This document shows, piece after piece, positions 1 to 64,000 of a stretch of 64,000 nt of DNA. The stretch comes from Candidatus Hydrothermarchaeum profundi. GTDB lineage: Archaea > Hydrothermarchaeota > Hydrothermarchaeia > Hydrothermarchaeales > Hydrothermarchaeaceae. The stretch lies in contig MTMF02000009.1 of the NCBI GenBank assembly GCA_002011125.2, positions 1,128,989-1,192,988 on the forward strand. Reading direction: 5' to 3'. The notes under the pieces are model-generated. The model saw only the letters and a list, made by a program, of their open reading frames with translations. It made no database searches and had not been told where the DNA came from. Numbering within the stretch: the first letter of the stretch is position 1; each line of letters starts with the position of its first letter. The position numbers and the translations under genes are program-made.

Positions 1-218
1 CTACGAACCAAGACGAGTTGGAGAAAAAAATAAAGAGGCTAGAGATAGAAAGAAAGAGTGTTTTAAATCTGTTGGAAAATCTTTCTAATGAACCTAATGA
101 GGCGAAAAAGAAAGTGCTGGAGAAAACATATAAAGATAAGCTTGAGCAAATTTCTAATAATATAATGAGTCTAAAAAAAGAATTAGCATCTTCTGAGGCG
201 ACGGGAGATGAGGTTTAA
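1..218 (+). CDS. C-terminal part of a hypothetical coiled-coil protein (5' end outside the window)
   Basis: The frame is open from the window start (ACG AAC CAA GAC GAG TTG...). The K/E-rich helical sequence overlaps the start of the next gene. Confidence 0.65.
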   Translation, partial: TNQDELEKKIKRLEIERKSVLNLLENLSNEPNEAKKKVLEKTYKDKLEQISNNIMSLKKELASSEATGDEV

Positions 219-2400
219 GGAAAAAATAAGCTCATTATTCGAGGCTATTTTTCATAGGAAAAAAGATGAACAGCCTATAATGGAAGAAGTTGAAGAAGAA
301 AATAATGAAACGGAGAATGAAGACCCTGAGAATCAACTTATAATAGAAGAAGCAGCGCCTGAATATGTGCTATTAAGCGCATTTGCAAAAGAAAAGCCTG
401 AGATAGGATTCTCATATGCGCTGAATAAAATCGAAGAGCTCAAGAGGCAGATTAATTATCTTAGTAATGAAGTACAACTTCTCCAAATGAAAAACAATTC
501 TCTAGCAGAAACGAATCTTCTACTAGAGAAAGATCTAGAAAAAATCGCTGTGTTTACAGCCCAGTTAGAGGAAGTAAAGGAGGACCTCAGGGAAAAAGAA
601 AGCCTAATAATGCTCAAGGAGTCGGAGATCCAAGAGCTAAATAAAACAATAGAGATTCTCAATAGCGAGATTAATCAACTTAATAAAGACCTAGAGGAAA
701 AGGACGAGGAAATTAAAAGACATCTAGAAACTATTCAACGCCTAGAAGATGAATCTAAGATAGCCAATCTTGAGAGGGAGATAAGAGACCTTAAGGTAAA
801 ATTATCAGAACAGGAAGATATGCTCGCTGTAAAGACCTCTGAGGCAGAGCAATACATGCAGATGGCGGCTTCTCAAGATGCGGAGCTTAATTCTTTAAAG
901 GCTACTTGGTGGGAATTGAATAAGGAAGTTAAGAGTCTTAGAGCCGAGCTAGAAGAAAGAACTGCATTACTGGCTTCTAAGGAAGCCATGGTAAAAGAAC
1001 TGGTGAAGAAGTCCGCAACTATCAGAGCCGAAAACGACCGACTCAAGAAGGAACTAACAGAGAAAAACAGAATCCTTGAAGACTATAAAGATATGGAGGC
1101 GCGGGTTAAAGAACTTACTAAACAGAGAGACAAAGCAGAGTTACTACTAAGAGAGGCTAAGAAGAAAATTAGACAACTAGAAGATGATTCTAAAGTTGCT
1201 GGCTTGGAAGCTGAACTAAGAGTTCTGAGGCCGTTAGCAGAAGAAGTAAAAGTTCTCAGAAGAACTGTCGAAGAGCAGAGAGCTGCTTTAGAAAAAGCTA
1301 CAGCTGAAGCCGAAGAGTACAAAACCATTGCAGCTTCTCAAGATTCTGAGTTAGGTTCCCTAAAAAATACTTGGTGGGAATTAAATCAGCAAATAAAAGC
1401 ATTGAAAGCGCAACTCGGGGAAAAAGACGAGATCATATCGTCTAAGGATAACACAATAGCAGAGCTTACCGGTAAAACTGCCGCTTTGGGTACGCAAGTC
1501 GAGAAGCTAAGGAGGGAGTTGGAAGATAGAGAGAGAAAGATCGAGTCATACGAGAGCAGATTATCAGAACTTGAGGAAGCGAGACGTAAAATTACTGAAG
1601 AGTTTGAGAAGCAGAAAAGAACATTGTCAGAGCAAACAGCCTTGGTAGAGGAACTAAAGAAAGAACTTGAGGATAGAGAAAGGAAGATAGATTCTTATGA
1701 AAGAAGGATCACAGAACTCGAAGAGGCAAAGCGTAAACTAGTAGAAGATTTTGAGAATCAGAAAAAGATACTCGCTGAAAGATTGTCAGAAGCTGAGCAA
1801 TTTAAGATGATGGCGGCAGCCCAAGATGAAGAACTTACGACGTTGAAGAATACTTGGTTTGAACAGAATCAGCAAATAAAGAGGCTTAAAAAAGAGCTGG
1901 AAGAAAAAACAAGTATTTTAGAATCTAAAGACTCCCTTATACGTGAGTTAACTAAGACTGGTGCTGCATTAAATGCTAAGATCCAACAGCTTGAAAAGGA
2001 GTTAGCAAAGAAAGATAAAGAAATATCTGAAAAGGAGAAAGAGATTCTTTTATCTAAAACAAGGGAAGCTCAGGTTTCTATTCCCGCTTCTAAGGATGCG
2101 GAGAAATTGGCTGAATATGAGAAAAAACTTTCTGAACTTGAGACTATGATAAAGTTATTAACTCAACAAAAAACTTCTATAGAGTCCGCTCAGACAGTAG
2201 TTCCTATGGGACCAGTAGAACCTGGGGCTGGAGTGTCTCATAAAATTGCGAAAGAGCTGAAGCTTTTACAAATACAAGAGAAGTCTCTCTTACGCTCTTA
2301 CGAAAATATCAAAGATAAAAACAGTCCGAAAGCTAAAATATACAAATCTAAGATTGATCAGATCCAACAGCGCATTAGAGAACTCAAAGAACATGTTTGA
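208..2400 (+). CDS. Long coiled-coil protein with internal repeats, translationally coupled to cheR
   Basis: 730 aa with an E/K/L heptad pattern and three AA[SA]QDxELxxLKxTW[WF]E repeats. No Walker motifs, so not an SMC ATPase. Confidence 0.8.
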   Translation: MRFKEKISSLFEAIFHRKKDEQPIMEEVEEENNETENEDPENQLIIEEAAPEYVLLSAFAKEKPEIGFSYALNKIEELKRQINYLSNEVQLLQMKNNSLAETNLLLEKDLEKIAVFTAQLEEVKEDLREKESLIMLKESEIQELNKTIEILNSEINQLNKDLEEKDEEIKRHLETIQRLEDESKIANLEREIRDLKVKLSEQEDMLAVKTSEAEQYMQMAASQDAELNSLKATWWELNKEVKSLRAELEERTALLASKEAMVKELVKKSATIRAENDRLKKELTEKNRILEDYKDMEARVKELTKQRDKAELLLREAKKKIRQLEDDSKVAGLEAELRVLRPLAEEVKVLRRTVEEQRAALEKATAEAEEYKTIAASQDSELGSLKNTWWELNQQIKALKAQLGEKDEIISSKDNTIAELTGKTAALGTQVEKLRRELEDRERKIESYESRLSELEEARRKITEEFEKQKRTLSEQTALVEELKKELEDRERKIDSYERRITELEEAKRKLVEDFENQKKILAERLSEAEQFKMMAAAQDEELTTLKNTWFEQNQQIKRLKKELEEKTSILESKDSLIRELTKTGAALNAKIQQLEKELAKKDKEISEKEKEILLSKTREAQVSIPASKDAEKLAEYEKKLSELETMIKLLTQQKTSIESAQTVVPMGPVEPGAGVSHKIAKELKLLQIQEKSLLRSYENIKDKNSPKAKIYKSKIDQIQQRIRELKEHV

Positions 2401-3208
2401 TGACGATTTTTTCTTTGAAAAACTAAAGAAAAGAGTAAAAGAAAGTATCGATTTTCAAACTCAGTTTTACGGTGATAAACATCTCAAGCGGAGATTTCAA
2501 ATTAGAATGAGAGCCCTAGGCATTAAAACTTACAGAGAATACGAGCAATTACTTACTAATAACCCTGAAGAATATGATAAGCTGATAAGAGTACTAACCG
2601 TTAACGTTACTGAATGGTTTAGAAATCCAGAGGTATTTGAGGCTATTAAGAAAAAAGTCTTTCCGAGTCTATTTGAAGAAATGGAAAGAAATAATAGGAA
2701 ATACCTCCGGATATGGAGTATAGGATGCGCTGATGGCAAGGAACCATATTCTGTTGCAATCCTATTACATGAATTTCTGGGAGAGAAAATAAAGAATTTT
2801 GCTATCGTAATATTTGCCTCTGATATTGATAGAGAGGTATTAGAGAGAGCAAGAATAGGAAGATATCATGAAAGCGAAATGAGAGGCTTAAACTCGGAGC
2901 AGATTAAAAAATATTTTATCAAGGAAGATGGGACCTACACTATTATTCCCTCTATGAAAAATTTAGTAAAATTTGAGAAAAGAGATCTACTTAAGGATAG
3001 GCATCATGTTGGATTAGATTTAATTCTATGTAGAAACGTTGTAATTTATTTTACAAGAGAGCTGAAGAAGCGATTATATAAGGAGTTGTATAACTCCCTT
3101 AGAAAGGGAGGATATTTTATTTCAGGTAAAACCGAGTCTATAATGGGGGAGGCGAGAGGACTATTTTCTCCAGTTGATTTGGAAAACCGGATTTATAAGA
3201 AGGTCTAA
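2393..3208 (+). CDS. cheR: Chemotaxis protein methyltransferase CheR
   Basis: Motifs LTVNVTEWFRNP, RIWSIGCADGKEPYS, ASDID and DLILCRNVVIYF. ATG 2393 overlaps the upstream stop and is preferred over the called TTG 2354. Confidence 0.93.
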   Translation: MFDDDFFFEKLKKRVKESIDFQTQFYGDKHLKRRFQIRMRALGIKTYREYEQLLTNNPEEYDKLIRVLTVNVTEWFRNPEVFEAIKKKVFPSLFEEMERNNRKYLRIWSIGCADGKEPYSVAILLHEFLGEKIKNFAIVIFASDIDREVLERARIGRYHESEMRGLNSEQIKKYFIKEDGTYTIIPSMKNLVKFEKRDLLKDRHHVGLDLILCRNVVIYFTRELKKRLYKELYNSLRKGGYFISGKTESIMGEARGLFSPVDLENRIYKKV

Positions 3209-3246
3209 TAATAATTTTTATATTCCTTTCACCGAGTTTAAATATT

Positions 3247-3924
3247 ATGAAAGCGATTTCTCTTCTTAGTAGTGGCATAGACTCTCTGGTTGCTTTAAGA
3301 TTATCTATAGAGGAATTAGAAGTTCCTCTAGCATTAACATTCGATTATGGTCAGGTATCTAGAAAAAGAGAAGTAGAGTACTCATCAAAAATATGTGAAA
3401 TTTTAGGTTTGGATCATAAAGTAATTCGGATATCTTGGTTGAAGGAGATTACTAGGAGTGGACTTATAAAAGGGGACATACCTGAAGTGAAAGAAAGAGA
3501 TTTAGATTCTAAACTGGCGAAAGAAACTGCAAAACAGGTATGGGTTCCCAATCGGAATGGTTTATTTATAAATATCGGGGCATGCTTTGCGGAGGCTATG
3601 GGAGCGAAATATATAATTACTGGATTCGATGCAGAAGAAGCTGCAACTTTTCCTGATAATTCCATGGAGTTTGTAGAGGCAGTAAATAATTCTCTATCCT
3701 ACTCTACTTTAACAAAAGTAGAAGTTTTTGCCCCATTAGTAAAAATGAGTAAAACCGATATTGTGCTAGCAGGCATGAAATACGAAGCACCCTTAGAATG
3801 GAGCTGGAGCTGTTACTTTGGTGGGGAAAAACCATGTCTTAAGTGTGAAAGTTGTGTCAGGAGATCGAGGGCTTTTAATAATGCGGGAATAAAGGACCCC
3901 TTGTTAGAGAGGCTAGGAATATGA
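3247..3924 (+). CDS. queC: 7-cyano-7-deazaguanine synthase
   Basis: LSSGIDS PP-loop, FDYGQ, WVPNRN, SWSCY...PCLKCESC zinc motif. Confidence 0.95.
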   Translation: MKAISLLSSGIDSLVALRLSIEELEVPLALTFDYGQVSRKREVEYSSKICEILGLDHKVIRISWLKEITRSGLIKGDIPEVKERDLDSKLAKETAKQVWVPNRNGLFINIGACFAEAMGAKYIITGFDAEEAATFPDNSMEFVEAVNNSLSYSTLTKVEVFAPLVKMSKTDIVLAGMKYEAPLEWSWSCYFGGEKPCLKCESCVRRSRAFNNAGIKDPLLERLGI

Positions 3925-4472
3925 AGTGGGTCATCGTTGAAAAAATGGAGTATAATGGGAGGCAAATATTGCCTTATTGGGCTGAGAGGTATCTAGGTAT
4001 CTCAGGTGATTGTATAGTGGCGTTTAGAGGAAAATGCGATGTTGCACCAAAATACATGGTGGATATCGAGGATAAAGAAAAAGGTGAGAAAATATATTCT
4101 CCAGATATGCTTCATTTTATTGTAGAGCATTTTGATTCTTCTTCAATCGAACTAGCCTACGCTAGGCAGAGGATTTTAGTATTCATTGCTCAAGAAAAAC
4201 TCGGCGACTTAGGCTACATATGTTCTAGAGATGGTGGGGATCTCTTTTATAATGGTAAGAAGCTTTCGGTATCTATTGCCAGTGTTTCTAGAAATTCTCA
4301 AAAAATTCATTTTGGGATTAATGTTGAGAGCGATGAGTATATGAGTTTGAGTAAAATGGGAATCAAAAATCCTGAAAAAATTATGCGAGAAATATGTGTT
4401 GGGTACTGCAGTGAAATAGAGGATATCACTAAGGATATACATAAGACAAAGCCTCTGGAGGAATTAAAATGA
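3921..4472 (+). CDS. DUF366 family protein (lipoate/biotin ligase-like fold)
   Basis: IVAFRGKCDV, MLHFIVEHFD, RDGGDLF..GKKLSVSIA, HFGINV. Lies inside the que operon. Confidence 0.8.
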   Translation: MKWVIVEKMEYNGRQILPYWAERYLGISGDCIVAFRGKCDVAPKYMVDIEDKEKGEKIYSPDMLHFIVEHFDSSSIELAYARQRILVFIAQEKLGDLGYICSRDGGDLFYNGKKLSVSIASVSRNSQKIHFGINVESDEYMSLSKMGIKNPEKIMREICVGYCSEIEDITKDIHKTKPLEELK

Positions 4473-5191
4473 AAGCTCCTATTAGAGAGATATTTTGTTC
4501 AGCGCAAGGCGAGGGGCCATATATAGGAGTTAGACAAGTGTTTGTACGTTTTGAAGGTTGTAATCTTAGCTGTATATACTGTGATACACCGCAAGATAAA
4601 AAATCAGAATATTGTAGAGTGGAATCCGTGCCAGGTTCATTTGAATTCACTAATTTAAGGAACCCCTTGTCCCCAGAAGAGGTTTCAGCGACCATGAAGA
4701 GATATGCGAATGTTCACTCTATTTCATTAACTGGAGGAGAACCTTTAATATACGCAGAATTTATAAGGGAGCTTAATATTGGGGTGCCTCTCTACCTAGA
4801 GAGTAATATGTCTTTACCCGAAAAGGCCGCAAAAATAAAAGATATGGTAGACTATGTAGCAGGAGACTTTAAATTAGCTCAAGCACACAGCTCTGATCAT
4901 TATGATAGATATCTCGAGAATATGGTTGAATGTTTTAGGATTTTAGCGAAAAATAATAAGAGAGACTGTTTTTGTAAGATAGTTCTTATTGAAAATTTTG
5001 ATAAAGAGGAGATAATAAATGGGGTGTCTCTTATAGAGGACTATGTATCCGTAGTTGTTCTGCAACCTGTAACCCCCATAGGCGGGTTAAAAGCACCTTC
5101 ACCTAAGGAGGTATTGGGACTGCAAGAAGAGCTTTCCTATCTAGATGTTAGAATTATACCTCAGAGTCATGTAATTTGGGGTGCTTTATAA
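4469..5191 (+). CDS. queE: 7-carboxy-7-deazaguanine synthase (radical SAM)
   Basis: EIFCSAQGEGPYIG..QVFVRFEGCNLSCIYCDT, SLTGGEPL, RIIPQSH. Confidence 0.92.
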   Translation: MKAPIREIFCSAQGEGPYIGVRQVFVRFEGCNLSCIYCDTPQDKKSEYCRVESVPGSFEFTNLRNPLSPEEVSATMKRYANVHSISLTGGEPLIYAEFIRELNIGVPLYLESNMSLPEKAAKIKDMVDYVAGDFKLAQAHSSDHYDRYLENMVECFRILAKNNKRDCFCKIVLIENFDKEEIINGVSLIEDYVSVVVLQPVTPIGGLKAPSPKEVLGLQEELSYLDVRIIPQSHVIWGAL

Positions 5192-5520
5192 TGAAATTGG
5201 GAATAATTGAATATATCGATGCAGCTCATTGTCTGCCGCAACACAAAACGTGTGAGCCTATGCACGGGCATACCTATCGTATCGAAGTCGTTATAGAAGG
5301 CGAGAAGGGGAAGGATGGCATGGTTATGGATTTCGGTGAATTAAGGAAAGTAGTCAAGAAAATATTGAAGGAGTATGACCACAGGGTACTTAATGATCTG
5401 ATGGAAAAGCCCACATGTGAGAATTTATGCGAAGCTATCTATTCCAAGCTAGAAAAAGAAATAAAGTTTCCATTTACATTAAGAGTTTGGGAAGGAAGAG
5501 GTAAATGGGTTGAAAAATAG
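5191..5520 (+). CDS. queD: 6-carboxy-5,6,7,8-tetrahydropterin synthase
   Basis: DAAHCL..C...HGHTY, MVMDF, DHRVLN, PTCENL, VWE. ATG 5191 overlaps the queE stop. Confidence 0.92.
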   Translation: MKLGIIEYIDAAHCLPQHKTCEPMHGHTYRIEVVIEGEKGKDGMVMDFGELRKVVKKILKEYDHRVLNDLMEKPTCENLCEAIYSKLEKEIKFPFTLRVWEGRGKWVEK

Positions 5521-5530
5521 GATTGTCAAG

Positions 5531-6151
5531 TTAAATAAGGCCGCAAAATCGGTATATATCACCTATTTTATCGGAGTATTTAAGAAATAGTGAATTAAAT
5601 CTCCCGTATTTTCTCAATTCATATTTATCTAATAATTCTTCGACTTTTATGTCTAATTTCACATTATAATTGAAAAAAAATCCAAGACCATTTCTAAATC
5701 CTTTTTTATCAATAGGATTTTCAAGTAGTTCCTTGCGATGCAGATATATATGTCCTAGTTCATGGGGGAGGCTCTTCTTATTACTAAAAACTATGAAATC
5801 ATGATTTTTATAATTTTTAATTACTTTATTTAGTGTCCCATACTTCCAAGTAAAGAATAAAATAAAACCTACTATAAGTAAAAATGATGCTATAACTATC
5901 CTATTTAGTGTAAAAGGATAGAGCGCCCATAACAAAATTGGAGCCTCTACACTTATGTAGCCCCAATATTCACCTAAAATAAACGTAAAATTAGGAATAT
6001 TTTCCATTGATTTTACTGATCCCACGAAGCCACTAAAACGCTTATTTTCTATTTTTATTTTATATTTTTTTAGTTCTTTAAACTCCTCAATGTTATTTAG
6101 GATATTATAGAAATGATCCTCTAAAGTATATCCTCCTCTCCAATTTTCCAT
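5531..6151 (-). CDS. Hypothetical membrane protein with HExxH motif
   Basis: 206 aa, two central hydrophobic segments, LPHELGH. Very AT-rich. Confidence 0.6.
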   Translation of the reverse strand: MENWRGGYTLEDHFYNILNNIEEFKELKKYKIKIENKRFSGFVGSVKSMENIPNFTFILGEYWGYISVEAPILLWALYPFTLNRIVIASFLLIVGFILFFTWKYGTLNKVIKNYKNHDFIVFSNKKSLPHELGHIYLHRKELLENPIDKKGFRNGLGFFFNYNVKLDIKVEELLDKYELRKYGRFNSLFLKYSDKIGDIYRFCGLI

Positions 6152-6290
6152 AAGGATATAACATATTTTACTTTACTAAGAGGATTGTTTAAAAAACGTA
6201 GAAAATAAATAGAAAACAAGTTAATTTTTTAGCTAAGATTTTCTCCGGTATTCACTATCTACTTTAAATTTTCATTGTAAAAGTCAGGCT

Positions 6291-6974
6291 ATGAGATATT
6301 CCATAAAAATTAAAGATATGCCGGTTGATGAAAGACCTAGAGAACGATTAATGAAATACGGGCCGGACGTTTTAAGTAACGCAGAGCTTCTTGCTATAAT
6401 TCTTAGGACCGGTACCTCGAAGGAAAGTGTTTTAACTCTTTCTCAAAGATTACTCAGGTACTACAACCTCCGCCGTTTATCACAATTAAGCACTTCAATT
6501 TTAAAGTCAATATATGGTATTAGCGATGCTAAGGCATGTCAGGTCGTTGCATGTTTTGAAATTGCAAGAAGGCTTGCAAGTTTTACAGAAAGTCCACATC
6601 CCCAAATTAGATCTTCAAGAGACGTTTATAATTTAATTTCCCCAAGGTTGAAAGATATGAAAAAAGAGGCTTTTGTCGCATTATATCTCGACACCAAGAA
6701 CCATCTCATTAAAGAGGAAACTATATCGATTGGAAGTTTAAATGCAAGCATCGTCCACCCTAGAGAAGTCTTTAAATCAGCGGTTATAGAATCAGCGGCA
6801 TCTGTGATAATTATACACAACCATCCTTCGGGAGACCCAACTCCTAGTAAAGATGATGTTGAATTAACAAAGGAGATGGTAATAGCAGGGAAAATAATGG
6901 GTATAGAGGTACTTGATCATATTATTATAGGAGATTCTAGTTTTATAAGCCTTAAAGAAAAAGAATTTATCTGA
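6291..6974 (+). CDS. radC: RadC/UPF0758 family JAB-domain protein
   Basis: ERPRERL, LSNAELLAIIL, VHPREVF, HNHPSGDPTPSKDD, LDHIIIG. Confidence 0.93.
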   Translation: MRYSIKIKDMPVDERPRERLMKYGPDVLSNAELLAIILRTGTSKESVLTLSQRLLRYYNLRRLSQLSTSILKSIYGISDAKACQVVACFEIARRLASFTESPHPQIRSSRDVYNLISPRLKDMKKEAFVALYLDTKNHLIKEETISIGSLNASIVHPREVFKSAVIESAASVIIIHNHPSGDPTPSKDDVELTKEMVIAGKIMGIEVLDHIIIGDSSFISLKEKEFI

Positions 6975-7183
6975 TTTTGTAATCTACAATTTATAAAAAG
7001 ATAGGCAGCTAACTTTCTATCACCTAGAGTAAAGAACCTCTGTAAGGATTTTAAAGAAAATAGAACACTTGGCATTATAGTATATCTACTAATAAACATC
7101 AAGAAGAATAGGACAATCTAATAAAGTCTGCTGGGAGTTGGTGGAGGTTCGAATCTCAACCTTTAAAAGAAGTATAGAGCAGT

Positions 7184-9082
7184 TTAGGTATTTTTTATCT
7201 GAAATAATTTTCCGTTCTTTTCTTTAATAACTACTTTAAACAAATTTCTAAATTCCTTAACTATGTGCTCCTCGTTTTCAGCTATATTCAGAAGGCATAT
7301 CAATGAAAGACCTTCTTCTATAAAGTATTTGTAAGCTTCTGAAATAAACTTAAAAACGGAATCAAAGCTTAGATTCATTATTAAACTAGATATATTTTCA
7401 AAAATAAGAGTGCTGCCAGCGGGCATTTCTTCAAATATGGTTTTAAGGTACTCTAGATCTGTAATTGGAATTCGCACTATTTCCTTATCACCTTGCGAAT
7501 CAGACAAGGTGAGGACTATTAGTTTAACTCTATCACCAAATCTGGCTTTATATTCATTTATTCTATCCTGAGATGAAATAATATAGACATCCCTGCTGTC
7601 CAAGAGATGTTTTTGAATAGTCTCTATCATTATTTTTCTAATCTTCTTAGGTTCTTCATATTCGATTAGAAAAGACTCGCCAATAAGGGCATCAATTTCA
7701 ATTTCTTCATGAGAACTCTCAGCTAAAGCACTGGTATCGGCATTAACAGGCAAACTCGCTTTACTTTCTTTTTCAAGGTTCACAGCCACTACGTTCTCTT
7801 CGATTAAGTTAATTTTTCTTTGCCATCTTTCGTATCCTGAAGCTTCGACGATTATATCATATTCGTTAATTTCTAGTTTTTCAAAATACGCTACTCCAAG
7901 GTTATCTGATGACTTCACCGCTATGACCTGGCTGTCAGTAATGCTCTTGACTGTGACGTTAGCATTGGGAACAGGGGTTGCTTTCGATTTATCGGATATG
8001 ACAATACTCAAGTCTGAATACGGTTTGCTGAGGGTAAACACCTCACCCGAGTCCATGCTTATAAAACGCTCATATTCTTCTGGATCAAAGCCCTCAGCAT
8101 TTATTAAAACTTTATAGTGCCCCCCCTCTACGCCGGAATAATCAGCTCTGCCTTGGTTATCAGTATATTTAGTTATACTTTCTCCTGTCTCTAGATTATG
8201 TAAAGTTACTTCAGCGTTAGCAACAGGCTCAGATTTCCCGTTAGTTACAACCGCTGTAAAATGATATCCCGGTGGCTGATAATGTTCTTCTCGATAGGTT
8301 TCCTCCTCGACGTATTCATTGTGAGAAGAAACCTCTTTTTTAAACTTTATAGAAGATACTTTTCTCACGGAAATTATGTTGCGGTATAAAAATGAAAAAA
8401 ATCCTCGTAAATAAGAAAACGTAGAGGAGATAGCATTTATTAAAATCTTAAAGTTGCTTTTAATAATTGAGATATAAATTATGCCAATTAAAAGTAAAAC
8501 TCCAATAAAATAAGCTACTTCGAAGCGTTTTAAATAATAGCCTACTCCTAAGCAAATAGAGAAGAAAACGAGTCTATCCGATCTAGCTTCAATAAACTGT
8601 GAACTCTTCCTCTTCCAGGACAAGAAATCCATTACAAATATGCCGGCAGACAAAATAGCTCCGGTATAGATAAAGTACTCTCGTGTAATATTGAAAAGCA
8701 ATAAGCTCTCATAACTATACTTAAAAGCCACATATAATGTGCCCCAGAATAGTAGGAGGTCTGTATATCGATCTAGTACTATAGCGTGTCTACCATTCTT
8801 TTTGATATTTAAGAATTCTTGGAATATCTCAAAAATTAATGCGCTGAGTACCATACCTCCGATTGTTGCTGCTTCGAACCACCGGGGATTTAAATTTGTA
8901 GTAGCGAAAGCCAGATAAAATGATATGAGAGTTAAAAGAGCTGTCAAGTAAGATATGGCGATAATAGAACTTGGGGCTACCTTATATCTACTAATTACCA
9001 TAGCTATGAAATGTGCCGGTGGGGTCAAGATTTTTCGAAACATTGGATTTACCCGAGCTAAAATTTTAGTTTTTATATACAC
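7184..9082 (-). CDS. Membrane protein: degenerate CDP-alcohol phosphotransferase-like TM domain, two carboxypeptidase-regulatory-like beta domains, C-terminal DUF835-like domain
   Basis: About 6 TM segments with LDRYTD; repeats PVANAEVTL..TDNQG..YKVLINAEGF and PVPNANVTV..SDNLG..YDIIVEASGY; C-terminal LIFENISSLIM. Start may be ATG 9043. Confidence 0.7.
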   Translation of the reverse strand: MYIKTKILARVNPMFRKILTPPAHFIAMVISRYKVAPSSIIAISYLTALLTLISFYLAFATTNLNPRWFEAATIGGMVLSALIFEIFQEFLNIKKNGRHAIVLDRYTDLLLFWGTLYVAFKYSYESLLLFNITREYFIYTGAILSAGIFVMDFLSWKRKSSQFIEARSDRLVFFSICLGVGYYLKRFEVAYFIGVLLLIGIIYISIIKSNFKILINAISSTFSYLRGFFSFLYRNIISVRKVSSIKFKKEVSSHNEYVEEETYREEHYQPPGYHFTAVVTNGKSEPVANAEVTLHNLETGESITKYTDNQGRADYSGVEGGHYKVLINAEGFDPEEYERFISMDSGEVFTLSKPYSDLSIVISDKSKATPVPNANVTVKSITDSQVIAVKSSDNLGVAYFEKLEINEYDIIVEASGYERWQRKINLIEENVVAVNLEKESKASLPVNADTSALAESSHEEIEIDALIGESFLIEYEEPKKIRKIMIETIQKHLLDSRDVYIISSQDRINEYKARFGDRVKLIVLTLSDSQGDKEIVRIPITDLEYLKTIFEEMPAGSTLIFENISSLIMNLSFDSVFKFISEAYKYFIEEGLSLICLLNIAENEEHIVKEFRNLFKVVIKEKNGKLFQIKNT

Positions 9083-9466
9083 TAATAAATATCATTCGGA
9101 TAGATTTTTCTATGGATACTCTAAATAAATACAAAAAGGACCTTTGTTTTTCCTTTAAAATAACTTTGTAAATTCTCCTCTCCTTAGTCTCCATGATATT
9201 AGTTTAAACGGCTATCAAATTAAATCATAGGAGAGGCCCCTAATTAACCTCTTTCGACTTGGAAGCCAAGATCTTTTTGGACTTAATAATATAAATTATT
9301 TTTGATTTCCTGATTATATCTTCTTTAATAAAGGTAATACCAAGATGCCTATCAGTGAAGAATTTTTTTTTGTTTAAAAATAAGGAGATTATTTGTTTTT
9401 TATTGATAATTTTGGCCATGAAGAGTAAAGCTAAACTTTAAAATATATACGAGTTAATAAAAAAAC

Positions 9467-10519
9467 ATGGGAGATACCGACGGAAACCTACGTATCCTAG
9501 CGATAGATATTGGAGTTGGTACGCAGGACATTCTCGTATATGACGAAGGAAAAATTCCTGAGAATAATATTAAAATCGTATTACCTTCAATGACCCAGGT
9601 TCTTGCAAAAAAAGTTTACCATACTAAAGGAGATATCCTTTTTTATGGAGAGACCATGGGGGGAGGGCCGATAGCAAATGCTATACTTCGGCATATTAAG
9701 AAAGGTTATAAGGTATATATGACGCCTAACTCGGCTCGCACAATAAGAGATAACTTAAAAGAAGTTGAAGAGATGGGAGTCAAGATTATTGATGAAGAAG
9801 ATACTGGCAACTATGATTGTGAGAGAATCCAAACGAGGGATGTAGATTTTAATTTAATAAAAAATATTCTTGTAGGCGTTGGAGAAGACTTTAAGTTTGA
9901 TTTTATTGGCTTGGCAGTTCAAGACCATGGTTATGCTCCAAAGAAATCTGATAGAGCCTTTAGGTTCGAAAAGATAAAAGAAACAGTAGAAAGAAATCCA
10001 AAAGTAACGGGGTTTTTATATAGGGATCCACCCCCCTATTTCTCTAGAATGAGAAGCATCGTTAAGTTTGCCAAGAATTTCTGCTCAGGAGATATTGTGG
10101 TGGTTGACTCTAAAATAGCGGCAGTAGTTGGTGCAACATATGGTTTAAAAGAAAGGCCGATAGTTGCGGTTGATATTGGAAATGGGCATACTCTCGTATC
10201 TATGATTGGGGAGGATGATCGGTTCTTAGGAATATTAGAACACCATACCGGAATGCTAGATAGAAATAAACTTGAAAAATATATAATTAGATTTGCAAAT
10301 GGAGAGGTGTCTAATGAGGAAATATTTAATGACGAGGGGCATGGATGTTACATTAGAGAAAAAGTTGGTAGTAGAAATATTAAAAAATTCTTAATAACCG
10401 GTCCTAGAAGAAGACTCTTGGAAGGCTCAAAAATAAAGATAGAATTTGCCTCACCTATGGGCGATGTTATGATGACCGGAGTAGCTGGAATTATAAGCCT
10501 TATTAAGGCATCAAGGTAA
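9467..10519 (+). CDS. DUF1786 family protein (actin/ASKHA-like fold)
   Basis: ILAIDIGVGTQDIL, GETMGGGP, AVQDHG, DIGNGHT, EHHT, GHG, GDVMMTG. Confidence 0.82.
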   Translation: MGDTDGNLRILAIDIGVGTQDILVYDEGKIPENNIKIVLPSMTQVLAKKVYHTKGDILFYGETMGGGPIANAILRHIKKGYKVYMTPNSARTIRDNLKEVEEMGVKIIDEEDTGNYDCERIQTRDVDFNLIKNILVGVGEDFKFDFIGLAVQDHGYAPKKSDRAFRFEKIKETVERNPKVTGFLYRDPPPYFSRMRSIVKFAKNFCSGDIVVVDSKIAAVVGATYGLKERPIVAVDIGNGHTLVSMIGEDDRFLGILEHHTGMLDRNKLEKYIIRFANGEVSNEEIFNDEGHGCYIREKVGSRNIKKFLITGPRRRLLEGSKIKIEFASPMGDVMMTGVAGIISLIKASR

Positions 10520-11297
10520 TTCCATTTTTACCTATCGCGAATTTATAAGAACCTATTACATGTTTGGTGCCTCTCATCTTCCTTATAGATATTCGCCGTT
10601 CCTGAGTCTCAACATCTAGCTTTAAAATGATGACACCATCAAACATGAAGGTCTCAGGAGGGAACTCTGTTATACCTATACTTGCACTTTTGGCTTCTGT
10701 GATTATTAGAGAAGTAAGGTCCTGTAAAGATAATAGATTGGAAAGTCTAAGCATATTGGTTCTGGCAGTAAATTCGCTTTGGGAATAAAGATTTAGTACT
10801 GCAATAGAATCTACGACAAGACGTTTAGCATCAATTTTTCTTACCGCAGTTAATACCTGTGAGATTAATGAATCAACATCTACTCCTCCCCCAATTTTAT
10901 GTGGCTCTCTGCTATCCATTCCCAGTCTTGAGGATACTGCGTCGACTATAATTAGCTTTCTATCGGATTCTAAAGCATGGATATCCCAACCAAATGGTTT
11001 CATATTACGTCTTATTTTCTCGGGAGTTTCATCCATGGTTATATAGACTCCGGGTTCATCATTTTCTAAGGCTCCGTAATATAGATACTGCATACCGAAA
11101 ATAGACTTACCGGTTCCGGGACCTCCCATCACTAGTATAGTACTTCCCCTAGGATACCCGCCTCCTTCAAACAAATGGTCAAAGTCCCTTATGCCTGTCT
11201 TTACTATATCTATATTTATTCCCCTTCCGGTATTATGATGATGTTTATATTTAAAATTTGGGTTACATTTGTGAGTTTTTTTAGAGCAGGCTTTCAA
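10503..11297 (-). CDS. KaiC/RAD55-family single-domain ATPase (start uncertain, see findings)
   Basis: VKTGIRDFD, Walker A GGPGTGKS, RLVVDS, DGVIIL, IRKMRGT. Confidence 0.9.
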   Translation of the reverse strand: MKACSKKTHKCNPNFKYKHHHNTGRGINIDIVKTGIRDFDHLFEGGGYPRGSTILVMGGPGTGKSIFGMQYLYYGALENDEPGVYITMDETPEKIRRNMKPFGWDIHALESDRKLIIVDAVSSRLGMDSREPHKIGGGVDVDSLISQVLTAVRKIDAKRLVVDSIAVLNLYSQSEFTARTNMLRLSNLLSLQDLTSLIITEAKSASIGITEFPPETFMFDGVIILKLDVETQERRISIRKMRGTKHVIGSYKFAIGKNGITLMP

Positions 11298-12447
11298 CGA
11301 ATTTTATAAACTCCGGCGGAAGCTTTAGTAGGGAAGTACTTACTTCTTTTATATCTAACTTGCCTATCTTCATTCCTCGTAAAAATTTACCGATTTGATT
11401 CATTTGTTCATCTGACAACTTTTCTAGTACCTCTTTTACTTTTAAAGATCTCATTAGACCGGCTCCTACCTTCTCCCTCCACTCATTCTCGTATTTCATA
11501 AGAAATTCTTCTGAAAAATTTTGTGTATCAACCGCTTCTCGAATAACTTTAGCTGCGATTCTCCCACATACCATTGCGTTGTACATACCCCCTCCAGTAA
11601 GCGGGTCAACGTGCCTTGCGGCATCCCCTACAAGCAATACATTGTCTGTAACACTTTTGGTTATTGGACCTTGGACAGGCACTCCTCCTACAACCATCCC
11701 AACTTTCTTACCTTTTTTCAAGTAATCGTGAGAACTAATAAATCGATTTAAATATTCAAAAGCAGTATCTTTGCCAGTAGGCCTTATACCTAATCCTACG
11801 TTAGCTATATCTTCTCCTTTTGGAAAAACCCAAGCGTATCCCCCGGGAGCTATTTTTCTTCCTAAGTAAAATTCCATGACCTCAGGATTTTCCAATTTAA
11901 GTCCTACCATTTCGTATTGTACGTTAGAAGTCATCTGTGATAATTTTGTCCTGTTTTCTAGGCCTGTCCACTTACCAACAGTACCTTCTATTCCATCTGC
12001 TCCAACAACGATTTTACAGCTTACCTCGTAAACTTCATTAAAATGTTTAAGCTTAATCCTCAAAAACCCATTCTCTCTTTTAATTCCCATAGCGTATGTT
12101 CTTGTCCGTATATCTGCTCCCGCTTTAGCGGCATATAGAGCCAGATATTTATCAAACATTCTCCTTTCTAGAACATATCCATTAGGCTCATCTTCAACTA
12201 TCTCTAAGCGCTTTCCATCAGGTGAATAGATATATTCACCCTTTGTTTCCCACGCGATATATTTCTTATTTTTTGGTATGCCGAGCTCTTTTAGTCCCTT
12301 AATCCCTGTGCCTTCTCCGCATCTTACGGGCATGCCGATCTCTGGTCTCTTTTCAACGAGCAGCACGTCTAATCCTAGCTCTGCAGCAGTTTTAGCTGTC
12401 ATGCTTCCTCCAGGGCCAGCCCCAATTATAACTGTATCATAATCCAT
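11281..12447 (-). CDS. Digeranylgeranylglycerophospholipid (geranylgeranyl) reductase
   Basis: YDTVIIGAGPGG, PVRCGEG, GADG, PGGYAWVFPK, LVGDAA..VDPLTGGG. Start taken as ATG 12447. Confidence 0.92.
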   Translation of the reverse strand: MDYDTVIIGAGPGGSMTAKTAAELGLDVLLVEKRPEIGMPVRCGEGTGIKGLKELGIPKNKKYIAWETKGEYIYSPDGKRLEIVEDEPNGYVLERRMFDKYLALYAAKAGADIRTRTYAMGIKRENGFLRIKLKHFNEVYEVSCKIVVGADGIEGTVGKWTGLENRTKLSQMTSNVQYEMVGLKLENPEVMEFYLGRKIAPGGYAWVFPKGEDIANVGLGIRPTGKDTAFEYLNRFISSHDYLKKGKKVGMVVGGVPVQGPITKSVTDNVLLVGDAARHVDPLTGGGMYNAMVCGRIAAKVIREAVDTQNFSEEFLMKYENEWREKVGAGLMRSLKVKEVLEKLSDEQMNQIGKFLRGMKIGKLDIKEVSTSLLKLPPEFIKFVESLL

Positions 12448-12604
12448 ATATCGCACCTACAGGACAAGCTTTTACACATATTCCGCACTTTATACAAGCA
12501 TTATTATCAATTTCTACTTTCTCATTATCACTCAACTCAATTGCTTTCTCAGGGCACACATTCGAGCAAGTTCCACAATAACAGCAATATTCTTCCACTT
12601 CCAT
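12437..12604 (-). CDS. 2x[4Fe-4S] ferredoxin (55 aa, not in the ORF track)
   Basis: Manual translation MEVEEYCCYCGTCSNVCPEKAIELSDNEKVEIDNNACIKCGICVKACPVGAIYGL; overlaps the reductase start. Confidence 0.92.
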   Translation of the reverse strand: MEVEEYCCYCGTCSNVCPEKAIELSDNEKVEIDNNACIKCGICVKACPVGAIYGL

Positions 12605-12609
12605 AGCGT

Positions 12610-13833
12610 TCACTCCACGAATGAATCCAACATAGATTGAGTTCCTCTATAAAATTTTTGCTCTTTGTTTTCACCGAATATTACTCTACCATATCTCCCT
12701 CCTCCTCCTTCTTCAACTTTGAATTTACCCTCTCTGAAAGCTCTTATCAACTTAGCAAGTTCCTTATTACTTACTTTTTCAATTTCTCTAGTTGGCACAT
12801 CTATTAAAACAGAAATTTCACTTCCAAATTGAGTTACAAGTTTTTTCCAGCTCTCTTGAACTTTATCTGAATATATATTTTTAACTTTTAATGCTAGGCA
12901 GAGTATCTCAGCTAGAGGAGCTATTCTCACATATCTTGGTCTGAATGATGGGTGTCTAGGAGAGCTGCTTGTAGACAATTCTAGAACTCTATCGTAGACG
13001 CCTTTCTTTAAAAGCCCTCCACACAACTTACATCTCCAATTCAATCTAACTGCCTCTTTTAGCTCGTATAGCGTAAAGCATTTTATACAGGCGGTCCTAT
13101 GATACTTTCCAAGTCTAGGATCAAGTCCAACATTAAGAACAATTTTTTTATCGAGAATTGCGTTTTTGATGCTTTTATAGTTCAATTCAGATATTTCAAC
13201 TCGATTAAATTCTCTCCCAAGTCTATGAGGCCAGGGAGAATGCGCGTCTGAATTAGAAAGGAATACTACTCTTTTTAGTTCTCCTATAAGGTCCGCCATA
13301 TCAGTATCAGCACTTAGCCCTAGCTCTAAAAATTTTATATCACTGATGTTTTTTCCATAACAATCTCCTAAACTATCATATTCCTTATAGATACTAGTCC
13401 ATGGTACAAAAGCATGGGAAGGACCTATGATGCCTTCGCATTCTTTCACGTAATCAACCAGTTCTTCGCCGTTGAGTCTTAGATGCGGTCTTCCATCTAC
13501 GTCAATATCCGATGAAAACTTTTTTAAGGTCTCTCTAAGGCTCTCAGCAGAGCTAATTTCGGGTAAAAATATGAGATGATGAACCCGTCTATTATCCTCG
13601 ACTTCGACCGTGAGTATAAACTTGCTACCATTTATTTCATATATCCCCTCAGAATACTCTTTAAGCGATTTTATTTCGTCTAACCACTTTGGATGTAAGG
13701 CATCTCCTGTGCCGACAACATCCAACCCCTTTAATTTTCCCTGAGAAGAAATTGTATTAAAGTCCATTTTACCAGAAGTAGCTCCAGAATATCTACTATG
13801 TATATGAAAATCGCAGTCGATTTGCATATTCAA
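12610..13833 (-). CDS. Endonuclease Q family PHP-domain protein (TIGR00375-like)
   Basis: DFHIHSRYSGATS, GTGDALHP, HHLI, GPSHAFVPW, ELGLSAD, NSDAHS, GKYHRTACIKC..CKLC, GGGGRYG. Confidence 0.9.
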   Translation of the reverse strand: MNMQIDCDFHIHSRYSGATSGKMDFNTISSQGKLKGLDVVGTGDALHPKWLDEIKSLKEYSEGIYEINGSKFILTVEVEDNRRVHHLIFLPEISSAESLRETLKKFSSDIDVDGRPHLRLNGEELVDYVKECEGIIGPSHAFVPWTSIYKEYDSLGDCYGKNISDIKFLELGLSADTDMADLIGELKRVVFLSNSDAHSPWPHRLGREFNRVEISELNYKSIKNAILDKKIVLNVGLDPRLGKYHRTACIKCFTLYELKEAVRLNWRCKLCGGLLKKGVYDRVLELSTSSSPRHPSFRPRYVRIAPLAEILCLALKVKNIYSDKVQESWKKLVTQFGSEISVLIDVPTREIEKVSNKELAKLIRAFREGKFKVEEGGGGRYGRVIFGENKEQKFYRGTQSMLDSFVE

Positions 13834-13877
13834 CCATCTCTAGGAAAATACTTAAAGGTATCTTGATAGGTGAATTT

Positions 13878-14384
13878 ATGGATTTCCAGAAAGCTATAGA
13901 ATTTCATGGGCATAAATGCTTTGGTCTCGCTATAGGTTATAGGGTTTCTATTCTGGCTTTAGATATCTTAGGGGTAAGCAGGGCGAAAGGTGAAGAGTTA
14001 GTAGCTATAGTTGAGAATAAATCCTGTGCAATTGATGCAGTACAGATAATTACAGGATGTACTCTTGGCAGAGGAAATCTTCTTATTCGTGATTACGGGA
14101 AGCATGTTTATACCTTTGCTAAAAGACCCTCTGGTGAAGCCGTCAGGATTGCATTAAAATATGAAGCGTTTTCGACTATAAAAGATAAAAAAGCTAGAAT
14201 AAATAAGGTACTCAATGATATGGCTGAGGATTTATTTACTATAGAACTAAAAAAAATAGAGTTACCCTCAGAAGCAAGAACCTACCCCTCTATAAAATGC
14301 TCTTTATGCGGCGAGCCGGTTATGGAAACTAAAACTGTAAAGGTGGGAAATAAAATATTATGTATCCCCTGTGCTAAAGGATAA
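13878..14384 (+). CDS. FmdE family protein with C-terminal C4 zinc finger
   Basis: FHGHKCFGLAIG, ENKSCAIDAVQ..TGCTLG, CSLCGE...CIPC. AGGTGA SD precedes ATG 13878. Confidence 0.88.
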   Translation: MDFQKAIEFHGHKCFGLAIGYRVSILALDILGVSRAKGEELVAIVENKSCAIDAVQIITGCTLGRGNLLIRDYGKHVYTFAKRPSGEAVRIALKYEAFSTIKDKKARINKVLNDMAEDLFTIELKKIELPSEARTYPSIKCSLCGEPVMETKTVKVGNKILCIPCAKG

Positions 14385-14385
14385 T

Positions 14386-15171
14386 TCAACCTATATATCT
14401 CATCTCTTCATCTGAGGGTGGTCTTCTCTGTATCATGCCCATCTCTTCCATAATCTTCCTTTCCATCCTTTGGGCTTCTGCAACTCTCTTCTCCGCCTCT
14501 TTTGCTTTCTTTACTAATCTCGTCAAGTCCACCTCTATATTCAATAACCGCGTTAGAACTTCAAGGACAATTCTCGCAGCATTTGAATCAAGATAAAACC
14601 CAGAAGTCTCGCCCATCAAGCATGTTCCAGGTATCCCCCGTACTTTTGCTAGTCCTAATAATAACCCAGAAACCCCGACTATCTGTCCTAGACCCTCTCT
14701 TTTTACTATGACGTTAAGCTCCTCAAGTTTTGGTATCAAATCTTTATCAGTAACCGCTCCAAAAACTTTTGGTTTCTCTACGGTTCTCCCTACTCCTAAT
14801 CCGCCAAGAGTGTATACCCTGCTTATGTTTTGGCTTTCTACGACTTCTAATATTTTCTTGCTTAGTAGATATTGCCCTTCTGAAGTAGAGCTTTGAGTAT
14901 TCCCATCTACTATTATCAGGTCTTTTTGATCGCTCTCTTCAGCTTCCCAATAATAGAATTCATTTTTCATAGTTTCTATCAAACCACTTCTCCTAACGAG
15001 CACCTGCGGCGGGAAGAGGTCTGAATGTAATATAGCAAATTTTTTGGCTCTGAGTTCTACTATCAAATGTCTGGCTGCTATCTTCCCTACGTACCCTATA
15101 CCCGGTAGACCCTCTATTAATACAGGCCGATCCAGTTTTGGTTCATTGGTAATCTTAATCTCAAAACTCAT
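14386..15171 (-). CDS. Proteasome assembly chaperone (PAC2 family)
   Basis: LIEGLPGIGYVGKIA, FPPQV, TLGG, IVGVSGLL, CLMGET. Conserved position after nop10. Confidence 0.9.
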   Translation of the reverse strand: MSFEIKITNEPKLDRPVLIEGLPGIGYVGKIAARHLIVELRAKKFAILHSDLFPPQVLVRRSGLIETMKNEFYYWEAEESDQKDLIIVDGNTQSSTSEGQYLLSKKILEVVESQNISRVYTLGGLGVGRTVEKPKVFGAVTDKDLIPKLEELNVIVKREGLGQIVGVSGLLLGLAKVRGIPGTCLMGETSGFYLDSNAARIVLEVLTRLLNIEVDLTRLVKKAKEAEKRVAEAQRMERKIMEEMGMIQRRPPSDEEMRYIG

Positions 15172-15326
15172 TTTTCTGCCTCCAATTTGAGTTTTCTTCT
15201 ATATTTCCCATATGGGTCAAGCGGGGAAAATTTAGGCGGATGAGCACTAGAAGTTGCATTGCCACATTTCTTACAATTTTCTTGTAACGTATAAATCTTG
15301 CAATTTTTGCAATATTTTATTTTCAT
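15168..15326 (-). CDS. nop10: H/ACA RNP protein Nop10 (52 aa, not in the ORF track)
   Basis: Manual translation MKIKYCKNCKIYTLQENCKKCGNATSSAHPPKFSPLDPYGKYRRKLKLEAEK; ATGA overlaps at both ends. Confidence 0.95.
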   Translation of the reverse strand: MKIKYCKNCKIYTLQENCKKCGNATSSAHPPKFSPLDPYGKYRRKLKLEAEK

Positions 15327-16117
15327 TTTTGTTCCCTTAAAAACTTCCCCATTCCACCGAGTTTTTGTATCTCTGATATCGCTCTTTCAGCACATTTTCT
15401 AAGGGCCTCTTCAGCCGATTTGTAGTCAGGCGAAGTTACATTTATACTGAATCGTGGAGATTTTATGTACTTCACTTCGATCTTGGAATTTCCATAATTT
15501 TCATTCTTTGCAGTAATTAGGGCTTTTTTAATACGATCCACTCCATCTGGCTTATAGCATCTGAGATCCAAGTACCCTGTTATATTAACTGAGGGTAATA
15601 CTATATTTTCTTTGGCTACCGCAGTTACGATTTTTTTCCATTCTTCAGGAATTTTAAGACCCTTCAAAGCTTCTTCACCAGCAATTATGATCTCCTCAAG
15701 ACCAGTATAGACTTCGCCAAATCTATCTTCAAGCTTAAAACCCACCGCCTCGTAAGCTTCGTCTAGAGTCTTACCAATCTTTTTTGCAGCTATTTCTAAG
15801 AGTTTTTCTGCTTTTTGAGCCCTTTTCCATTCCATCATTTTATTCTTTCTCTGGGCATCACTAACCCTCCGCACAGATAAGTCGATATGGCCCTTCTTGG
15901 GGTCTACGCTTAAGACCTTGGCCACAGTCTTTTGACCTTCTCTAACAAAGTCACGGATATTTTTAATCCAGGTCGAAGCTACTTCAGAGATGTGGATAAA
16001 GCCCTCTTTCCCTTGATATTCATCTAGCTTTGCGAAGGCTCCATGAGAAAATACCTTGGAGATCGTACAGATTACCAAATCATTCTCACTTGGAAATGGG
16101 CTCTTTTTCTTAACCAA
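15323..16117 (-). CDS. eif2a: Translation initiation factor 2 subunit alpha
   Basis: S1 domain GAFAKLDEY..KEGFIHISEV, KGHIDLS; canonical operon context. Confidence 0.96.
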   Translation of the reverse strand: MVKKKSPFPSENDLVICTISKVFSHGAFAKLDEYQGKEGFIHISEVASTWIKNIRDFVREGQKTVAKVLSVDPKKGHIDLSVRRVSDAQRKNKMMEWKRAQKAEKLLEIAAKKIGKTLDEAYEAVGFKLEDRFGEVYTGLEEIIIAGEEALKGLKIPEEWKKIVTAVAKENIVLPSVNITGYLDLRCYKPDGVDRIKKALITAKNENYGNSKIEVKYIKSPRFSINVTSPDYKSAEEALRKCAERAISEIQKLGGMGKFLREQK

Positions 16118-16121
16118 GTTA

Positions 16122-16310
16122 TCACTCCAGTACTGAAACTATTTTTGTCATTATACGTGCTTTGCCCCCAAGAGGTTCCGCTAATGTCTTCCCACAAATT
16201 AAGCATTTTACTTTACTTGCAGCTGATCCGAAAATAACCTGCTCATTGCCACAGTCAGAGCACTTGACTCTTAAGAATCTACTTCGGGGTTGAGATATTA
16301 ATTCCTCCAT
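16122..16310 (-). CDS. rps27e: 30S ribosomal protein S27e
   Basis: [20 protein letters not shown]...[14 protein letters not shown]. Confidence 0.96.
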
Positions 16311-16311
16311 A

Positions 16312-16593
16312 TCACGCCTCCTCTATTTCTAGTTTCTTTATCCGGAAACCTTCGACGCTATGAGATTTCTTACATTCTTTGCATCTCAATATTAAACTGA
16401 CTTTTTTAGTGGGTTTACCAGCACCTTTTAGCTGGGGGCGTGGAAATCCTCCATATCCTTTCATAACCCGTCTAAATTGTCTCTGTCCTGCTTTAAGTTC
16501 ACTAGCTTTTCTTTTTTTAACTCTCAGAACCTCATGGATAGTATGGGCCTTACATGAAGGGCAATAGGTCCTTTTTTCTCTTGGCATCTTCAT
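16312..16593 (-). CDS. rpl44e: 50S ribosomal protein L44e
   Basis: [32 protein letters not shown]. Confidence 0.96.
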
Positions 16594-16656
16594 AGTAAAA
16601 ACCTCAATTCACTTGCGTTGTATAACTAATATAAATATTATGGTAGTTCTACTTCG

Positions 16657-17661
16657 CTATCTCCTTGATAAGAGGGCCCCAATTGCTCCTATAGCTGTGC
16701 ATGTTTCCAAAGGAACCCCTTTGCCGGTGATTTCAAGATGTCTGCGTGCACTAGCGAGAATATGTTTTGGTAGCCCCTGTCCTCCAAGTCCTATTAAAAT
16801 GCAAAGGACATTGTTGTCTTGTACGATTTCGGTTAGACTCGTACTCTTCTTTTGATCTGGGTTAGAAGTGGTTGCGACTATCTCTCCTAAATGAGGTGGT
16901 ATGCTTTTTAGATCTTTTATTATAAATAATCTACCCTCTTCTTTAAGTCTCCTAATGAAACTCTCTCCTTCCCCGATTTTACTTTCTGCTTCTACTATTG
17001 AGATAACTTCTCCTGTATTCGATGCTGGAAATCCTATGAGACATAGATTTAAATCAAAAGCGTAGCATACAGGAGCCGCTCTCGCAATAGCTCTAATTAG
17101 GGGATCTCTAAGTTTTTTGCCTTTATAAGTGTTAAATAAAGCCAGCGTAATTTTTTTAGCTTTTCCAGTTTTAGGATAATAAATTAGGTCTTTACTCTTT
17201 TTAAAGCTATCCTCTGAATAATTTTCCTTAATCTTATTGGATATATCTGGTATTTTAATACCAAGCAATGTAAGCCTTCTTGAAATTGTTTTTAAAATTT
17301 TTTGTTTTTGTTTAGGGTCGTTTATTGTTAATATTTTATCAATCGGTTTACTATAATCCTTCTCTCCAGCTTTAGACATCTCTATTATTATATGTTCTAG
17401 AATCTCGGCACGTCTCCATTCTTGTGGAACTTCTTCGGCAGCTTCTAATGCCATAGAAAAAATATTAGAGCTTTTCAGGTTTACATCCGCCATTCTTCTA
17501 GCTATCCATGAGAGAGCCTGAGCTTTATAGTATGGCTCAGCAATGTCAGAAGCCTTAATAATTAAAGGCTCGAAATTTTTTGCAGGACCTGTTATTTTTT
17601 TTGCGGTTCTTTTTAGAGAGCGAGCATATGATGGCCAATGTGGCAATTTCTTTCTTCTCAT
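16657..17661 (-). CDS. DUF531-like (SPOUT-like) protein with N-terminal helical-repeat extension
   Basis: C-terminal half TLALFNTY..RAIARAAPVCYAFD, VATTSNPD, IGLGGQGLP, LEITGKGVPLETCTAIG. Confidence 0.75.
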   Translation of the reverse strand: MRRKKLPHWPSYARSLKRTAKKITGPAKNFEPLIIKASDIAEPYYKAQALSWIARRMADVNLKSSNIFSMALEAAEEVPQEWRRAEILEHIIIEMSKAGEKDYSKPIDKILTINDPKQKQKILKTISRRLTLLGIKIPDISNKIKENYSEDSFKKSKDLIYYPKTGKAKKITLALFNTYKGKKLRDPLIRAIARAAPVCYAFDLNLCLIGFPASNTGEVISIVEAESKIGEGESFIRRLKEEGRLFIIKDLKSIPPHLGEIVATTSNPDQKKSTSLTEIVQDNNVLCILIGLGGQGLPKHILASARRHLEITGKGVPLETCTAIGAIGALLSRR

Positions 17662-17688
17662 TTTTTAGAACTCACATAAACACTTTTG

Positions 17689-18705
17689 TTATGAATCAAA
17701 ATAGGGATACCCCCTTATAGGAATTATAGTACCACATCTTGGACATTTATTCCCCTCCAGATGCCACTCGACTATCCCATAGCCTTCTCTCCTTATTAAC
17801 AACTTCTTACATTTTTCGCAATACGTATTCTTTCCTGGATGTGAAAAGATATTTTCTAGATACACATATTTTAGCCCTTTACTATATGCTAGATTTAATG
17901 CCTTCTCCATAATTTTTTCAGAAGGCGAATCAATTTTGTCCATTTTATAGCTTGGAAAGAATCTCAACAAGATCAGTGGAGAGTCAGCTTTTTTACTTAA
18001 ATGTATAGCTTCAGAAAGATTTTTTTCGTCATCATTAAAGCCGGGTATTATAACATAAACCAGCTCCAAATGCGTATTTTTACTTTTAAAAATATCTATT
18101 AAACGTAATAAATGAGTGTTATTAAATTTAAATCCACATACTTTAGAATAGAACTCTTGGTTACCCTTCACAGTCAAGGCAACCGCGTCTATATACTCAC
18201 AGATGGTTTTCAAGCCTTCAGGGGATATCAGTCCGTTAGTGGCAAATACGTTTAGGAGCCCATTTCCTTTAGCAAGCTCCATTATCTTAGCGTAGTATTC
18301 TATATTAAGAGTAGGCTCTGAATGGGTATATACTACACCTCTGCACTTCAGTTGTTTAGATGCTTCAACTATTTTATCGGCTTTAATATACTCCGCTCTA
18401 AATTCTTCCGGTTCTACTTGTGTTATACTCCAGGTTAAACAAAAAGCACATTTTAAGTTGCAACCAAAACTTCCTACAGTGATAAATCTGTGGTTAGGGT
18501 AAAAATGGTATAAAGGAGTTTTTTCAATGTAATCTGTGCTGAAACTTGAAAGCTTCTCATAGATTGTATTGTAAAGTTTTCCTTTTACATTAATTCTAAC
18601 CTTACAGAATCCTCTCTCACCCTCTTTTAAAAAACAATAGTGAGTACATAGCCGACAGTTTACTATGTTGTTTTTAAAAGAGCGATAACAGCAAGCTTCT
18701 TCCAT
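17689..18705 (-). CDS. AmmeMemoRadiSam-type (PflA-like) radical SAM enzyme
   Basis: N-terminal CRLCTHYC..GFCKVR, IEKTPLYHFYP, GCNLKCAFC, SEPT, IPGFND, C-terminal CEKC..IRREGY..CPRC. Confidence 0.85.
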   Translation of the reverse strand: MEEACCYRSFKNNIVNCRLCTHYCFLKEGERGFCKVRINVKGKLYNTIYEKLSSFSTDYIEKTPLYHFYPNHRFITVGSFGCNLKCAFCLTWSITQVEPEEFRAEYIKADKIVEASKQLKCRGVVYTHSEPTLNIEYYAKIMELAKGNGLLNVFATNGLISPEGLKTICEYIDAVALTVKGNQEFYSKVCGFKFNNTHLLRLIDIFKSKNTHLELVYVIIPGFNDDEKNLSEAIHLSKKADSPLILLRFFPSYKMDKIDSPSEKIMEKALNLAYSKGLKYVYLENIFSHPGKNTYCEKCKKLLIRREGYGIVEWHLEGNKCPRCGTIIPIRGYPYFDS

Positions 18706-18737
18706 AGATTAAGACATCTATTTAACTTTAAGAAACT

Positions 18738-19937
18738 TCACATTAATTTGCTTAAGAAATAGCTAATAAGTTTCTCAGGTTTTTCTTGATCGGCTTCTAT
18801 GGTCAAGAAAGGTATGTCCACTCGAGATTTAATCTCACGATATGCATTGTAGACAGCTGAAGTCCCAAAGGGGCATTGCTTATTATATATTACTGCATCG
18901 ATCTCGTGGTATTTTATAAGATCTAGAAAGTCCCTTGCGGTTTCCTTGATTGTACCCATTCCAGAATGTCCTGCGTACCATTTAGCGAGAGCTCTGAGAG
19001 GGTCAGAATCGTCTTTTATTAGCTTTCTATGAGAAGTAAATCTCTGGTAGGGCCATCCCGCCGTAACAATACCCTTACTCTCCTCTATCGCATAGAGGAA
19101 CTCATTTCTAAAGCCTCCTGCGAGTAGGATTTTTTTACCCTCATATCCAATTCCTTGTTCTACCCTCTCTTTAAGTTCATTTTTAAGGATATAGCACGCC
19201 CCGAGTAATTCCTGCGTTATGCCTCCGATATAGTCTGTACATATTACCTTCAAGTTGTAGATGTCAAAACTTTTAAGTGGATGGGGCTCTTGTTTTACTA
19301 GATTATCGATTTCCTGAAACACTCGTGTGACATCGTTTGTAAGTTCAATGCTCTGCTGAAGGCTTTCATCTGTTATTTCTGTGCCGGCTAGTTTCTCTAA
19401 TTTATCTTTTAAATAGCACAGTTTATCATATATGGCTCTTTCCCTCTCCTTCCTTGTGAGACCTTCCTCAATTTCTATAAAATCAAATTCCCATTCCTGG
19501 CCAATTTTACGTAGCAGTATATTCCACTCTGGGATCTTCGGCACGAAATCTGTTATCACTAGATCATACCCGGGGCATGCACCTAAAATGGGGGACCCAG
19601 CAGCACCGCTAACATATCTACATACGCATTCTCCGATTCCAAAATGATAAATCCACTTGCTGAGTTTATAATCTCCTTTTATAATCGTTCTATTTAAGTC
19701 CTCTCTCCTCTTGTATATTATTGAAAAAACGTTAGCTGCTCTCAATACCTCTATTGGAGGATTAGCGAGGGTACCTACAACTTTTCCGCCTTTTTTAATA
19801 TGTTTTGCCCAGTTGTCCCACACACTGGCATTATGCTGGTAAATTAGTCTTATTCCCTCTAATTCTCTGATATCGCTGTAGAGAGGTAGAGCTTTTTCAT
19901 CTACTGAAAGAGCAGTTCTTGAGTACATGTAAGACAA
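18738..19937 (-). CDS. 2-hydroxyacyl-CoA dehydratase (HgdB/FldB/BcrC-like) family subunit, divergent
   Basis: KVVG..PPIEVLRAA, CVCRYV, LEKLAGTEITDESLQQSIELTN, IDAVIY..QC, DIPFLTIEAD. Confidence 0.72.
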   Translation of the reverse strand: MSYMYSRTALSVDEKALPLYSDIRELEGIRLIYQHNASVWDNWAKHIKKGGKVVGTLANPPIEVLRAANVFSIIYKRREDLNRTIIKGDYKLSKWIYHFGIGECVCRYVSGAAGSPILGACPGYDLVITDFVPKIPEWNILLRKIGQEWEFDFIEIEEGLTRKERERAIYDKLCYLKDKLEKLAGTEITDESLQQSIELTNDVTRVFQEIDNLVKQEPHPLKSFDIYNLKVICTDYIGGITQELLGACYILKNELKERVEQGIGYEGKKILLAGGFRNEFLYAIEESKGIVTAGWPYQRFTSHRKLIKDDSDPLRALAKWYAGHSGMGTIKETARDFLDLIKYHEIDAVIYNKQCPFGTSAVYNAYREIKSRVDIPFLTIEADQEKPEKLISYFLSKLM

Positions 19938-19987
19938 CCCTATTAACCTCTCCTCTACGTCTATCTATCTAGCTATTTCTTGGATGA

Positions 19988-20980
19988 TTATTGTATAAAA
20001 GATTTTTGGACCTTTAATATCCCCTGCCGGAATTCTACTTTATCGTATATATCGTAGTAGAAGGTCATCTCTCTTTTTTCAATTTGCTTCATTCCTTTTT
20101 TGCCTAGTGTTATTTCTATACATGTTGAATTGAAATTGGGATCATATTGTGGTCTCCATAGAGCTATCTCCCAGAGGTCTTGTGGATAGAAATCTTCTTT
20201 ATATCTTGAGGTAATTGGCTCAAGGATTATCATAGTGCCTCCTTTTTTCACAACTCTACAAGCGTCAGCTAGAACTTCCTGAGGGTTGGAGACATATTCT
20301 AGGAGAGCATCACATACCACAAGATCAAAAGCTTCTTCCTTGAACGGAAAGCCAACCTCAGCATCATAAGCGATGAAACTAGCCGAGCTACTCCGTAGCC
20401 ATTCTTTAGTTCTTTTAAGGATTTCCATAGATATATTAAGGCATGTTAGACTACCCTTTTTGTCGTAGTATCTCAAGTATTCTTTAATTCCGGTAGATGC
20501 ATCTAAGACTAATAGTTCCCTAGTGGTTTTTCCCAATTCTAGGAAATTCTTAATCCTTTCTTCCCTTAGCTCAAAAGGCTCTGAGATATTGCCTTTTCCA
20601 AGAGGCATTTGCTCATATAAGTTGTAAAATTTTTTTCTTGGTATAAACTCTATTAAATATCCTCTATTCTTTGTAAGATTTCTAGCTCTCCCTCGGTTAT
20701 CTAAAAATACTTCATATTTCTCTTTATTTTTTTCAAATACCGCTATTATGGTCCTATCAGATTTCTCTAAATATGATAACGTAAAGGGACTTCCAGAGCC
20801 TAGGTATGGTCTAATCACGACCCAGCAGAAGCCTTCTCTCAACTCATTACTTGTGTGTAACTTGCAGAGGATACCCTCACTAAAGAGCTTTTTTATTTCA
20901 TAACCGTAATTAGTTTTTCTGCATTGTCCAAAAGTATGTATAGCTCTTTTCCTGCCTTTTCTAAGACCTATCCTCTGCAT
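19988..20980 (-). CDS. Class I SAM-dependent methyltransferase with N-terminal extension
   Basis: C-terminal VLDASTG, DAEVGFPFKEEAFDLVVC, LEYV, RVVKKGG. Confidence 0.75.
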   Translation of the reverse strand: MQRIGLRKGRKRAIHTFGQCRKTNYGYEIKKLFSEGILCKLHTSNELREGFCWVVIRPYLGSGSPFTLSYLEKSDRTIIAVFEKNKEKYEVFLDNRGRARNLTKNRGYLIEFIPRKKFYNLYEQMPLGKGNISEPFELREERIKNFLELGKTTRELLVLDASTGIKEYLRYYDKKGSLTCLNISMEILKRTKEWLRSSSASFIAYDAEVGFPFKEEAFDLVVCDALLEYVSNPQEVLADACRVVKKGGTMIILEPITSRYKEDFYPQDLWEIALWRPQYDPNFNSTCIEITLGKKGMKQIEKREMTFYYDIYDKVEFRQGILKVQKSFIQ

Positions 20981-21010
20981 AAGAATGATTAGAATAGTAA
21001 TTCTGGGATA

Positions 21011-21781
21011 TTATAATTTTCTAATTTTAAAAATTCCTGCACATGTTTTGCAGAGAACTTCACTGTTCCTTGTTATAGTTCTGGAACTCTCCACGTATTC
21101 TCCGCAGTCATCGCAGTTAATAGGGTTTGTTATATACTGTTGATCTAGAGGATATTGCAATTTTTTTGGGTCGACCTTTACGCTGGTGACAATGAATAGT
21201 TCGTCGTCATCCATTTTGTGCCACTTTCTTATTAACTTGGCTTCCTCTTCATCTAATTTTGCTCTTGCATTACGTGCTTCTTCTAGAGTTCTGTCTTTCA
21301 GTTTTAAATAAAATTCATTAAGTTTTTTTCCATACTCGATATGTTCTTTATCTACTTCTGGTCTGAGGGATACTCTAACAGCTTTACCTGTTCTACGATT
21401 ACAGAAAATAGAGGAGAACTTTCCATGATCTAGAAATACCAGTCTACCGCTCCCAAAGCTACATGTTGTTGCACTTGCAATGCCATCAGCAGCGCATGTA
21501 AGAATTTCCACTGCGGCACAAAGATCTTTCTTTCTCTCTAAATCTAGATAAGTAACAGCAAGTAAAGCCATTCTCGCCCCAAGATAAGAAGCCGTACAAA
21601 CATGGCCATGGATCTTTGGAACAATTTTGAGAGTTTCTTTTAGTGAAGGGAACTCTACTCTACCTTTTCTTTTTTTCTCTAAAAAAGGCTCAATATCAAA
21701 TTCTGGAATAGCCATAATTGGAATTTCAAATGAAGTTAGTGATAAAATTATCTGAGTGAAAATTTTATAAAAAGGAGCCAT
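21011..21781 (-). CDS. FmdE family protein with C4 zinc finger
   Basis: IHGHVCTASYLGARM, EILTCAADGI..TTCSFG, CDDCGE...CKTC. True start is probably the internal Met (MAIPEF). Confidence 0.85.
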   Translation of the reverse strand: MAPFYKIFTQIILSLTSFEIPIMAIPEFDIEPFLEKKRKGRVEFPSLKETLKIVPKIHGHVCTASYLGARMALLAVTYLDLERKKDLCAAVEILTCAADGIASATTCSFGSGRLVFLDHGKFSSIFCNRRTGKAVRVSLRPEVDKEHIEYGKKLNEFYLKLKDRTLEEARNARAKLDEEEAKLIRKWHKMDDDELFIVTSVKVDPKKLQYPLDQQYITNPINCDDCGEYVESSRTITRNSEVLCKTCAGIFKIRKL

Positions 21782-21802
21782 TCGAGGTGTAGATAGCGCT
21801 TT

Positions 21803-23137
21803 TCATGTAGCATGTAATGCAATGCTTCTGAAAGATTTCCTCTCCAGGCCCTCACTAATCTTAGTGACCATAGGCTTCTCTTCTAATACCTCTATATCAG
21901 GTAGTGTAGTGTTCATTATTCTTGTAATAGAATCGAAGAGCATTCTCCTCAAGTCGCTATTAGAAAAGTTCTGGGTTTCTATAACTGGATTGAGATGATG
22001 ATACTCACGCCATTGGCGAGTAAGAATCTTTATTCCGATATTCTCGGCTTTCCTGTAGAGATAACTTCCTGGGTAGGGAGTCTGAACTGCGAAAGTAACT
22101 TCTCCTCCTAGTTTTTTGATTTTTAAGGCTAATTTTAAAGTAGCTTTAAATTCCTTTTCAGTCTCAGTAGGATGTCCTATCATGAATCCACATACTGGTG
22201 TGATGCCTTCTTGGACAAAGTTTTTTACAATTCTTAGAACTTCTCTTATTCGAATACCTTTATTTATCAAGTCCACAAGTCTTTGAGAGCCGCTCTCTAT
22301 CCCAAACCGCCCTACTTTACAGCCTGCCTTGGCCATTGCCGTGATGACTTCACTGTCGACATGATCCAATCGTAGTTCAGTGAGCCATTCCATATCCAGT
22401 TTTTTAACAGAGTTGCAGATTTCTAATACTCTTCTTTTATCAAATGCGAAATTAGGGTCTATAATGAAAAAAGAATCAAACCCTAGACTTTGGATGTATA
22501 TTAACTCGTCAACGACTTTTTCAGCTTTTCTAAGCCTAAGACGGCCGGCAATACTTCTAGCACAACAATATCTACAGTAATACGCACATCCCCTGCTGGT
22601 AGCAACTGCGCCGGGGTATGTGTATTTCCACAAATCCAATAGATGACGTGCTGGTAGAGGTAAAGAATCAAGATCTTTAACTCTGTGGCTTCCGTTTTTT
22701 CGAATTTTGTTATTTTCTTTATACACCAGACCCTTTATTGTTGGTGTGGTCCCTTTTTCAAGAGCTTTAAGTAGCTCACCTATTACTAGTTCACCTTCAC
22801 CTACCACTACAAAGTCGAATCCGTCATCTAAAACCTCATCCGGCAAAGCAGTCGCGTGAGGCCCCCCTATTATAACTTTCTTTTTTTGCTTTTTAGCTAA
22901 ATAAAGTATCTTGAGAGCTTCGTGATAGTTATTGGTGTAGCAAGAGACTCCTATTAGTTTTGCTTTTTTTATTTTTCTTTCAAGTTTTTCATTTGTGACG
23001 TTTAAGTCGATTATACCGGTTTTAAAGCCTCCTTGTTCAGCTAAAGCGGCAATATAAGCGACTCCAAGTGGAGGAACAGTTATATCTGCTTCTGAAATAC
23101 TTCTAGACTGCCTAACTTCTACTAATAATAAATCCAT
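21803..23137 (-). CDS. Cobalamin-dependent radical SAM protein (class B methyltransferase-like)
   Basis: PPLGVAYIAA, IGGPHAT, VVGEGE, TSRGCAYYCRYC, FGIESGSQ, FMIGHPTET, TPYPGS. Confidence 0.92.
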   Translation of the reverse strand: MDLLLVEVRQSRSISEADITVPPLGVAYIAALAEQGGFKTGIIDLNVTNEKLERKIKKAKLIGVSCYTNNYHEALKILYLAKKQKKKVIIGGPHATALPDEVLDDGFDFVVVGEGELVIGELLKALEKGTTPTIKGLVYKENNKIRKNGSHRVKDLDSLPLPARHLLDLWKYTYPGAVATSRGCAYYCRYCCARSIAGRLRLRKAEKVVDELIYIQSLGFDSFFIIDPNFAFDKRRVLEICNSVKKLDMEWLTELRLDHVDSEVITAMAKAGCKVGRFGIESGSQRLVDLINKGIRIREVLRIVKNFVQEGITPVCGFMIGHPTETEKEFKATLKLALKIKKLGGEVTFAVQTPYPGSYLYRKAENIGIKILTRQWREYHHLNPVIETQNFSNSDLRRMLFDSITRIMNTTLPDIEVLEEKPMVTKISEGLERKSFRSIALHAT

Positions 23138-23138
23138 C

Positions 23139-23399
23139 TCAAATCTCCACTAGTCCTAAAGTTTTTAGTTTCTCAATAAAATCCGCAATTTCTTTTTCGG
23201 TAGCCGCCCTAAATTTTCTTTTATATAACTCAACTATTCCTGTTTCATCAACTTCCCCTATCAATTTCCATATAAAAGTAGCTTTTTTATTGAGTATGTA
23301 AAGACCCTTATTAGTTGCAATATATGTCTTTTCTCTTTCTTCTTTCCATAATACCTTGGCTTTAATAGGGACTGCATTATTTAATTTTATAGAAGACAT
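23139..23399 (-). CDS. PqqD-family protein (RiPP recognition element-like)
   Basis: 86 aa; LYILNKKATFIWKLI and DFIEKLKTLGLV fit the PqqD pattern. Ends 1 nt before the B12 radical SAM start. Confidence 0.75.
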   Translation of the reverse strand: MSSIKLNNAVPIKAKVLWKEEREKTYIATNKGLYILNKKATFIWKLIGEVDETGIVELYKRKFRAATEKEIADFIEKLKTLGLVEI

Positions 23400-23509
23400 A
23401 TTTCTTTCCCAGTTTAGTTACATCGTATTTGTGAATTGTAAAGAATACATAAGGTAATCTATGTATAGAAGTAAATTGAGCCAGAAAATTTCCTGCATTA
23501 TTTCCATTC

Positions 23510-24274
23510 TTAGAACGAGATACTTTGTATCTCTCTCTTCCATCGTGTTAGTCTCCTCTCTACTCTAACCATGATTTCATTAAAGAAAAATCCAATAAAG
23601 CCGATAGTGAATATCCCTGCGAACATTTTATCAGTTTTAAAAGTGTACTCTGCTTCTATTATCATTAAACCTAAGCCAGATCTAGCTCCTATCATTTCAG
23701 TCACGATCAGCAGAATCAGAGATACTGCCAAACTTAATCTAAGGCCCGTCATTATCGAGGGGAAGGCAGAAGGTAGTACTATTTTAGTTAAAGTTTGAAG
23801 CCTATTAGCTCCAAAAAGTTTAGCAACTTTCAGGAGGTTAACATCTACCTGTCTTACTCCCGATATAGTGTTCAATATGATAGGAAAATAGCAAGCGAAA
23901 GCTATAATCATTATCTTCGATAAGTTACCTATACCGAACCACAATATTGCAACCGGAATTAAAGCAACCGCGGGTATCGGCCTGAAAAGTTCAACTAGAG
24001 GGTTCGTCAAATCTTCGACTGTATTAAACCATGCTATAAGAATACCATGAGGTACTGCTATAATTGCCGCCAATAAGAAACCTAAAATAGCTCTATAAAG
24101 GCTTATGGTAGTATGTGTTATTAGTTCGCCACTTTGAAGTAATTTTATGATAGTGAGAAATATCTTACTTGGAGCAGGTAGAAAAATTGGGTTCACTAAT
24201 CCAAAATAGCAAATCCCTTCCCACACTAGGAAAAATCCCACAAGCGAGAAGGTCTTTCGTACTTTTCTATTCAT
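23510..24274 (-). CDS. NitT/TauT-family ABC transporter permease
   Basis: FLPAPS, RPIPAVALIP..ILWFGIG, EAA-loop region AKLFGA, LPSAFPSIMTGLR, EMIGARSGLG. Confidence 0.92.
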   Translation of the reverse strand: MNRKVRKTFSLVGFFLVWEGICYFGLVNPIFLPAPSKIFLTIIKLLQSGELITHTTISLYRAILGFLLAAIIAVPHGILIAWFNTVEDLTNPLVELFRPIPAVALIPVAILWFGIGNLSKIMIIAFACYFPIILNTISGVRQVDVNLLKVAKLFGANRLQTLTKIVLPSAFPSIMTGLRLSLAVSLILLIVTEMIGARSGLGLMIIEAEYTFKTDKMFAGIFTIGFIGFFFNEIMVRVERRLTRWKREIQSISF

Positions 24275-25227
24275 AGGAATCTATAGTCAATAAATTCATT
24301 TACAGTAACGTTTCTTCCAAGTGATTCAGGATCATATTTTTTAATTGCATCGATAATTTTTTTGAATGATTCATCGCTTACACGGCCAGAGGGATTAAAT
24401 TCTGGCCAAGGTATCTTCTTAGTTACTTCTATAGGAAGTCCCGTATCCATGGCTGCTATCTCCGGTACTTTATCTGGATTATCTATTGCCCACTGCAATC
24501 CCCTAAGATAGGCTTTAATGAAACTTTTTACCTTATCTGGATGGTTTTGTATGAAATCTTCGGTAAAGAATACCATTCCAAAGGGAACTCCCTCAGGGAA
24601 GACATCAGCTGGAGTGAAAACAACGTTTACTTTGTCTTCTAATTGAGGCATGGCCATCGGGAATACGAAAGCAGCATCTACTTCCCCATTTAAAAGAGCT
24701 TGAGGCATATTTGGGATTTTTACCTGCGTTATAGTAACTTCTGTATTGGGGTCTATCCCATTTTGCTCTAATCCTACTCTTAAGGTTAAATCAAGGAGGG
24801 TGCCTAATCGATGTACTGCTATTGTCTTTCCTTTTAGATCCGCCATATCCTCTATACCTGACGACTTTAAAACAACGAGATAGTCCCCGGGTTTTTCTTT
24901 AGTTCCTACTTCGCCTACTGCAACCACCTTAATTGGTACATCTTTTGACACCGCTCTAATTATCGCAGGAGTGGAGCCTATGACTCCTCCATCAAGTTCC
25001 CCTGCGATAACTGCTTCAATTACAGACGATCCTCCTCTAAAGCTTATCCATGAAATGTTCAATCCCTCCTCTTCATAAAATCCGTTATACATAGCGTAGA
25101 CTTCTGGTTGTGCAACGCCACCTAAGTATCCGATCCGAATAGTTGGTTCCTCTTTTTCTATGGGGCTAGAGGTAATACAACCTATAGTAACTATAAATAA
25201 TAGAATTCCTATAAGAAATCTCATCAA
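24271..25227 (-). CDS. NitT/TauT (SsuA/TauA-like) ABC substrate-binding protein, probable lipoprotein
   Basis: Signal peptide with TIGC lipobox; IRIGYL, GFYEEEGL, DLKGKTIAV, ALLNGEVDA. Confidence 0.88.
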   Translation of the reverse strand: MMRFLIGILLFIVTIGCITSSPIEKEEPTIRIGYLGGVAQPEVYAMYNGFYEEEGLNISWISFRGGSSVIEAVIAGELDGGVIGSTPAIIRAVSKDVPIKVVAVGEVGTKEKPGDYLVVLKSSGIEDMADLKGKTIAVHRLGTLLDLTLRVGLEQNGIDPNTEVTITQVKIPNMPQALLNGEVDAAFVFPMAMPQLEDKVNVVFTPADVFPEGVPFGMVFFTEDFIQNHPDKVKSFIKAYLRGLQWAIDNPDKVPEIAAMDTGLPIEVTKKIPWPEFNPSGRVSDESFKKIIDAIKKYDPESLGRNVTVNEFIDYRFL

Positions 25228-25317
25228 ACCACCTTTTTATTTTTTAATAATATTATATGTAAATATTTTTTTTAATATAAAATAAATATATAAATACTTT
25301 ACGGAGAGTAATAAAGT
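25228..25317. promoter_or_regulatory. Divergent AT-rich promoter region between the transporter/PqqD operon and the radical SAM-Lrp operon
   Basis: Nearly pure A/T 90-bp gap with several TATA-like boxes and the palindrome ATAATATTAT; adjacent to an Lrp regulator gene. Confidence 0.55.
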
Positions 25318-26370
25318 ATGGATATTGCTAATTTAAAAATGGAGTTGCAGGCGAAAGGGGTTAAAATTGACTATTCTTTAGAAGAGAAAATAGTTAAAAA
25401 ATTTCCAACAGCGACGAGCGACTATATGTCTTTTCTTATAGGAGATGTACCCGTAGCCATGTTGAATGGATACTACACTGATTCGTCACCTTTCGAAATA
25501 AAAATGAGGGGAAATAAATTCAGCATTTTTAAAAATGGAGATTTTTTGACGGATGTAGAGTTTCTTCAGCGGCCACGATTTTTTGATATATCTACGTCGG
25601 ATGGAGTTAGTATGGAAAAACTTGGCAAACTTGTTGCTCCTGGCTTCTTGATTGTCTACATGACAACTGGATGTATCTATTGGGGGGAGGCTCAATGTAA
25701 ATTTTGTGTAACAGGGTATATAGATACTTTGAAAATCAAAAAAGCTAGTTGGATAGCGGAATTAGCAGAAAAAGGGGCGAAGGAAATAAAGTCTCATATT
25801 GCCTTAACATCAGGGGCATTACCCAAGGATAGGGGAAGCAAATTACTCGCCGAGACTGTTAATTCTATAAAAGAAAGGGTAAATATACCTGTTTCGGTAA
25901 ATTTAGAGCCGCCACGGAATATGGGATGGTTAGACAAACTCTCGAATGCTGACTCCATATACATAAATTTGGAAGTATATGACGAAAAAGCTAGAGCACT
26001 ATTTTTACCCGGAAAAAGCGAATTTAAGCTTGAGTATTATGATAGAATATTTAAACGTTGTTTAGAAGTATTTGAGGAGAATCAGGTTGGTTCGGTATTG
26101 CTCGCTGGGTTAGAAGGCGAGAATACGTACCTAGAGGGTGTTGAGCATTTAGCGAGTTTAGGAGTCATGCCGGTAGTTATCCCTTTTTATCCCACATCTT
26201 TATCAAAGTTAAATTCCTTAAAACCACCTAGTGCAACTAAAATGAAGGAGATTTATCTTAACTCTATTGACATTATAAAGAGTTATGGATTAGATCCTTT
26301 TAAAACGAAAGCAGGATTTATGAGGGGTGGAGCATTGACTGCTATAAAGGAAGTGATGCGTGGTGTATAA
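25318..26370 (+). CDS. Radical SAM protein, MSMEG_0568-like with Cx7Cx2C motif
   Basis: ELQAKGV, PRFFDISTSDGVSM, GCIYWGEAQCKFC, LTSG, VNLEPP, PGKS, NQVGSVLLAGL, VIPFYP. Confidence 0.75.
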   Translation: MDIANLKMELQAKGVKIDYSLEEKIVKKFPTATSDYMSFLIGDVPVAMLNGYYTDSSPFEIKMRGNKFSIFKNGDFLTDVEFLQRPRFFDISTSDGVSMEKLGKLVAPGFLIVYMTTGCIYWGEAQCKFCVTGYIDTLKIKKASWIAELAEKGAKEIKSHIALTSGALPKDRGSKLLAETVNSIKERVNIPVSVNLEPPRNMGWLDKLSNADSIYINLEVYDEKARALFLPGKSEFKLEYYDRIFKRCLEVFEENQVGSVLLAGLEGENTYLEGVEHLASLGVMPVVIPFYPTSLSKLNSLKPPSATKMKEIYLNSIDIIKSYGLDPFKTKAGFMRGGALTAIKEVMRGV

Positions 26371-26830
26371 GCTCGATGAGATTAATAAAGAGTTACTGAG
26401 ACTTCTAGGGAGGAATTCTAGGGCACAGTTTAGCGAGTTAAAGGAAGAGTTAGCTAAGAAAGGTTATGAACTTACAAGAGAGGCTGTAGAGTACAGGGTT
26501 AAAAAAATGATGAAAGAGGGGATAATAAAGGACTTTGCTATGTTTACTGATCCGGAGAAAATAGGCTATCAGCTCTGTTGTCATATAGAGATTCACGTAA
26601 AAGACCCTAGGAAAAGAGATGAAGTAGGTGAGATGTTGGCTGAACTACCCAATACCTCTTTAGTGCATGCAGGAACCACTATCTTTGATATAGCATGCAA
26701 GATATTTTTTACAGACCCTAAGGACATGTTTCAGTTTCTGGATATCTTAGAGAATGATAATAGAGTCAAGGATTTCAATGTCGATATAATAAGGAAAACA
26801 TACAAGGCAGGTCCAATAACTCCGTTATAG
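26360..26830 (+). CDS. Lrp/AsnC family transcriptional regulator
   Basis: KLDEINKELLRLL..NSR, AVEYRVKKM..EGIIK, DPEKIG. Confidence 0.88.
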   Translation: MVYKLDEINKELLRLLGRNSRAQFSELKEELAKKGYELTREAVEYRVKKMMKEGIIKDFAMFTDPEKIGYQLCCHIEIHVKDPRKRDEVGEMLAELPNTSLVHAGTTIFDIACKIFFTDPKDMFQFLDILENDNRVKDFNVDIIRKTYKAGPITPL

Positions 26831-26848
26831 GTTAGTTCAAAAAGTACT

Positions 26849-27736
26849 TTAGAATAAATAGCAATGATCGCATTCAGCCTCGTAAGTTTCGTTATATTTT
26901 TTCATTATCTCTGGCGAGAGGTATGGAGGTATTCTCCTAAGAGCTTCTTCAAAGTGCCGGGCCTCTAAACTGTCAAATTCCTCACCCTTTTCACGGATAG
27001 CTATTATTTTAGCTTCCCTCACTACTCCTTCGATATCTGCTCCCACGTAGAATTCAGTTTTCTCTGCCAGATCTTCTAGTGAGACATCCTTTGATAAGGG
27101 GGTTCCTTTTAGATGAATCCTAAATATTTCTATACGTCCTTCATAGTCGGGAGCAGGAACATATATTTTCTTTTCTAATCTCCCTTTCCTTAATAACTGA
27201 GGATCAACCACGTCAGGACGATATGTACCCCCAATGGTTATTACGTCCTTACGACTGCTCATCCTATCAAGTTGTTCGTATAAGATCTTCGTAGTTTCTG
27301 TCGGAGCTAATCTTAGTGGAGCATCCCTAGTATGACTAATGGACCAAGGCAACTGCTGCTTCCTATTTGGTGCCAATGCATCTATTTCGTTAATAAATAC
27401 CACAGTTGGTGCTAACTCCAAAGCGGTGTCATACATCCTTTCTATTTCCTCGGGTTCGCTAATTATCTCTATGGCTTTTACTGTGATGTAACTGGCGTCA
27501 GCAGACTTTGCAGCTGCCTCAGACAATATAGTTTTTCCTCCGCCTGGAGGCCCCCATAGGAAAATACCGCTTGGTGGTTTTAATTCTACTTTGGCAAAAA
27601 TATCTGGCAATTTGAGAGGTAGAGATACCATCTCTCTTAAACGTTCTTTTGCATCGGTTAATCCACCAATCTCCTCCCAGCTCCATTTAGGTTCTTTTAT
27701 TCTGAAGTAGTCTCCCTGTCCGTTAACCTTTTTCAT
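26849..27736 (-). CDS. Single-domain Cdc48-like AAA+ ATPase, paralog 1
   Basis: WEEIGGL, GPPGGGKT, FINEID, RPDVVDPQLLRKGRLEKKIYVPAPD, YVGADIE. Confidence 0.9.
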   Translation of the reverse strand: MKKVNGQGDYFRIKEPKWSWEEIGGLTDAKERLREMVSLPLKLPDIFAKVELKPPSGIFLWGPPGGGKTILSEAAAKSADASYITVKAIEIISEPEEIERMYDTALELAPTVVFINEIDALAPNRKQQLPWSISHTRDAPLRLAPTETTKILYEQLDRMSSRKDVITIGGTYRPDVVDPQLLRKGRLEKKIYVPAPDYEGRIEIFRIHLKGTPLSKDVSLEDLAEKTEFYVGADIEGVVREAKIIAIREKGEEFDSLEARHFEEALRRIPPYLSPEIMKKYNETYEAECDHCYLF

Positions 27737-27786
27737 TATAGTATGTTGGATTGCTCACAAAAATATAAAATTAATGGAAGTATCAT

Positions 27787-28215
27787 ATGATATCCATGGA
27801 TTGCGAGTTTTGTGGAAATAAAATCATCCAGTATGGACTTTTTCCAAGGAGTTATAGACTTTATATTTATTTCTGCAAGCGTTGTCTAAGAGCTTTTTTG
27901 GCTCATCACTTTGATCTCAACCTAGAGATTTATCGAATTCAGGATCTGGATGTCAAAAAGAATGGCGAACTATTTTTCTTTTCAGGCCTCAAAGTTGAGC
28001 CAAGGGTTTTTGATTTTAAGGTAGATAGGAGTATAGATGCAGTAATCGTCGCATATAAAAATGATGTTCTAGGTGAACTTGCTAAGACGGATGGCTACAT
28101 ATATGCTCCTTATTCTAGGAAAGCGTTAAACACATTATGTAGATACCTAAAAGAAAAATGCGATATTGGTATAGTAACAAAAAAAGTTGCAGAGTTGTGG
28201 GAGCGAGCTGAATGA
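27787..28215 (+). CDS. Hypothetical protein with N-terminal CxxC-x20-CxxC zinc ribbon
   Basis: CEFCG...FCKRC; overlaps the next ORF by ATGA. Confidence 0.65.
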   Translation: MISMDCEFCGNKIIQYGLFPRSYRLYIYFCKRCLRAFLAHHFDLNLEIYRIQDLDVKKNGELFFFSGLKVEPRVFDFKVDRSIDAVIVAYKNDVLGELAKTDGYIYAPYSRKALNTLCRYLKEKCDIGIVTKKVAELWERAE

Positions 28216-28484
28216 TAGAAGAAATCGAAAAATATGTAGCTAGGATATTTGAGAACTTAAGTCCTTCCCAAAAAGCAACTTTAAAAGCTCTCATGTTTTC
28301 TGGATTTAAAGGGGAACGAGACCATATATTGCTCGAGCTTCTAAAAGAAATGGGAGAGGATAAAATATCTCATAGTGAACTCACTGAGTCTTTTACTTGT
28401 TCATTCGAGGGGGTACTTGTTAATTATTCGAGGATAAAGCCGGAATATTATAGAGCTGTTAGAAAGTTGCTCATGAAAAGTTAG
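28212..28484 (+). CDS. Hypothetical protein
   Basis: 90-aa ORF translationally coupled to the upstream gene; no recognised motif. Confidence 0.55.
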   Translation: MIEEIEKYVARIFENLSPSQKATLKALMFSGFKGERDHILLELLKEMGEDKISHSELTESFTCSFEGVLVNYSRIKPEYYRAVRKLLMKS

Positions 28485-29055
28485 AATAGCAAGGTATGCA
28501 AAGTAGTTTTCCATTTTTAACCTTAACATAATCTTTAAGAACAACCTCGCCGCACCTTTGGCATATCTCATGTTTTAGTGATGGTTCTTCAGCTGGTTTA
28601 AAAAGCGGAGCTTCGGAGAAAGAAAATAGCTTTTCATCGGGGAGCTTATTAAGTTCTTCTACAATCTCTGCGCCGGATTTAAAATGTTCTCTTGCTTCTT
28701 CTTCCCTATTCGAAGGCGGAAGCTTCTTAACTTCTTGTCCTTTTAATCCAAATTCCAAGACTTTTTCTAGGATGTCTCGTTTTACACTTATCCTAACAGA
28801 CCTACTATTAGCTAGATCATAGAAAGATGCAGCGAATTTTCCATAATCTAAGCAATAAAGATTATTTTTACCATATGTAGTTCCACAGACGTATTGTAAG
28901 CCATCTGAAAGACAGTTTTTGTATTCTACCACTGCTATAAGCTTTACACCGTTCTCTCTGGGTCTTCCAAGCACTTCAAGCGCCTTTTTACCCATTCTTA
29001 TGCCGAGAGCATACATCGGACACATGTGTCCGTGAAACCATCGAGGATCCTCCAT
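28471..29055 (-). CDS. FmdE family protein with C4 zinc finger
   Basis: FHGHMCPMYALGIRMG, EYKNCLSDGLQ..CGTTYGK, CQRCGE...CIPC. Confidence 0.88.
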   Translation of the reverse strand: MEDPRWFHGHMCPMYALGIRMGKKALEVLGRPRENGVKLIAVVEYKNCLSDGLQYVCGTTYGKNNLYCLDYGKFAASFYDLANSRSVRISVKRDILEKVLEFGLKGQEVKKLPPSNREEEAREHFKSGAEIVEELNKLPDEKLFSFSEAPLFKPAEEPSLKHEICQRCGEVVLKDYVKVKNGKLLCIPCYSNFS

Positions 29056-29092
29056 GATATCTTTTTTAATACCTTATTATAAAGAATTTGTG

Positions 29093-29818
29093 ATGAAGAA
29101 AAAAATACAGGAATACTACTCCCGGAGGGCTGAGACCTATAGTGATTTAGATGCCCCAGCGACAATAGTCTCCGCAGTTAGATTTAGAGGGGTATTGGAT
29201 CATTTAAAAATAATATCTCCAAAAGAGAATGAAAGGATACTCGACATAGGGTGTGGTACTGGAAGATTTCTACAACCATTTTCTAAGGCAAAGGTTTGTG
29301 GTGTTGATCTCACTCTTAATATGCTTAATAAAGCAAAAGGACATGCTCCTCTAGTAAGGGCGGACGCGGAACATCTCCCTTTTAAAGATGCATCTTTTGA
29401 CATCGCTCATTCAGCAGGGTTATTAGGCATCTATCGTTCGTCAAAAGTTCTAGAGGAGGCGGCGAGAGTCGTTAAGGAAAATGGTAAAATCTATATCAGT
29501 TTTCCAGCTGCAACCAGCGTGAGTGGGATAGTTTCATTAATATTTCAAAAATTATTCCGGTATAATCCTTCGCTATTTGACTATTGGTATACCAAAAAAG
29601 ACATACGGAGAATGTTTCCTCCAGAAGTCGAGCTAGTTAAAATTTATAGGTTGGGATGGGAGCCTCCTTTCCAAAGGTGGTTTAAAGAATTGGAATCTAG
29701 GAAGCTTGTTAAACTCTTCTTATTTCTTGAGAATATTTTGAAAAACAAGCCTTTTTTTAAATATTTTTGTGCGAGATTTTTAGCGGTAGGCGTAGTTGGA
29801 GCTAGTAGAAGCTCTTAA
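29093..29818 (+). CDS. Class I SAM-dependent methyltransferase
   Basis: ILDIGCGTG, GVDLT, ADAEHLPFKDASFD, RVVKENG. ATG 29093 preferred over 29054, which overlaps the divergent gene. Confidence 0.9.
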   Translation: MKKKIQEYYSRRAETYSDLDAPATIVSAVRFRGVLDHLKIISPKENERILDIGCGTGRFLQPFSKAKVCGVDLTLNMLNKAKGHAPLVRADAEHLPFKDASFDIAHSAGLLGIYRSSKVLEEAARVVKENGKIYISFPAATSVSGIVSLIFQKLFRYNPSLFDYWYTKKDIRRMFPPEVELVKIYRLGWEPPFQRWFKELESRKLVKLFLFLENILKNKPFFKYFCARFLAVGVVGASRSS

Positions 29819-29925
29819 ATAAGGCGGCATCTGTGTTATTATCTTATAGGATAGAATTTTAAAAAAATTAATATAATTTGACCGATTTTTCTCTATTTGA
29901 TTAGATTATTGGAGGTGAAAATCTA

Positions 29926-30342
29926 ATGTCTTTGCCGGAGGATTTCCATGAGATATTTAGCAATTATTGTGCTTCTGGCAGACCTATAGTATGGGTCTCT
30001 ACGATTGATGACGGAACACCGCATCTTGTTCCCGTATGTTTTGTTAAGGTTTTAGGGGAAGATAAGATTCTAATCGCTAATGTCTTTATTAAAAAGACGG
30101 TTAGGAACATAGAGAAAGGCTCTAAAATAGCAGTCGGGGCAGTTGTAAAAGAAGACGGTTTTAAGGGGTACATGATTAAAGGTAGAGCAGAAAACCTAAA
30201 AGAAGGAAAGCTTTTTGAGGACTTCGCTAAAGAGGTTTCAGATAAAAGTGGCGGTAGAAGGAAGCCAAAATCTGCAGTACTAGTAACGATAGAAGAAGTT
30301 TATTCTTTAAAACCATATGAAGGGCGTAAGAGGATTATTTAA
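29926..30342 (+). CDS. Pyridoxamine 5'-phosphate oxidase-like FMN-binding protein
   Basis: VSTIDDGTPH, KKTVRNI, GYMIKGRAE, EEVYSL. Strong SD GGAGGTGA at 29911. Confidence 0.85.
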   Translation: MSLPEDFHEIFSNYCASGRPIVWVSTIDDGTPHLVPVCFVKVLGEDKILIANVFIKKTVRNIEKGSKIAVGAVVKEDGFKGYMIKGRAENLKEGKLFEDFAKEVSDKSGGRRKPKSAVLVTIEEVYSLKPYEGRKRII

Positions 30343-30344
30343 TA

Positions 30345-30740
30345 TCACCATAACTCTTTTATCTTACCTAGGATGTATTTTTCAATCCCGAACTCTGCGT
30401 CTTTATTCGGGATCATAACCAGAGCCTTCCATGGAATTCCTAAGTCCCAGACAGCTCTCGCCCTTCTATGACCGTCGATCAGTATATCTTTATCAGGCTT
30501 TCTGAGAATGATTATAGGACAGGCATAGCCATGTTCTATTGCCTTCTTTATTTCCACAACTTTTTTAGCAAAGGTAACGCGGTTCTCTTCTCCCGGAAAG
30601 GTGTAGTGGACATCTCCTAGCTTACTTTTATCTATTATCTCCTCTTTTTCCTCAAATTTCAATTCTTCATGGACAGCTTCATAAGACCTTATTACATCCT
30701 TAAACAGGATCTTCTCCTCATATTCCTGAATCAATGTCAT
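30345..30740 (-). CDS. Stand-alone ParB/sulfiredoxin-like domain protein
   Basis: AIEHGYACPIII..ILIDGHRRARA. ATG 30740 preferred because the called start overlaps the upstream AAA gene. Confidence 0.72.
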   Translation of the reverse strand: MTLIQEYEEKILFKDVIRSYEAVHEELKFEEKEEIIDKSKLGDVHYTFPGEENRVTFAKKVVEIKKAIEHGYACPIIILRKPDKDILIDGHRRARAVWDLGIPWKALVMIPNKDAEFGIEKYILGKIKELW

Positions 30741-30774
30741 GTTAATCCAATATATTTCTTCATTTTTAAAGCTT

Positions 30775-31653
30775 TCAAAAATTGTATTTATGGATGCAAT
30801 CTTCTGAGATGATTTTGTTGTAGTCCTCTGCCATCGCATGTGATAACCAGGGTTTTATTTTTTCTTTTGCTTCTAGCATATCCCTCATGGTGACATAGGA
30901 TGAGTTGTTGCCTGACCTTTCTAGCGTGTTTAGAATCGCTTTCCTACATAGAGCTTCTAAGTCCCATCCCACATAATATTCTGTGATTTCAGCGATTTTT
31001 TTTAAGTTCACATCATTAGCTAGTTTAGCATTTCTCAGATAATATTTCAAAATTTTTAATCTATCGCTTTTATTTGGCATTGGAACGTATATTTTTCTAC
31101 CTAACATGTTGGTTCTGGTAAAAGCCTGATCTAGAACGTCTATTCGATATGAAGATGCCGCTACTATTATGCTATCGACAGAGGCGACTCTCTCTACTTC
31201 TTTATAGACAGTTTGATGAACTTGGGGAGTTCCAAATTTATCAGGCTTGCCTGTTGTCGTGCCATCCTTCCACCTATAATCTGCACCTTCTCTAGGACAA
31301 AGCCAATCTATATCCATTAAGTGGACTACGCAGGGGGCATTCTTTAATGCTAACTGGAATCCCTTTTTTATGACTTCTGGCTTGTCTGTGCATTCTCTCC
31401 CCCTTATTAAAATATAATTAGTTCCAGCCTCCTTTGCTGCAGCCTCTATCAAATGTCCTTTTCCAGTACCTAGCGGTCCCCATACTATCACTCCGGTTGG
31501 CGGAGTTAATGAAGCTTTTTTTAATTCTTCACGATATTTTAGAGGAACTACGATCATCTCTCTAAATTTTTCTTTAACATTTTCGTAACCAGCTATTTGT
31601 TCAAAACTAAACCTCGGTTCTCTCATATCTATGTATATCTGGTCGTAGTCCAT
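30775..31653 (-). CDS. Single-domain Cdc48-like AAA+ ATPase, paralog 2 (degenerate)
   Basis: FEQIAGY, GPLGTGKG, HLMDID, RIDVLDQAFTR..MLGRKIYVPMP, YVGWDLE. ATG 31653. Confidence 0.88.
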   Translation of the reverse strand: MDYDQIYIDMREPRFSFEQIAGYENVKEKFREMIVVPLKYREELKKASLTPPTGVIVWGPLGTGKGHLIEAAAKEAGTNYILIRGRECTDKPEVIKKGFQLALKNAPCVVHLMDIDWLCPREGADYRWKDGTTTGKPDKFGTPQVHQTVYKEVERVASVDSIIVAASSYRIDVLDQAFTRTNMLGRKIYVPMPNKSDRLKILKYYLRNAKLANDVNLKKIAEITEYYVGWDLEALCRKAILNTLERSGNNSSYVTMRDMLEAKEKIKPWLSHAMAEDYNKIISEDCIHKYNF

Positions 31654-31666
31654 AGGAGTCCCCCTT

Positions 31667-32539
31667 TTAGTACATGTATCTGTGCTTACACTCTTCTTTG
31701 TAAATCTCTTCATATCTGCTTATAAGTTCTGGTGAAAGTGAGGGAGGTATCCTTTTCATCGCTTCCTTAAAGTGTCGTAGTGATACTTTTTCGAACGTCT
31801 TGCCATTCTCCTTTATTGCGATTAAGGTGGCTTCTCGTGGGAGAGATATTAAATCCGAACTAGAATAGTTTTCAGTAATTTCAGATATTACCTCAGGCGA
31901 TGCATCTTCTGCGAGAGGAATTTTTTTAAGGGACAGCCTTAGAATTTCTAATCTATCATAGTAGTCTGGCGCGGGAACGTATATTTTTCTATCTAATCTT
32001 CCATTACGGAGTAAGGCAGGGTCGATTATATCTGGGCGGTTGCTTCCTCCAATCGTAATAACTTTATCATTTTTTGCAGATTTATCGATTTCACGTAAGA
32101 ATCTCCTAGTAGTGTTAGGAGGAGCTATTTTACGTGGGGGTTCTAAAAGACCCGATTGAGCTTCTCGCCTTGGGGCTAATACTTCGATTTCATTAATGAA
32201 AATAACACATGGGGCAATCTTAGTTGCATCTTTGTACAGGTGTGTTATCTGATGTTCGTTTTCAATTATCCTAGAAGCTTCTACGGAGATATACATAGCA
32301 TTGGCATCTGAAGCAGCCGCTTCGGCTAAAGTACGCATGCTTGTTTTTGGGGGACCCCACATTAGTATTCCATTTCTTGGTCTTAGGTCAGCTTTTTTAA
32401 AAGCCTCTGGATATTTTAAGGGTAAGGATACCATTTCTTCTAATCTTTTTTTTACCTCTGTAAAGCCTCCAATATCTTCAAATTTGATTACCGCTTCCCT
32501 TATTTTATAGCACTGACCGGGATCGAGTATCTCGCACAT
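31667..32539 (-). CDS. Single-domain Cdc48-like AAA+ ATPase, paralog 3 (Walker A degenerate)
   Basis: FEDIGGF, GPPKTSMRT, FINEIE, NRPDIIDPALLRNGRLDRKIYVPAPD. Confidence 0.88.
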   Translation of the reverse strand: MCEILDPGQCYKIREAVIKFEDIGGFTEVKKRLEEMVSLPLKYPEAFKKADLRPRNGILMWGPPKTSMRTLAEAAASDANAMYISVEASRIIENEHQITHLYKDATKIAPCVIFINEIEVLAPRREAQSGLLEPPRKIAPPNTTRRFLREIDKSAKNDKVITIGGSNRPDIIDPALLRNGRLDRKIYVPAPDYYDRLEILRLSLKKIPLAEDASPEVISEITENYSSSDLISLPREATLIAIKENGKTFEKVSLRHFKEAMKRIPPSLSPELISRYEEIYKEECKHRYMY

Positions 32540-32541
32540 AG

Positions 32542-33603
32542 TTAGGCCTTCCCAAATTTTCTTGAAGCATTTACCATTGCATAAAGGTTTTTAAAAGGAG
32601 TCTGCGAGTGGAGACCACAACTACTAGAGACTATATAACTATACTTCCCAGCTTTATTGATGCAGTTTTTGACGTTCTCTTCAACATCTCGTTCAGACCC
32701 CTTGTGGAGAGTGCCCACAGAGACGTTTCCGAAAAGAGCGACTTTATTTCCAACTTCTTTCATTGCTTTATTAAGATCTACTGACTCATCTACACTCAAG
32801 CAAACTGCCCCAGTCTTTGCGAGGTCTTTGAGTATAGGGGAAGTGTCTCCACATATGTGTATAATAACTTCCCCCCCGTACTTCCTTAGAGCGCTACAAA
32901 CTTTTTTTTCATAAGGATATGCGAACTCCCTATAATGTTTTGGTGAGATAACTTGCGATGCTGCAGAAGGATCTTCGATCATGATTCCGTGAGTACCTAT
33001 ATCTATTTGCTTCTTCCCGATCTCTATAGCAGCCTCAGCCATGAAATTTAAGAGCTTGTGAACTTCATTTTTTCTTATACTCATATCCAGCATGAAGTTT
33101 TCCATACCTCGAATCCATTCAGCGGCATAATGAAATGGTGCAGGCACTTTACTGCAGATATATACCTCCCCCTTAGTTATCTTAAGTAGTTCTTGCAGGG
33201 GCTCCCACCTTTCTTCATTATCTGTGTCGGGCATTTTTAATTCGTCTAGCTGTGAATAGTCACTTATAGCAGGTTCCCTCACAGCAGGTCCTCCATTAAG
33301 AGGTATCTTAAGCTTAGTTCCCCACTCAGTTGGCAATACCGCATATCCATCAATTATTTTTAAGCTCTTACGTTCCTCTTTGGTAATTCCTTGTATTGGC
33401 TGATGATTGAATATCCAGTCGTATCCGTACTTCCTCTGTGCTTTTAACTGTCCTTTTACGTAGAGTTCATTATTAGTAACGTATTCCCAAGGCTTTACTC
33501 CTAAAACTTTAGAGGCATGAGGGACATTGACCATTGGGGCTACCGGTAGATAATCTAGTGAATCTCCTTCTAACGCAGCTCTGAATCTTTCAACAGATTT
33601 CAT
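32542..33603 (-). CDS. MtaA/CmuA (UroD-fold) methylcobamide:thiol methyltransferase
   Basis: ERFRAAL, PVAP, IRGMENFMLDM, EDPSA..VISP, zinc ligands IHICG and SSSCG, GNV. Confidence 0.88.
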   Translation of the reverse strand: MKSVERFRAALEGDSLDYLPVAPMVNVPHASKVLGVKPWEYVTNNELYVKGQLKAQRKYGYDWIFNHQPIQGITKEERKSLKIIDGYAVLPTEWGTKLKIPLNGGPAVREPAISDYSQLDELKMPDTDNEERWEPLQELLKITKGEVYICSKVPAPFHYAAEWIRGMENFMLDMSIRKNEVHKLLNFMAEAAIEIGKKQIDIGTHGIMIEDPSAASQVISPKHYREFAYPYEKKVCSALRKYGGEVIIHICGDTSPILKDLAKTGAVCLSVDESVDLNKAMKEVGNKVALFGNVSVGTLHKGSERDVEENVKNCINKAGKYSYIVSSSCGLHSQTPFKNLYAMVNASRKFGKA

Positions 33604-34226
33604 TTCTTCTCCCTCATGATCCTCTCGCAGAGAAGTACTGCTTTTCTAGCGTCACTGCCATAACCTTGGACACCAAGCTCTTTTGCATACTCTTCAGTAG
33701 CGGCAGCTCCCCCAATAATAAAAGCATATTTTTCCCTTAAACCATGTTTTTCGAATTCTTCTATTACCCTTTTCATCCCCTCAATAGTGGTGGTCATCAT
33801 TGCGGATAATCCTACAATATCCGCCCTGAACTCTTTTGCCTTCTCTACGAAGTCTATGGCAGGTATATCTCTTCCAATATTGTACACCTTAAAGCCTGCT
33901 CCTTCTAAGAACATTGCTACGAGGTTCTTTCCTATATCATGAACATCGCCTTCGACACTTCCTATTACTATTCTTCCTGTGGCCTCTGATTTTTCATAGT
34001 CTAATAGAGGCTTAAGGATATCAAGGCCTCTCTGCATAGCATAAGCAGATAATAATGTTTCAGGAACATAGTACTCTTTTTTCTCAAATTTTTCTCCTAC
34101 TATCTCCATGCCTGAGATCATTTCTCTGAGGATTTCCTCAGGTTTAAGGCCATTATCAAGAGAGTTTCTAATGAGAGTTTCTATGTTATCTATATCCCCA
34201 TTAATGACGGCTTCTTTAATGGACAT
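33600..34226 (-). CDS. Methyltransferase corrinoid protein (MtaC/MtbC-like)
   Basis: Cap domain GMEIVGEKFE..YYVPE; EGDVHDIGKNLV, GLSAMMTTT, IIGGA. Confidence 0.95.
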   Translation of the reverse strand: MSIKEAVINGDIDNIETLIRNSLDNGLKPEEILREMISGMEIVGEKFEKKEYYVPETLLSAYAMQRGLDILKPLLDYEKSEATGRIVIGSVEGDVHDIGKNLVAMFLEGAGFKVYNIGRDIPAIDFVEKAKEFRADIVGLSAMMTTTIEGMKRVIEEFEKHGLREKYAFIIGGAAATEEYAKELGVQGYGSDARKAVLLCERIMREKK

Positions 34227-34341
34227 TCTACACCTGAATTCTACTTATTATTAACAATGGAAAAAGCTGCTATTGGTCTCTCTCCTTCCATTCTTATATA
34301 CTTTTTATATTTTCCCGTTAATATGTAAATTTATAAGATTA

Positions 34342-35358
34342 TTAGCGTCTTGTATTGTAGGAGACTTTCACCATCTCTGTTATATTTTCTTCTCTAGCAC
34401 TTCGTGGGACTACGCATCCAGAACTTAGGACTACCCTTTCCTGTAGTTCCACGACTTTCTCAGAGATTTTTCTAATTTCTGATGGAGTGCCTCTAAAGAG
34501 TAGATTGGAAGGTACATTTCCCCATGCAGGTATTTTTTCCCAGACTAATTTTATGTCAGTCATTTCATCGAAACTCAAGCAACTCGCTCCGGTTCTACTC
34601 ACATCGTCTAGTATTTTACTGATATCTCCGCATATATGGAGTATTACTGGTACATCCTTTGTTATTTCTTTTATAAGTCTGCGTTCATATTTGAAGACAA
34701 ATTTTCGGTAATCTTCAGGGGAAATTAGTGATGAAGAAGCTGATGAATCTGGTATAAAAATCGCATGTGCTCCTACTTCAATCTGAGCTTTGGCGATTTC
34801 TAGGCAGCGATCAAGTGAAAAATCGAGTAGTTTTAAGATAAAATCTCTATCTTTTTTCATCTCTACCAAAAATTTTTCAAGAGGATATAAGAAGGTTGAA
34901 GCAAAAGTAAATGGAGCTCTAGTTGTACCGCAAACAAAATCTTCTTTTTCAAGCATATATCTTAGCGGCGCCGTCCTTTCTTTTGAGAATTGATCTGGGA
35001 TATTAATTTTGTCAAGCTCTTCCTTGCTTTTTAACGCAGGCTCTAAAGTTTGAGGCGACCCATGGGAAGATAGCAGTATCTTAGTTCCTAACTCTAACTG
35101 TAGAATAACTCTATCGTCTTGGTAAATTACATTTTTCCTCTCCCACTTGGTGATTCCTTGAAACGGTTGATGAGCCCAGACCCAATCATACCCATGATGA
35201 CGTTTACATGCAATCTGGGCTTCTGCATATTTTTTATTATCCAACACATACTCTTGGGGACTAATACCATATATTTTTGAAGCATAACCAGAGGTTATTA
35301 GAGGCGCAACCGGGACTCTCTCAACTTTCTTGCCTGTGAGGGTTTCTAGTATATTCAT
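34342..35358 (-). CDS. Second MtaA/CmuA (UroD-fold) methyltransferase
   Basis: RVPVAP, APFT, PDSSAS..LISP, LHICG, WGNV, LSSGC. Confidence 0.86.
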   Translation of the reverse strand: MNILETLTGKKVERVPVAPLITSGYASKIYGISPQEYVLDNKKYAEAQIACKRHHGYDWVWAHQPFQGITKWERKNVIYQDDRVILQLELGTKILLSSHGSPQTLEPALKSKEELDKINIPDQFSKERTAPLRYMLEKEDFVCGTTRAPFTFASTFLYPLEKFLVEMKKDRDFILKLLDFSLDRCLEIAKAQIEVGAHAIFIPDSSASSSLISPEDYRKFVFKYERRLIKEITKDVPVILHICGDISKILDDVSRTGASCLSFDEMTDIKLVWEKIPAWGNVPSNLLFRGTPSEIRKISEKVVELQERVVLSSGCVVPRSAREENITEMVKVSYNTRR

Positions 35359-35418
35359 TCTAACTGGAATTTGCTACAAAATTATTTAAACATTTATCAG
35401 CGCAATTATTTCGGAGAA

Positions 35419-36336
35419 ATGATAGAAGTAAGTAAGGTTTCAAAAAGCTTTGGTGGTTATAGTGCAGTAAAAGATGTTAGCTTTAATGTTGAGGAGGGGG
35501 AGATATTTGGGATTTTAGGTCCTAATGGTGCAGGTAAAACCACTCTGATATCAATGCTTTCTACTGCTATAATACCTGACTCAGGGGAAATTACAATATT
35601 CGGCCTAGATGTATCTACTCATGCAAAGGAGATTAGAAGATCTATCGGGGTTATTTTTCAGAATTCAAGTCTAGATGATAAACTAACATGCAGAGAAAAT
35701 CTTTGGATAAGCGCATCTCTTTATGGAGTATCTAGAGTGGAAAGGCTAAAGAGAATACAAGAAAAGCTGGAGTTAGTCGGTCTTGACGAGTGGGAGAATA
35801 CCCTCGTAAAGAAGTTGTCTTGGGGAATGAAAAGACGTCTTGAGATAGCTAGAGCCTTGATCTCGAACCCTAAAGTTCTTCTGATGGATGAGCCTACCTT
35901 AGGTCTTGATCCAAAGGCGAGATTTGATTTATGGGAGCATTTAGAGAATCTTGGGGTAACTGTTGTTTTGTCTACTAATTATATGGAAGAGGCAGATAGG
36001 CTTTGTAATAAAATTGCTTTAATGGATGCGGGAAGATTAGTTGCTATAGATACGCCACAGGATCTTAAAAACACTATTAAGGGCGATGCTATAACCTTGA
36101 GAGTGAGAGACTATAAAAAGATAGCTTCAAAATTAAAGGAAGAATATGCTAGTCTAAAAGTGGTTGGGGAAAAAATAATCATATATACTGGTGGGGGAGA
36201 GGGGGAAGTTTCTAGGCTGGTTAGGAGGATAGGGGAAGACTTAGTATCTATAGAGATGAGGCAGCCAAATCTTAACGATGTATTCCTTGAGTATACTGGA
36301 AAAGAGCTTAGGAGTCCAGAGTTGAATGAACATTGA
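35419..36336 (+). CDS. ABC-2 (DrrA-like) exporter ATP-binding protein
   Basis: GPNGAGKTT, LSWGMKRR, LLMDEPT. ATG 35419 follows GGAG. Confidence 0.92.
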   Translation: MIEVSKVSKSFGGYSAVKDVSFNVEEGEIFGILGPNGAGKTTLISMLSTAIIPDSGEITIFGLDVSTHAKEIRRSIGVIFQNSSLDDKLTCRENLWISASLYGVSRVERLKRIQEKLELVGLDEWENTLVKKLSWGMKRRLEIARALISNPKVLLMDEPTLGLDPKARFDLWEHLENLGVTVVLSTNYMEEADRLCNKIALMDAGRLVAIDTPQDLKNTIKGDAITLRVRDYKKIASKLKEEYASLKVVGEKIIIYTGGGEGEVSRLVRRIGEDLVSIEMRQPNLNDVFLEYTGKELRSPELNEH

Positions 36337-37084
36337 AATTATAAGTACAATATGGATTAGGGAACTTAAGCGGTATTTTCGCGAGCGAGGGCAATTTTTG
36401 AGTACTATCTTTATATCTTTGCTCTGGCTCCTAATCTTCGGGATTGGGATAGGTTCGATGAGAGTAGGTCGATTGTCAAATTATCAGTCCTTTATTTATC
36501 CAGGAGTTATAGGTATGGCATTATTGGTGACTTCGATTAGGTCTGGTATAACAATAATAAGGGATAAGGAACTCGGATTTATCAATTTTCTTCTTATAGC
36601 CCCTGTATCAAGGAGTACTATCCTCATTGGCAAGACAATGGGGGCTATAACTATCACGTTGATCCAAGGTTTAATACTACTTGGGCTATCTTTTGTGGTA
36701 AATGTTGGTCTAAGTCTTTCAGCTGTGGCGTCTTCGATAGTTATTATGGCTCTAATGAGTATAGGGCTTGTTAGTATAGGGCAGGTGATAGCTTCTAGAA
36801 TGGAATCATTTGAAGGGTTCAATATGTTCATGAGTCTTTTAATAATGCCTATGTTTTTTTTAAGCGGGGCTTTATTTCCTATTAAGGGCCTCCCCGAGTG
36901 GCTGAGGATACTTAGTTATCTGAATCCCCTTACCTACGGTGTTGACGCTTTAAGAATAGTACTGATAGGTTCAGATTTCGCAGTTTTAGATTTGGTGGGA
37001 GATGTAATAATACTATTTTTCTTTTCTTTGATTATGCAGTTCTTTGCTTTAGTAGCTTTTAAAAAAATGGATATATTACCATAA
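36326..37084 (+). CDS. ABC-2 exporter permease
   Basis: RELKRYFR, FIYPGVI, PMFFLSGALFP, NPLTYGVDALR. Confidence 0.92.
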   Translation: MNIEIISTIWIRELKRYFRERGQFLSTIFISLLWLLIFGIGIGSMRVGRLSNYQSFIYPGVIGMALLVTSIRSGITIIRDKELGFINFLLIAPVSRSTILIGKTMGAITITLIQGLILLGLSFVVNVGLSLSAVASSIVIMALMSIGLVSIGQVIASRMESFEGFNMFMSLLIMPMFFLSGALFPIKGLPEWLRILSYLNPLTYGVDALRIVLIGSDFAVLDLVGDVIILFFFSLIMQFFALVAFKKMDILP

Positions 37085-37085
37085 G

Positions 37086-39038
37086 TTACTTAGAGAGATT
37101 AGATTCTCTCGTAACTCCCGGTAATGTAAAAGTTCCTTCCTTATATGCTAGCCTAGCAAATAAGTTGGGGTCAGGTACTTTCTCCAGATGCCACAGGAAA
37201 ATGTTATCATACAATAGATCGCTTGCAAGATCATGAACTACTTGAGCCTTGGAAGGTAACATCCCCATTCCTTGTAGCTTCATCATCATAGGGATCCTAT
37301 TCAGCGACCTTCCTCTATACTGGCTTCTTCTAGCTTCTAGGTATTCATCTGCAGAAAGACCCCTCGCCGCCCTCGCATATGCTTCCAACCATAACTTCTT
37401 CTCGGAAAATCCTCCGCTAAGTTTTTTGGCTTCCTCGACAGATGTAAGCTTTTCTAGATTATCCAGCAAAATAAAGCCTCGTATGTAGGTCCCCGTTAAC
37501 TCTTTAAGAGTCATAAAGTCCGGTTTTTGGATTAGTGATTTTTCAAGCTCTTGTCCTTTAACTACATTTTCTGTTAGATTAGTTAAGAAAATATCAAGAG
37601 GGGGGGTTGTAGCCTTTTCAGCCTCTTCTTTAATAATATCGACATCCACATCCAAGTAAAGTGGTCTATCTTTTATCATGTCTGAAAGAAATCTTGTTTT
37701 CTGAAGTTGGAATGCTTTCCTCTGACTACCTACCAATCTAAAATTCACTCCATCCACTAGGAATATGTGTCCCGTAGGGGTCCCATCTTCAATAATATCG
37801 AAGATATAGTTTGGTTCTCCATCATAATAATAAGGACCTCTTACGATTATTCCTTCGCCTTCTAATAGGAGGGGATATCCCTTCAAGACATCTCTAGCGG
37901 TCTCCAAGTCGATACCACCTGCTTTTATCGTTATGTCTACCGTATCTACATTTTTTATCTTATGGGATATCAGTTCCATTGGAGAGGGTACACGGAATTC
38001 ATCCGACGAGGCATAAGATTGAGAAGTAAATCCCAGAGTTATTGCTCCGATCACAAGTAGGGCTATAATAAACATTGGCCGTCTCCTCGTTAATATCAGC
38101 ACCGATATAGCCAATAGGATAATGATAGTAGGGCCACATACGGCTTTTCCACTTTCAGCTACTTTTTGAACACCAAGGCGTTTTTTTGCATTTTCAATTT
38201 CAGGAAGATAGTCATATGATAGAATATCTTTCCTTAAAGATATCTCACTATCTAGTATTTTCGCATTCTCTCCTACAAGCTCTACTTCCCTTAGAATACT
38301 CTCTTTAGTAACTACTATATCCCACTTCTCCCTAATAGTAGTACCTGGAGGATACTCTTCTAATTCCCCCGTGAACACCTTTAAATCTAGTCCCAGTTGT
38401 AAGTAATCCGAGAATACTTTGTCATATGCTTCAATTAGTTTTTGAAATCCTTCATATGAGTACTTACCTGTTGCTGAGGATTCATGGATTTCTATTAAGA
38501 GGTTAGGGGGCGTTCTGCTGTACCTGAAGGTGTAAGAATCTTCAGGATAAAGTATAGAGTTGGTAATTCTACTTACTTCGGCAATATCTTCTGCGAGTTT
38601 CTCATAGTCTGTCAGGAAAGTTTCTAATTGTACTCTCTCCTCGTCTGTTAAGGTTGAAAAACTGGCGAAGTTTCTCACATTTTGTGTTTCATATTTTGCT
38701 GCAAGAGGTATCTTTGTATAATCTCCTATAGCATAGAATAACGGATCCCAGAGAGTCAGAGTTTTAAGGTCTCTTGTTGCGAACACTTTTCGCATGACTT
38801 CTGCATCGGTAACGAACTGTGATTTTAATTCATCATAAACTAACGACCCCTTCTTCTCCCCCATTAGCATATAATCAGCTATGAAATAGGGGTTGTTATC
38901 AACGTAAAACGGTCCCTCTATTAAAATAGCCTCTCCATTAGAGTATTTAGTTGCGGATTCTCTTACTTCGTTTGGTGATGCATATACGGGAGATATCAGT
39001 AAAATAACAGCCAATAATGTACAAAGTACTTTCATCAT
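37086..39038 (-). CDS. Secreted/surface protein with two related domains and an internal CGP-CTERM-like segment
   Basis: N-terminal signal peptide (..SPVYA); central VCGPTIIILLAISVLILTRRR followed by a second hydrophobic segment. Confidence 0.75.
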   Translation of the reverse strand: MMKVLCTLLAVILLISPVYASPNEVRESATKYSNGEAILIEGPFYVDNNPYFIADYMLMGEKKGSLVYDELKSQFVTDAEVMRKVFATRDLKTLTLWDPLFYAIGDYTKIPLAAKYETQNVRNFASFSTLTDEERVQLETFLTDYEKLAEDIAEVSRITNSILYPEDSYTFRYSRTPPNLLIEIHESSATGKYSYEGFQKLIEAYDKVFSDYLQLGLDLKVFTGELEEYPPGTTIREKWDIVVTKESILREVELVGENAKILDSEISLRKDILSYDYLPEIENAKKRLGVQKVAESGKAVCGPTIIILLAISVLILTRRRPMFIIALLVIGAITLGFTSQSYASSDEFRVPSPMELISHKIKNVDTVDITIKAGGIDLETARDVLKGYPLLLEGEGIIVRGPYYYDGEPNYIFDIIEDGTPTGHIFLVDGVNFRLVGSQRKAFQLQKTRFLSDMIKDRPLYLDVDVDIIKEEAEKATTPPLDIFLTNLTENVVKGQELEKSLIQKPDFMTLKELTGTYIRGFILLDNLEKLTSVEEAKKLSGGFSEKKLWLEAYARAARGLSADEYLEARRSQYRGRSLNRIPMMMKLQGMGMLPSKAQVVHDLASDLLYDNIFLWHLEKVPDPNLFARLAYKEGTFTLPGVTRESNLSK

Positions 39039-39092
39039 CTTTCAATTTTAAAAATTATATTTAAATAAGTTTGTGGAAAAGTATATAATATA

Positions 39093-41174
39093 ATGAAAGA
39101 AACAAGCCGTCCCCCTCTCTTAGAGGGCGATGAGAATTTCTCGAACATTGACTATTTTAATGCACTCATATCCAACATGGCAGACGGAATTATGCTTATT
39201 AATAAAAATTATATCATAACAGAGGCTAACCCCGCAGCTTGTAGGTTATTGAGGCTTAATAGGAAGGATGTAATAGGAAAGAATTGTTACACTGTATCTC
39301 ACAAAAGGACGAGACGTTGTTTTCCTACTAGAAATTGTCCTGTGAAAAAAGTCTTTGAAAGTTCTAAGCCCTGTAGAGTTGTTCACAAACATTTTGATGC
39401 TGCAGGGAATCCCTTTATTGTAGAGTTAACAGCGTCTCCTCTCTTCGGTAAAAACGGGGAAGTTATTCAAGTATTGGAAATTTCGAGGGATATTACGGAG
39501 AGAATGAAAATTGAACAGAAACTTGAGAAGTATAGTAAAGAGCTTGAAAAAAGGGTAGTAGAGAGGACGAAAATTATACAAAAACATGCAGAAGAGCTGG
39601 CTTTACTTCAGAAAGTGAATAATGCAATTAATAGAGCACTACCCCTAGAAAAAGTCCTTCAAATAGTCGTTGATGGGTTAACGTCTTCTTTTGAATACGA
39701 TGCCAGTGGCATTACCCTTCTCGATAAGAATAAAAGATATTTATATTCAATTGCAGTTTCATCTAGCTTGGATCTAATTAGGAAAGTAGAAGACTTTACC
39801 GGCATGACTCTTAAAGATTACAGGACTCCTCTTTTTGAAGGTAGCATATATAAAAAGCTAGTAGAGTATAAAGAGCCTCTTTTCACAGAGAACATAGTTA
39901 AAGTTTTTGAGCATTTTACGGATAATAAAGATCTTAGAGTCCTCGCTGAGGGTATAGCTGAGATAACAGGATTCAAGTCTGCTATCGGGGTCCCTCTAAC
40001 TGCGGGCGATAAGGTTATAGGTATACTTGGAGTAGCAAGTTCAAAAAAGCTTACTGAAGAAGATGTTGAAAGACTTAAGAGAATTGCTTCTCAGTCGGGT
40101 ATAGCGATTGAGAAGGCCAAACTTGAAAATGAGATAAGGGAATCTGAAAAAAAATTCCATAGTATTTTTGAGTTTGCATATGATGGGATTTTCTTAATCA
40201 ATGAGGAGGGGGCTTTTACTATGGTTAATAAGAAAGCATGCCAGATGACGGGTTTTTCAAAGGAAGAGCTGCTTAAAATGGATATAAGAGAGCTTATCAT
40301 GGAGGAAGATTTCAATACTTTTAATTTTAATAAAGGGGAAGATTTCGTAAATGAAACAAAAATTAGGAGAAAGAATGGAGAATTCATTTTCGTAGAGCAA
40401 AGCATAGCACCAATTGTAATAGGAGGTAAAAAATACTATCAGATTATTGCAAGGGACATTACTGAAAAGAAAAAGTTAGAAAAAGAAAAAGAGAAGCTAG
40501 TAAGGCAATTATACCAAGCTGATAAACTTGCTTCTATTGGTCTACTAGCTGCGGGGGTTGCCCATAGCATTAACAATCCTTTAACTTCTATATCTCTGAA
40601 TGCTGAAATTCTAAAAAGAAAAATTAAAGATAGGGATATAAAAAAGAAAATAGAGACAATTGAAGAGCAAGTAAATATAGTTGCTTCAATTACAAAGAGT
40701 CTCTTAGATTTTTCTATGGAAATAAGATCGGAAGATAAAATGGTAGATTTAAATGAAATTATTAAAAAAGACCTTGAAACATTATCTTTTTCATTAAAAG
40801 AAATATATGTATACAAAGACCTTGGAAAAATACCTAAAATAAAGGGGAATGCAAGTAAGCTACATCAGCTATTCATGAACTTATTCATGAATTCAATTCA
40901 TGCGATGCCTACTGGTGGGAACTTAAAAGTTTCAACTGTAAAAGAGGGGGTTAATGTTATAGTCACAGTATCAGATACTGGGCAGGGTATACCCAAGGAA
41001 TATTTGTCTAAGATCTTTGATCCCTTCTTCACTACAAAGGAAGTTGGAGAGGGTACTGGACTAGGGCTGAGCATATGTCATGGAATTGTTAAAGAGCATG
41101 GTGGAGTGATAGATGTTGAAAGCGAGTTGGGAAAAGGCACGACTTTCAAAATAAGGTTTCCTGTAAGGAGCTAA
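39093..41174 (+). CDS. Cytoplasmic PAS-GAF-PAS sensor histidine kinase
   Basis: Two PAS domains ending RDITE, a GAF domain (IGVPL..IGIL), H-box AHSINNPL, N-box NSIHA, DTGQGI, FDPFFTTK..GTGLGL. Confidence 0.95.
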   Translation: MKETSRPPLLEGDENFSNIDYFNALISNMADGIMLINKNYIITEANPAACRLLRLNRKDVIGKNCYTVSHKRTRRCFPTRNCPVKKVFESSKPCRVVHKHFDAAGNPFIVELTASPLFGKNGEVIQVLEISRDITERMKIEQKLEKYSKELEKRVVERTKIIQKHAEELALLQKVNNAINRALPLEKVLQIVVDGLTSSFEYDASGITLLDKNKRYLYSIAVSSSLDLIRKVEDFTGMTLKDYRTPLFEGSIYKKLVEYKEPLFTENIVKVFEHFTDNKDLRVLAEGIAEITGFKSAIGVPLTAGDKVIGILGVASSKKLTEEDVERLKRIASQSGIAIEKAKLENEIRESEKKFHSIFEFAYDGIFLINEEGAFTMVNKKACQMTGFSKEELLKMDIRELIMEEDFNTFNFNKGEDFVNETKIRRKNGEFIFVEQSIAPIVIGGKKYYQIIARDITEKKKLEKEKEKLVRQLYQADKLASIGLLAAGVAHSINNPLTSISLNAEILKRKIKDRDIKKKIETIEEQVNIVASITKSLLDFSMEIRSEDKMVDLNEIIKKDLETLSFSLKEIYVYKDLGKIPKIKGNASKLHQLFMNLFMNSIHAMPTGGNLKVSTVKEGVNVIVTVSDTGQGIPKEYLSKIFDPFFTTKEVGEGTGLGLSICHGIVKEHGGVIDVESELGKGTTFKIRFPVRS

Positions 41175-41179
41175 ATTAG

Positions 41180-41854
41180 ATGGCTAGAATATTAATAATT
41201 GACGACGACCCTAATATCTGTGAGTCGCTCTCTGAAATACTTAAAGATGAAGGGCATGAAGTTGTTACAGCACTTTCTCCTGAAGCCGGTTTAAAAGAAC
41301 TTACTAAAAGCGAGTTTCAGCTAGCTTTGGTTGATTTAGTCATGCCGAAACTGAGCGGTATAGAAGTACTAAGTTATATCAAAAGGACTAGTCCGAAAGT
41401 TCAGGTGATTATGATCACAGCGTTTGGTACAATCGAGAATGCCGTTGAGGCGATGAAAAGAGGAGCAAGCGACTATATTTCAAAGCCCTTCAAAGTAAAT
41501 GAGATACAGACAAGCATAAACCGTGCATTGGAAGAAGCTAAGTTTAGTGATCTAGAAAAAAAGATTGAAGTAAAAAAACTTAATGAAATCTCGATTGAGG
41601 ATGCGGGGGAACTATTGGATGCACTAGCAAATCCGATACGAAGAAGTGTAGTAGAATTGTTAGGAAAATCTGGAAGGGCAAGTTTTACGAGAATACGCAC
41701 TAACCTTAAAATCGATGATCCTACAAAATTGAGCTTCCACCTAAGAAAACTGAAAAAAAGTGGGATAGTAGAGCAAGATGAAGATAAAATATACTCCTTG
41801 AGTATTACCGGAGAGAAAGTCTTGAATATTCTGAGAAAATTGATGGTAGATTAG
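41180..41854 (+). CDS. Response regulator, REC plus C-terminal ArsR-like winged helix
   Basis: IIDDD, VDLVMP, ITAF, KPF; C-terminal ALANPIRR...LSFHLRKLKKSGIV...YSLS. Confidence 0.92.
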   Translation: MARILIIDDDPNICESLSEILKDEGHEVVTALSPEAGLKELTKSEFQLALVDLVMPKLSGIEVLSYIKRTSPKVQVIMITAFGTIENAVEAMKRGASDYISKPFKVNEIQTSINRALEEAKFSDLEKKIEVKKLNEISIEDAGELLDALANPIRRSVVELLGKSGRASFTRIRTNLKIDDPTKLSFHLRKLKKSGIVEQDEDKIYSLSITGEKVLNILRKLMVD

Positions 41855-41967
41855 GAAGATTGATGTATTCAAAAAATATAGAAGATGTTGAAAGAATATT
41901 TTTCTTGTTTATTATCAAATTTTACGTTCCTGAAAGCTTTTTATAGGTATTTGGCGGATTTTCAATT

Positions 41968-42615
41968 ATGCAACTTAAGCAGAGATTTGTTTTGGATACG
42001 ACCGCATTAACTTCAGTCGAACTCAGGGAAGGAAAAACATTGTGCGAGACGATAGAAAAAATTTTAAATCTTATAGCTGAAGCTAGGATAAAACTGAATA
42101 TATCATGTCACATTCCTTATCCAACGGTCTATAATGAGCTGGTCGGTTTCATGAAGAGGTACAATTGTCCTGAAGAACTCTTTGTTGAAGTTGATACTTG
42201 GCTGGTTAAAAAGACTCCAGATAGATATGAGGTAAAGATCCCTGCAGCAGTATTTTATGAGTATATAAAAGATATGAGAGAAAGGATGAACAAAGGAATG
42301 AAGGTTGCCGAGGGGGGTATTTGGTTATCTTCAGAAGAAGCGCTTAAGCAAAGAGATAAGAAAAAAACTGGTGAAGAAGATTCTACCGGAGCGATTATAA
42401 AGGACTTCCGAGCTAAGTATAGAAATGCCTTAAGATACGGTACTTTGGATTCTGCACCGGATCTTGACGTTCTCCTGCTTGCCAAAGAAATGGATGCTGG
42501 TGTGGTTGCGAGCGATGAGGGTATTAAGAAATGGGCAGAGAGTCTAGGCCTCAGATACGTAGAAGGACATACTTTCCCTAAAATGCTTGAAGAGTACTTG
42601 AAGCATATGAGGTAA
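41968..42615 (+). CDS. RNA-free ribonuclease P (HARP, Aq880-like)
   Basis: [61 protein letters not shown]. Confidence 0.9.
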
Positions 42616-42619
42616 CCCT

Positions 42620-43906
42620 ATGGAATTTTCGAGACCTAGAGGTACTAGAGATTTTTTGCCGGAGGAGACTTCTAAGAGAAGGTGGGTTGAAAATATAATT
42701 AGAGATACATTTGAGAGATATGGTTATAAAGAAGTCCAGACTCCTACTTTTGAGCACTTAGAGCTAATAACAGCCAAATCTGGAGATGAGATAAGGGCGC
42801 ACTTATATCACTTCAAAGATAAATCTAATCGGGATATTGCATTAAGGCCGGAATTTACTGCGCCTGTGATGAGATTATACGTTAATGAATTACAGTCTAG
42901 ACCTAAGCCATTGAAATTATACTATTTTGGCAACTGTTTTAGATATGAAAGACCTCAGTCAGGCAGATTTAGAGAATTTTGGCAGGCAGGAGTAGAGTTG
43001 ATAGGTTCAGGGTATCCTGAAGCAGAAGCAGAGGTTATCGCTCTGACGGTTGAAACCTTGAAAAAGCTTGGATTGCAAGAGTTTGAAACTCATATAGGTC
43101 ACATAGGAGTACTGCGGAAGGTGCTTAAAAAAAGTGGAGTCGAAGAAAATGATCAAAATCTTGTTCTGGGCCTTATAGATAAGGGTGAGATAGAGGAATT
43201 GAAGAACGTTCTTGATGAACTGAGACTAAAAGAAAAGGATAAGCAACTTATTTTTAATCTGCTTAATTTGGTGGGGAGGAACGAGGTAATTTTGAAAGCT
43301 GAAACTCTTCTTAGAGGTAATATTGATGCGTTGAAAGAGCTGGAAAGGCTTAGAGAAGTTCTGAGATGGCTGAAAGAATTTGGTGTAAGTGATTATCATG
43401 TTAATTTTGGGATTGCTAGAGGATTAGATTATTATACTGGTGTAGTCTTTGAGATATACTCAAAGAAGCTAAAAGCCCAAAAACAAATTTGCGGTGGAGG
43501 CAGCTATTCTCTGGCGGAGGTATTTGGTGGCGAAAAAGTAGCTACATGTGGATTTGCGTTTGGTTTCGATAGAGTCGTTCTGGCACTAGAGGCGGAGGGG
43601 GTAGATCTGGGTGCAAAAGCAAAAAAAGAGTTCCTAGTAGTAATGACGGGAGAGAGTCTTCTTCCTAAAGCGATTGAAATAGCTAGCATGATACGCAATA
43701 GGTTTCCCTGCCATGTTGATTTAATGCGGCGGCGGCTTGGTAAGGCTTTAGCTTATGCCAATAGCATCGGCATACCTTTCGTAGTTATCGTAGGTGAGGA
43801 AGAGTTGAAAGAAGATAAAGTCATACTCAGAGACATGAAGACAGGATCTCAAAAAGAAGTTTCTATTAAAAACATAGAAAAAGATATTTTGAAAGTGATA
43901 GAATGA
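42620..43906 (+). CDS. hisS: Histidine--tRNA ligase
   Basis: PRGTRDFLP, LRPEFT, FRYERPQSGRFREFWQ, RGLDYYTG, GGGSY. Confidence 0.97.
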   Translation: MEFSRPRGTRDFLPEETSKRRWVENIIRDTFERYGYKEVQTPTFEHLELITAKSGDEIRAHLYHFKDKSNRDIALRPEFTAPVMRLYVNELQSRPKPLKLYYFGNCFRYERPQSGRFREFWQAGVELIGSGYPEAEAEVIALTVETLKKLGLQEFETHIGHIGVLRKVLKKSGVEENDQNLVLGLIDKGEIEELKNVLDELRLKEKDKQLIFNLLNLVGRNEVILKAETLLRGNIDALKELERLREVLRWLKEFGVSDYHVNFGIARGLDYYTGVVFEIYSKKLKAQKQICGGGSYSLAEVFGGEKVATCGFAFGFDRVVLALEAEGVDLGAKAKKEFLVVMTGESLLPKAIEIASMIRNRFPCHVDLMRRRLGKALAYANSIGIPFVVIVGEEELKEDKVILRDMKTGSQKEVSIKNIEKDILKVIE

Positions 43907-44295
43907 AAAATATTATTGAAGAAGTAAATTTTAGGATAAAGCGAGACGGGGAGGACTTGGCTATAGCTGTTGCACAAGATTTTAAGACCAATGAAGTTCT
44001 TATGGTGGCGTTCATTAATGCTGAGGCATTAGAAAAAACATTGAGAACCGGAAAAATGCATTATTTCAGTACTTCTAGGAAAAAAATCTGGTTAAAAGGT
44101 GAAAGTTCGAGACATTATCAACTGGTAAGGGAGATATTGATCGACTGCGATGGCGATGCCTTACTTTTTAAGGTTGATCAACAAGATGCTGCATGCCACG
44201 AGGGATACTACTCTTGTTTTTTTAGGAAAATCGAAAATGGTCAGATTAAGGTGGTTGGAAAGAGAATTTTTGACCCAAAAGATGTTTACGGATAA
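43903..44295 (+). CDS. hisI: Phosphoribosyl-AMP cyclohydrolase
   Basis: SRKKIWLKGESS, DCDGDALL, ACHEGYYSCFF. Confidence 0.96.
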   Translation: MKNIIEEVNFRIKRDGEDLAIAVAQDFKTNEVLMVAFINAEALEKTLRTGKMHYFSTSRKKIWLKGESSRHYQLVREILIDCDGDALLFKVDQQDAACHEGYYSCFFRKIENGQIKVVGKRIFDPKDVYG

Positions 44296-44331
44296 AAATA
44301 TTTAGTATACTTTAGAAAAAAATATTCGGGG

Positions 44332-46134
44332 ATGTTGAATAATATGAAAATAATTATACCAGACACTTCGGTGATAATAGATGGAAGGATCACTCAATTA
44401 GTTAAAAGGAAAGAATACAGGGGATGTAAGGTTTTAATTTCTGAGGCAGTAGTAGCCGAATTAGAGAATCAAGCAAATAAGGGAAAAGAGAGCGGGTTTA
44501 AGGGATTAGAGGAGCTTGTAAGGCTGAGGGATTACTCTAAGGAGGGTATTATTGAACTAGAACACGTAGGGAGGAGACCAAGGATTTCAGAGTTCAAAGA
44601 CATAGACGACATCATAAGAAATACGGCTAAGGAGGCAGATGGTCTATTAGTCACAAGTGATAGAATCCAGGCCAGAGTTAGCGAGACTAAAGGGATTAAT
44701 GTTCTTTATCTTAGGAAAAAAAGGGTAAAAAAGGAACTTCGTATATTAAAATACTTCGATCACGACACTATGTCAGTTCATCTGCGTGATAAAGTAGTGC
44801 CTATGGCAAAAAGAGGTAAGCCAGGGAATATAAAACTGGTAAAGCTGTCTGATAAGCCCTTAAAAGAAAGGGAGCTAGTAAAAATCGCGAGAGAGATTAT
44901 TGAGTATGCTAGAGTTGACCCTGACAGTTTTATTGAAATAGAAAGGAAAGGCGCAACCGTAGTACAGCTTAAGCAGATTAGGATCGCTATAGCTAGACCT
45001 CCTTTCGCTGATGGCTTTGAGATCACTGCCGTTAGACCTATTGCAGATGTCAAGTTAGATGACTATAAACTCTCTGAGAGACTTTTAAATAGACTTAAAG
45101 AAAGCGCAGAAGGAATATTTGTAGCAGGTCCTCCCGGTGCTGGAAAGTCAACTTTCTCGCAGGCATTAGCTGAGTTCTACAAGAATCAAGGTAAAATAGT
45201 GAAAACAATGGAGTCGCCTAGAGATTTAGTGGTATCGGATGAAATTACCCAATACGGTCCATTGGAAGGGGAGATGGAGAAAACAGCAGATATCCTCTTG
45301 CTAGTTAGACCGGACTACACAATCTACGATGAGGTAAGAAAAACCAATGACTTCCGGATTTTTGCAGATATGCGATTAGCTGGGGTTGGCATGGTAGGAG
45401 TAACCCATGCAAATAAGGGCATAGACGCAATACAAAGGCTAATAGGTAGAGTAGAACTTGGAATGATACCCCAGATAGTAGATACGGTTATCTTCATCAA
45501 AGACGGCAGGATAGAAAAAGTGTATAAAGTAATGTTCACAGTTAAAGTTCCAGCGGGAATGATGGAGGCAGATCTAGCAAGACCCGTAATAGAAGTTAGA
45601 GATTTTGAAACAGACATAGCTGAATATGAAATATACACATTTGGCGAAGAGACCGTGGTTATGCCTGTTGGAAAGGAGGAGAGGACTGTTACAGAAAAAC
45701 TCGCCGCTGAGAGGGTTTATCAAGAGATCAAGAAGTATGCTCGGAATGCGCGTATAGACGTAGAGGTAACAGGATCAAGTGCAATTGTTTGGATAGATGA
45801 TAAATATATCCCTAAAATTATTGGTAGGCAGGGGAAAAAAATTGAGAAGATAGAAAGGGCTTTAGGCATTGGCATAGATATACGGCCTCTTGAAAATAAA
45901 TCCGAAAGGGAAGAAGTAATCAAAATAACGTTAGAAGAGACAGATAAGTATGTGCACCTGATTGCCGGACCTGAATATGCTGGAAAAATGGTTGAGATTT
46001 ATAAAGATGGAGAATACCTTTTTACTGCTACAATAGGTAGAAAAGGCGAGTTAAAGGTAGCCAAAAATTCTGATTTTGGTAGAGAGCTAATAGATGCTAG
46101 GGAGATCACTGCGAAATCAATTCGAAAGGTTTAA
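44332..46134 (+). CDS. PINA: PIN domain-ATPase-KH protein (Holliday junction branch migration)
   Basis: PDTSVIIDG, TMSVHL, GPPGAGKSTF, MESPRDL, RPDYTIYDEVR, KH motif IIGRQGK. Confidence 0.93.
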   Translation: MLNNMKIIIPDTSVIIDGRITQLVKRKEYRGCKVLISEAVVAELENQANKGKESGFKGLEELVRLRDYSKEGIIELEHVGRRPRISEFKDIDDIIRNTAKEADGLLVTSDRIQARVSETKGINVLYLRKKRVKKELRILKYFDHDTMSVHLRDKVVPMAKRGKPGNIKLVKLSDKPLKERELVKIAREIIEYARVDPDSFIEIERKGATVVQLKQIRIAIARPPFADGFEITAVRPIADVKLDDYKLSERLLNRLKESAEGIFVAGPPGAGKSTFSQALAEFYKNQGKIVKTMESPRDLVVSDEITQYGPLEGEMEKTADILLLVRPDYTIYDEVRKTNDFRIFADMRLAGVGMVGVTHANKGIDAIQRLIGRVELGMIPQIVDTVIFIKDGRIEKVYKVMFTVKVPAGMMEADLARPVIEVRDFETDIAEYEIYTFGEETVVMPVGKEERTVTEKLAAERVYQEIKKYARNARIDVEVTGSSAIVWIDDKYIPKIIGRQGKKIEKIERALGIGIDIRPLENKSEREEVIKITLEETDKYVHLIAGPEYAGKMVEIYKDGEYLFTATIGRKGELKVAKNSDFGRELIDAREITAKSIRKV

Positions 46135-46147
46135 TAGTAGGGAATAG

Positions 46148-46234
46148 AATAAGGCACCAGGAGGCCTGAGCGAGGAGGTAGGAGATTGTTTTTTAGAAAT
46201 AGGGAGGTGATCTCAAACCTCCTAGTGCCTCATT
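46148..46234 (-). ncRNA. Candidate structured small RNA: 23-bp stem with an anti-SD-containing 41-nt loop
   Basis: 46148-46170 pairs with 46212-46234; all four DNA mismatches are G.U pairs on the minus strand. TATA-like TTTAAG lies about 25 nt upstream. Confidence 0.6.
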
Positions 46235-46276
46235 TCCGTAAAAAAGGAATAACGACTTAAATGATTTGTGCATAAA

Positions 46277-47536
46277 TTAAGCACAACTGCTTTTGGGGGT
46301 ATTAGTACGCAATTCTCTTACTAGGGGCTTGCTTATATGGCGCATTGCTCTTGGAGGGACTTGGTAAATCCTTTCCTCTAGTTCTCGGGGATATTTTACT
46401 CTCACTTTATCGCCTTTAAATGTCTTACAAATTCTGCATCGAAATCCTTGATTCTTACCCGCTGATTCCATACGTCTTCCACATTCGCATAGGGGATTCT
46501 CTTCCCTATACATCTCAGCTAGCTTCATAACATGGATCTTTTCGAGATTAATAGTTTTTTTAGGATCAGATCTTACGCCACCGTATACTCTCACTTTATC
46601 GCCTGGAACAAGTTTCTTGACTATATGCCTAAACTCTTTTGTTGGCTCGTATGCAGCGCATTCAATGGAATCACTTCCGTCAGTTACTGTGAATATTACG
46701 TGTCCTCCTTTTATGACTCTTGGGAGGGAGTTAACTTCCCCCTCTAGGATGACAGAGGAGTAGGGCTTGATATCACTGATTCTTTTGACGTTTATTAAAT
46801 GCGCGTCTGTCCCCTGATTTGTTTCATAGATTATTTTTCTTTCTATTCGCTCTCCAAGTTTAATCATGTTAAAAGCTCTTTTAAGAGTTTCAGGATCTTC
46901 TCCACGAATACCGAAAAGTACGGGGCAGGGTGAGTGTGGCGCTATTAATATGCGTTCATTATCTACGTTATTAAAGGTTAGGGGGAAGGTTCTCTCATTC
47001 ATTTTGAATACTGATTTTTTATCGATTTTTCTTTCTTTTCCCCAATTTTTCTTTTCTCGGTAGGCTATTAGCTCATAAGTTTTATCTTTAAAAATACTTC
47101 CGATAGATGCAAGAGCACCGATGATCCCTCTACCTTTTTTAAATTTACATATTTCTGCTCCATAGCTTATGGCGAGATTTTCAGCTTCATCTATAGTAAC
47201 GACTTCATGAAGACATTTTTCATAAAATCTAGAAAATTCTTCTGGAACTTTATCTCCCTGATAAAATACTACCCCTGGATGGGTGTTACTGTCGTCTATT
47301 TCTGCATATTCCTCTACCGTTTCGAGTACTAAGTTTTCCACTCCTTTAGGCTTCTTTCTCATCTCCAGGCAAATTCCGGCGTTTCCTCTAGTCTTCCACC
47401 TAATATTTGGGTTAAGTCTTACTAGTTTTGGTTTAATTGATGTGTACCGCGACAATTCATCCGCAAGGAGAGCCCCTAAATATGTAGTGCACATTCCCTT
47501 TTTGGAGTCCGTGTCATCTATCCCTACGTAGAACAT
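46277..47536 (-). CDS. tiaS: tRNA(Ile2) agmatinylcytidine synthetase
   Basis: VGIDDTDS..GMCTT, LVRLNPNIRWKTRGN, GRGIIGALA, TNQGTDAH, YEPT, zinc ribbon, RHISKP. Confidence 0.96.
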   Translation of the reverse strand: MFYVGIDDTDSKKGMCTTYLGALLADELSRYTSIKPKLVRLNPNIRWKTRGNAGICLEMRKKPKGVENLVLETVEEYAEIDDSNTHPGVVFYQGDKVPEEFSRFYEKCLHEVVTIDEAENLAISYGAEICKFKKGRGIIGALASIGSIFKDKTYELIAYREKKNWGKERKIDKKSVFKMNERTFPLTFNNVDNERILIAPHSPCPVLFGIRGEDPETLKRAFNMIKLGERIERKIIYETNQGTDAHLINVKRISDIKPYSSVILEGEVNSLPRVIKGGHVIFTVTDGSDSIECAAYEPTKEFRHIVKKLVPGDKVRVYGGVRSDPKKTINLEKIHVMKLAEMYREENPLCECGRRMESAGKNQGFRCRICKTFKGDKVRVKYPRELEERIYQVPPRAMRHISKPLVRELRTNTPKSSCA

Positions 47537-47537
47537 G

Positions 47538-48143
47538 TTATGATTTCAGTATTATAACGTCGTTGCTTGTTTCTATGTCTTCTTCTCTAAAAACCTTCTT
47601 TTTGGATCCCCTACTAGCAGTAAATTCTAAAACTTTTCCTTCACTATCCACATTAACATTATCTACTTTCCCGAGGTAAATTCCTTTTTTTGTATATACT
47701 TCCTTCCCTATGAACTCATGCCTTCTCTCGTGTTCAACCGGCTCTTCTTCTTTAACGATTACGACATCATCTACGGCAATGACCTCATCCTTATCTAATA
47801 TCTTATCCTCAATCTCAAATTTTTCTACTTCGCCTTCCTCTATTTCGACTCCTTTAAGCATTCCGATGTACTTTCCAGATTCCGAGAAAACCTTTATCTC
47901 TGGAACTCTCTCCATCTTTTTTCCAAGTGCGAAAAGGGCTCCTCCATTCAAAAAGAGTATGATAGACGGGAAAAGCATAAAGAAAGTTAGAGTCCTCACA
48001 GCACCAATATCGAAAGGCGGGGAAACCTCCGGGGTAAAAAGTTTCATAGAAATAGAGTAGAATTTAAGGGGAACGATAAGCCATATGACTCCAAGAATTC
48101 CGTTTATTACTCCAACAACCTGAATAGACCTCATCTCAATCAA
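47538..48143 (-). CDS. Membrane-anchored protein with two PRC-barrel domains
   Basis: Two N-terminal TM segments; KVFSESGKYIG and GKEVYTKKGIYLGKV PRC motifs, each ending in DVVIV/DVIIL. Confidence 0.78.
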   Translation of the reverse strand: MIEMRSIQVVGVINGILGVIWLIVPLKFYSISMKLFTPEVSPPFDIGAVRTLTFFMLFPSIILFLNGGALFALGKKMERVPEIKVFSESGKYIGMLKGVEIEEGEVEKFEIEDKILDKDEVIAVDDVVIVKEEEPVEHERRHEFIGKEVYTKKGIYLGKVDNVNVDSEGKVLEFTASRGSKKKVFREEDIETSNDVIILKS

Positions 48144-48198
48144 TTTTTTAAAAATACTAAAATATATAAACTTTGTGAGCTTTTTTGAGCAAATTTAT

Positions 48199-48948
48199 CT
48201 AAACCTTCATCCTTTTAAAAGCTTGCGTCCCGATACCTATCATAAACGCCGTAAATGAAGATAAGACGGCAAGATCAACAAGAAATGGGAATCTCTGGGT
48301 ACCGAGCATCGTCCCCCTAAGGGCATCGACTCCGTAGGTTAATGGGTCGAGTAACACTAATGAGGAGAGCCATGATGGAAGGTCCTCAGTTGGGAATAAT
48401 GCCCCACTTAGGAAAAAGAGAGGATAAATTACAAAACTAACTACCATACCAAATCCTTCTGGAGACTCCATCTGAGACCCTATGATTAGTCCGAGGCTAA
48501 CTAGTCCGGCAGCCATTATCAGTATCACGAGATACGCTTTAAGAATAACGATTATTGTATAATGCACACCGAATAAAGGCCCCAGTAATAGGAGGATACT
48601 CCCTTGTATTAGAGAATCAGTCATCCCTCCTAAAACCTTTCCGATGAATATGGTTGACCGTCGTAGTGGTGCAACCAAAACTTCCTTTAAAAAGTCTATT
48701 TTCCGATCCCACACTATGTAAACTCCAAAAAAGACTGACGTGAAAAGCACGCTCATAGAAACAACGCCAGGGTATATGAATGTCTGGTAATTAACTCCTT
48801 TAATGATGATGCTTGAGCCTAGGCCTCCACCAAAAACAACTAGCCATAGGAGTGGAGTGAATATGGATGAAACAACTCTTGAATGCTCCCTAGTAAAAAC
48901 CTTGAACTCCCTCAGCCAAAGGGCAGCAATGCCATTTACTTCACTCAT
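48199..48948 (-). CDS. ABC-2 exporter permease
   Basis: LREFKVF, FIYPG, EVLVAP, FFLSGALFP, DPLTYGVDALR. Confidence 0.93.
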   Translation of the reverse strand: MSEVNGIAALWLREFKVFTREHSRVVSSIFTPLLWLVVFGGGLGSSIIIKGVNYQTFIYPGVVSMSVLFTSVFFGVYIVWDRKIDFLKEVLVAPLRRSTIFIGKVLGGMTDSLIQGSILLLLGPLFGVHYTIIVILKAYLVILIMAAGLVSLGLIIGSQMESPEGFGMVVSFVIYPLFFLSGALFPTEDLPSWLSSLVLLDPLTYGVDALRGTMLGTQRFPFLVDLAVLSSFTAFMIGIGTQAFKRMKV

Positions 48949-49928
48949 CTTTTTTTCACCTGTCTCATTATTCTCTGCATATACCCTCCTTCAGCAGTGC
49001 CTCCCTCCCTTATACTTCTCCCTGTATATTTCAAAAAAACATCATTTAAAGTAGGATGCACTATTTCTACTTTCTCAAAGGTTGGGAAGGTCTCTAAAAT
49101 TCTCTTTAGCCTCATGCTAGCATCGTCAACACAGAGTTCTATTCGGTCATTTTCCTTAGTATAACCCGTTAAGAATGGTAGGGAATCTGTAGTATTAGGG
49201 ACTTCTTTAACCCCCATTAAGATTATCTTCTCTCCGATCTCGCTTTTAAGGGCTGAGGGCTTGTCCATAACCTTGATTTTCCCATAATCTATAATTGCAA
49301 CTCTATCACAGAGATGGTCTGCCTCTTCCATATAATGGCTTGTTATTACTACGGTAACATTTTCAACTTCCACAAGCTCCCTTATATACTCCCAAACATG
49401 CTCTCGGGACTGAGGATCGAGTCCTAAAGTAGGTTCATCTAAAAAGAGAACGTTAGGCTTATGTAGCAGTCCTCTCGCTAACTCTAATCTCCTCCTCATT
49501 CCTCCAGAGTAGTTTCGAACTCTATCATGTGCTCTTGATTCTAGTTCTACAAGACGTAGAACTTCTCTTATTCTACTTTTCCATTCAGCCCTTGGAACGC
49601 CATACATCATCGCATGGAGCATGAGGTTTTCATATCCTGTGAGGATATCGTCTGAACTGGGTTCCTGAAAGACTATTCCTATGCTTCTCCTAACTTTTCC
49701 TGGCTCTCGTATAATGTCATAGCCATTTACCGTTGCTGTACCGTAGGTTGGCTTAATAAGAGTTGCAAGCATATGTAGTAGCGTAGTCTTCCCTGCACCA
49801 TTTGGTCCTAGTAACCCAAAAACCTCGCCTTCTTCTATCTCAAAATTTAGATGGTCTACCGCTGTTATTTTCTCATATACCTTTGTAATTTCCTTAACTT
49901 CTATTATCCCCATTAGCTTTGACCTCAA
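48945..49928 (-). CDS. ABC-2 (DrrA-like) exporter ATP-binding protein
   Basis: GPNGAGKTT, YSGGMRRR, FLDEPT, TSHYMEEA. Start may be ATG 49913. Confidence 0.94.
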   Translation of the reverse strand: MRSKLMGIIEVKEITKVYEKITAVDHLNFEIEEGEVFGLLGPNGAGKTTLLHMLATLIKPTYGTATVNGYDIIREPGKVRRSIGIVFQEPSSDDILTGYENLMLHAMMYGVPRAEWKSRIREVLRLVELESRAHDRVRNYSGGMRRRLELARGLLHKPNVLFLDEPTLGLDPQSREHVWEYIRELVEVENVTVVITSHYMEEADHLCDRVAIIDYGKIKVMDKPSALKSEIGEKIILMGVKEVPNTTDSLPFLTGYTKENDRIELCVDDASMRLKRILETFPTFEKVEIVHPTLNDVFLKYTGRSIREGGTAEGGYMQRIMRQVKKR

Positions 49929-49981
49929 TAAAAAGCAATTGTACCGTTATATTATTAATGTTATAATAAGTGGGTTAATAT

Positions 49982-51064
49982 ATGAGTACGGTTTATTTCT
50001 CTAGTTCTCGGGTCCCGGAATTCAGAAGATGGTGGGTGCCAGAGAGTAGTCTACTTAGAAAAATGGAAAAGGTCTTTTATTCTGCAGGGTTAGATAAAGT
50101 AGTTAGTGGCACAGTGGGAATAAAGGTTCATATGGGGGAACCCGGTGATGTTCACTATTTGAGGCCTATATATGTTTCAAAGATTGTAGACCTCATAAGA
50201 GACCTAGATGGTGAACTCATTGTAGTAGAAACGAGTGGATTAGGATGGATTCCCGGAAGAACTTCAGCTGAGAAACACCTAGAGGCAGCTCGAAGGAATG
50301 GCTTCTGTGAAGAGACGATTGGAGCACCAGTTCGAATGCTAGATGGGGCTTATGGAATAGAAAGTATAAAAGGAAGTATCGTGGCGAGAGGGATTCAGGA
50401 GTTAGACTCACTGATAGTCTTATCCCATGTTACTGGACATATTCAAGCAGGGTTTGGAGGTGCAATAAAAAACCTAGGATTAGGGTGTGTAACAAAGACA
50501 GGTAAATATAGGGTGCACTATGATGGTCCACCAGAGTTAAATAAGAGATGTGATTTATGTGGGGAATGTGTAGCAGTCTGTCCAGTTGGGGCTATAGAAG
50601 ATGGGCGTATAAATCCTGATAAATGTATATGCTGTAATGCTTGCCTTGATGTGTGCAGTAAGGATGCCGTGTCTGTTAGAGAAGTATCCAATAATGAACT
50701 CGCGGCTAGGATAGCCGAGAATGCGTATAAAGTACTTCAAAATTTGGGTAAAGTAGGGTATATTAATTTCCTAGTGGATATACTACCGCACTGTGATTGT
50801 CATCCACATTCAGACATACCCATAGTGCCAGATATCGGATTGCTATCCTCCCTTGATCCAGTAGCCTGTGATAGAGCCTCGATTGACCTAGTAAATAGTA
50901 GCCCAGGAGTATTAACAAGTGAAGCCGAGAATTGTAACGCCTTAGCCTCCGGTGCTGATAAATTTAAACTAATTAATCCAGAGACAAATTGGAAAGTCCA
51001 ACTATCTACAGCCGAAAAACTTGGTATAGGGACGCAGGAATATATTTTAGAAAAAGTAGAATAA
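49982..51064 (+). CDS. DUF362-domain Fe-S protein with ferredoxin insert
   Basis: IKVHMGE, SHVTGH..GFGGAIKNLGLG, CDLCGECVAVCP, CICCNACLDVC, CDC, DPVACDRA. Confidence 0.88.
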   Translation: MSTVYFSSSRVPEFRRWWVPESSLLRKMEKVFYSAGLDKVVSGTVGIKVHMGEPGDVHYLRPIYVSKIVDLIRDLDGELIVVETSGLGWIPGRTSAEKHLEAARRNGFCEETIGAPVRMLDGAYGIESIKGSIVARGIQELDSLIVLSHVTGHIQAGFGGAIKNLGLGCVTKTGKYRVHYDGPPELNKRCDLCGECVAVCPVGAIEDGRINPDKCICCNACLDVCSKDAVSVREVSNNELAARIAENAYKVLQNLGKVGYINFLVDILPHCDCHPHSDIPIVPDIGLLSSLDPVACDRASIDLVNSSPGVLTSEAENCNALASGADKFKLINPETNWKVQLSTAEKLGIGTQEYILEKVE

Positions 51065-52141
51065 TTACGAGAAATCAGCAAGTGAAGTCTGGTTTTCTCC
51101 GATTTTTAAGAGTCCTGAGACACGCACTCCTAGTAATCTAATCTTTTTCTCCTTGTCAAGAAACTCTCTACTAAGGTCTCTAACAATACTTGATAATGTA
51201 GTTAAGTTAGAAGTATGATGCTCCAATGTTCTAGACCTAGTGTATGTAGTAAAGTCCTCGAGCCGTACCTTTAAAGTAATAGTTCTGTATAGATACCTCT
51301 TCCGCTGAATATCTTCAGAAACCTTTTTAGTGAGTTCGTCTAGAGTATTGTATATTTCCGAAGGTTCTAAAGTATCATGCTCAAAGGTCGTTTCCCTACC
51401 AATGGATTTTTGATCTTTTCTTTCTCTAACCTCTCTCTCGTCAATTCCCAGTGCAAGTCTATGCAACTCGTAGCCCCACCTACCAAACTCAGAGATGAGT
51501 AGCTGCCCGTCCATTTCTGCCAGCTGGCCTATTGTTTTAATACCCTTATCTTTCAATATAGCTTCAGTTTTAGGCCCTACTCCAGGTATGCATCGAACTG
51601 GTAGAGGCGACAGAAACTGAGATACTTCTTCTGGCTTTACAATGGTTAAGCCGTTAGGCTTATTAACGTCACTGGCTATCTTAGCTACTAATTTATTAGG
51701 CCCGATTCCTATAGAGCATGTTAGTTTTTCCTTTCTTTTTATCTCAGCCTTAATCTTTTTAGCTAGCTTCTCAGCTTCCTTGTAGTCTTTAACCTTCCCT
51801 GTGACATCTAAATATGCCTCATCAATACTAACCTGCTGAAACTTGTAGGCGTATTTCTGCAGAATCGCCATAATATTCTGTGAGACTCTTCTGTAAAACT
51901 CGTAATTTACAGGTAGGAAAACAGCATGTGGTATAAGGCGATATGCTTTTGAGATAGGCATACCGCTTCTCACTCCATGTCTTCTTGCCTCATAAGAGCA
52001 GGTGCTGACTACACCTCTACCTTTGCCGCCTTTCGGGTCTGCTCCAACGATTACAGGTTTACCAGCGTATTCAGGGTTCTCTCTGACTTCTATTGACGAA
52101 AAGAAACTGTCCATATCGACGTGTAATATTATCCTCATCAT
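51065..52141 (-). CDS. dinB: DNA polymerase IV (Y family)
   Basis: ILHVDMDSFF, STCSYEAR, SIDEAYLD, NKLVAKIAS..KPNG, IPGVG. Confidence 0.96.
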   Translation of the reverse strand: MMRIILHVDMDSFFSSIEVRENPEYAGKPVIVGADPKGGKGRGVVSTCSYEARRHGVRSGMPISKAYRLIPHAVFLPVNYEFYRRVSQNIMAILQKYAYKFQQVSIDEAYLDVTGKVKDYKEAEKLAKKIKAEIKRKEKLTCSIGIGPNKLVAKIASDVNKPNGLTIVKPEEVSQFLSPLPVRCIPGVGPKTEAILKDKGIKTIGQLAEMDGQLLISEFGRWGYELHRLALGIDEREVRERKDQKSIGRETTFEHDTLEPSEIYNTLDELTKKVSEDIQRKRYLYRTITLKVRLEDFTTYTRSRTLEHHTSNLTTLSSIVRDLSREFLDKEKKIRLLGVRVSGLLKIGENQTSLADFS

Positions 52142-52404
52142 ACTAATAATAAAAAACTGGCAAATGAAAAACAACAAAATACTGTAATGTTATAGCGTAT
52201 TATATCAAGGGTTGGGTAATAATTTATGTTTGCCTGCAATGCGTCTTGATATTCTAATTTTAGTGGGGAAATAAGTATCGAGGAGCACATAAAGACCTAC
52301 ATTTGGAACGTGAGAGCTATTATTGCATAAAGGTTCTTAATACATGCCCCTTAATTTGTGGGTTACTGTAGAATGTTTAAACGTTCAATTAAAGTCGTGG
52401 GTCT

Positions 52405-53001
52405 TTGGTTAAGAAATACACAGAAAAGGACGAAAAACCGATCCCACAGGTTGCAGGGATGTTCCGAGGGCTCTCTTCACCACCCTTTATTATGTCCATC
52501 ATTCAGAAGTTGATGGATGCTCGCGGACAACGGCATCTTGCTTATATGCTTCAATTTATGGGTCCACGTTCGACAGAAAAGTACTGGGAGCTGGTTGAGG
52601 CCCGCACAGAGTACCGGGCAAATTTTCATCATTTGCTGGATGAGGGAGGCTTTGACGCTATTATCTGTCCACCAGTGGCACTTCCGGCTCTTACTCACGG
52701 AAGCAGTGAACACCTTTTCCCGGCTCTTAGTTACGCATTTATGTATAATGTGATCGGAGCACCGGCGGGGGTGGTGGCTGTTACTCGGGTGCGTCCCGGA
52801 GAAGAAAGTGATCGGGTAGTCAGCAAAGACATGGCAGACATTACTGCGCAAGCCGTGGAGCGGGGTAGTACCGGCCTGCCTGTGGGAGTACAAGTTGTTG
52901 CCCGGCATTGGCAGGAAGACATTGTCCTGGCAGTGATGGCAGCCATAGAAGATGTTGTAAAGAAAAAACCAGATTACCCTAAGACCCCAACGATGTGTTG
53001 A
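52405..53001 (+). pseudogene. 5'-truncated amidase-signature family fragment
   Basis: Only C-terminal motifs are present (FDAIICP, YNVIGAPAG, GLPVGVQVV, EDIVLAVMAAIE); the GGSSGG signature is absent. Visibly more GC-rich than flanking DNA. Confidence 0.75.
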
Positions 53002-53094
53002 TTAAATTGTACTTTGAGAAAAGGGAGGATACTTGGCACATAGATATTTAGGCCGTATTTGCTTAAAATAAGCATGTGCTTTGATAAAGGATTT

Positions 53095-53111
53095 TAATGA
53101 GCGTCGGGGAC
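53095..53111 (+). repeat. 17-bp direct repeat, att-like copy of the tRNA-Ser 3' end
   Basis: TAATGAGCGTCGGGGAC is identical to 55018-55034. Confidence 0.85.
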
Positions 53112-53425
53112 TAGGTAATACTCAGGTCTGAACTCATAACCCCTTCATCATTCGTCAAATCTATGGTCTTCTCTAAGTCTTGAACTTTTTATTAGTCTTA
53201 GTTCTTTTCTTGCTTAAAGAAAAGCATTTTGAGTTAATTCTGAGGTGAAAACGTAACAAAATAAAAGAATCAAAACCGATAATTGTGGAAAGAGTTGCTT
53301 GGCCATTCTCTCGATTCTCCAGCCCTCGGCCTAGACCTTCAGTTCTATAGATGGGACGGAGAGAATTAAGAAAAAAGGGGAAAAATGTGTTTATCTGGAG
53401 AAGTCATAATTCGTAAGTCTTAAAG

Positions 53426-54451
53426 TTAAGCATTCATCTTCAGCTTTACGAATTCCTTGAAGATATTCTGTATCTCTGGAAAAGTCCTCACCTCTCTCTT
53501 CATTATTTTCTTATGAATCTCCTCTAATATGGCGCTGTGCTGCTCAAGATACACCTCATACAGGAGATCCATTATGGGCTTATAGTTCTCCTTGTTTCCC
53601 TCTGCAACAGCGTCGAGATATCTCTCTCTGTGCTCCAGCCCTAGATAAAGCGCGGGATACCCATGCTTCTCAAGCACAAAATTGTTCAGAGCCCTTGCAA
53701 TTCTCCCATTTCCATCCACAAAAGGATGTATCGTCACAAATTTTGTATGCAGCAGGACTGCAAGTTCGAAGGGGTGCATCCTCCTCCTATTCTCCCTGTA
53801 CCACCTTATTAATTTCTTCATGAGTTCTGGCACCTCAAAGGCAGGGGGCGGTTCGTGCTCAGCCTTCTCAATCAATACCTGAATCTTCCTGTACTCCCCA
53901 GGCGCATCAAGCAGGTTCCCCATGATGATCCCATGGATCTTCTTTATCAGTTTCTCCGAGACATCTCCCTTATACCTGCTGAGGAACCCTCTAAGGCTCC
54001 TGAAGTTTACAATCTCATAAACTTCTCTGAGAGACTTCCCTGGCGGGGTGACATCGTGCTCTAAAAGCTCTTCAGCCTGCCTCAGAGTTAGGGTGTTACC
54101 CTCTATGGCCGTAGTACCTTGAACGTAGCGGGCAAAGGAGGACTGCTCGTACCTCCTTAGCTCATCAGGGTAATGCCTCCCAAAGAGCTGGTAGCTGTAA
54201 TGGAGAGCCTCAATGTCGAGGGTTTTCCTATCGTCAAGATATTTTCGTTGCTTTTTAAGCCAGAAGTCTGTGAAGGTTTTTAACCTGATTATCTGATATT
54301 TTGTGAGTTTATCAAAAAAGCGTCTTGGAGTTGTTTTCTCCAATCTACCAATATAAAAGGATATTACTTTGCTTTTATCGTTAACCTTCACTTTATCTTT
54401 GATATAGATGTATTTTTTATCTTTAATCCTCTTTATCTCAAGTTTTAACAT
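53426..54451 (-). CDS. Fic-domain protein (class II, N-terminal inhibitory helix)
   Basis: HPFVDGNGRIAR catalytic motif, TTAIEGN inhibitory motif, PGEYR. Confidence 0.93.
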   Translation of the reverse strand: MLKLEIKRIKDKKYIYIKDKVKVNDKSKVISFYIGRLEKTTPRRFFDKLTKYQIIRLKTFTDFWLKKQRKYLDDRKTLDIEALHYSYQLFGRHYPDELRRYEQSSFARYVQGTTAIEGNTLTLRQAEELLEHDVTPPGKSLREVYEIVNFRSLRGFLSRYKGDVSEKLIKKIHGIIMGNLLDAPGEYRKIQVLIEKAEHEPPPAFEVPELMKKLIRWYRENRRRMHPFELAVLLHTKFVTIHPFVDGNGRIARALNNFVLEKHGYPALYLGLEHRERYLDAVAEGNKENYKPIMDLLYEVYLEQHSAILEEIHKKIMKREVRTFPEIQNIFKEFVKLKMNA

Positions 54452-54610
54452 ATAATCTATAAATTAATTTAACTTTGAAAAAAATAGATAAATCTGGTTA
54501 ACTAACAGCTTCGCAACTATCACGTCGCCGTTGAGGTCGAGCTGAGACCCCGGCAAGAGGATACTTCGAGAAGACCATTTAGGACTCTATTCACCTCCTG
54601 GAAACTCTTC

Positions 54611-54991
54611 TTAGCAACCTTCCCAGTAACGTTTCAAGTATTCACTATTCACCGTTCCTTGGGTATCAGCGACGATTAAATCATCACTCTCACGATCATG
54701 CAGGTATTTCAGAGTATCCACAAAGGGGGCATCAAAAAGCTCGGCATCCCCGCCATCCTCTAGCCTGATGTTACGCTCCAGACTTGGCCTCACATAACTA
54801 TTGCAGTGTAGGCGGTGTAGAAGCTGCGAAGCCTCCTCTATTCTTCCATTAATCGCTACAGGGAGCAACAGGCGTTTTTCACCTCCGCTAATATTGAGGT
54901 AAACTGCTGATAAAATTATGTTCTCTAGGGCCTCCTCAACTCGAGTTTGGAATTCTATTGCGGTTTCCTTCAGCCTTCTCTTTCTAGTTAA
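54611..54991 (-). pseudogene. Probable gene fragment of unknown family
   Basis: The called 85-aa ORF frame stays open about 40 codons further upstream (LTRKRRLKETAIEFQTRVEEALENI...) to a TAA, with no start codon in that stretch. Confidence 0.4.
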
Positions 54992-55017
54992 TTAAAGGGT
55001 AAGGCTTTGTTTGCAGC

Positions 55018-55034
55018 TAATGAGCGTCGGGGAC
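55018..55034 (+). repeat. 17-bp direct repeat overlapping the tRNA-Ser 3' end
   Basis: 10 nt of the tRNA 3' end plus 7 nt of trailer; identical to 53095-53111. Confidence 0.85.
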
Positions 55035-55109
55035 GGGATTTGAACCCGTGCGGACCTAAGGTCCATCAGCTTAGCAGGCTGACGCCATACCTGGCTTGGC
55101 TACCCCGAC
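55025..55109 (-). tRNA. tRNA-Ser(GCT)
   Basis: Acceptor stem GTCGGGG/CCCCGAC plus G discriminator, anticodon arm TCAGC-CTGCTAA-GCTGA, long variable arm GGACC-TTA-GGTCC, T-arm GGTTCAAATCC. CCA not encoded. Confidence 0.97.
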
Positions 55110-55113
55110 ATTT

Positions 55114-55425
55114 GCGGGCACGTCCAGAGGTGAGCCTCTCTCCCTTAGGCCAGTTGTCCAAGCCCTAACTCGGTCCCGCGACCCTACAAGCATCAGCTGT
55201 CCCGTCTACCGTTGCTCCCTTCCGGGCCTAGCGGGTTCGACGGGTTAAACCGCTTCTCCTCAGCCTTCCAGCTGGTTAAAGCGGCACCGCTGATCCTGTA
55301 GGACGAGACTTCAACGCTCGGGCTTGGGCTGACCAAAGGTCAAGAAAACCGCCCTCTGGACTTCGACCCCTGCATATCGACGATTTCAGGTTACAGGGGA
55401 CGCCGAACCCCCCGGTCTAGCCCGC
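55114..55425 (-). ncRNA. ffs: Archaeal signal recognition particle (7S) RNA
   Basis: About 312 nt, GC-rich. 5' Alu domain GCGGGCTAGACCGGGGGGTTCGGCGTCCCCTGTAACC; helix 8 AGGCCCGGAAGGGAGCA; complementary ends GCGGGC/GCCCGC. Confidence 0.95.
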
Positions 55426-55447
55426 TTATTAAAAAGAGAATGTTAAC

Positions 55448-55466
55448 CATTTTAACTTTTTCGGCG
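55448..55466 (-). promoter_or_regulatory. BRE/TATA promoter of the SRP RNA-tRNA-Ser unit
   Basis: Minus-strand CCGAAAAAG-TTAAAAA about 25-30 nt upstream of the SRP RNA 5' end. Confidence 0.6.
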
Positions 55467-55495
55467 TTACAGCTATTTTTCAGCGTGACTTATAA

Positions 55496-57124
55496 TTAAT
55501 CTGTGAAGAGCTCTATGATGTTAAATTTTTCCACATCAAATAGTCCTCTATCAGTAATCTTTATTTCCGGAATCACGGTTAAACTCATAAAGGATAAGGT
55601 TATAAACGGCGAACTTAAACTTGATCCGAGTGAATGTGCTAGGCGCTTTAATTCTCTATAAATTTGGGCTGTAGCTCTGTGGTCTCTATTACTCATAAGT
55701 CCTCCTACTGGCAGTGATAAAACCAATTCTTTTTCTTTTGATACCACGCACAGACCTCCTTTAGAGCGAATAACTAAATTAATTGCACGGGAAATATCTT
55801 CGTCAGTGACTCCAACAGCTATTATATTATGGGAATCATGACTTATGCTTGTTGCGATAGCTCCTTCTTTAAGGCCAAAATTTTTAATAAAACCAATTCC
55901 CATGCTCTTTTTCCCGTATCGATTTAAAACTGCTATCTTGAGAATATCTCTTTCAATGTCAGATATCACTAGTCCATTTTTAACCGTAGGAGTTGTGATT
56001 AGTCTGCGTGTTAGTAATTGGCCATTCTGAGCTTCGATTACATTGATTTTGTCTCCTGCATATTCTAATCGAAGATTTGTAGTTTCTACTTTTTCAGCTT
56101 TGAAGTTGTTTATAGTCTGACAGAAGCGCCAAGGGATAAGAGTCTTCCCTTTTTTACTTACAATTTCACCGTTAATATAAGTCTCTAATACATTAAATTC
56201 CTCATCTACTACAACAAAATCAGCGCAATCATTTATTTGAAGCAATCCCACATCGAGGTTGTAGTGTTTTATAGGGCATACACTAGCAGAATATAGGACT
56301 TTTAGGGGGTCTATTCCATATTCTATTGCTTTTTTAACCATTTCATTTACATGTCCTTTTATTAAGTCGTCAGGGTGAATATCATCAGTGCAGAACATAC
56401 AACTTTTATAGTATTTATCGACCAACGATATCAGTTCATCTAGATTTCGTGAAGCAGAGCCCTCTCTTATCTGAATTTTTACTCCAAGCTTTATTTTCTC
56501 TAACGCTTCATCTTTATCTACTACTTCATGATCCGTAGATATCCCCGCGGCTGCGTATTCCCTTAATAGCCTACCCCTTAGTCCTGGAGCATGTCCATCT
56601 ATAGGCTTACTATTTCTTCTTGCAGCATTTATTTTTGCAATAATTTCAGGGTTCCCTTCTAGCACTCCAGGAAAATCCATAACTTCTCCTAGAAATTTTA
56701 TCTCGTCTAATTTGAGAAGGCCATCTACCTCAACACTATTTAGAGTCGCTCCACTACTTTCAAATGGCGATGCAGGGACGCATGATGGTGCACCAAAATA
56801 GAATTTGAAAGGAGTAAGAGAGGCATTTTCAATCATATATCTAACTCCTCTCACCCCAAGGACATTTGCAATCTCATGAGGGTCTGATAATGCAACTATA
56901 GTACCATGGGTCACAGCTAATCTCGCAAACTCTAATGGAAGAAGCATTGAACTCTCTATATGTACATGGGAGTCTACAAACCCGGGTATTATGTAATTTT
57001 TATATGTACCGCTAGTTTCTCGGATGTCTTTTATTTTACCATTCGAGATCTTTATTTTACCCGGATATATCTCTAAGTTTAGAACATCTATAATATTGCC
57101 TGAAATTATCTTAGTGTTCTCCAT
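55496..57124 (-). CDS. ade: Adenine deaminase
   Basis: PGFVDSHVHIESS, DPHEIANVLG, DGHAP, TDHE, REGSA, CTDD, HDSHN, VIPEIKITDRGL. Confidence 0.95.
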   Translation of the reverse strand: MENTKIISGNIIDVLNLEIYPGKIKISNGKIKDIRETSGTYKNYIIPGFVDSHVHIESSMLLPLEFARLAVTHGTIVALSDPHEIANVLGVRGVRYMIENASLTPFKFYFGAPSCVPASPFESSGATLNSVEVDGLLKLDEIKFLGEVMDFPGVLEGNPEIIAKINAARRNSKPIDGHAPGLRGRLLREYAAAGISTDHEVVDKDEALEKIKLGVKIQIREGSASRNLDELISLVDKYYKSCMFCTDDIHPDDLIKGHVNEMVKKAIEYGIDPLKVLYSASVCPIKHYNLDVGLLQINDCADFVVVDEEFNVLETYINGEIVSKKGKTLIPWRFCQTINNFKAEKVETTNLRLEYAGDKINVIEAQNGQLLTRRLITTPTVKNGLVISDIERDILKIAVLNRYGKKSMGIGFIKNFGLKEGAIATSISHDSHNIIAVGVTDEDISRAINLVIRSKGGLCVVSKEKELVLSLPVGGLMSNRDHRATAQIYRELKRLAHSLGSSLSSPFITLSFMSLTVIPEIKITDRGLFDVEKFNIIELFTD

Positions 57125-57141
57125 AATAATAGGAAGGAGTT

Positions 57142-57687
57142 CTAAATTTTATTATATCTAGGTGAAGTGAGATTTAAAGCGGAGATTGTTACACAAAACA
57201 CAGATAACGGAGTAGTTAACAGAAATCCAAAGGTTGTATAGCTTCCAATAGCTCCTAACATCCATACCACAATAGCTAATATTATGGTGAATGACAGATT
57301 AGAGGTCCCTAAGATGTAACTTTTCTTCAGCGAATCTATTGCACTAAGTCGCTCGTTTACGGCAATAGGTATTGCGTATATAAATAGAGCAGCTATTAGT
57401 AATCCGGGCAATATTAGAAAAACAAGCCCTACTGCTATTGCTAGGATTGCAAGGATGCTCATAATCCAGCTTGTTCCAAAGAAGTCAAAACCCCTGAATA
57501 TATGTGCGACCTGTATTTCCTCTCCTCTTATTGCCTTCACTGCCATAATATAGATGCCGAATAGAAGAGGAGGCGCGGTAATTATTAGAAGAGATCCTAT
57601 AGCAAATACCATTGTTGCAAGGATCATAGAGACCCAAGTTCTCTTCAATACTTCAAATGACTCTTTTAAAACGTCTTCTATCTTCAT
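57142..57687 (-). CDS. Hypothetical integral membrane protein
   Basis: 181 aa, mostly hydrophobic, LILPGL and AIDSLKKS. Confidence 0.75.
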   Translation of the reverse strand: MKIEDVLKESFEVLKRTWVSMILATMVFAIGSLLIITAPPLLFGIYIMAVKAIRGEEIQVAHIFRGFDFFGTSWIMSILAILAIAVGLVFLILPGLLIAALFIYAIPIAVNERLSAIDSLKKSYILGTSNLSFTIILAIVVWMLGAIGSYTTFGFLLTTPLSVFCVTISALNLTSPRYNKI

Positions 57688-57722
57688 TTTAGCTTTTATT
57701 TCCGCAATTGGGGTTTTCTATA

Positions 57723-59294
57723 TCAAGAGATATCTGCCTCTATTGTGATAAATACTGGCCCTCTAATATCGATTTTCTTATTTTTGCCTTGTATGTAGCG
57801 GAGTGCCAAGGGATCTAATGATAAATTTATATCGCTTAGGCTTTTTACGATAGGTACGCGAACTTTGACTCCTAAGGTGCCAGATGATAGCCCTTTTTCT
57901 ATTTTATATGCTGCCAAGAGAGCAATTGAGTCAAGGTATCTTATATTGCAGTTAATGCCTTTAGACCTCAGTTCTATTTTTTTCTCTGGGGGGATTCCAT
58001 AAATGTTTCCTTCATTTACATAAATCTCATTCAACGCAGCCGGTCCTAGTAATCTTTTGCCTTCTTCATTTTCAATGATTCTAACTCTAATGTGTTTTCC
58101 ATTTATTTTGCCTGAAAATACTTCAAATTTACAAGGCCCTACCGCATTGCCGTATTTCTCTCCCCCTTCTATAATTCTCCTCGCTATTTCTTTGCCAATC
58201 TCTGTTTTAGGTTGTCTATCGATTTTAATCATAGAGGCAATCTCCTCATCTTTAAGCTTAAGGTCTAAGTAGAATTGTGGATACACCAGCTCTCTGATAT
58301 CCCTATACCCTTCAAGCACCATAGCTAGTCTCTCTACACCTAGACCGAGATTCATGACAGGATATTCGATACCATATTTTGAGAGAGCTACAGGGCTATA
58401 CATACCAAAGGTGGCGACTTCTACCCATCCTGTTCGCTCGTTATATGCATAGACTTCTGTTTGAGTATTCGGAGCATAATATTTTGACCGTTTTTCATCA
58501 AGCTTAAATTTGAGATCAGTAAACTCGAATTGTTTAAGAAGAGCCTCGGCTACGCCCTTACCGTCTTCAACTCCGATATCTTCTCCCATCACCACACATG
58601 ATGCGGAATGATGAGTGCGTAGGTGGGTTTCATCTTCTTTTTGCTCTCTCCTAAAGCATCTATCAACCGAGAACAGTCTTAAAGGCAGAGGTTTTTTGCC
58701 TACCAGTTTACTAAGCGTTAAAAACCAGCCGCTGGTCATATGAGACCTCAATGTTATCCTCGTTGCTTCTGGCTTGAGGTCTTTGAACTCCGAAAATACC
58801 TCGTCTAAAATCCTAGCGGCAGTAGAGTCGCTAACTTTAAGACTCTCTGCTAACCGATAAATTAAGTCATCTCCAGATATCTCTCCCTTTTTGTAATAGT
58901 GCAATATACCCTGCAGTTTATCTCTCTCGACTTTACCTCCCATCTCTTTTATTTTTTCAATCTTTTCCTCGCTTAAGCCAATATCTGGCCGGGGTAGTCC
59001 GCCTATATAATAGCATCTATCAAGGATAGCATTTGCTTCTGGACCGAACTGCCTTTTTATCTCCTTATCTTCTATGAATAGTGGATTGACTACCTCTTCA
59101 AAACCCATCCTAAGATAGGCTTCCCTAAGCTTTTGAATTGTATTGAAAATAGCATGAGATTTCCCGACAGGTTTATCTGCGGCAGAGTATCTTGAAGAGT
59201 CCCCTTTCCCTAAGAGTTTACTAGTTTCGAGCCATGCTTTTTCAAAGTTTTTCTTAGATTCATCAACAATCTTTTTGCTGTGCCATCTCCCCAT
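57723..59294 (-). CDS. sepS: O-phosphoserine--tRNA(Cys) ligase
   Basis: QFGPEANAILDRCYY, LRSHMTSGWF, FSVDRCFRREQ, HHSASC, EVATFG, MNLGLGVERLAM, IDIRGPVF. Confidence 0.97.
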   Translation of the reverse strand: MGRWHSKKIVDESKKNFEKAWLETSKLLGKGDSSRYSAADKPVGKSHAIFNTIQKLREAYLRMGFEEVVNPLFIEDKEIKRQFGPEANAILDRCYYIGGLPRPDIGLSEEKIEKIKEMGGKVERDKLQGILHYYKKGEISGDDLIYRLAESLKVSDSTAARILDEVFSEFKDLKPEATRITLRSHMTSGWFLTLSKLVGKKPLPLRLFSVDRCFRREQKEDETHLRTHHSASCVVMGEDIGVEDGKGVAEALLKQFEFTDLKFKLDEKRSKYYAPNTQTEVYAYNERTGWVEVATFGMYSPVALSKYGIEYPVMNLGLGVERLAMVLEGYRDIRELVYPQFYLDLKLKDEEIASMIKIDRQPKTEIGKEIARRIIEGGEKYGNAVGPCKFEVFSGKINGKHIRVRIIENEEGKRLLGPAALNEIYVNEGNIYGIPPEKKIELRSKGINCNIRYLDSIALLAAYKIEKGLSSGTLGVKVRVPIVKSLSDINLSLDPLALRYIQGKNKKIDIRGPVFITIEADIS

Positions 59295-59884
59295 CAGTCA
59301 TTCTCCAGTTCCTTAATTAGCTTTGTCTGTTTTAAAGCTATGGTCACATCTCCGCGTGTCTTTTCGAGGAGAATCCTCATCATATCCTGCTTTCTCCGTA
59401 TGGGTAGGATAGCAGCAGGATAGTCTAGTGCCATAACACCGTGATAAATTTCATCCATTAAGTCTAAGAAGTAATCTATATCCTCAAATCTATCTCGTCG
59501 AATACAATCTAAGATGTAACGTCTAATTTCTCCAATTGAGTCAGCCATACCGAGTACGTAAGCATTTGAAGGTATTCCTAGGTCAGTAGGGCTTGGGACT
59601 TCTTTTTTATTCAAAAAAGAATAGACCAAGATAGCCTCGCTATACTCTTGAAAAGCCTCTTGAAGAAAGCTGAATTCAAAGTCGGTAGGTTGCAGTTTAC
59701 TTACCATGTTTTTTGCTTTACTAATTAACTCATCTGCTTTTTCATAGTTTTCTTTATGGATCTCCCTGATCGCCTTCGTTGAAAGCCTCCGTATTTCTCT
59801 AGCTTCTTTAAACACGTTTTCTCTCCTTTTGTCTCTAATATCGAGTTCTTCTTTTATTGAACTAATAATACCGTTTAAGTCCAT
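59294..59884 (-). CDS. Translin/TRAX family protein
   Basis: DKRRE..REIRRLS, QEYSEA, YVLGMADSIGEIRR, RRKQD. Confidence 0.88.
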   Translation of the reverse strand: MDLNGIISSIKEELDIRDKRRENVFKEAREIRRLSTKAIREIHKENYEKADELISKAKNMVSKLQPTDFEFSFLQEAFQEYSEAILVYSFLNKKEVPSPTDLGIPSNAYVLGMADSIGEIRRYILDCIRRDRFEDIDYFLDLMDEIYHGVMALDYPAAILPIRRKQDMMRILLEKTRGDVTIALKQTKLIKELEND

Positions 59885-59945
59885 CTCTTACACCTTTTTG
59901 AATTCTCAAAAATAATAATGTTTTGGGCATTAATAAAAATGAGGG

Positions 59946-60350
59946 CTACCTAATTATCTTTCCGATGTACATCTCTTTCGTTATATTCACCGGCTCTACG
60001 TGAGGTATGGCGTCTCCTTTTACAACCAAAGAGCCATCTTCATTGATGGCCACAATTCTCCTTACCAGTAACAGTCCCCTGCCTCCCGAGAAAAGAATTA
60101 CATCTCCAACCTCTAAACTTTCAAATGGCACCTCTTTATAAGTCCACGTAGAATCTTGCATCATAGTGGGCTCCATGCCTTGGTCCACTATTCTTACAAT
60201 CTTTTCGTCACCTTTTATTACATGCAGAAGCCTCAAGATATTAAGGCCCTCACTTTCAGTTGTGATAGCATTTACCACTAAAGCGCTAACAATTAATACG
60301 CCTGCCGCAAGAAATATTGGCTTCTTACTCATTTTTTCACCTTTTTCCAT
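59946..60350 (-). CDS. Signal peptidase I (Sec11/S26)-like protein, catalytic residues substituted
   Basis: TM segment, then QGMEPTM, LEVGDVILF, LVRRIV, VKGDA, IGKII. Confidence 0.7.
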   Translation of the reverse strand: MEKGEKMSKKPIFLAAGVLIVSALVVNAITTESEGLNILRLLHVIKGDEKIVRIVDQGMEPTMMQDSTWTYKEVPFESLEVGDVILFSGGRGLLLVRRIVAINEDGSLVVKGDAIPHVEPVNITKEMYIGKIIR

Positions 60351-60359
60351 AACCCTATA

Positions 60360-61163
60360 TTACCGTGATAAAAGAAGATTATTTCTTCTAATACTTTTCT
60401 GTTTACTTATCCATCCGAGGAATTCGTCTAAGAATTCAAGATTTTCTGGAGAATTAGCTGCATTTATATGGATTGAAAGCCTAAAAATTCCTCTAGTTTT
60501 TTGGTAATCTATTTTCGCCTTTTTTATTCCCCCCATATTTGAATTGTACCATGTATATTCGTGGGTTTGGTAGGGAAGAGTACCGTTTGGTAAATCAATG
60601 AAAAAAGCATAATACACGAAATCGAACTCTTCTCTTAAGAGCGTAGATACTTCAGGGCTAGTATACCATCCTGGAGGGGCAAAATATCTTGGCTCTTTTA
60701 GACCTGAAGTATTAAACTCTTTTTTTGCCCTCTCCACCAGCAATTGAGCACTTTTAGAGCTTGTAAAAAACTCTGGGTTAGCAAAGGATATTTTATGCGT
60801 ATACCCATGGGCACCTATAATAAATCCCTTATTTGAGAGTTCCTGTAACGTTAAAGTAAAATCTTTATAATCACTTAATAGGGCGTTCCCCCCATGATTA
60901 GGGATTACAAAGAGCACCACCTTATCGACAGAATTAGAATGCTCCTCTATTATACTTGTTATCTCCATAAGCTTATCAACTCCATAACAAGGGGAGACAT
61001 CATGGATCTCAATCCATAGTTGCGGAGGAGAATCCTCAAATTCTATCCTGCTGAGACCATGAATAAGCGTATGGGCAAATACACTAAATTCATCAACAAA
61101 TACTATTGCTAAGAAACCTATCACTATTCCTAGGAGTACTAATGTAGTTTTTTTCGTAGCCAT
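60360..61163 (-). CDS. Membrane-anchored polysaccharide deacetylase-like (DUF2334) protein
   Basis: EIHDVSP, LFVIP, GAHGYTH, FAPPGW, RLSIH. Confidence 0.8.
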   Translation of the reverse strand: MATKKTTLVLLGIVIGFLAIVFVDEFSVFAHTLIHGLSRIEFEDSPPQLWIEIHDVSPCYGVDKLMEITSIIEEHSNSVDKVVLFVIPNHGGNALLSDYKDFTLTLQELSNKGFIIGAHGYTHKISFANPEFFTSSKSAQLLVERAKKEFNTSGLKEPRYFAPPGWYTSPEVSTLLREEFDFVYYAFFIDLPNGTLPYQTHEYTWYNSNMGGIKKAKIDYQKTRGIFRLSIHINAANSPENLEFLDEFLGWISKQKSIRRNNLLLSR

Positions 61164-61246
61164 CGCTCAGACCTTCAATGAAACAACATATCTAGAGAGG
61201 CGGCAGTTACATCTCCTTAGCAATATACCCTGAATATCCAGTAAAA

Positions 61247-62143
61247 TTATTTTGTAAGCAAAAAAACTTTACTTGCTCTTGAGAAATTCTTTATCTCATA
61301 TCCAGTAGCTTCACTTAAAGCTTTGGAAAAAGCCTCAACTTCTTCAAAGGAGGGCATGTCTTCTCTTTTAAGCCTTTTACGAGAGTATCCCACATGAACG
61401 TACCCCTTAGGTTCAATAAAATCTGGGTCTGCCCTAGAGATTAAATCAGCAAATTTCTCAGGATGCTCTAGATTGTATCCCCTTACTAATGTAATCCTCA
61501 CGACTTTCCTGATTTTTCTTCCACCAATAATATCGATGCTTTCATTAAGCTTTTCCCACCCGTCTGGTAATTGTGGGTTATTGATTTTCTTATATAATTC
61601 CTTATCATATGCTATAAGTGAGAGGTAAAGCTGAGTAGGCGCTACCTTGTACAGAGCCTCAGGGTTTTGTCCATTGGTAACCAAGTAGGTAGTAAAGTTC
61701 CTCCTATGGAATTCATCTATTAGCTCGTCTATATAGGGATAAGTAGTTGGCTCTCCTGCAAGGGAAATTGCAGCATGCCTAGGATTGTATGCTTCTTTCA
61801 CTTCTTCTCTTAAAACTCTCTTTTCTCCCCAGTACCCGCTAAGAAGCTTCCTTTGATTTTCAATGGACTTCTCTACTATATATGAAGGTTCATCAGCTGG
61901 AAAATCAAATTTTGTTCCAAGGGTATGTTCTATCGGGCGCCAGCAGAAAATACACCTATGCTGGCACCATGAGACACTAGGTGTCATTTGAAGGCATCTG
62001 TGACTCTCAATTCCATAGAATTTAGATTTGTAGCATGATCTTTTTCTAAGCAGTCTCTCTCTAGTCCAGTGGCAAACTTTAACAGCGGAATGTTTTCCTA
62101 CCATCCTATATCCTTGCTTTTCAAGAAGACTAGTTACTTTCAT
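61247..62143 (-). CDS. taw1: 4-demethylwyosine synthase (radical SAM)
   Basis: HSAVKVCHW, CYKSKFYGIESHRCLQMTP, CQHRCIFCWR, AISLAGEPT, EPKGY. Confidence 0.96.
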   Translation of the reverse strand: MKVTSLLEKQGYRMVGKHSAVKVCHWTRERLLRKRSCYKSKFYGIESHRCLQMTPSVSWCQHRCIFCWRPIEHTLGTKFDFPADEPSYIVEKSIENQRKLLSGYWGEKRVLREEVKEAYNPRHAAISLAGEPTTYPYIDELIDEFHRRNFTTYLVTNGQNPEALYKVAPTQLYLSLIAYDKELYKKINNPQLPDGWEKLNESIDIIGGRKIRKVVRITLVRGYNLEHPEKFADLISRADPDFIEPKGYVHVGYSRKRLKREDMPSFEEVEAFSKALSEATGYEIKNFSRASKVFLLTK

Positions 62144-62248
62144 CTTTTCACTCAGAGGAGGTCCCTTTCTTTTAGAGGGGCAGTTTACTTCATCATTTTA
62201 AAATTCACATCAATAAGCTTTGCTTCCAGGTCTAAGAAACATCGTGTT

Positions 62249-62671
62249 TTATTGGCCTCCCGCTGCGTTTAGGAATTCCCAAGCTTTTTTAAGAGTTTCT
62301 TTAGCATTTTTATAGGTCAATTTCTTTATTGCGTCCTGATAATTAAGCCATACGTAATCCCTGTGCTCGTATGAGAGGCTCACAGTATCCGTTGTTGTTT
62401 CAGCTAGGTAGAAGGTTACTTCTTTGTAGATGGTTTTTCCTTCTCTTTTGTAGAAGTAGCTTATCTTATTTTCAAACCCTTCTATAATTTTTATATTCTT
62501 TAAACTGGTCTCTTCTCTTATCTCCCTAATCGCAGTTTCTCTTTTATCTTCTCCTTTTTCAACGTTACCTTTGGGGAAATCCCAGTGGCCTGACTCATAA
62601 TTTAATAAGAGAAACTTTATATCTTTATTTCTCTTAAAAACCACAGCCCCAGCTGATATCTCTCTCGCCAT
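62249..62671 (-). CDS. Nudix hydrolase (Ap4A hydrolase-like)
   Basis: SAGAVV, HWDFPKG, Nudix box GNVEKGEDKRETAIREIREET, LSYEH. Confidence 0.9.
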   Translation of the reverse strand: MAREISAGAVVFKRNKDIKFLLLNYESGHWDFPKGNVEKGEDKRETAIREIREETSLKNIKIIEGFENKISYFYKREGKTIYKEVTFYLAETTTDTVSLSYEHRDYVWLNYQDAIKKLTYKNAKETLKKAWEFLNAAGGQ

Positions 62672-62688
62672 ATAACTATCGGTACAAT

Positions 62689-63672
62689 TTAACTTTTAGT
62701 TCCATTTTTTAATAACATGCTAACCTGCCTTATGCACTCCTCTAATATTTCTTCTACGCTACCAGCACCCTTAGCTCCAGCTGCACCGGGATGTCCTCCT
62801 CCTCCCCCTCCGATTGATGTTCCTATCCCCTGCATTAAATCGCTTCCAAGGTGTATTCCCGTAGACCTTTGGAAATCGGGTGAAGCTCTCACCGATAAAG
62901 TTATTTTTCCATTATTTTCAGAACCTACAAAGGCACAATCCGCACCTAGTTTAACTAAAGCACTCGCGGAACTAGCTTCGAAAGATCCTACATGGGAGGC
63001 TACTATTATCCATCCATCCATTTTAATTATCTTCATTCTCTGTGCTGCTTTTAACTGTGCGATTTTCTGGGATTTATCTTTAGGAGTTTCCAAAAGCTCC
63101 ACGGCACTTGCGAAGTCTATCCCAGAATCTAATATACTTGCAATCGTCTTAAGAGTATCTGAGGTAGCATATCTAAGATGCCCGGTATCGCTTATTATGC
63201 CTAGGAGGAGAGCTAGTCCAATTTTTTTACCTACTGGAACCTCCATTTCCAGTATTAGTTTATATACCACTTCTGCTACAGAGGAGAATTCTTCAACTAT
63301 ATAAAAGTCCGCGATTCCCCTTGTTTCTTCATGAGGGCTATGATGATCTATTACGGCTATTTTGGATGCTTTTTTAATATTTTCAGATATGGGGGATAAC
63401 TGCCTCAAAGTTGAAGTATCCAGCAGGATTACCAGATCCGTATCAAGATTAGGATTAACAATGAAATTATCCCCTAATTCTTCGGCTATCCTCTTAGATA
63501 CTTTTGAGGTTCCATTAGCAACGCCAATATCGACGGTCGCCCTAGAGTTATATGTAGTTATAGCTTCTTTTAAGGCTATGGAACTTGCGATTGCATCAAC
63601 ATCGGCATTTTGATGAGATAGAATAACTACTTTCCCAGACAGCTTTTTAAGGTAATTTAGAAAGTCTTTCAC
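62689..63672 (-). CDS. DHH/DHHA1 family phosphoesterase
   Basis: HQNADVDA, LLDT, IDHH, GIISDTG, GGGHPGAAG. Confidence 0.92.
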   Translation of the reverse strand: MKDFLNYLKKLSGKVVILSHQNADVDAIASSIALKEAITTYNSRATVDIGVANGTSKVSKRIAEELGDNFIVNPNLDTDLVILLDTSTLRQLSPISENIKKASKIAVIDHHSPHEETRGIADFYIVEEFSSVAEVVYKLILEMEVPVGKKIGLALLLGIISDTGHLRYATSDTLKTIASILDSGIDFASAVELLETPKDKSQKIAQLKAAQRMKIIKMDGWIIVASHVGSFEASSASALVKLGADCAFVGSENNGKITLSVRASPDFQRSTGIHLGSDLMQGIGTSIGGGGGGHPGAAGAKGAGSVEEILEECIRQVSMLLKNGTKS

Positions 63673-64000
63673 TACCCCGCCCTCTGCTGGTAACCTTTAA
63701 GAGTTTCTTGAATCTTAGCTTGCATTTCTTTTAAGCGTGTCTGGAGCTTCTCTTCTTGTTTTTTAAGGGTTTTCACTCTCAACGCTAACGTTTCTTTCTT
63801 ATCCGAAAGTTCTTCCTGTATCTTGTTCTTATCCCCTTTAACTAGAAGAGCTCCAATACTCTTATAAACTTCTGCTTCGTCTTCAAGCTTTCCAAGTTCT
63901 TCTAGAGCTCTCTCAACTTCTTTCATTTGCAGTTCAAGTTGAACCCTCTGATTCGTCGTCGTTTGAAGTTGTTGTTGTAGACCTTGAAACTGTGCTAACT
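63672..64000 (-). CDS. pfdB: Prefoldin subunit beta (5' end outside the window)
   Basis: Frame open to the window edge (LAQFQGLQQQLQ...); ALEEL..EVYKSIGALLV. Confidence 0.93.
   Translation of the reverse strand, partial: LAQFQGLQQQLQTTTNQRVQLELQMKEVERALEELGKLEDEAEVYKSIGALLVKGDKNKIQEELSDKKETLALRVKTLKKQEEKLQTRLKEMQAKIQETLKGYQQRAG

Follow-up and report, generated by a model that had tools for sequence, protein, structure and literature searches.

The closest published system to the locus described here is the type 1 mlp (Sdm) gene cluster of methyl-sulfur/selenium metabolism. In the part of the published account on which we draw (PMC10418091), such clusters comprise a corrinoid protein, a RACE activase and several MtaA-like Mlps, in many cases joined by a double-cubane cluster protein, and are tied to the use of methyl-selenide. 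Our locus shares with them, as there described, the MtaA-like proteins, the corrinoid protein and a protein of the double-cubane type (here a distant relative). It differs in that its RACE activators lie outside the block, in that a trio of AAA proteins is added, and in that its genome (97.65% complete) shows no selenium trait: no SelD was found over the cut-off (best match 81.7 bits versus 125), and no tRNA-Sec. The statement of the first-pass annotation that no known pathway combines these families thus has to be qualified, a partly similar combination having been published.

The block occupies positions 17689 to 35358 of the window (the whole stretch of 64,000 nucleotides that was analysed). 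The list of open reading frames, together with Pfam and NCBIfam profile searches, gives 22 genes, a set of about 20, which the map of the window arranges in seven transcription units on alternating strands:

17689-18705, minus: PflA-like/AmmeMemoRadiSam-type radical SAM enzyme, adjoining the HGD-D gene (TIGR04337, 232.7 bits, cut-off 220)
18738-19937, minus: HGD-D superfamily protein (Pfam HGD-D, 94 bits)
19988-20980, minus: MT330, class I SAM methyltransferase of 330 aa (Pfam Methyltransf_11, 53.9 bits, residues 159-252 only)
21011-21781, minus: FmdE-like protein with zinc ribbon, 256 aa, paired with MT330 (Pfam FmdE, 102 bits)
21803-23137, minus: B12-binding radical SAM enzyme (Pfam B12-binding, 85.6 bits; Radical_SAM, 79.6 bits)
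23139-23399, minus: small PqqD-like protein, upstream of the B12 radical SAM gene (Pfam PqqD, 28.3 bits, cut-off 23.4)
23510-24274, minus: TauC/SaoP-like ABC permease (Pfam BPD_transp_1, 106 bits)
24271-25227, minus: TauA/SsuA-like substrate-binding protein, optional accessory (Pfam NMT1, 108 bits)
25318-26370, plus: variant radical SAM enzyme, MSMEG_0568-like (NCBIfam variant_rSAM, 163.6 bits, cut-off 125)
26360-26830, plus: Lrp/AsnC-type protein (Pfam HTH_24/HTH_AsnC)
26849-27736, minus: AAA295, the sole paralog with an intact P-loop, GPPGGGKT (Pfam AAA, 85.2 bits)
27787-28215, plus: conserved 142-aa protein, four-Cys zinc ribbon and beta-rich domain (alignment, AF2)
28212-28484, plus: conserved 90-aa protein, possibly winged-helix-like (structural neighbours)
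28471-29055, minus: FmdE194, FmdE-like protein of 194 aa with C-terminal zinc ribbon (Pfam FmdE, 114 bits)
29054-29818, plus: class I SAM methyltransferase, 254 aa (Pfam Methyltransf_11, 69 bits)
29926-30342, plus: PNPOx-like flavoprotein (Pfam PNPOx_N, 50 bits)
30345-30839, minus: small protein with a faint ParB-like signal (NCBIfam, about 20 bits; no Pfam match)
30775-31713, minus: AAA312, Walker A G-x-G-K-G, Walker B "MD" (Pfam AAA, 53.9 bits)
31667-32539, minus: AAA290, CDC48-D2-like paralog without P-loop (Pfam AAA, 77.6 bits)
32542-33603, minus: MtaA/UroD-like zinc methyltransferase, 353 aa, the most conserved core gene (Pfam URO-D, 217 bits)
33600-34226, minus: corrinoid (B12-binding) protein, His-on (Pfam B12-binding, 101 bits, and B12-binding_2)
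34342-35358, minus: MtaA/UroD-like zinc methyltransferase, 338 aa, first in the core operon (Pfam URO-D, 172 bits)
35371-37084, plus: DrrA/DrrB-type ABC-2 exporter pair, just outside the block (profile searches)

The gene families named in the first-pass annotation, from its three kinds of radical SAM enzyme to its "HgdB-like subunit" (the HGD-D protein), are all present where it placed them, and its description of the three single-domain AAA proteins as degenerate is borne out in detail by alignments. The exception is its ParB/Srx-like call, a weak one whose sole basis is NCBIfam matches of about 20 bits (E 3e-4). Two conserved small genes, those of the 142-aa and 90-aa proteins, are to be added to its list. 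On the other hand, the PNPOx and ParB-like genes do not appear to be conserved parts of the system: tblastn (E 1e-8) of the window proteins against stretches fetched from 35 relatives gave no homolog of either beside it.

The block is a real gene set, inherited together and restricted to uncultured archaea of the Hydrothermarchaeota. We scored six markers in 41 genomes, that of the window (G000) and 40 relatives; nearly all markers are present in 12 genomes, a thirteenth gives a weak match, and all are absent in 28, every occurrence being confined to the same 13 genomes, which span five family-level groups. The short AAA paralogs and the zinc-ribbon gene are each found in 10/41 genomes, FmdE194 in nine (at least 191 bits; next best 81.7), the variant radical SAM gene in nine (at least 330 bits; next best 226), the HGD-D gene in 12 (65-78% identity) and MT330 in 13 (at least 183 bits). 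Because these kin are not independent, we present this as a pattern and attach no statistic to it. The order corrinoid gene, 353-aa methyltransferase gene, AAA290, AAA312 is found here and in every relative with a long enough contig, and AAA290 lies directly 3' of the 353-aa methyltransferase gene here and in 9/9 relatives whose contig reaches the junction. One relative (G010) has 18 of the 22 block genes on a single 17.8-kb contig, in mirror order; the B12 radical SAM, PqqD, PNPOx and ParB-like genes are missing, and a divergent UroD-like gene (29% identity) replaces the 338-aa methyltransferase. Linkage is not obligatory, as G026 (20 contigs) has the modules split over three contigs. In G031 (93% complete) the FmdE, radical SAM and HGD-D modules are present and neither the AAA trio nor an ortholog of the 353-aa methyltransferase was found, so that either the two halves of the system are separable or the missing genes dropped out of the assembly. 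Outside this survey, a motif scan across 185,579 species, each represented by one genome, returned nine loci, five with Hydrothermarchaeota-type titles and four entitled just "archaeon" or "Methanobacteriota archaeon"; among the matches listed from a library of 5.8 billion proteins, 11 of the 12 organism-labelled short AAA homologs are archaeal. Recurrent co-occurrence is what the first-pass annotation had proposed to look for as support for one system, and both the phyletic pattern and the synteny provide it.

In the core, the corrinoid gene sits between the genes of two sister MtaA-like zinc methyltransferases. MtaA (4AY7) is the best PDB match of both, and both stay under every curated MtaA-type cut-off of NCBIfam (128.9 bits versus 235.4 for MtaA/CmuA with the 338-aa protein; 178 versus 244 and 152 versus 235.4 with the 353-aa protein). 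Aligned with MtaA, their H-x-C and distal Cys line up, and the resulting His-Cys-Cys site is kept in 10/10 members of the two families (5/5 in that of the 338-aa protein), the motifs HICGD and SSSCG being invariant in nine sequences of the 353-aa protein. This is the site of thiol- or selenol-directed members of the MtaA family, and the earlier suggestion of a thiol or soft nucleophile as methyl partner fits it; the genome being without a selenium trait, methyl-thioether and thiol compounds would be the likeliest partners. The corrinoid protein has D-x-H-x-x-G conserved in nine sequences and orthologs in eight relatives (54-67% identity), the orthologs of the 338-aa methyltransferase (47-52%) adjoin the corrinoid gene or AAA295 in relatives, and that of 353 aa has 37 homologs at E<=1e-20 (54-100% identity), the two with an organism label both being Hydrothermarchaeales. 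A RACE-type activator adjoins the module in G012, and in the window's genome such activators lie away from the block; they are common across the order (24/41 genomes), in genomes with and without the trio, which argues that classical reductive activation can do without the trio.

The three AAA paralogs form one clade in which each is monophyletic, and we found no counterpart of the trio in the published literature searched. Pore loop 1 is gone from all three: compared with the CDC48/PAN-like proteins of the same genome, they lack the five residues K-[WY]-x-G-E; their changes in Walker and sensor motifs are conserved within each paralog, and their C-termini carry a conserved Cys-x-His-x-Tyr-x-aromatic tail, flexible in the model. 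AAA295 (Walker B "NE", Tyr at sensor 1; alignment A3, 10 sequences, mean column identity 79%) can, to judge from its P-loop, bind ATP, and in relatives it adjoins the zinc-ribbon gene or the 338-aa methyltransferase. AAA290 and AAA312 have degenerate sites with arginine-finger positions kept. The former starts with an invariant MCE and ends with EECKHRYMY (21 sequences); its AF2 model (pLDDT 91.4, termini of low confidence) has the D2 domain of p97 as best Foldseek match (3cf0, TM 0.81). The latter is always 3' of AAA290 in the relatives' loci (consensus from eight sequences), and its translation probably begins at the Met near 31653, the point from which most orthologs align (residue 21-23 in 6/8 relatives' loci by tblastn, residue 1 in G010 and G011).

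Among the accompanying genes, that of the variant radical SAM enzyme (C-x7-C-x2-C as read from the sequence; 182.9 bits, below the cut-off of 303.7, in the MSMEG_0568 family; no Pfam or PDB match) is overlapped at its 3' end by the Lrp/AsnC gene, whose orthologs (56-71% identity) lie directly 3' of it in three relatives. The B12 radical SAM enzyme, below cut-off in every NCBIfam match (best TIGR04013, 151 versus 251), has orthologs in two relatives (51-55%), and in two relatives a PqqD-like ORF holds the same position. The HGD-D protein is, by its sequence, distantly related to the double-cubane cluster protein (54.7 bits versus a cut-off of 350; best PDB match 6ENO/7YYL, 27 bits), and a set of 1.84 billion representatives holds just six matches to it at E<=1e-10; the PflA-like gene is again 3' of it in G010 (64%), with 52% orthologs near AAA295 in two relatives. 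FmdE194 (best PDB match 2GVI, 67.5 bits) and the 254-aa methyltransferase (best NCBIfam match DVU_1556, 64.6 bits, below the cut-off of 155) form a divergent pair with touching start codons, and seven orthologs of the latter adjoin FmdE194; likewise the 256-aa FmdE-like gene adjoins an MT330 ortholog in relatives, the N-terminal 150 aa or so of MT330 lying outside its Pfam match. Neither small conserved protein has a Pfam or NCBIfam match. The zinc-ribbon protein has four invariant Cys in 10 sequences (AF2 pLDDT 90.1), and its predicted complex with AAA295 is weakly supported; the 90-aa protein, encoded directly downstream of it in all eight orthologs, has PadR/MarR/ArsR-type winged helices as structural neighbours in the atlas (TM 0.5-0.72), which we take as a lead only.

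The uptake function proposed in the first-pass annotation stands in so far as the binding protein is nearest to TauA/SsuA sulfonate binders (taurine-binding TauA, 6SSY, 77 bits; SsuA next), and needs qualifying as a general property, the importer being present in just five of the 12 carrier genomes. Orthologs of the binding protein (at least 334 bits; next best 128) occur in 5/41 genomes, all carriers, a hint of sulfonate or sulfur. The permease scores below cut-off with SaoP (180 bits) and TauC (171), and no ABC ATPase gene for the importer lies within the block.

From the gene content, motifs, co-occurrence and synteny we infer, with a probability of about 0.45, that the block makes up the greater part of a single system confined to Hydrothermarchaeota, a corrinoid module of methyl-thiol type with a non-threading AAA accessory ring. 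The His-on corrinoid protein would shuttle a methyl group between the two sister methyltransferases. The AAA trio would form a hetero-oligomeric ring that does not unfold proteins; by binding nucleotide it would clamp, assemble or remodel methyltransferase components, for example when a cofactor is loaded or exchanged. Co-inherited with it are the two FmdE/SAM-methyltransferase pairs, the variant radical SAM enzyme, the B12 radical SAM/PqqD pair, the double-cubane-like Fe-S protein with the PflA-like enzyme, and the zinc-ribbon/winged-helix pair; such enzymes and, in some genomes, the importer may make, import or process a sulfur-bearing substrate or cofactor for the module. Several observations weigh against this reading: the modules of G026 are scattered, those of G031 occur without the trio, both MtaA-like proteins score under the curated cut-offs, RACE activators are found irrespective of the trio, and the importer is patchy in its occurrence, with no ATPase gene in the block.

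For a catabolic demethylase, the company of SAM methyltransferases and of several radical SAM enzymes is odd, and it better fits a biosynthetic system; SAM-dependent methylation is anabolic in character. In such a system the radical SAM enzymes (the B12 enzyme with PqqD as recognition element, the variant enzyme and, in other genomes, PqqD-fused radical SAM/SPASM proteins), the FmdE-partnered methyltransferases and the HGD-D protein would assemble a modified peptide or a small cofactor. One methyl group would be provided or taken away by the corrinoid module, and the AAA ring would act on the peptide or carrier. The PqqD gene beside the B12 radical SAM gene here and in two relatives also points this way, as do the exporter adjoining modules in four genomes and G031, with its modules lacking the corrinoid/AAA part. 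So does an operon of five relatives, which counts against our proposal: it encodes a PqqD-fused radical SAM/SPASM enzyme (of peptide-maturase or heme-maturase type), a second radical SAM/SPASM enzyme, a radical SAM paralog, a methyltransferase, an AstE/AspA-like deacylase and a TPR protein, and in G024, the one mapped gene by gene, it continues into the variant radical SAM, zinc-ribbon and winged-helix genes. However, these SPASM enzymes score highest, below cut-off, against heme and heme d1 maturases (about 220 versus 500 bits), so that a peptide substrate is not implied; the operon is absent from the window's genome, whose nearest homologs are 31-34% identical and located elsewhere; no gene for a precursor peptide stood out; and the AAA proteins are without the pore loop on which peptide threading depends. 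We therefore consider biosynthesis a serious and still rather unlikely alternative to the methyl-thiol module.

Handling of metal(loids), in which As, Se, Te or Hg species are (de)methylated by ArsM-like methyltransferases, FmdE zinc-ribbon proteins act as metal carriers and the adjoining exporter removes the product, seems to us quite improbable. The best NCBIfam match of the permease (SaoP, model "ABC_perm_U") belongs to what we take to be a selenoprotein family, and both class I methyltransferases have ArsM-type and selenoprotein methyltransferase matches; these are low-scoring, the ArsM-type ones all far below cut-off (25-36 bits versus 263-575), and the binding protein resembles sulfonate binders and not metal or oxyanion binders. 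The link of type 1 mlp clusters to methyl-selenide and the metal-rich habitats described for Hydrothermarchaeota, as given in the parts of the two accounts used here (PMC10418091; PMC6946796), would favour it, but the lack in this genome of tRNA-Sec and of a SelD over cut-off weakens the metal(loid) branch of the first-pass annotation. Least probable is a chance neighbourhood of unrelated small operons in the window's genome, with which the seven alternating units, the separate contigs of G026 and the non-conserved PNPOx and ParB-like genes would agree: it is largely refuted already by the nearly all-or-none markers across 41 genomes and five family-level groups, and G010 retains nearly the entire order.

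The DrrAB exporter pair is possibly linked to the system, its orthologs (48-58% identity) adjoining system modules in three relatives; the family itself is too common (34/41 genomes) for its distribution to be informative. Also outside the block, at 13863-14384, is a third FmdE paralog.

The block at window positions 17689-35358 proves to be a real gene set. It belongs to a genome of 2.19 Mb (19 contigs, rated 97.65% complete) and holds 22 ORFs, grouped in seven transcription units that alternate between the strands, and nearly all the gene families listed there by the first-pass annotation are borne out by Pfam and NCBIfam matches at the positions it had assigned. Three of its calls need adjustment. 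The radical SAM gene at 25318-26370 matches the NCBIfam "variant radical SAM" model (163.6 bits, cut-off 125) but has no Pfam match; the binding protein and permease of an importer are present, but no ATPase gene adjoins them; and the ParB/Srx-like assignment is weak, having only matches of about 20 bits behind it. Two small conserved genes without a family (27787-28215, coding for a zinc-ribbon protein, and 28212-28484, coding for a 90-aa protein that resembles a winged helix, which we take as a lead) were missing from that list. Housekeeping genes flank it: those for eIF2-alpha, ribosomal protein L44e, PAC2 and DUF531 at one end, and at the other those for an ABC-2 exporter, a membrane protein, a histidine kinase and HisRS. 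Comparison of gene order with related genomes divides the block into five sub-modules (the three AAA paralogs, like the two FmdE proteins, are named by their length in residues):

Sub-modules recovered by synteny, with window coordinates
Sub-module 1: [338-aa methyltransferase, 34342-35358], corrinoid protein (33600-34226), 353-aa methyltransferase (32542-33603), AAA290 (31667-32539), AAA312 (30775-31713)
Sub-module 2: AAA295 (26849-27736), adjoining the 338-aa methyltransferase gene or the zinc-ribbon gene
Sub-module 3: zinc-ribbon gene (27787-28215) and winged-helix gene (28212-28484), then the divergent pair of FmdE194 (28471-29055, minus strand) and 254-aa methyltransferase (29054-29818, plus strand)
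Sub-module 4: variant radical SAM gene (25318-26370), then an Lrp-like gene in the window and in three relatives
Sub-module 5: FmdE256 (21011-21781), 330-aa methyltransferase (19988-20980), HGD-D protein

The importer adjoins the variant radical SAM gene of sub-module 4 here and in the relatives G003 and G010. The pair of B12 radical SAM and PqqD genes precedes sub-module 5 in the window and in the relative G026, and adjoins the variant radical SAM gene in another, G012; the PflA-like radical SAM gene follows sub-module 5 in two genomes.

Anaerobic C1 and sulfur cycling depend centrally on corrinoid methyltransferase systems, whose known helpers are activators of the RACE type. The core found here is a bona fide one. 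For both UroD-like methyltransferases, which match Pfam URO-D, the best solved structure is MtaA (4AY7), with the H-x-C-G motif and the distal Cys aligned, and the His-Cys-Cys zinc site is present in 10 of 10 aligned members of the 338-aa and 353-aa families (HICGD and SSSCG are invariant in nine orthologs of the 353-aa protein). The corrinoid protein between them has B12-binding and B12-binding_2 domains and the conserved D-x-H-x-x-G. Both methyltransferases nevertheless fall below all curated cut-offs for MtaA-type enzymes, that of TIGR01463 (MtaA/CmuA family, 235.4 bits) being missed by the 353-aa protein at 152.0 bits and by the 338-aa protein at 128.9 bits. In a FastTree phylogeny of 38 sequences, which contained no labelled Mlp sequences, the two families are sisters that stand apart from the sequences annotated as MtaA or MtsA; closest to them in the tree come proteins without a name and bacterial ones, one of these labelled Azotosporobacter soli. 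As to the substrate, the main text of PMC10418091 (Kountz & Balskus, bioRxiv 2023) describes His-Cys-Cys as the mark of members of this superfamily directed at sulfur or selenium, a Cys being replaced in O-demethylases.

The unusual partners of this core are the three AAA proteins. Each consists of about 290 residues that make up one AAA domain and its lid, matches Pfam AAA and AAA_lid_3, and scores best against the D2 half of CDC48; the predicted model of AAA290 superposes on p97 D2 with a TM-score of 0.81. The motifs, for which we use the customary names (Walker, sensor, pore loop), were located by aligning the trio with three CDC48/PAN-like proteins from its own genome, and a consensus was drawn up for each paralog (10 sequences for AAA295, 9 for AAA290, 8 for AAA312) together with a further alignment of 21 sequences. 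In all three window proteins a five-residue gap takes the place of the K-[WY]-[VFI]-G-E of pore loop 1, and in all three paralogs the Walker B h-h-h-h-D-E is missing, while the C-terminal end C-x-H-x-Y-x-[FY] is shared. Only AAA295 retains the Walker A motif G-x4-G-K-[ST] (10 of 10 sequences, as GPPGGGKT); it has an invariant "NE" at Walker B in the same 10 sequences and a Tyr at sensor 1. AAA290 has lost the P-loop in 9 of 9 sequences, and in 21 of 21 of the further alignment, and keeps the R-x-G-R region; its ends are invariant (start MCE, end EECKHRYMY), whereas the Walker B positions, "NE" in the window protein, vary within the family. AAA312 has G-K-G in the window protein (Lys-Gly in at least 70% of the 8 sequences), an invariant "MD" at Walker B in all 8, and one arginine fewer. 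The three families form one clade in which each is monophyletic, indicating that the triplication predates the spread of the genes among their carriers. From the missing pore loop 1, the degenerate sites and the conserved changes of motif we infer that these proteins may form a mixed ring with few active sites that would be unable to thread a polypeptide. The model of AAA290 is of low confidence at residues 1-10 and 287-290, so that a contact between Cys2 and the C-terminal Cys/His cannot be told from it.

This gene set is inherited together. Six marker proteins were searched in the window's genome and 40 relatives, and all positives for them are confined to the same 13 of the 41 genomes, which belong to five family-level groups, the other 28 having none of the six; the co-occurrence that the first-pass annotation had proposed to look for is therefore there. 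Short AAA paralogs and the zinc-ribbon protein are each found in 10 of the 41 genomes, the HGD-D protein in 12 and the 330-aa methyltransferase in 13 (at least 183 bits), while orthologs of FmdE194 (at least 191 bits; next best 81.7) and of the variant radical SAM enzyme (at least 330 bits; next best 226) are each found in nine. All six markers occur together in seven genomes, five in two, four in two, two in one that is 78% complete, and a single weaker match in one that is 62% complete; a follow-up search recovered orthologs of the 353-aa methyltransferase in two more of the incomplete carriers among these, at contig ends. As relatives are not independent samples, this co-occurrence is to be read as a pattern and not as a statistic, but changes of presence and absence recur in several families and genera. 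Linkage varies: in G010, 18 of the 22 block genes lie in mirror order on one 17.8-kb contig; in the nearly complete G026 the modules are spread over three contigs, which means that linkage is helpful and not required; and G031 has sub-modules 3-5 and lacks sub-modules 1-2. That the block should be a chance neighbourhood is, in the face of these recurrences, extremely improbable to us, even granting the scatter in G026.

Outside these relatives the set appears restricted to the same lineage. A scan for the invariant ends of AAA290 in one genome per species (185,579 species) gave 18 matches, nine of them confirmed, and all nine confirmed loci are in archaeal MAGs (five with titles of the Hydrothermarchaeota type, four with "archaeon" or "Methanobacteriota archaeon" only). 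Labelled homologs of the short AAA proteins (12) and of the 353-aa methyltransferase (2) likewise come from Hydrothermarchaeales or from "archaeon"/"Methanobacteriota archaeon", with one exception, an AAA290-type protein (P0045, 54% identity) on an 11-kb contig whose source is labelled "Thermodesulfobacteriota bacterium"; mis-binning or gene transfer could account for this label. We also considered a methanogen origin and rejected it, given these labels and the failure to find mcrA in the window's genome. Taken together, the analysis demonstrates a co-inherited, lineage-restricted gene set in which a corrinoid methyl-transfer core is hard-wired to a trio of pore-less AAA paralogs.

Among published systems the type 1 mlp cluster comes closest. 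As described in the main text of PMC10418091, through which alone the work on Sdm of M. voltae is cited here, type 1 mlp/Sdm clusters likewise combine a monomeric corrinoid protein with at least two MtaA-like His-Cys-Cys methyltransferases of the UroD superfamily, contain no H4folate or H4MPT methyltransferase, are often associated with an HGD-D protein of the double-cubane type, and are carried by anaerobes. The same text places their methyltransferases in separate Mlp lineages, membership being defined by one enzyme of each of the clades Mlp2 and Mlp3, and in our tree, built without labelled Mlp sequences, ours come out as sister paralogs; it places a Ram/RACE activase in the cluster, whereas the block has none; and it gives the selenium trait for most, not all, members, whereas no such trait was detected in the window's genome. 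Our core also comes with the three AAA proteins, the paired FmdE proteins and radical SAM enzymes; AAA, ATPase, FmdE and radical SAM go unmentioned in that main text. With the coenzyme M methyltransferases MtaA, MtbA and MtsA of methanogens the core shares the UroD fold, the H-x-C...C zinc site and the corrinoid-protein partner, but its proteins lie below every curated cut-off and in a separate clade, in a genome without detectable mcrA or ComA; the latter says little, as ComA was not found in the control M. acetivorans either. The trio resembles CDC48/p97 D2 and the proteasome-activating nucleotidases in fold, AAA lid, arginine-finger region and a conserved aromatic C-terminal tail, and differs from them in lacking an N-domain, in having a single AAA domain of about 290 aa with pore loop 1 deleted and no Walker B "DE", in keeping the P-loop in one paralog only, and in consisting of three co-inherited paralogs; the HbYX motif has its Tyr at -2, whereas that of the trio stands at -3. 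We thus regard the system as a variant corrinoid methyltransferase cluster with a new accessory.

Other ATPases serve B12 or tetrapyrrole enzymes: RACE/RamA activators, the reactivases of diol dehydratase and ethanolamine lyase, and the AAA+ subunits of Mg- and Co-chelatases, in which an active subunit is paired with a degenerate one. They belong to the ASKHA, Hsp70-like and helix-2-insert AAA+ families, and the likeness is one of analogy only (each is an ATPase whose task is to keep a B12 or tetrapyrrole enzyme loaded or active), no homology with the trio being claimed. A replacement of the RACE activator by the trio was considered and rejected: RACo_C_ter, the RACE domain, occurs in 24 of the 41 genomes, including nine of the ten carriers of the trio (the exception, G003, is 62% complete), and in G012 the RACE gene adjoins the module. 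The window's genome has two such genes, at C9:1595142 and C9:1883906 of its own contig, 0.4-0.7 Mb from the block.

The trio may still be a candidate replacement for an activator of the HgdC type. The HGD-D protein (Pfam HGD-D, 94.1 bits) is, judging by its sequence, a distant relative of the double-cubane cluster protein DCCP (6ENO/7YYL), which shares the HGD-D fold, is its best solved match and aligns at several Cys; the distance is great (27 bits to 6ENO; 54.7 bits against a cut-off of 350 for the double-cubane model NF040772), orthologs are 65-78% identical, and only six matches at E<=1e-10 were found among 1.84 billion representatives. DCCP has an ATP-dependent reductase, but no HgdC-type activator was found in the window's genome, and a search for BcrAD_BadFG gave nothing there or in the carriers G001, G003, G010, G012 and G019. 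This family was below cut-off in G011 and G032, and over it in 17 of the 41 genomes, the carriers G018, G024, G026 and G031 and non-carriers alike.

Each of the two FmdE proteins is paired with a SAM methyltransferase, a regularity which suggests carrier-plus-enzyme pairs. The annotated start codons of FmdE194 and of its 254-aa partner touch (window 29054-29055), leaving no space for an intergenic promoter; the true start of the latter may be the Met at about 29093, as some orthologs align only from residue 10-12. The zinc-ribbon protein has a confident predicted fold (pLDDT 90.1), for which Foldseek gave no PDB match at E<=0.001 and the Atlas no usable relative, results that do not amount to a new fold; VIA-align against 48,161 chains reached at best Z 4.9 over 46 residues, with generic beta-sheet rows only. 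Its complex with AAA295 was predicted with scores of 0.61, 0.60 and 0.00 (median 0.60) against 0.00 for the best of three controls, the runs agreeing in at least 0% of contacts, with a partner pLDDT of at least 70. Of 80 solved complexes 58 reached the mark used, as did 2 of 110 mismatches, and scores of 0.60 or less yet over the mark were given by seven of those 80 and by both mismatches; we take this predicted pairing as a weakly supported lead. The importer's binding protein is closest to TauA and SsuA and has orthologs in five genomes, all carriers, and for the variant radical SAM enzyme there was no PDB sequence match.

What the system does is more difficult to say, and the reading of the first-pass annotation (a dedicated system for uptake and methylation or demethylation of a thiol, sulfur or metal(loid) compound, or for building a modified peptide or cofactor) is supported in part. 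We favour a methyl-transfer system for sulfur compounds, with a probability of about 0.45. The corrinoid core would move a methyl group between such compounds; the AAA proteins would make up a ring for assembling or remodelling the core, by analogy with the non-homologous helpers of B12 and tetrapyrrole enzymes; and the remaining enzymes would supply or process the substrate or a cofactor. That the block should instead be a biosynthetic pathway for a peptide or cofactor we consider rather unlikely. PqqD (28.3 bits) does adjoin the B12 radical SAM enzyme, an association of a RiPP-type recognition element with a radical SAM maturase, in an operon whose only sizeable intergenic gaps are of 110 and 90 bases, and five relatives have an extra operon in which genes for PqqD-fused rSAM/SPASM proteins are joined by those for a methyltransferase, a deacylase-like and a TPR protein; in G024, the only one mapped gene by gene, this operon runs into the variant radical SAM gene and the two small genes. 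Handling of a metal or metalloid seems very unlikely to us. A selenium system is weakened, SelD reaching at best 81.7 bits against a cut-off of 125 in the window's genome and no tRNA-Sec appearing among its 45 tRNAs.

A bolder reading, which we put forward as a long shot, would make the trio a hetero-hexameric, non-threading AAA ring whose conserved flexible tails, bearing Cys and His, dock on the corrinoid module and perhaps on the double-cubane-like Fe-S protein, for which the usual activator was not found in the window's genome. Such a ring would represent a new class of ATP-driven partner of B12 methyl transfer, acting as cofactor loader, reactivase or low-potential-electron gate, with the zinc-ribbon protein as a stand-alone adaptor. 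If true, a disabled, pore-less AAA trio in a corrinoid operon would be a new kind of accessory, and a clear case in nature in which an AAA ring abandoned threading. The Hydrothermarchaeota are uncultured archaea of subseafloor and hydrothermal sediments; about twenty lineage-specific genes of unassigned role are now added to them, the system points to unrecognised organosulfur or cofactor chemistry in this group, and the core operon is compact enough for direct testing by expression. In the literature searched we found no description of an AAA partner of a corrinoid methyltransferase, nor, among the matches listed for "corrinoid protein" with "AAA+", any title on the subject. This gene cluster was not found described in Hydrothermarchaeota either in the literature searched; the 367 organisms with mlp clusters listed by PMC10418091 may include these archaea.

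Several minor observations may be useful to others. The PflA-like radical SAM enzyme exceeds the cut-off of TIGR04337 (232.7 bits, cut-off 220) and has two further paralogs of this type in the genome (35-36% identity); AmmeMemoRadiSam systems are defined by a radical SAM enzyme partnered with AMMECR1 and Memo genes, and these families are not among the annotated neighbours in the window. The SPASM operon of G024 (L051, on its contig C4, 9902-18252; matching stretches L048, L054, L055 and L062) is long and co-directional, in the order PqqD-fused rSAM/SPASM, rSAM/SPASM, rSAM0568 paralog, methyltransferase, AstE/AspA-like deacylase, TPR protein, variant rSAM, zinc ribbon and winged helix; next comes the pair of FmdE194 and its methyltransferase. 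Directly 3' of the PqqD/B12 radical SAM pair, two relatives' stretches code for a protein of 230-235 aa that by eye is MfnB-like (L050, 18592-19284, and L056, 8814-9521, both minus strand); a link to methanofuran was considered on this account, but the sole homolog in the window's genome (C9:1076383-1077063, 44% identity) is some 52 kb ahead of the window. At window 13863-14384 (plus strand), 3 kb from the block and adjoining the PAC2 proteasome-assembly-like gene, there is a third paralog of FmdE plus zinc ribbon (173 aa), and contig C8 carries a fourth FmdE copy. Another DrrA/DrrB-type ABC-2 exporter pair (window 48199-49928, minus strand) stands 11 kb beyond the pair at 35371-37084, to which it is 42-44% identical; the exporter is unusable as a phyletic marker, its family being present in 34 of the 41 genomes.

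Outside the window, about 0.4 Mb away, C9:1582000-1600600 is a second, more conventional methyltransferase island with two MtrH, a RACE activator, corrinoid proteins, several UroD-like genes, two TauC-like permeases and a weak match to the binding protein. The genome's one tRNA-Pyl (anticodon CTA; ARAGORN) is at C9:1321583-1321652, adjoining an MtaA/MtbA-like gene at about C9:1322108. A code reading every TAG as pyrrolysine was rejected, TAG ending 283 of 1502 long open frames, which indicates ordinary use of pyrrolysine and not a recoded genome. In-frame stops interrupt otherwise full-length orthologs at G031:C94:16779-17768, G031:C18:2851-3648, G012:C32:8622-9362 and G019:C139:485-1531. The codon is TAG in an ortholog of the 330-aa methyltransferase and in a UroD-like gene, TGA in a RACE gene adjoining the module, and TAA in an ortholog of the 353-aa methyltransferase; these stops could reflect pyrrolysine, sequencing errors or decay.

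Follow-up and report, generated by a model that had tools for sequence, protein, structure and literature searches.

In a 64,000-nucleotide stretch of the Candidatus Hydrothermarchaeum profundi genome (the window), three genes encode AAA proteins, here called A, B and C, that are broken at different catalytic motifs. Do these proteins work together or are they failing copies of an unfoldase, and which process do they serve? The preliminary description of this DNA regarded them as three N-domain-less, Cdc48-like paralogs, and we found the open reading frames and motifs as described there. The three genes and their neighbours are listed in Table 1.

Table 1. Genes of the AAA locus (positions in the window)
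Gene product	Length (aa)	Position	Strand	Evidence or remark
AAA paralogue A	295	26849..27736	-	PF00004 match; ORF
Orphan cl8	142	27787..28215	+	No Pfam or NCBIfam match
Orphan cl7	90	28212..28484	+	No family match; always right after cl8
FmdE-like protein, C-terminal zinc ribbon	194	28471..29055	-	PF02663, 5.3e-33
SAM-dependent methyltransferase	254	29054..29818	+	Last gene of the cl8-cl7-FmdE block
AAA paralogue B	312 (longest ORF)	30775..31713	-	PF00004 match; ORF
AAA paralogue C	290	31667..32539	-	PF00004 match; ORF
URO-D/MtaA-like methyltransferase (URO-D353)	353	32542..33603	-	PF01208, 3.7e-64
Corrinoid (B12-binding) protein	208	33600..34226	-	PF02310 and PF02607; TIGR02370, 1.8e-54
Second URO-D/MtaA-like methyltransferase	338	34342..35358	-	PF01208, 2.2e-50

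A, B and C descend from the second AAA domain of Cdc48

All three proteins scored above the PF00004 cut-off of 21.2 bits (A, 85.2; B, 53.9; C, 77.6). The lid domain AAA_lid_3 (PF17862; cut-off 27.2 bits) was recognized in A (49.8) and B (43.1); C scored below the cut-off (20.7), yet it aligned throughout. The CDC48 model TIGR01243 gave 238, 170 and 210 bits for A, B and C, respectively, against a cut-off of 802.65, and the match was confined to the D2 half (positions about 440–730 of 733). The best solved relative of A was VAT D2 (about 200 bits), and the AlphaFold2 model of A (pLDDT 90.5) matched best the p97 D2 subdomain 3cf0_A (TM 0.80). In the phylogenetic tree, A, B and C were each monophyletic (SH-aLRT 99, 100 and 97) with similar internal topologies, and their joint clade (100) was sister to the D2 domain of the local Cdc48 (93). 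Judged by sequence, the trio are stand-alone, single-domain, N-domain-less descendants of the Cdc48 D2 AAA domain.

Membership of established families was also considered. Full CDC48-family membership was rejected, as the proteins are only 290–312 aa long with one AAA domain and no N domain; they also depart from the D2 domain itself in having no pore-loop 1 and in their Walker B residues (N-E, M-D and N-E). PAN membership (TIGR01242; cut-off 500) was rejected at 199, 135 and 169 bits for A, B and C, and the PAN N-terminal domain is absent and the tail tyrosine is third from the end. The proteins matched AAA families only, and thus do not belong to RACE/RACo (PF14574). No paper describing this AAA trio family was found in the literature, and B had only one full-length representative at the 50%-identity level among 1.84 billion proteins.

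The ATP-site residues are distributed unequally among the three proteins

The Walker A, Walker B and Arg-finger regions read GPPGGGKT, FINEID and LRKGRL in A; GPLGTGKG, HLMDID and TRTNML in B; and GPPKTSMRT, FINEIE and LRNGRL in C. Thus A has an intact Walker A (K68 and T69), Asn116-Glu117 at Walker B, and retains the second arginine (R186). In the B group, Walker A is GPLGxG[KR][GA] with the threonine gone, Walker B is Met-Asp, and the first arginine (R200) is retained, the second being absent. In C, the Walker A Lys and Thr are replaced (M68 and R69), and both Arg fingers, R178 and R181, are invariant. A change missing from the earlier motif list is at sensor-1, where Asn is replaced by Tyr in both A (Tyr172) and B. 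The longest ORF of B shares 47 nt with C; as several orthologues begin at the position of Met22 (31650), the start of B is uncertain and may lie there.

Alignment with the local Cdc48 D1 and D2 and the organism's own PAN revealed that five residues are deleted at pore-loop 1 (K-aromatic-x-G-E) in A, B and C, in agreement with the earlier statement that this loop is missing. Pore-loop 2 carries an insert of 11 aa in A and B, and of 6 aa in C. Deletion of pore-loop 1 was seen in every trio member, which bears out the proposal that these are not unfoldases of the classical kind.

The C-terminal tails are the most conserved segments of the three proteins: E-C289-x-H291-C292-Y-L-F in A, D-C306-x-H308-K-Y-N-F in B and E-E-C284-K-H286-R-Y-M-Y in C. 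Near the other end of C, Cys2 is near-invariant. This degree of tail conservation would suit a cap or regulator that docks on the 20S proteasome alpha ring and opens the gate, or blocks Cdc48 or PAN, with no unfolding of its own. On this view, the tail was inherited from Cdc48: several local Cdc48 proteins end in LVYLQ, LVYMA or LSYMR (hydrophobic-Tyr-[LM]-x), where two residues follow the Tyr, just as they do in the trio (CYLF in A, KYNF in B and RYMY in C). In the canonical HbYX motif, however, Tyr is penultimate, and the organism's own PAN does end that way (MYT), unlike the trio. The trio tails are also 6–7 residues shorter than that of Cdc48, carry invariant Cys and His that are foreign to it, and have Ser in place of the Tyr in 7 of 48 A-type sequences. 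As a proteasomal role would, in addition, not account for why the trio is so strictly linked to a single methyltransferase cassette (see below), we consider it decidedly improbable.

The defects are conserved and the genes are under purifying selection

We scored the motif states in 119 relatives (48 A, 8 C′, 55 C and 8 B; C′ is described below). The ATP-site defects of the three proteins complement one another, and each was fixed within its own orthologue group: the A states in 48/48 sequences and the B states in 8/8, while in C-type proteins the Walker A Lys was gone, and both arginines were kept, in all 55. The dN/dS values, obtained from G026 and G032 as the sole unsaturated pair, were 0.068 for A, 0.16 for B and 0.043 for C.

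These data bear on the simplest explanation of the locus, that A, B and C are decaying paralogues, functionless pseudo-enzymes that are in the course of being lost. The departure of all three from the canonical AAA motifs is what one would expect from decay. On the other hand, the dN/dS range of 0.04–0.16, reading frames that are intact in all genomes and group-specific invariant residues, some of them new, are not, and the conservation data effectively refute this explanation; we assign it a negligible probability. Local decay, which had been named beforehand together with lack of co-occurrence as an outcome that would speak against a joint function, is excluded by the fixed defects and the dN/dS values, and the genes do co-occur.

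The trio genes co-occur and a two-gene form exists

A, B and C were all complete in 9 of the 41 genomes of the initial search, and parts of the trio cut by contig ends were present in two more. Individually, an A-type gene was found in 10/41 genomes, B in 9/38, and C in nine in complete form, with contig ends truncating it in G019 and G001. No genome had just one complete trio member on an intact locus. The sample is small, with 38–41 related metagenome-assembled genomes, many of them incomplete, and these genomes are not independent of one another.

The C′ proteins have site residues like those of A but fingers and a tail like those of C, and in the tree they branch at the base of A and C or are paraphyletic to them. 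In L054, the gene immediately before B encodes a C′ protein, and a search for a separate A in this genome found none. C′ thus appears as an undivided, ancestor-like form that pairs with B alone in one genome, and this pairing fits a duplication followed by division of labour inside a pre-existing hetero-complex.

One may ask whether A, B and C instead act separately, as monomers or homo-oligomers, each being an adaptor or regulator that needs no nucleotide and is assigned, for instance, to a single methyltransferase component. That A is usually encoded away from C and B, and that each protein has a distinctive tail and loop signature, would be in keeping with this. But the strict co-occurrence, the ancestor-like C′-B state, the fold of a ring-forming AAA domain and the Arg fingers kept in the P-loop-less C all argue against separate action, which we regard as unlikely. 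In particular, conservation of both fingers in 55/55 C proteins incapable of binding nucleotide is hard to explain in a homo-oligomer.

C and B belong to a conserved corrinoid methyl-transfer cassette

As noted earlier from the window, two of the paralogues, C and B, come immediately after the corrinoid-protein and URO-D (MtaA-like) genes on the same strand. Just 2 nt separate the URO-D353 stop from the start of C. URO-D353 has the invariant residues His249-x-Cys251 and Cys329, and MtaA/CmuA-type models match it with scores under their cut-offs; the corrinoid protein carries the cobalt-ligand motif D-x-H-x-x-G. The order corrinoid protein, URO-D353, C and B was conserved in 9/9 complete loci and in two truncated ones, with intergenic gaps that are often tiny or replaced by overlaps. 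Orthologues of the second URO-D gene lie upstream of the corrinoid gene or, in G024, G026 and G032, adjoin A.

URO-D353 orthologues (at least 68% identity) were present in 11/41 genomes, all with trio genes; the trio-less congeners (G028, G031 and G033; G004 and G021) had only URO-D353 paralogues (at most 41% identity). For at least 15 further pairs of C-type and URO-D353 clusters, the longest contigs were equal in size, an indirect indication of linkage. The conserved gene order and this gain and loss as a unit uphold the proposed tie between the trio and the neighbouring corrinoid and MtaA-like genes. Methyl-CoM reductase and the ComA step of coenzyme M synthesis were not found in the organism.

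The preliminary description suggested a hetero-ring that would share catalytic residues in trans and act as a metal/cofactor insertase or activase for the neighbouring methyltransferases. A simple replacement of RACo does not hold, as RACo (PF14574) is present in two copies elsewhere in the organism's own genome and in 9/10 genomes with A. The trio is therefore no simple stand-in for the classical activase. It could still be an alternative or auxiliary ATP-dependent reductive activator that drives conformational changes as RACo/RamA do, with electrons supplied by ferredoxin. Activating enzymes often hold such an operon position, ATP binding is possible in A, though in A only, and the cassette in the window has no RACo gene of its own. 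Against this, RACo coexists with the trio as described, in G012 on the same contig about 1 kb past the outer URO-D gene of the cassette, the trio has no redox-cofactor motif besides the Cys/His tails, and its hydrolysis residues are weakened. We judge a reductive role to be improbable.

A is associated with a second conserved block

A second conserved block next to A was overlooked in the preliminary description. It consists of two orphans, cl8 and cl7, the FmdE-like protein and a SAM methyltransferase. A is often located beside this block, 3–5 kb from C and B or on another contig. The cl8 protein has an N-terminal CxxC...CxxC followed by a beta-rich domain, and a comparison of its AlphaFold2 model (pLDDT 91.6) with the PDB gave no match. 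Its gene, divergent from A, adjoins A in six genomes and is 1 kb from B in L054; it occurs in 10/38 genomes of the phylum Hydrothermarchaeota, nine of them with trio genes. The SAM methyltransferase, found in 8/38 genomes (seven with trio genes), weakly resembles the 'corrinoid protein-associated methyltransferase CpaM' (35.5 bits, cut-off 180).

The block was also present in G031, in which no trio was found. In G041, a very incomplete genome of 0.8 Mb, the C′-B pair sits inside the block and no URO-D353 relative was found. From the location of A and these two genomes, the primary partner of the trio could be the cl8 block and not the corrinoid cassette.

A proposed hetero-oligomeric ring

From the sequence anatomy, conservation, purifying selection, co-occurrence, gene order and phylogeny, all established directly, we infer the assembly, ring order, ATP use and biochemical role of the trio as follows. 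We propose, with a probability of about one half, that A, B and C form a hetero-oligomeric, non-threading, ATP-binding ring that is an accessory of this corrinoid methyl-transfer cassette. The ring would probably contain two copies of each subunit, with the nucleotide sites divided among them. It would be unable to thread substrates because of the pore-loop 1 deletion. Since its P-loop is complete and its Walker B still has the glutamate, A offers the only plausible ATP-binding, perhaps slowly hydrolysing, site, although its Asp-to-Asn change at Walker B and Asn-to-Tyr change at sensor-1 may have abolished hydrolysis altogether. B retains the phosphate-binding Gly-Lys without catalytic residues, and C, lacking a P-loop, would contribute two arginine fingers that are useful only beside a nucleotide-binding neighbour. 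In the most parsimonious order, the fingers of C would reach the B pocket and the first arginine of B the A pocket, leaving the weakened finger of A to face the dead pocket of C; this order presumes, besides parsimony, roles for the arginine pair that are taken over from p97 D2.

The proposed ring would serve two zinc-type MtaA-like enzymes and the corrinoid protein, most likely as an ATP-gated holder, assembly factor or regulator of the cassette proteins or cofactor, in a role other than that of a reductive activase. A more specific version, which we consider speculative and unlikely, is a nucleotide-gated, non-threading AAA cage that handles the corrinoid. Its Cys and His residues (the invariant acidic-Cys-x-His tails, Cys2 of C, and conserved His/Cys around the remodelled pocket of B) would ligate the corrinoid cobalt while the cognate corrinoid protein is loaded or repaired, or provide a protein-thiol partner for the zinc-type MtaA-like enzymes.

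Discussion

The closest relative of the trio in both sequence and fold is the D2 domain of Cdc48/VAT/p97, with which it shares the lid domain and the Tyr-containing C-terminal tail. It differs from these proteins in lacking the N domain, D1, pore-loop 1 and a canonical Walker B, in the enlarged pore-loop 2, in the altered sensor-1 of A and B, and in the shortened tail with new invariant Cys/His; it is also spread over three genes (or two) that are inherited together.

Hetero-oligomeric AAA+ rings that include non-catalytic sites are known from Pex1/Pex6, Rpt1-6, RFC and BchI/BchD. Like the trio, they have paralogous subunits with unequal or partly dead sites, and complementation across interfaces is expected. 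However, they keep several active sites, and the unfoldases among them also keep aromatic pore loops, whereas the putative ring of the trio has at most one competent-looking site type per trimer and no threading loop. At NSF D2 and p97 D1-type sites, ATP is bound chiefly for the stability of the ring and little of it is hydrolysed, which makes them a plausible analogue of the A and B pockets; but those two-ring enzymes have an active motor ring and the trio has none. RACo/RamA are accessory proteins, too; they depend on ATP, and their genes accompany those of corrinoid methyltransferase systems. Their fold is unrelated (ASKHA ATPase plus Fe-S domain). Rubisco activase/CbbX, CobS/CobT and the MoxR-type proteins, AAA+ rings that serve one client enzyme or cofactor, would be the functional analogues that the preliminary description had in view. 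They hydrolyse ATP actively, have functional pore or insert loops and mostly come from other AAA+ clades; apart from the common AAA fold, we found nothing in their sequences that links them to the trio.

AAA+ rings are usually seen as motors, and the trio would be a natural Cdc48-type case without the threading loop. If true, what remains of the ATP site has been split among first two and then three obligatory paralogues under strong selection. With about 300 aa per subunit and the two-gene intermediate extant, it is a small, clean system in which to follow the evolution of a hetero-oligomeric pseudo-ATPase ring. The trio also suggests that corrinoid methyl transfer in uncultivated archaea of the subsurface has an accessory factor so far overlooked. 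Should its Cys/His tails contact the cofactor or the zinc enzymes, the trio would represent a new class of B12-system helper beside RACo/RamA.

Family and motifs of the three AAA proteins

We re-read the open reading frames (ORFs) of the three AAA paralogues (A, B and C, together the trio) and compared them with profile models and solved structures. The Pfam AAA domain was above the cut-off in all three, and A and B also matched AAA_lid_3. On the NCBIfam CDC48 model, the proteins aligned to the second half only (profile positions ∼440–730 of 733), with scores of 238 (A), 170 (B) and 210 bits (C), far under the cut-off of 802. Among relatives of solved structure, the one nearest to A is archaeal VAT, through its D2 domain, and the AlphaFold2 model of A (pLDDT 90.5; low only at residues 1–7 and 133–139) was nearest to an isolated p97 D2 subdomain (3cf0_A, TM 0.80). 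As the alignment is confined to the D2 half and the best solved matches of A are VAT D2 and p97 D2, we concluded that all three are relatives of Cdc48 D2 that consist of a single domain and have no N domain. This agrees with the preliminary description, whose readings of the Walker A, Walker B and Arg-finger motifs were all right.

Coordinates of the trio and of neighbouring genes in the window
Feature	Position	Strand	Description
HGD-D-like protein	18738-19937	minus	upstream cluster
SAM methyltransferase	19988-20980	minus	upstream cluster
Second FmdE-like zinc-ribbon protein	21011-21781	minus	upstream cluster
B12-binding radical SAM enzyme	21803-23137	minus	upstream cluster
PqqD-like small protein	23139-23399	minus	upstream cluster
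A	26849-27736	minus	295 aa; AAA + AAA_lid_3; Walker A GPPGGGKT; Walker B FINEID; Arg-finger region LRKGRL
cl8	27787-28215	plus	orphan gene, divergent from A
cl7	28212-28484	plus	orphan gene, divergent from A
164-aa ORF	30345-30839	minus	directly 3' of B; longest form overlaps B end by 65 nt
B	30775-31713	minus	312 aa; AAA + AAA_lid_3; Walker A GPLGTGKG; Walker B HLMDID; Arg-finger region TRTNML
C	31667-32539	minus	290 aa; AAA; Walker A GPPKTSMRT; Walker B FINEIE; Arg-finger region LRNGRL
URO-D353 (URO-D/MtaA-like)	32542-33603	minus	5' of C; invariant His-x-Cys...Cys
Corrinoid protein	33600-34226	minus	5' of C; D-x-H-x-x-G motif
Second URO-D protein	34342-35358	minus	5' of C; URO-D

As references for an alignment of the three proteins we took PAN of the same organism and both Cdc48 domains, D1 and D2, from related genomes, all of which carry K-aromatic-x-G-E, Asp-Glu, sensor-1 Asn and R-P-G-R. 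Relative to these, a 5-residue deletion common to A, B and C removes pore-loop 1, and the aromatic pore-1 loop is indeed missing in all three, as had been noticed earlier. The same alignment revealed insertions in pore-loop 2 (+11 residues in A and B, +6 in C). Sensor-1 Asn is changed to Tyr in A and B, and the three share a C-terminal tail of the form acidic-Cys-x-His-x-Tyr-x-Phe/Tyr.

The genome (G000) additionally has ordinary Cdc48 copies, PAN and one more AAA protein. The ordinary Cdc48 genes are located at contig ends (C8:276-1082, C19:276-1079 and C9:2-163), positions that suggest that near-identical Cdc48 copies break the assembly.

Conservation of the motif states

Orthologues gathered from related genomes and a 5.8-billion-protein collection gave a motif survey of 119 sequences (48 A-type, 55 C-type, 8 B-type and 8 of C-prime, an intermediate, ancestor-like form), in which the motif states are fixed within each group. 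In the A-type proteins, the Walker A Lys and Thr, the Asn-Glu, the second Arg and the sensor-1 Tyr are present without exception (48/48); at the first finger position 43 of them have Lys, and Arg there (residue 183) is unique to A of the window. The Walker A Lys occurs in none of the 55 C-type proteins, and both arginines occur in every one, as do the Cys, Tyr and final Tyr of the tail (His, 54/55). B-type proteins uniformly (8/8) have Gly-[Lys/Arg] without Thr, Met-Asp and the sensor-1 Tyr, with the first arginine finger present and the second gone. New invariant residues specific to the groups are W131 and T136-R-D-A-P140 in the pore-loop-2 insert of A, Cys2 of C, and His87, Cys108 and G155-K-P157 of B. 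The dN/dS values were 0.068 (A), 0.16 (B) and 0.043 (C) for G026/G032, the one informative pair, dS being saturated in more distant pairs. Group-fixed states together with low dN/dS rule out simple decay of the trio genes; the possibility, raised in the preliminary description, that orthologues are canonical and only the local copies have decayed was not the case.

Phylogeny and probable history

In a tree from a quick search with SH-aLRT as the single support measure, A, B and C were each monophyletic (99, 100 and 97), and their joint clade (100) was sister to local Cdc48 D2 (93) with D1 outside, which places the trio, earlier called Cdc48-like, beside D2. B branched first, on a long branch. 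In a larger tree, the eight C-prime proteins and one from another locus, L054, were basal or paraphyletic to A and C. C-prime is a mosaic, with an intact P-loop and Asn-Glu as in A, and the arginines and RYMY tail as in C. At L054, the B gene directly follows the C-prime gene, and a search of the genome (very incomplete, 0.8 Mb) turned up no separate A. The simplest account, drawn from these sequences, would be that a stand-alone D2-like protein was duplicated to give a proto-AC/B pair, and that a later duplication of proto-AC left the pocket with A and the fingers with C.

Distribution of the trio

Among the genomes sampled, which are few, related and often incomplete, A-type genes are present in 10 of 41 and C is complete in 9 of 41 (truncated at the contig edge in G019 and G001), while B is present in 9 of 38 genomes of the phylum; co-occurrence of the trio genes is strict. 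Source names of the relatives are Candidatus Hydrothermarchaeales/Hydrothermarchaeota. When 185,579 species genomes were scanned by pattern, nine B loci were recovered, all in Hydrothermarchaeota-type MAGs (one labelled Methanocellales), and a 1.84-billion-protein representative library held one full-length B representative and one fragment. L057 and L058 proved unrelated or tiny. A distant B-like protein, P0245 (37% identity to B), is encoded at 1913-2734 of L056, a high-GC metagenome contig of 2.7 kb that is the only one with this gene, stops within it and is too short to be informative about neighbours. In P0245, GPLGTG is not followed by Lys, the Walker B region reads D-L-D-W-L and the tail is D-C-P-H-H-Y-N-F; the protein hints that the family reaches past the sampled low-GC Hydrothermarchaeota.

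Literature searches found no paper describing A, B or C (supplementary gene tables of Hydrothermarchaeota papers lay outside the search), none on an AAA ATPase together with a corrinoid protein and MtaA, and nothing relevant on AAA+/Cdc48 with a corrinoid methyltransferase gene cluster. Papers retrieved for Hydrothermarchaeota together with Cdc48 deal with other topics; the passages searched in PMC6775978, PMC6946796 and PMC9635834 do not mention the trio genes, and those of PMC5852551 concern ordinary Cdc48.

Linkage to a corrinoid methyl-transfer cassette

The cassette 5' of C consists of two URO-D proteins and a corrinoid protein. The order corrinoid gene–URO-D353–C–B was observed in 9/9 complete loci, with gaps often of a few bases or overlaps, and two loci that stop inside C have the same order as far as C. 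The tie to the neighbouring corrinoid and MtaA-like genes, first noticed in the window, thus holds in all complete loci. In at least fifteen further C-type/URO-D353 cluster pairs the longest contigs are equally long, which indirectly suggests that the two genes are linked there as well. Orthologues of URO-D353 (at least 68% identity) are present in 11 of 41 genomes, all with trio genes. Elsewhere, even in congeners 93–98% complete, there are only paralogues (at most 41% identity). As the orthologues are confined to trio-bearing genomes, the cassette and the AAA genes are gained or lost as one. A functional tie of the trio to the cassette is probable; a specific chaperone or scaffold role is doubtful. 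Complex prediction for C with URO-D353 (score 0.18, mark 0.32) gave no evidence either way. The trio tails are like those of local Cdc48 in having Tyr at the third-last position, and docking on the proteasome is possible; it would leave the linkage to one methyltransferase cassette unexplained.

The corrinoid activase RACo (PF14574) has two copies in the genome and is present in 9/10 genomes with A and in 14 without the trio; in G012 it is on the contig of the cassette, ∼1 kb past the outer URO-D gene. The trio as a replacement for RACo was rejected, since the two co-occur; it is possible that the trio is an auxiliary activase. A second, classical methyl-transfer island (G000:C9:1585385-1600528, ∼430 kb from the window) combines RACo with two MtrH genes and with URO-D paralogues, of which there are four to five; no AAA genes were noted in it. 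Zinc-type MtaA-like enzymes are expected to have a thiol partner; the genome (97.65% complete) yielded neither McrA nor ComA. One or two in-frame TAG codons are present in URO-D/MtaA-like paralogues of related genomes (G026:C14:85757-86557, G032:C84:2770-3570 and G031:C18:2851-3648); they could encode pyrrolysine, mark a pseudogene or reflect recoding. The phylum Hydrothermarchaeota is reportedly mentioned in a preprint on TAG-as-pyrrolysine codes.

The orphan block beside A and other neighbours

A is divergent from cl8/cl7 in six genomes, and the conserved block to which cl8 and cl7 belong also encodes a SAM methyltransferase and an FmdE-like zinc-ribbon protein. Nine of the 10 genomes with cl8 (of 38), and seven of the eight with the SAM methyltransferase of the block (of 38), have trio genes, the additional one in both cases being G031, without the trio. 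At L054, the C-prime/B pair is located within this block. A confident AlphaFold2 model of cl8 (pLDDT 91.6, pTM 0.86) shows CxxC...CxxC at the N-terminus, then a body rich in beta structure and, at the C-terminus, two helices. The cl8 protein has no Pfam or NCBIfam match, nothing above chance level in the Atlas (best feature score 0.86; structure TM ≤0.36) and no convincing match among solved structures (Foldseek/PDB best E 0.064; VIA wide best Z 4.9). The block may be an additional part of the trio system, or even its primary partner.

The ORF 3' of B resembles ParB/RepB weakly (E about 4e-4) and is not kept beside B in other genomes. The cluster upstream (17689-23399, minus strand) resembles a set of genes for modifying a peptide or cofactor.

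A proposed hetero-oligomeric ring

The invariant arginine fingers of C, which has no P-loop, imply a need for a nucleotide-binding neighbour. A, B and C acting separately is possible; the fingers of C, a gene set that strictly co-occurs and an ancestor-like state with two genes together point to one hetero-oligomeric ring, as the preliminary description had proposed. We put the probability of hetero-assembly at about 0.75. When both ancestral interfaces are kept, the fingers of C would reach into the pocket of B, and the conserved first arginine of B, which probably corresponds to the principal finger of p97 D2, into that of A; the weakened finger of A would then be opposite the dead pocket of C. 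A is thus predicted to be the sole site able to bind, and perhaps slowly hydrolyse, ATP. Rubisco activase, an active AAA+, presumably departs likewise from the canonical acidic pair; our literature search found no published precedent for a non-canonical Walker B in that enzyme. As pore-loop 1 is absent, the ring should not thread proteins, a likely property of the assembly and the one for which the trio had been set apart from unfoldases. Obvious candidates for the elements by which it would bind a client are the Cys/His tails and the inserts in pore-loop 2, which are conserved.

Follow-up and report, generated by a model that had tools for sequence, protein, structure and literature searches.

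Classic AAA proteins are generally seen as machines that use ATP to thread their substrates. The window analysed here, a stretch of 64,000 nt from the archaeon Candidatus Hydrothermarchaeum profundi, carries three AAA genes whose products end in the same short tail, which raises the question of what invariant Cys and His residues at the extreme C-terminus might do for proteins of this kind. The genes and their tails are the following.

26849..27736, minus strand: AAA-A, 295 aa, a single Cdc48-D2-like AAA module
26852..26875, minus strand: AAA-A tail ECDHCYLF, the last 8 codons preceding the stop codon
30775..31653, minus strand: AAA-B, 292 aa when read from the start codon (ATG) at 31653
30778..30801, minus strand: AAA-B tail DCIHKYNF, from translation of the gene end
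31667..32539, minus strand: AAA-C, 290 aa
31670..31693, minus strand: AAA-C tail ECKHRYMY, from translation of the gene end

The longest open reading frame for AAA-B runs over 30775-31713 (312 aa), but its real start is most likely at 31653, which is also the database gene call; this ATG lies 13 nt past the AAA-C stop and is preceded by a GGGGG run resembling a ribosome site. Translation of the last nine codons of each gene, stop included, confirmed what the first-pass annotation had read from the sequence, namely that all three proteins share the exact register C-x-H-x-Y-x-[FY]-stop. The 2.19-Mb genome has 8272 stop-to-stop frames of at least 60 aa; the ending C.H.[YFW].[FYW] occurs in these three and in no other, where composition alone would predict 0.03-0.04 such frames. 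AAA-A is 35% identical to AAA-B and 48% identical to AAA-C, and a tail common to paralogues could be plain inheritance, so that the real test is conservation.

That test, which the first-pass annotation had itself named among those that could refute its proposal, came out in favour of the tail. Roughly 110 clusters of archaeal proteins keep the motif, and 78 of 80 bacterial loci have it as DCPHHYxF, the remaining two being cut by the locus end, with the proviso that kin genomes are non-independent observations. Searches with family proteins recovered 184 proteins, 120 of which carry the tail; it was found neither in 59 non-family matches nor in 148 Cdc48-type representatives. An alignment of 113 archaeal and bacterial sequences has 11 invariant columns, two of them the tail Cys and His (hypergeometric P = 0.024 for at least 2 of 11 invariant columns falling within the last 7 of 295 positions), whereas the Walker A Lys varies within the family. 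Because the groups in our four-group motif comparison were set by their tails, per-group counts of tail residues are circular there, and the independent counts are those from synteny-defined sets: EC.HCY[LM]F in 5/5 AAA-A orthologues (and also in A-type clusters), DC[IVL]HKYNF in 8/8 AAA-B orthologues (and in nearly all AAA-B homology matches), and an identical ECKHRYMY in 9/9 genes at the AAA-C operon position. Two variants add a potential ligand, an extra Cys in AAA-A (C-x-H-C) and an extra His in bacteria (C-P-H-H). The bacterial members are 38-41% identical to AAA-B, and their mean column identity is 81% (53 sequences) vs 34% for the adjoining FmdE protein. The clade is thus widespread and strongly conserved, and its tail register has outlasted the divergence of the cores. 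It also occurs in cultured Desulfuromonadales, namely in Geothermobacter hydrogeniphilus, which opens the question to bench testing.

What, then, are the proteins that bear this tail? By profile matching they are classic AAA proteins. PF00004 (AAA) scores 85.2, 53.9 and 77.6 bits for AAA-A, AAA-B and AAA-C (cut-off 21.2), and AAA_lid_3 scores 49.8 and 43.1 bits for AAA-A and AAA-B (cut-off 27.2), with AAA-C at 20.7, below the cut-off. The CDC48/VAT model TIGR01243 gives 238.3, 170 and 209.5 bits, far under its cut-off of 802.65, and the match is restricted to profile positions 440-730 of 733, the D2 half; with the N domain and D1 absent as well, membership in CDC48/VAT was rejected. Membership in PAN (TIGR01242) was likewise rejected, at 198.6, 135.1 and 168.9 bits against a cut-off of 500. 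Pfam and NCBIfam hold no family-specific model, and the literature searched yielded no description of the family, which is an undescribed clade of single-module AAA proteins derived from the D2 module of Cdc48/p97.

The motor features of this module have been extensively dismantled. Four residues of VAT D2 that make up pore loop 1 correspond to an alignment gap common to all four groups, and with this aromatic-hydrophobic-Gly loop deleted, a threading AAA unfoldase was discarded as a candidate function. A family-specific insertion of 12 residues follows Walker B, whose Asp is replaced in all groups (N-E, M-D or S-D), and the sensor-1 Asn has become Tyr in the A, B and bacterial groups. AAA-A retains an intact Walker A (GPPGGGKT) next to Walker B N-E and a sensor-1 Tyr; AAA-B has GTGKG, lacking the Thr/Ser, and Walker B M-D; AAA-C has a degenerate P-loop (GPPKTSMRT) and Walker B N-E. 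The same pattern holds at synteny-defined positions, with the P-loop intact in 5/5 A genes, reduced to GK[GA] or GRG lacking Thr/Ser in 8/8 B genes and dead in 9/9 C genes; in bacteria it is dead (G-I-T). Walker A GK[ST], Walker B D-E and sensor-1 Asn are not jointly present, which also set aside a catalytically competent AAA ATPase. The earlier remark that the ATPase cores have diverged was therefore right in substance but too mild in wording, as several catalytic motifs are outright replaced. Judged by these motifs, the family has given up substrate threading and most ATPase chemistry. For a clade devoid of the pore loop and most catalytic residues to hold on to an invariant Cys-His tail suggests that the fold serves here as something other than a motor.

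Structure models suggest where the tail lies. The AlphaFold models of AAA-A and AAA-B have mean pLDDT values of 91.6 and 95.5, with the last two blocks at 91 and 85 and at 95 and 87, respectively. In these monomer models the tail is ordered rather than a free peptide (pLDDT 85-95), a confidence that may reflect packing in cis or merely strong conservation in the alignment. Residues 1-289 of the AAA-B monomer model align to p97 462-766 in the ATPgammaS structures 7jy5 and 5c18 (Z 28-28.7). As described for VCP (PMC11181084), the C-terminal segment points at the D2 nucleotide site of the next subunit; Arg766 sits on the gamma-phosphate, while Phe768 occupies an allosteric pocket. The family residue equivalent to Arg766, between the tail His and Tyr, is Lys in AAA-B and Arg in AAA-C.

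Gene neighbourhoods offer a second line of evidence. The relevant neighbours in the window are listed here.

21803-23137: B12-binding radical SAM gene, from a domain match
23139-23399: PqqD gene, from a domain match
27787..28215, plus strand: 142-aa protein, unassigned to any known family, bearing an N-terminal CxxC...CxxC ribbon, divergent from AAA-A
28212..28484, plus strand: 90-aa protein, likewise unassigned to any known family, in one transcription unit with the 142-aa protein and kept in loci L114 and L117
28471..29055, minus strand: FmdE1, an FmdE domain plus C-terminal zinc ribbon, with an FHGHxC metal motif
29054..29818, plus strand: SAM-dependent methyltransferase (Methyltransf_11), divergent from FmdE1, the pair being kept in loci L114 and L116
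32542..33603, minus strand: MtaA-like (URO-D family) methyltransferase 1, directly upstream of AAA-C in the same operon, with an HxC motif
33600..34226, minus strand: corrinoid (B12-binding) protein, from a domain match and locus comparison
34342..35358, minus strand: MtaA-like (URO-D family) methyltransferase 2, from a domain match and locus comparison

Linkage to the methyltransferase operon is tight. An orthologue of MtaA-like 1 is present in exactly 11 of the 38 genomes of the phylum, and 10 of these have the AAA genes; the contig of the remaining one breaks off next to the MtaA-like gene. Operon order is conserved in eight loci in addition to the window, and the corrinoid protein is found in 8 of 10 archaeal loci, that is, in all loci holding the operon. 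Links to the other neighbours were also evident: FmdE1 orthologues (at least 50% identity) occur in 9/38 genomes, 8 of them with the AAA trio, and the 142-aa protein in 10/38, 9 of them with the trio, while a single genome, G011, has both but lacks the trio. FmdE adjoins the AAA genes in just about four archaeal genomes. A reductive activator of the RACo/RamA type, or a replacement for one, was also considered for the trio; the ASKHA ATPase domain PF14574 has two matches in the genome and is present in every trio genome but one (G014, 62% complete), and its presence indicates that the trio is neither the RACo protein nor its substitute.

In bacteria the setting is simpler. Each locus has a single AAA copy, usually ahead of genes for FmdE and a CxC permease: of 66 loci, 50 have an FmdE gene (HGHxC) after the AAA gene and 16 lack it there, and in 52 the AAA gene is followed by a CxC permease gene. 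No corrinoid or URO-D gene was found in the 80 bacterial family loci, and FmdE is the sole partner common to the archaeal and bacterial contexts. FmdE proteins, for which structures are known, bind Zn/Ni through a His2Cys2 site in a 30 x 10 A cleft (PMC2954224).

That both domains of life keep the tail Cys and His, always close to partner genes for metal-binding or metal-dependent proteins, suggests that the tail is probably the working part of an accessory ring that is not a motor. The reading we favour, tentatively and with a probability of roughly 0.4, is that the tail is an ordered, probably metal-ligating inter-subunit element and that the AAA family forms an accessory ring that is non-catalytic for the most part. 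Homology with p97 would place the tail, as it exits the last helix, at the inter-subunit cleft beside the neighbour's remodelled nucleotide pocket, and the residue between His and Tyr in the position of Arg766. A metal site at the tail is plausible from its Cys/His chemistry and from neighbours such as FmdE, the CxC permease and the HxC-bearing MtaA-like methyltransferases, and the invariant Cys and His would most likely ligate a thiophilic metal of the Zn/Ni type. As the universal ligands are just these two, they are too few for a single-chain site; the metal might be held at the interface between subunits or exchanged with FmdE through the latter's His2Cys2 site. The archaeal paralogues would probably combine into one mixed ring, P-loop intact in A and degenerate in B and C, and this ring would help, as a non-motor accessory factor, to assemble, supply with metal or regulate the Zn- and corrinoid-dependent methyltransferase module of the same operon. 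The single dead copy of bacteria may play the same role for the FmdE and CxC-permease metal-handling operon.

The order of the tail in the models, its superposition on the p97 tail through residue 766 and the remodelling of catalytic residues around the pocket in step with it would also suit a metal-free structural plug that glues subunits together or fills the degenerate nucleotide pocket, keeping the ring stable without ATP turnover. Cys, His and Tyr would then act by hydrogen bonds and stacking, much as Phe768 and Arg766 of the VCP tail are described as working without metal (PMC11181084). We regard this as possible but rather unlikely, as a fully invariant Cys and His two residues apart, joined by the extra Cys of AAA-A or the extra His of bacteria, are typical of metal ligation and the neighbours are metal proteins.

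It is tempting to imagine a more active role for metal ligation, in which the ring, a carrier rather than a motor, uses its Cys/His tails to take up either a soft metal or a methyl group from the corrinoid and MtaA-like enzymes and passes the load to FmdE and then to the CxC exporter. We consider such a carrier improbable. If true, the AAA fold would have been put to a new use, and corrinoid-dependent methyl/metal chemistry would gain a new branch in non-methanogenic archaea. MtaA methylates a thiol, and the best solved relative of both MtaA-like enzymes of the operon is MtaA (4AY7). These enzymes, whose two genes together with that for the corrinoid protein share an operon and co-occur exactly with the trio, might use the corrinoid protein as donor and load the tail Cys with a methyl group or with a soft or methylated metal species, making the tail a protein-borne stand-in for coenzyme M or an organometal carrier; ArsP/SaoE-type CxC permeases have been linked to export of soft metals or organometals, and a protein ending in CC-COOH is a precedent (Haft 2022 preprint). 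This substrate role is quite improbable, given that the bacterial tail is kept in loci devoid of corrinoid and URO-D genes and that the tail is modelled packed, not free.

Descent from Cdc48 D2 and the two Proteasome-family genes of the archaeon invite the idea that the tail works like HbYX, docking on the 20S proteasome, or on some other ring, to open or bind it, and the nearest Cdc48 relatives, which end in P-x-Y-[LIMF]-G (7/59 and 16/148), also have Tyr at -3. The published docking pattern, [LVIMGAPFYW][FY]x-end (PMC3493965), calls for the aromatic at -2, where the 120 family proteins have L, N, M, A, E or S; none fits, and the first-pass annotation was right that the tail is not canonical HbYX. 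Docking on the 20S particle, one way to read its further suggestion of a docking partner, fared poorly and is very unlikely: pore loop 1 is deleted, the tail is modelled ordered, the genome's PAN-like gene has a canonical end of its own, and five bacterial carrier genomes each have one Proteasome-family match, as do HslV-only control genomes. Least tenable is the proposal, also made at first pass, that the tails are RiPP-like substrates of the PqqD and B12-binding radical SAM pair encoded 3.5 kb from AAA-A, as PqqD occurs in 0/80 bacterial and 0/10 archaeal family loci (0/90 overall), radical SAM in 1/80 and 0/10 (1/90), and the pair is missing from the otherwise syntenic locus L114.

Whichever of these readings holds, the family ties together FmdE proteins, ArsP/SaoE-type CxC permeases and a corrinoid methyltransferase operon of Hydrothermarchaeota that is itself an orphan, all three poorly understood. 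Among known systems, the family matches the D2 modules of p97/VCP and archaeal VAT/Cdc48 best, in sequence as in fold (VAT 5vc7, E 4e-103; p97, Z 28). The last-helix Tyr of p97 is common to the family, whose tail is placed along the p97 tail path to residue 766 in the monomer model; however, the family has a single module lacking the N domain and D1, with pore loop 1 deleted and other residues in place of the Walker B Asp and sensor-1 Asn, and ends 7 residues past the helix with an invariant Cys and His, whereas the p97 tail spans residues 763-775, including Arg766 and Phe768. The HbYX tails of PAN/Rpt and Cdc48 are likewise aromatic-containing C-terminal tails on classic-clade AAA proteins, but the family lacks the coiled-coil/OB domain of PAN/Rpt as well as the pore loop. 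The AAA protein of the bacterial operon with FmdE and CxC permease belongs to the same family and shares the tail register (DCPHHYxF), the deletion, the insertion and the FmdE neighbour; it differs in being a single dead copy, as against the archaeal trio with its one intact P-loop and its place in a corrinoid methyltransferase operon. FmdE (PF02663), the conserved gene neighbour in both domains of life, has Cys/His motifs like those of the tail, yet its fold is unrelated and it has a complete His2Cys2 site where the tail offers only 2-3 ligands. Finally, active and degenerate subunits occur side by side in heteromeric AAA+ assemblies such as the Mg-chelatase BchI/BchD and clamp loaders, and although these belong to different AAA+ clades, their composition resembles the one intact and two degenerate P-loops of the archaeal trio.

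Three genes of the window encode AAA paralogues (AAA-A, AAA-B and AAA-C, hereafter the trio) whose C-terminal tails share the pattern C-x-H-x-Y-x-[FY]. Translation confirmed the reading frames and the ends as the first-pass annotation had given them:

26849-27736, minus strand: AAA-A, open reading frame ending in ECDHCYLF
30775-31653, minus strand: AAA-B, open reading frame from the ATG at 31653, ending in DCIHKYNF
31667-32539, minus strand: AAA-C, open reading frame ending in ECKHRYMY

The longest frame of AAA-B extends to 31713; the ATG at 31653, which lies 13 nt past the AAA-C stop codon and is preceded by a GGGGG run, is the start in the database gene call and in every orthologue. Across the whole 2.19-Mb genome, ends of the form C.H.[YFW].[FYW] occur in 3 of 8272 frames of at least 60 aa, and composition predicts 0.03-0.04 for the same set. 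The tail is a real, non-random motif, and it defines a family of variants of the classic AAA proteins. The 3' end of AAA-B is overlapped by 65 nt by a 164-aa reading frame (30345-30839, minus strand) with weak similarity to the N-terminal part of ParB/RepB (E about 3e-4); such a gene follows AAA-B in none of the 10 other archaeal loci and in no other locus of the family.

Pfam AAA is matched by all three proteins, and the AAA lid by AAA-A and AAA-B. In the NCBIfam CDC48 profile the match is confined to the D2 half (positions 440-730 of 733), the scores of the trio fall far below all NCBIfam family cut-offs, and a search of the Atlas returned generic AAA clusters only. The nearest solved relatives are VAT and the D2 domain of p97. 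When the proteins are aligned to VAT D2, a 4-residue gap falls exactly at pore loop 1, and an insertion follows Walker B within the pore-loop-2 stretch. A group-wise consensus was built from 48 A-type, 10 C-type, 51 B-type and 84 bacterial sequences plus 7 Cdc48 D2 references; as its groups were set by their tails, tail residues cannot be counted per group from it. In this consensus the Walker B Asp is absent from every group (N-E, N-E, M-D and S-D in A, C, B and bacterial sequences, respectively), sensor-1 has Tyr in place of Asn in the A, B and bacterial groups, a Trp always stands just before the P-loop, and a Trp, a Gly and a Pro are conserved within the insertion. P-loops were counted by operon position, independently of the tail: GK[ST] is missing in 9/9 proteins at the C position (the gene right after that for MtaA-like 1, a URO-D family methyltransferase), the next gene, at the B position, has GK[GA] or GRG in 8/8, and the separate A gene encodes GPPGGGKT in 5/5. 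This archaeal form, with three paralogues and one intact P-loop, is new. Two database proteins (P0036 and P0058) have a C-like tail yet an intact P-loop, so a fourth variant exists elsewhere.

The tail is also the most conserved feature of the family, which is a further new finding. With AAA-A as query it is present in 61 of the 120 matches listed, the other 59 being tailless proteins of the Cdc48, PAN and FtsH types; with AAA-B it is present in all but 5 of 64 matches, the exceptions comprising two seemingly truncated or frame-shifted proteins, two of Cdc48 type and one ending in HKYNS. Six bacterial proteins with 38-41% identity to AAA-B have the end DCPHHY[NSH]F. When one genome per species was scanned with a B-type plus bacterial alignment, 117 relatives emerged, the best 80 of which were kept; all 80 are bacterial because the first sequence of the alignment was bacterial. 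Most of these loci belong to Desulfuromonadales, among them Geothermobacter hydrogeniphilus HR-1 and a Malonomonas rubra MAG, with Nitrospirae, Rokubacteria and others in addition. Exactly one reading frame ending in CPHHY.F was found in 78 of the 80, the remaining two being cut by the end of the locus. In an alignment of 113 sequences the invariant columns are G25, G57, W61, G62, E73, A76, P123, D178, D234, C289 and H291, with Y293 and F295 conserved at 90% or more. In a search of protein representatives, family members made up only 2 of the 150 listed, because multi-domain Cdc48-type proteins gain score from each of their domains and crowded the list; none of the 148 Cdc48-type representatives has the tail. 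The nearest Cdc48 relatives end in P-x-Y-[LIMF]-G (7 of the 59 and 16 of the 148) and likewise have Tyr at -3. By sequence comparison, then, the Tyr looks inherited, and the Cys and His are specific to the family.

In Hydrothermarchaeota the family is tied to corrinoid methyltransferase genes, and the exactness of this linkage is likewise new. Among the 38 genomes of the phylum, 9 have a C-type orthologue (E <1e-100) and one more, G026, has a fragment at a contig end. The order corrinoid protein, MtaA-like 1, AAA-C, AAA-B is kept in all eight operon-holding loci and in the window, and MtaA-like 2, a second URO-D family methyltransferase, mostly stands before the corrinoid protein gene. Orthologues of MtaA-like 1 (68-73% identity) occur in exactly 11 of the 38 genomes, namely the 10 C-type carriers, counting the G026 fragment, and G016, whose contig stops 290 nt away from the gene. 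In G000, G003 and G031 AAA-A is at most a few kb away from the operon; in G003 and G007 it and an MtaA-like gene point in divergent directions. FmdE1, an FmdE-domain protein encoded at 28471-29055, has orthologues of at least 50% identity in 9 of the 38 genomes, 8 of them trio carriers; a 142-aa CxxC...CxxC ribbon protein occurs in 10, of which 9 are trio carriers. G011 has both of these and no trio. A role of the trio as a substitute for a RACo/RamA activator was rejected, since the genome has RACo-type activators (2 matches) and so do 24 of the 38. Searches of the literature on FmdE with corrinoid and on Hydrothermarchaeota yielded nothing on the AAA family.

One RACo-type match (G018:C32:8622-9362) has a single in-frame TGA and lies some 1 kb away from the operon's gene for MtaA-like 2, and URO-D family matches at G007:C14:85757-86557, G008:C84:2770-3570 and G011:C18:2851-3648 have one or two in-frame TAG codons. 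The latter could be pyrrolysine-containing or broken methyltransferase genes; a preprint on archaeal codes in which TAG stands for pyrrolysine mentions Hydrothermarchaeota. At E 1e-8, Pfam gives no match for two long reading frames of the window, 37086-39038 (minus strand, 650 aa) and 44332-46134 (plus strand, 600 aa); a homologue of the first, at 50% identity, lies near the operon in G018.

The bacterial neighbourhood was counted in the 66 loci whose sequence continues for 1.6 kb or more downstream of the AAA gene. An FmdE gene with the HGHxC motif lies directly 3' of the AAA gene in 50 of these, a permease with the motif SPLC[AS]CG is encoded in 52, and both are found in 49. The permease matches ArsP_1, with SaoE and SO_0444 matches below cut-off, and the His2Cys2 ligands of FmdE are invariant in 53 neighbours of bacterial AAA genes. 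According to a published account of FmdE, this site binds Zn or Ni within a cleft of about 30 x 10 A that is open to solvent, and metal transporters adjoin most FmdE genes (PMC2954224). A preprint connects CSC-motif members of this permease family with the efflux of soft metals or organometals and reports a protein with a CC-COOH tail (Haft 2022). Genes for DUF4198/CarboxypepD_reg, NosD-like/PQQ-propeller, OpuAC-like and DUF362 proteins follow farther downstream, also in loci that lack FmdE. One sub-clade (L031-L043 and L106, tail REDCPHHYSF) has an OpuAC-like lipoprotein gene after the AAA gene, replacing FmdE and permease, with DUF362, NosD-like and DUF4198 genes still close by. A lead on sulfur transfer, from class-V aminotransferase genes beside the AAA gene, was given up since they do not recur (1/80 bacterial and 1/10 archaeal loci).

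The window itself has three FmdE paralogues (13863-14384, plus strand; 21011-21781, minus strand; and 28471-29055, minus strand), and PF02663 has four matches in the genome. A Methyltransf_11 gene adjoins two of them (19988-20980 and 29054-29818); both pairs are kept in G031 (locus L114), and that of FmdE1 also in G027 (L116). A gene of the proteasome assembly chaperone 2 (PAC2) family (14386-15171, minus strand) stands back to back with the FmdE gene at 13863-14384. A radical SAM gene followed by an AsnC-type regulator gene (25318-26830, plus strand) is conserved with G031 at 63% and 71% identity; the former is MSMEG_0568-like, with 182.9 bits against a cut-off of 303.7, and lies above the cut-off of the NF045502 variant radical SAM domain.

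As to what the tail does, a metal or Fe-S site, docking on a partner and modification by a radical SAM pair had all been proposed. A putative metal site is plausible. As for docking, the tail was correctly said not to be a canonical HbYX motif, and of 120 proteins of the family not one fits the published HbYX pattern. On the side of the 20S proteasome, there are two Proteasome-family genes in the archaeon, as well as a PAN-like gene whose end is canonical. Five bacterial carrier genomes have one Proteasome-family match each, like the HslV-only E. coli and B. subtilis, which does not prove absence of the 20S there, as these genomes are MAGs. The suggestion that the tail is a substrate of the PqqD and B12-binding radical SAM proteins (21803-23399, minus strand, flanked by an FmdE gene and a gene for an ABC permease) found no support, as the pair is not conserved at the 80 bacterial and 10 archaeal loci of the family; it is missing from the otherwise syntenic L114, relative to which it looks like an insertion.

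AlphaFold models of AAA-A and AAA-B (mean pLDDT 91.6 and 95.5) place the tail in an ordered state: its two blocks score 91 and 85 in the A model, 95 and 87 in the B model, and a short helix spans H-x-Y-x. In the A model the insertion is disordered (residues 132-139 below 50), and in the B model it is confident. Residues 1-289 of the AAA-B monomer model superpose by VIA-align on p97 residues 462-766 in the ATPgammaS structures 7jy5 (Z 28.7) and 5c18 (Z 28.0), and alignment with ADP structures such as 3cf0 reaches only p97 residue 763. According to one report on VCP, the tail (763-775) turns toward the nucleotide site of the neighbouring D2 when the protein is in the ATPgammaS state, Arg766 coordinates the gamma-phosphate, Phe768 occupies an allosteric pocket near K754, Y755 and D592, and the tail is partly autoinhibitory (PMC11181084). 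At the position of Arg766, B has Lys, C has Arg, A has Cys and the bacterial proteins have His. The conserved Trp of the insertion lies at what we take to be about the same distance past Walker B as D592 of p97, and by this numbering tail and Trp would meet at the same pocket. We infer that the proteins form rings, and that A, B and C mix within them. The most likely mechanism, tentatively held at a probability of roughly 0.4, would be an ordered inter-subunit tail, probably metal-ligating, of a non-motor accessory ring. The models suggest a positional match, also new, between the family tail and the tail of p97, such that the former may be a hard-wired, trans-acting version at a remodelled inter-subunit pocket.
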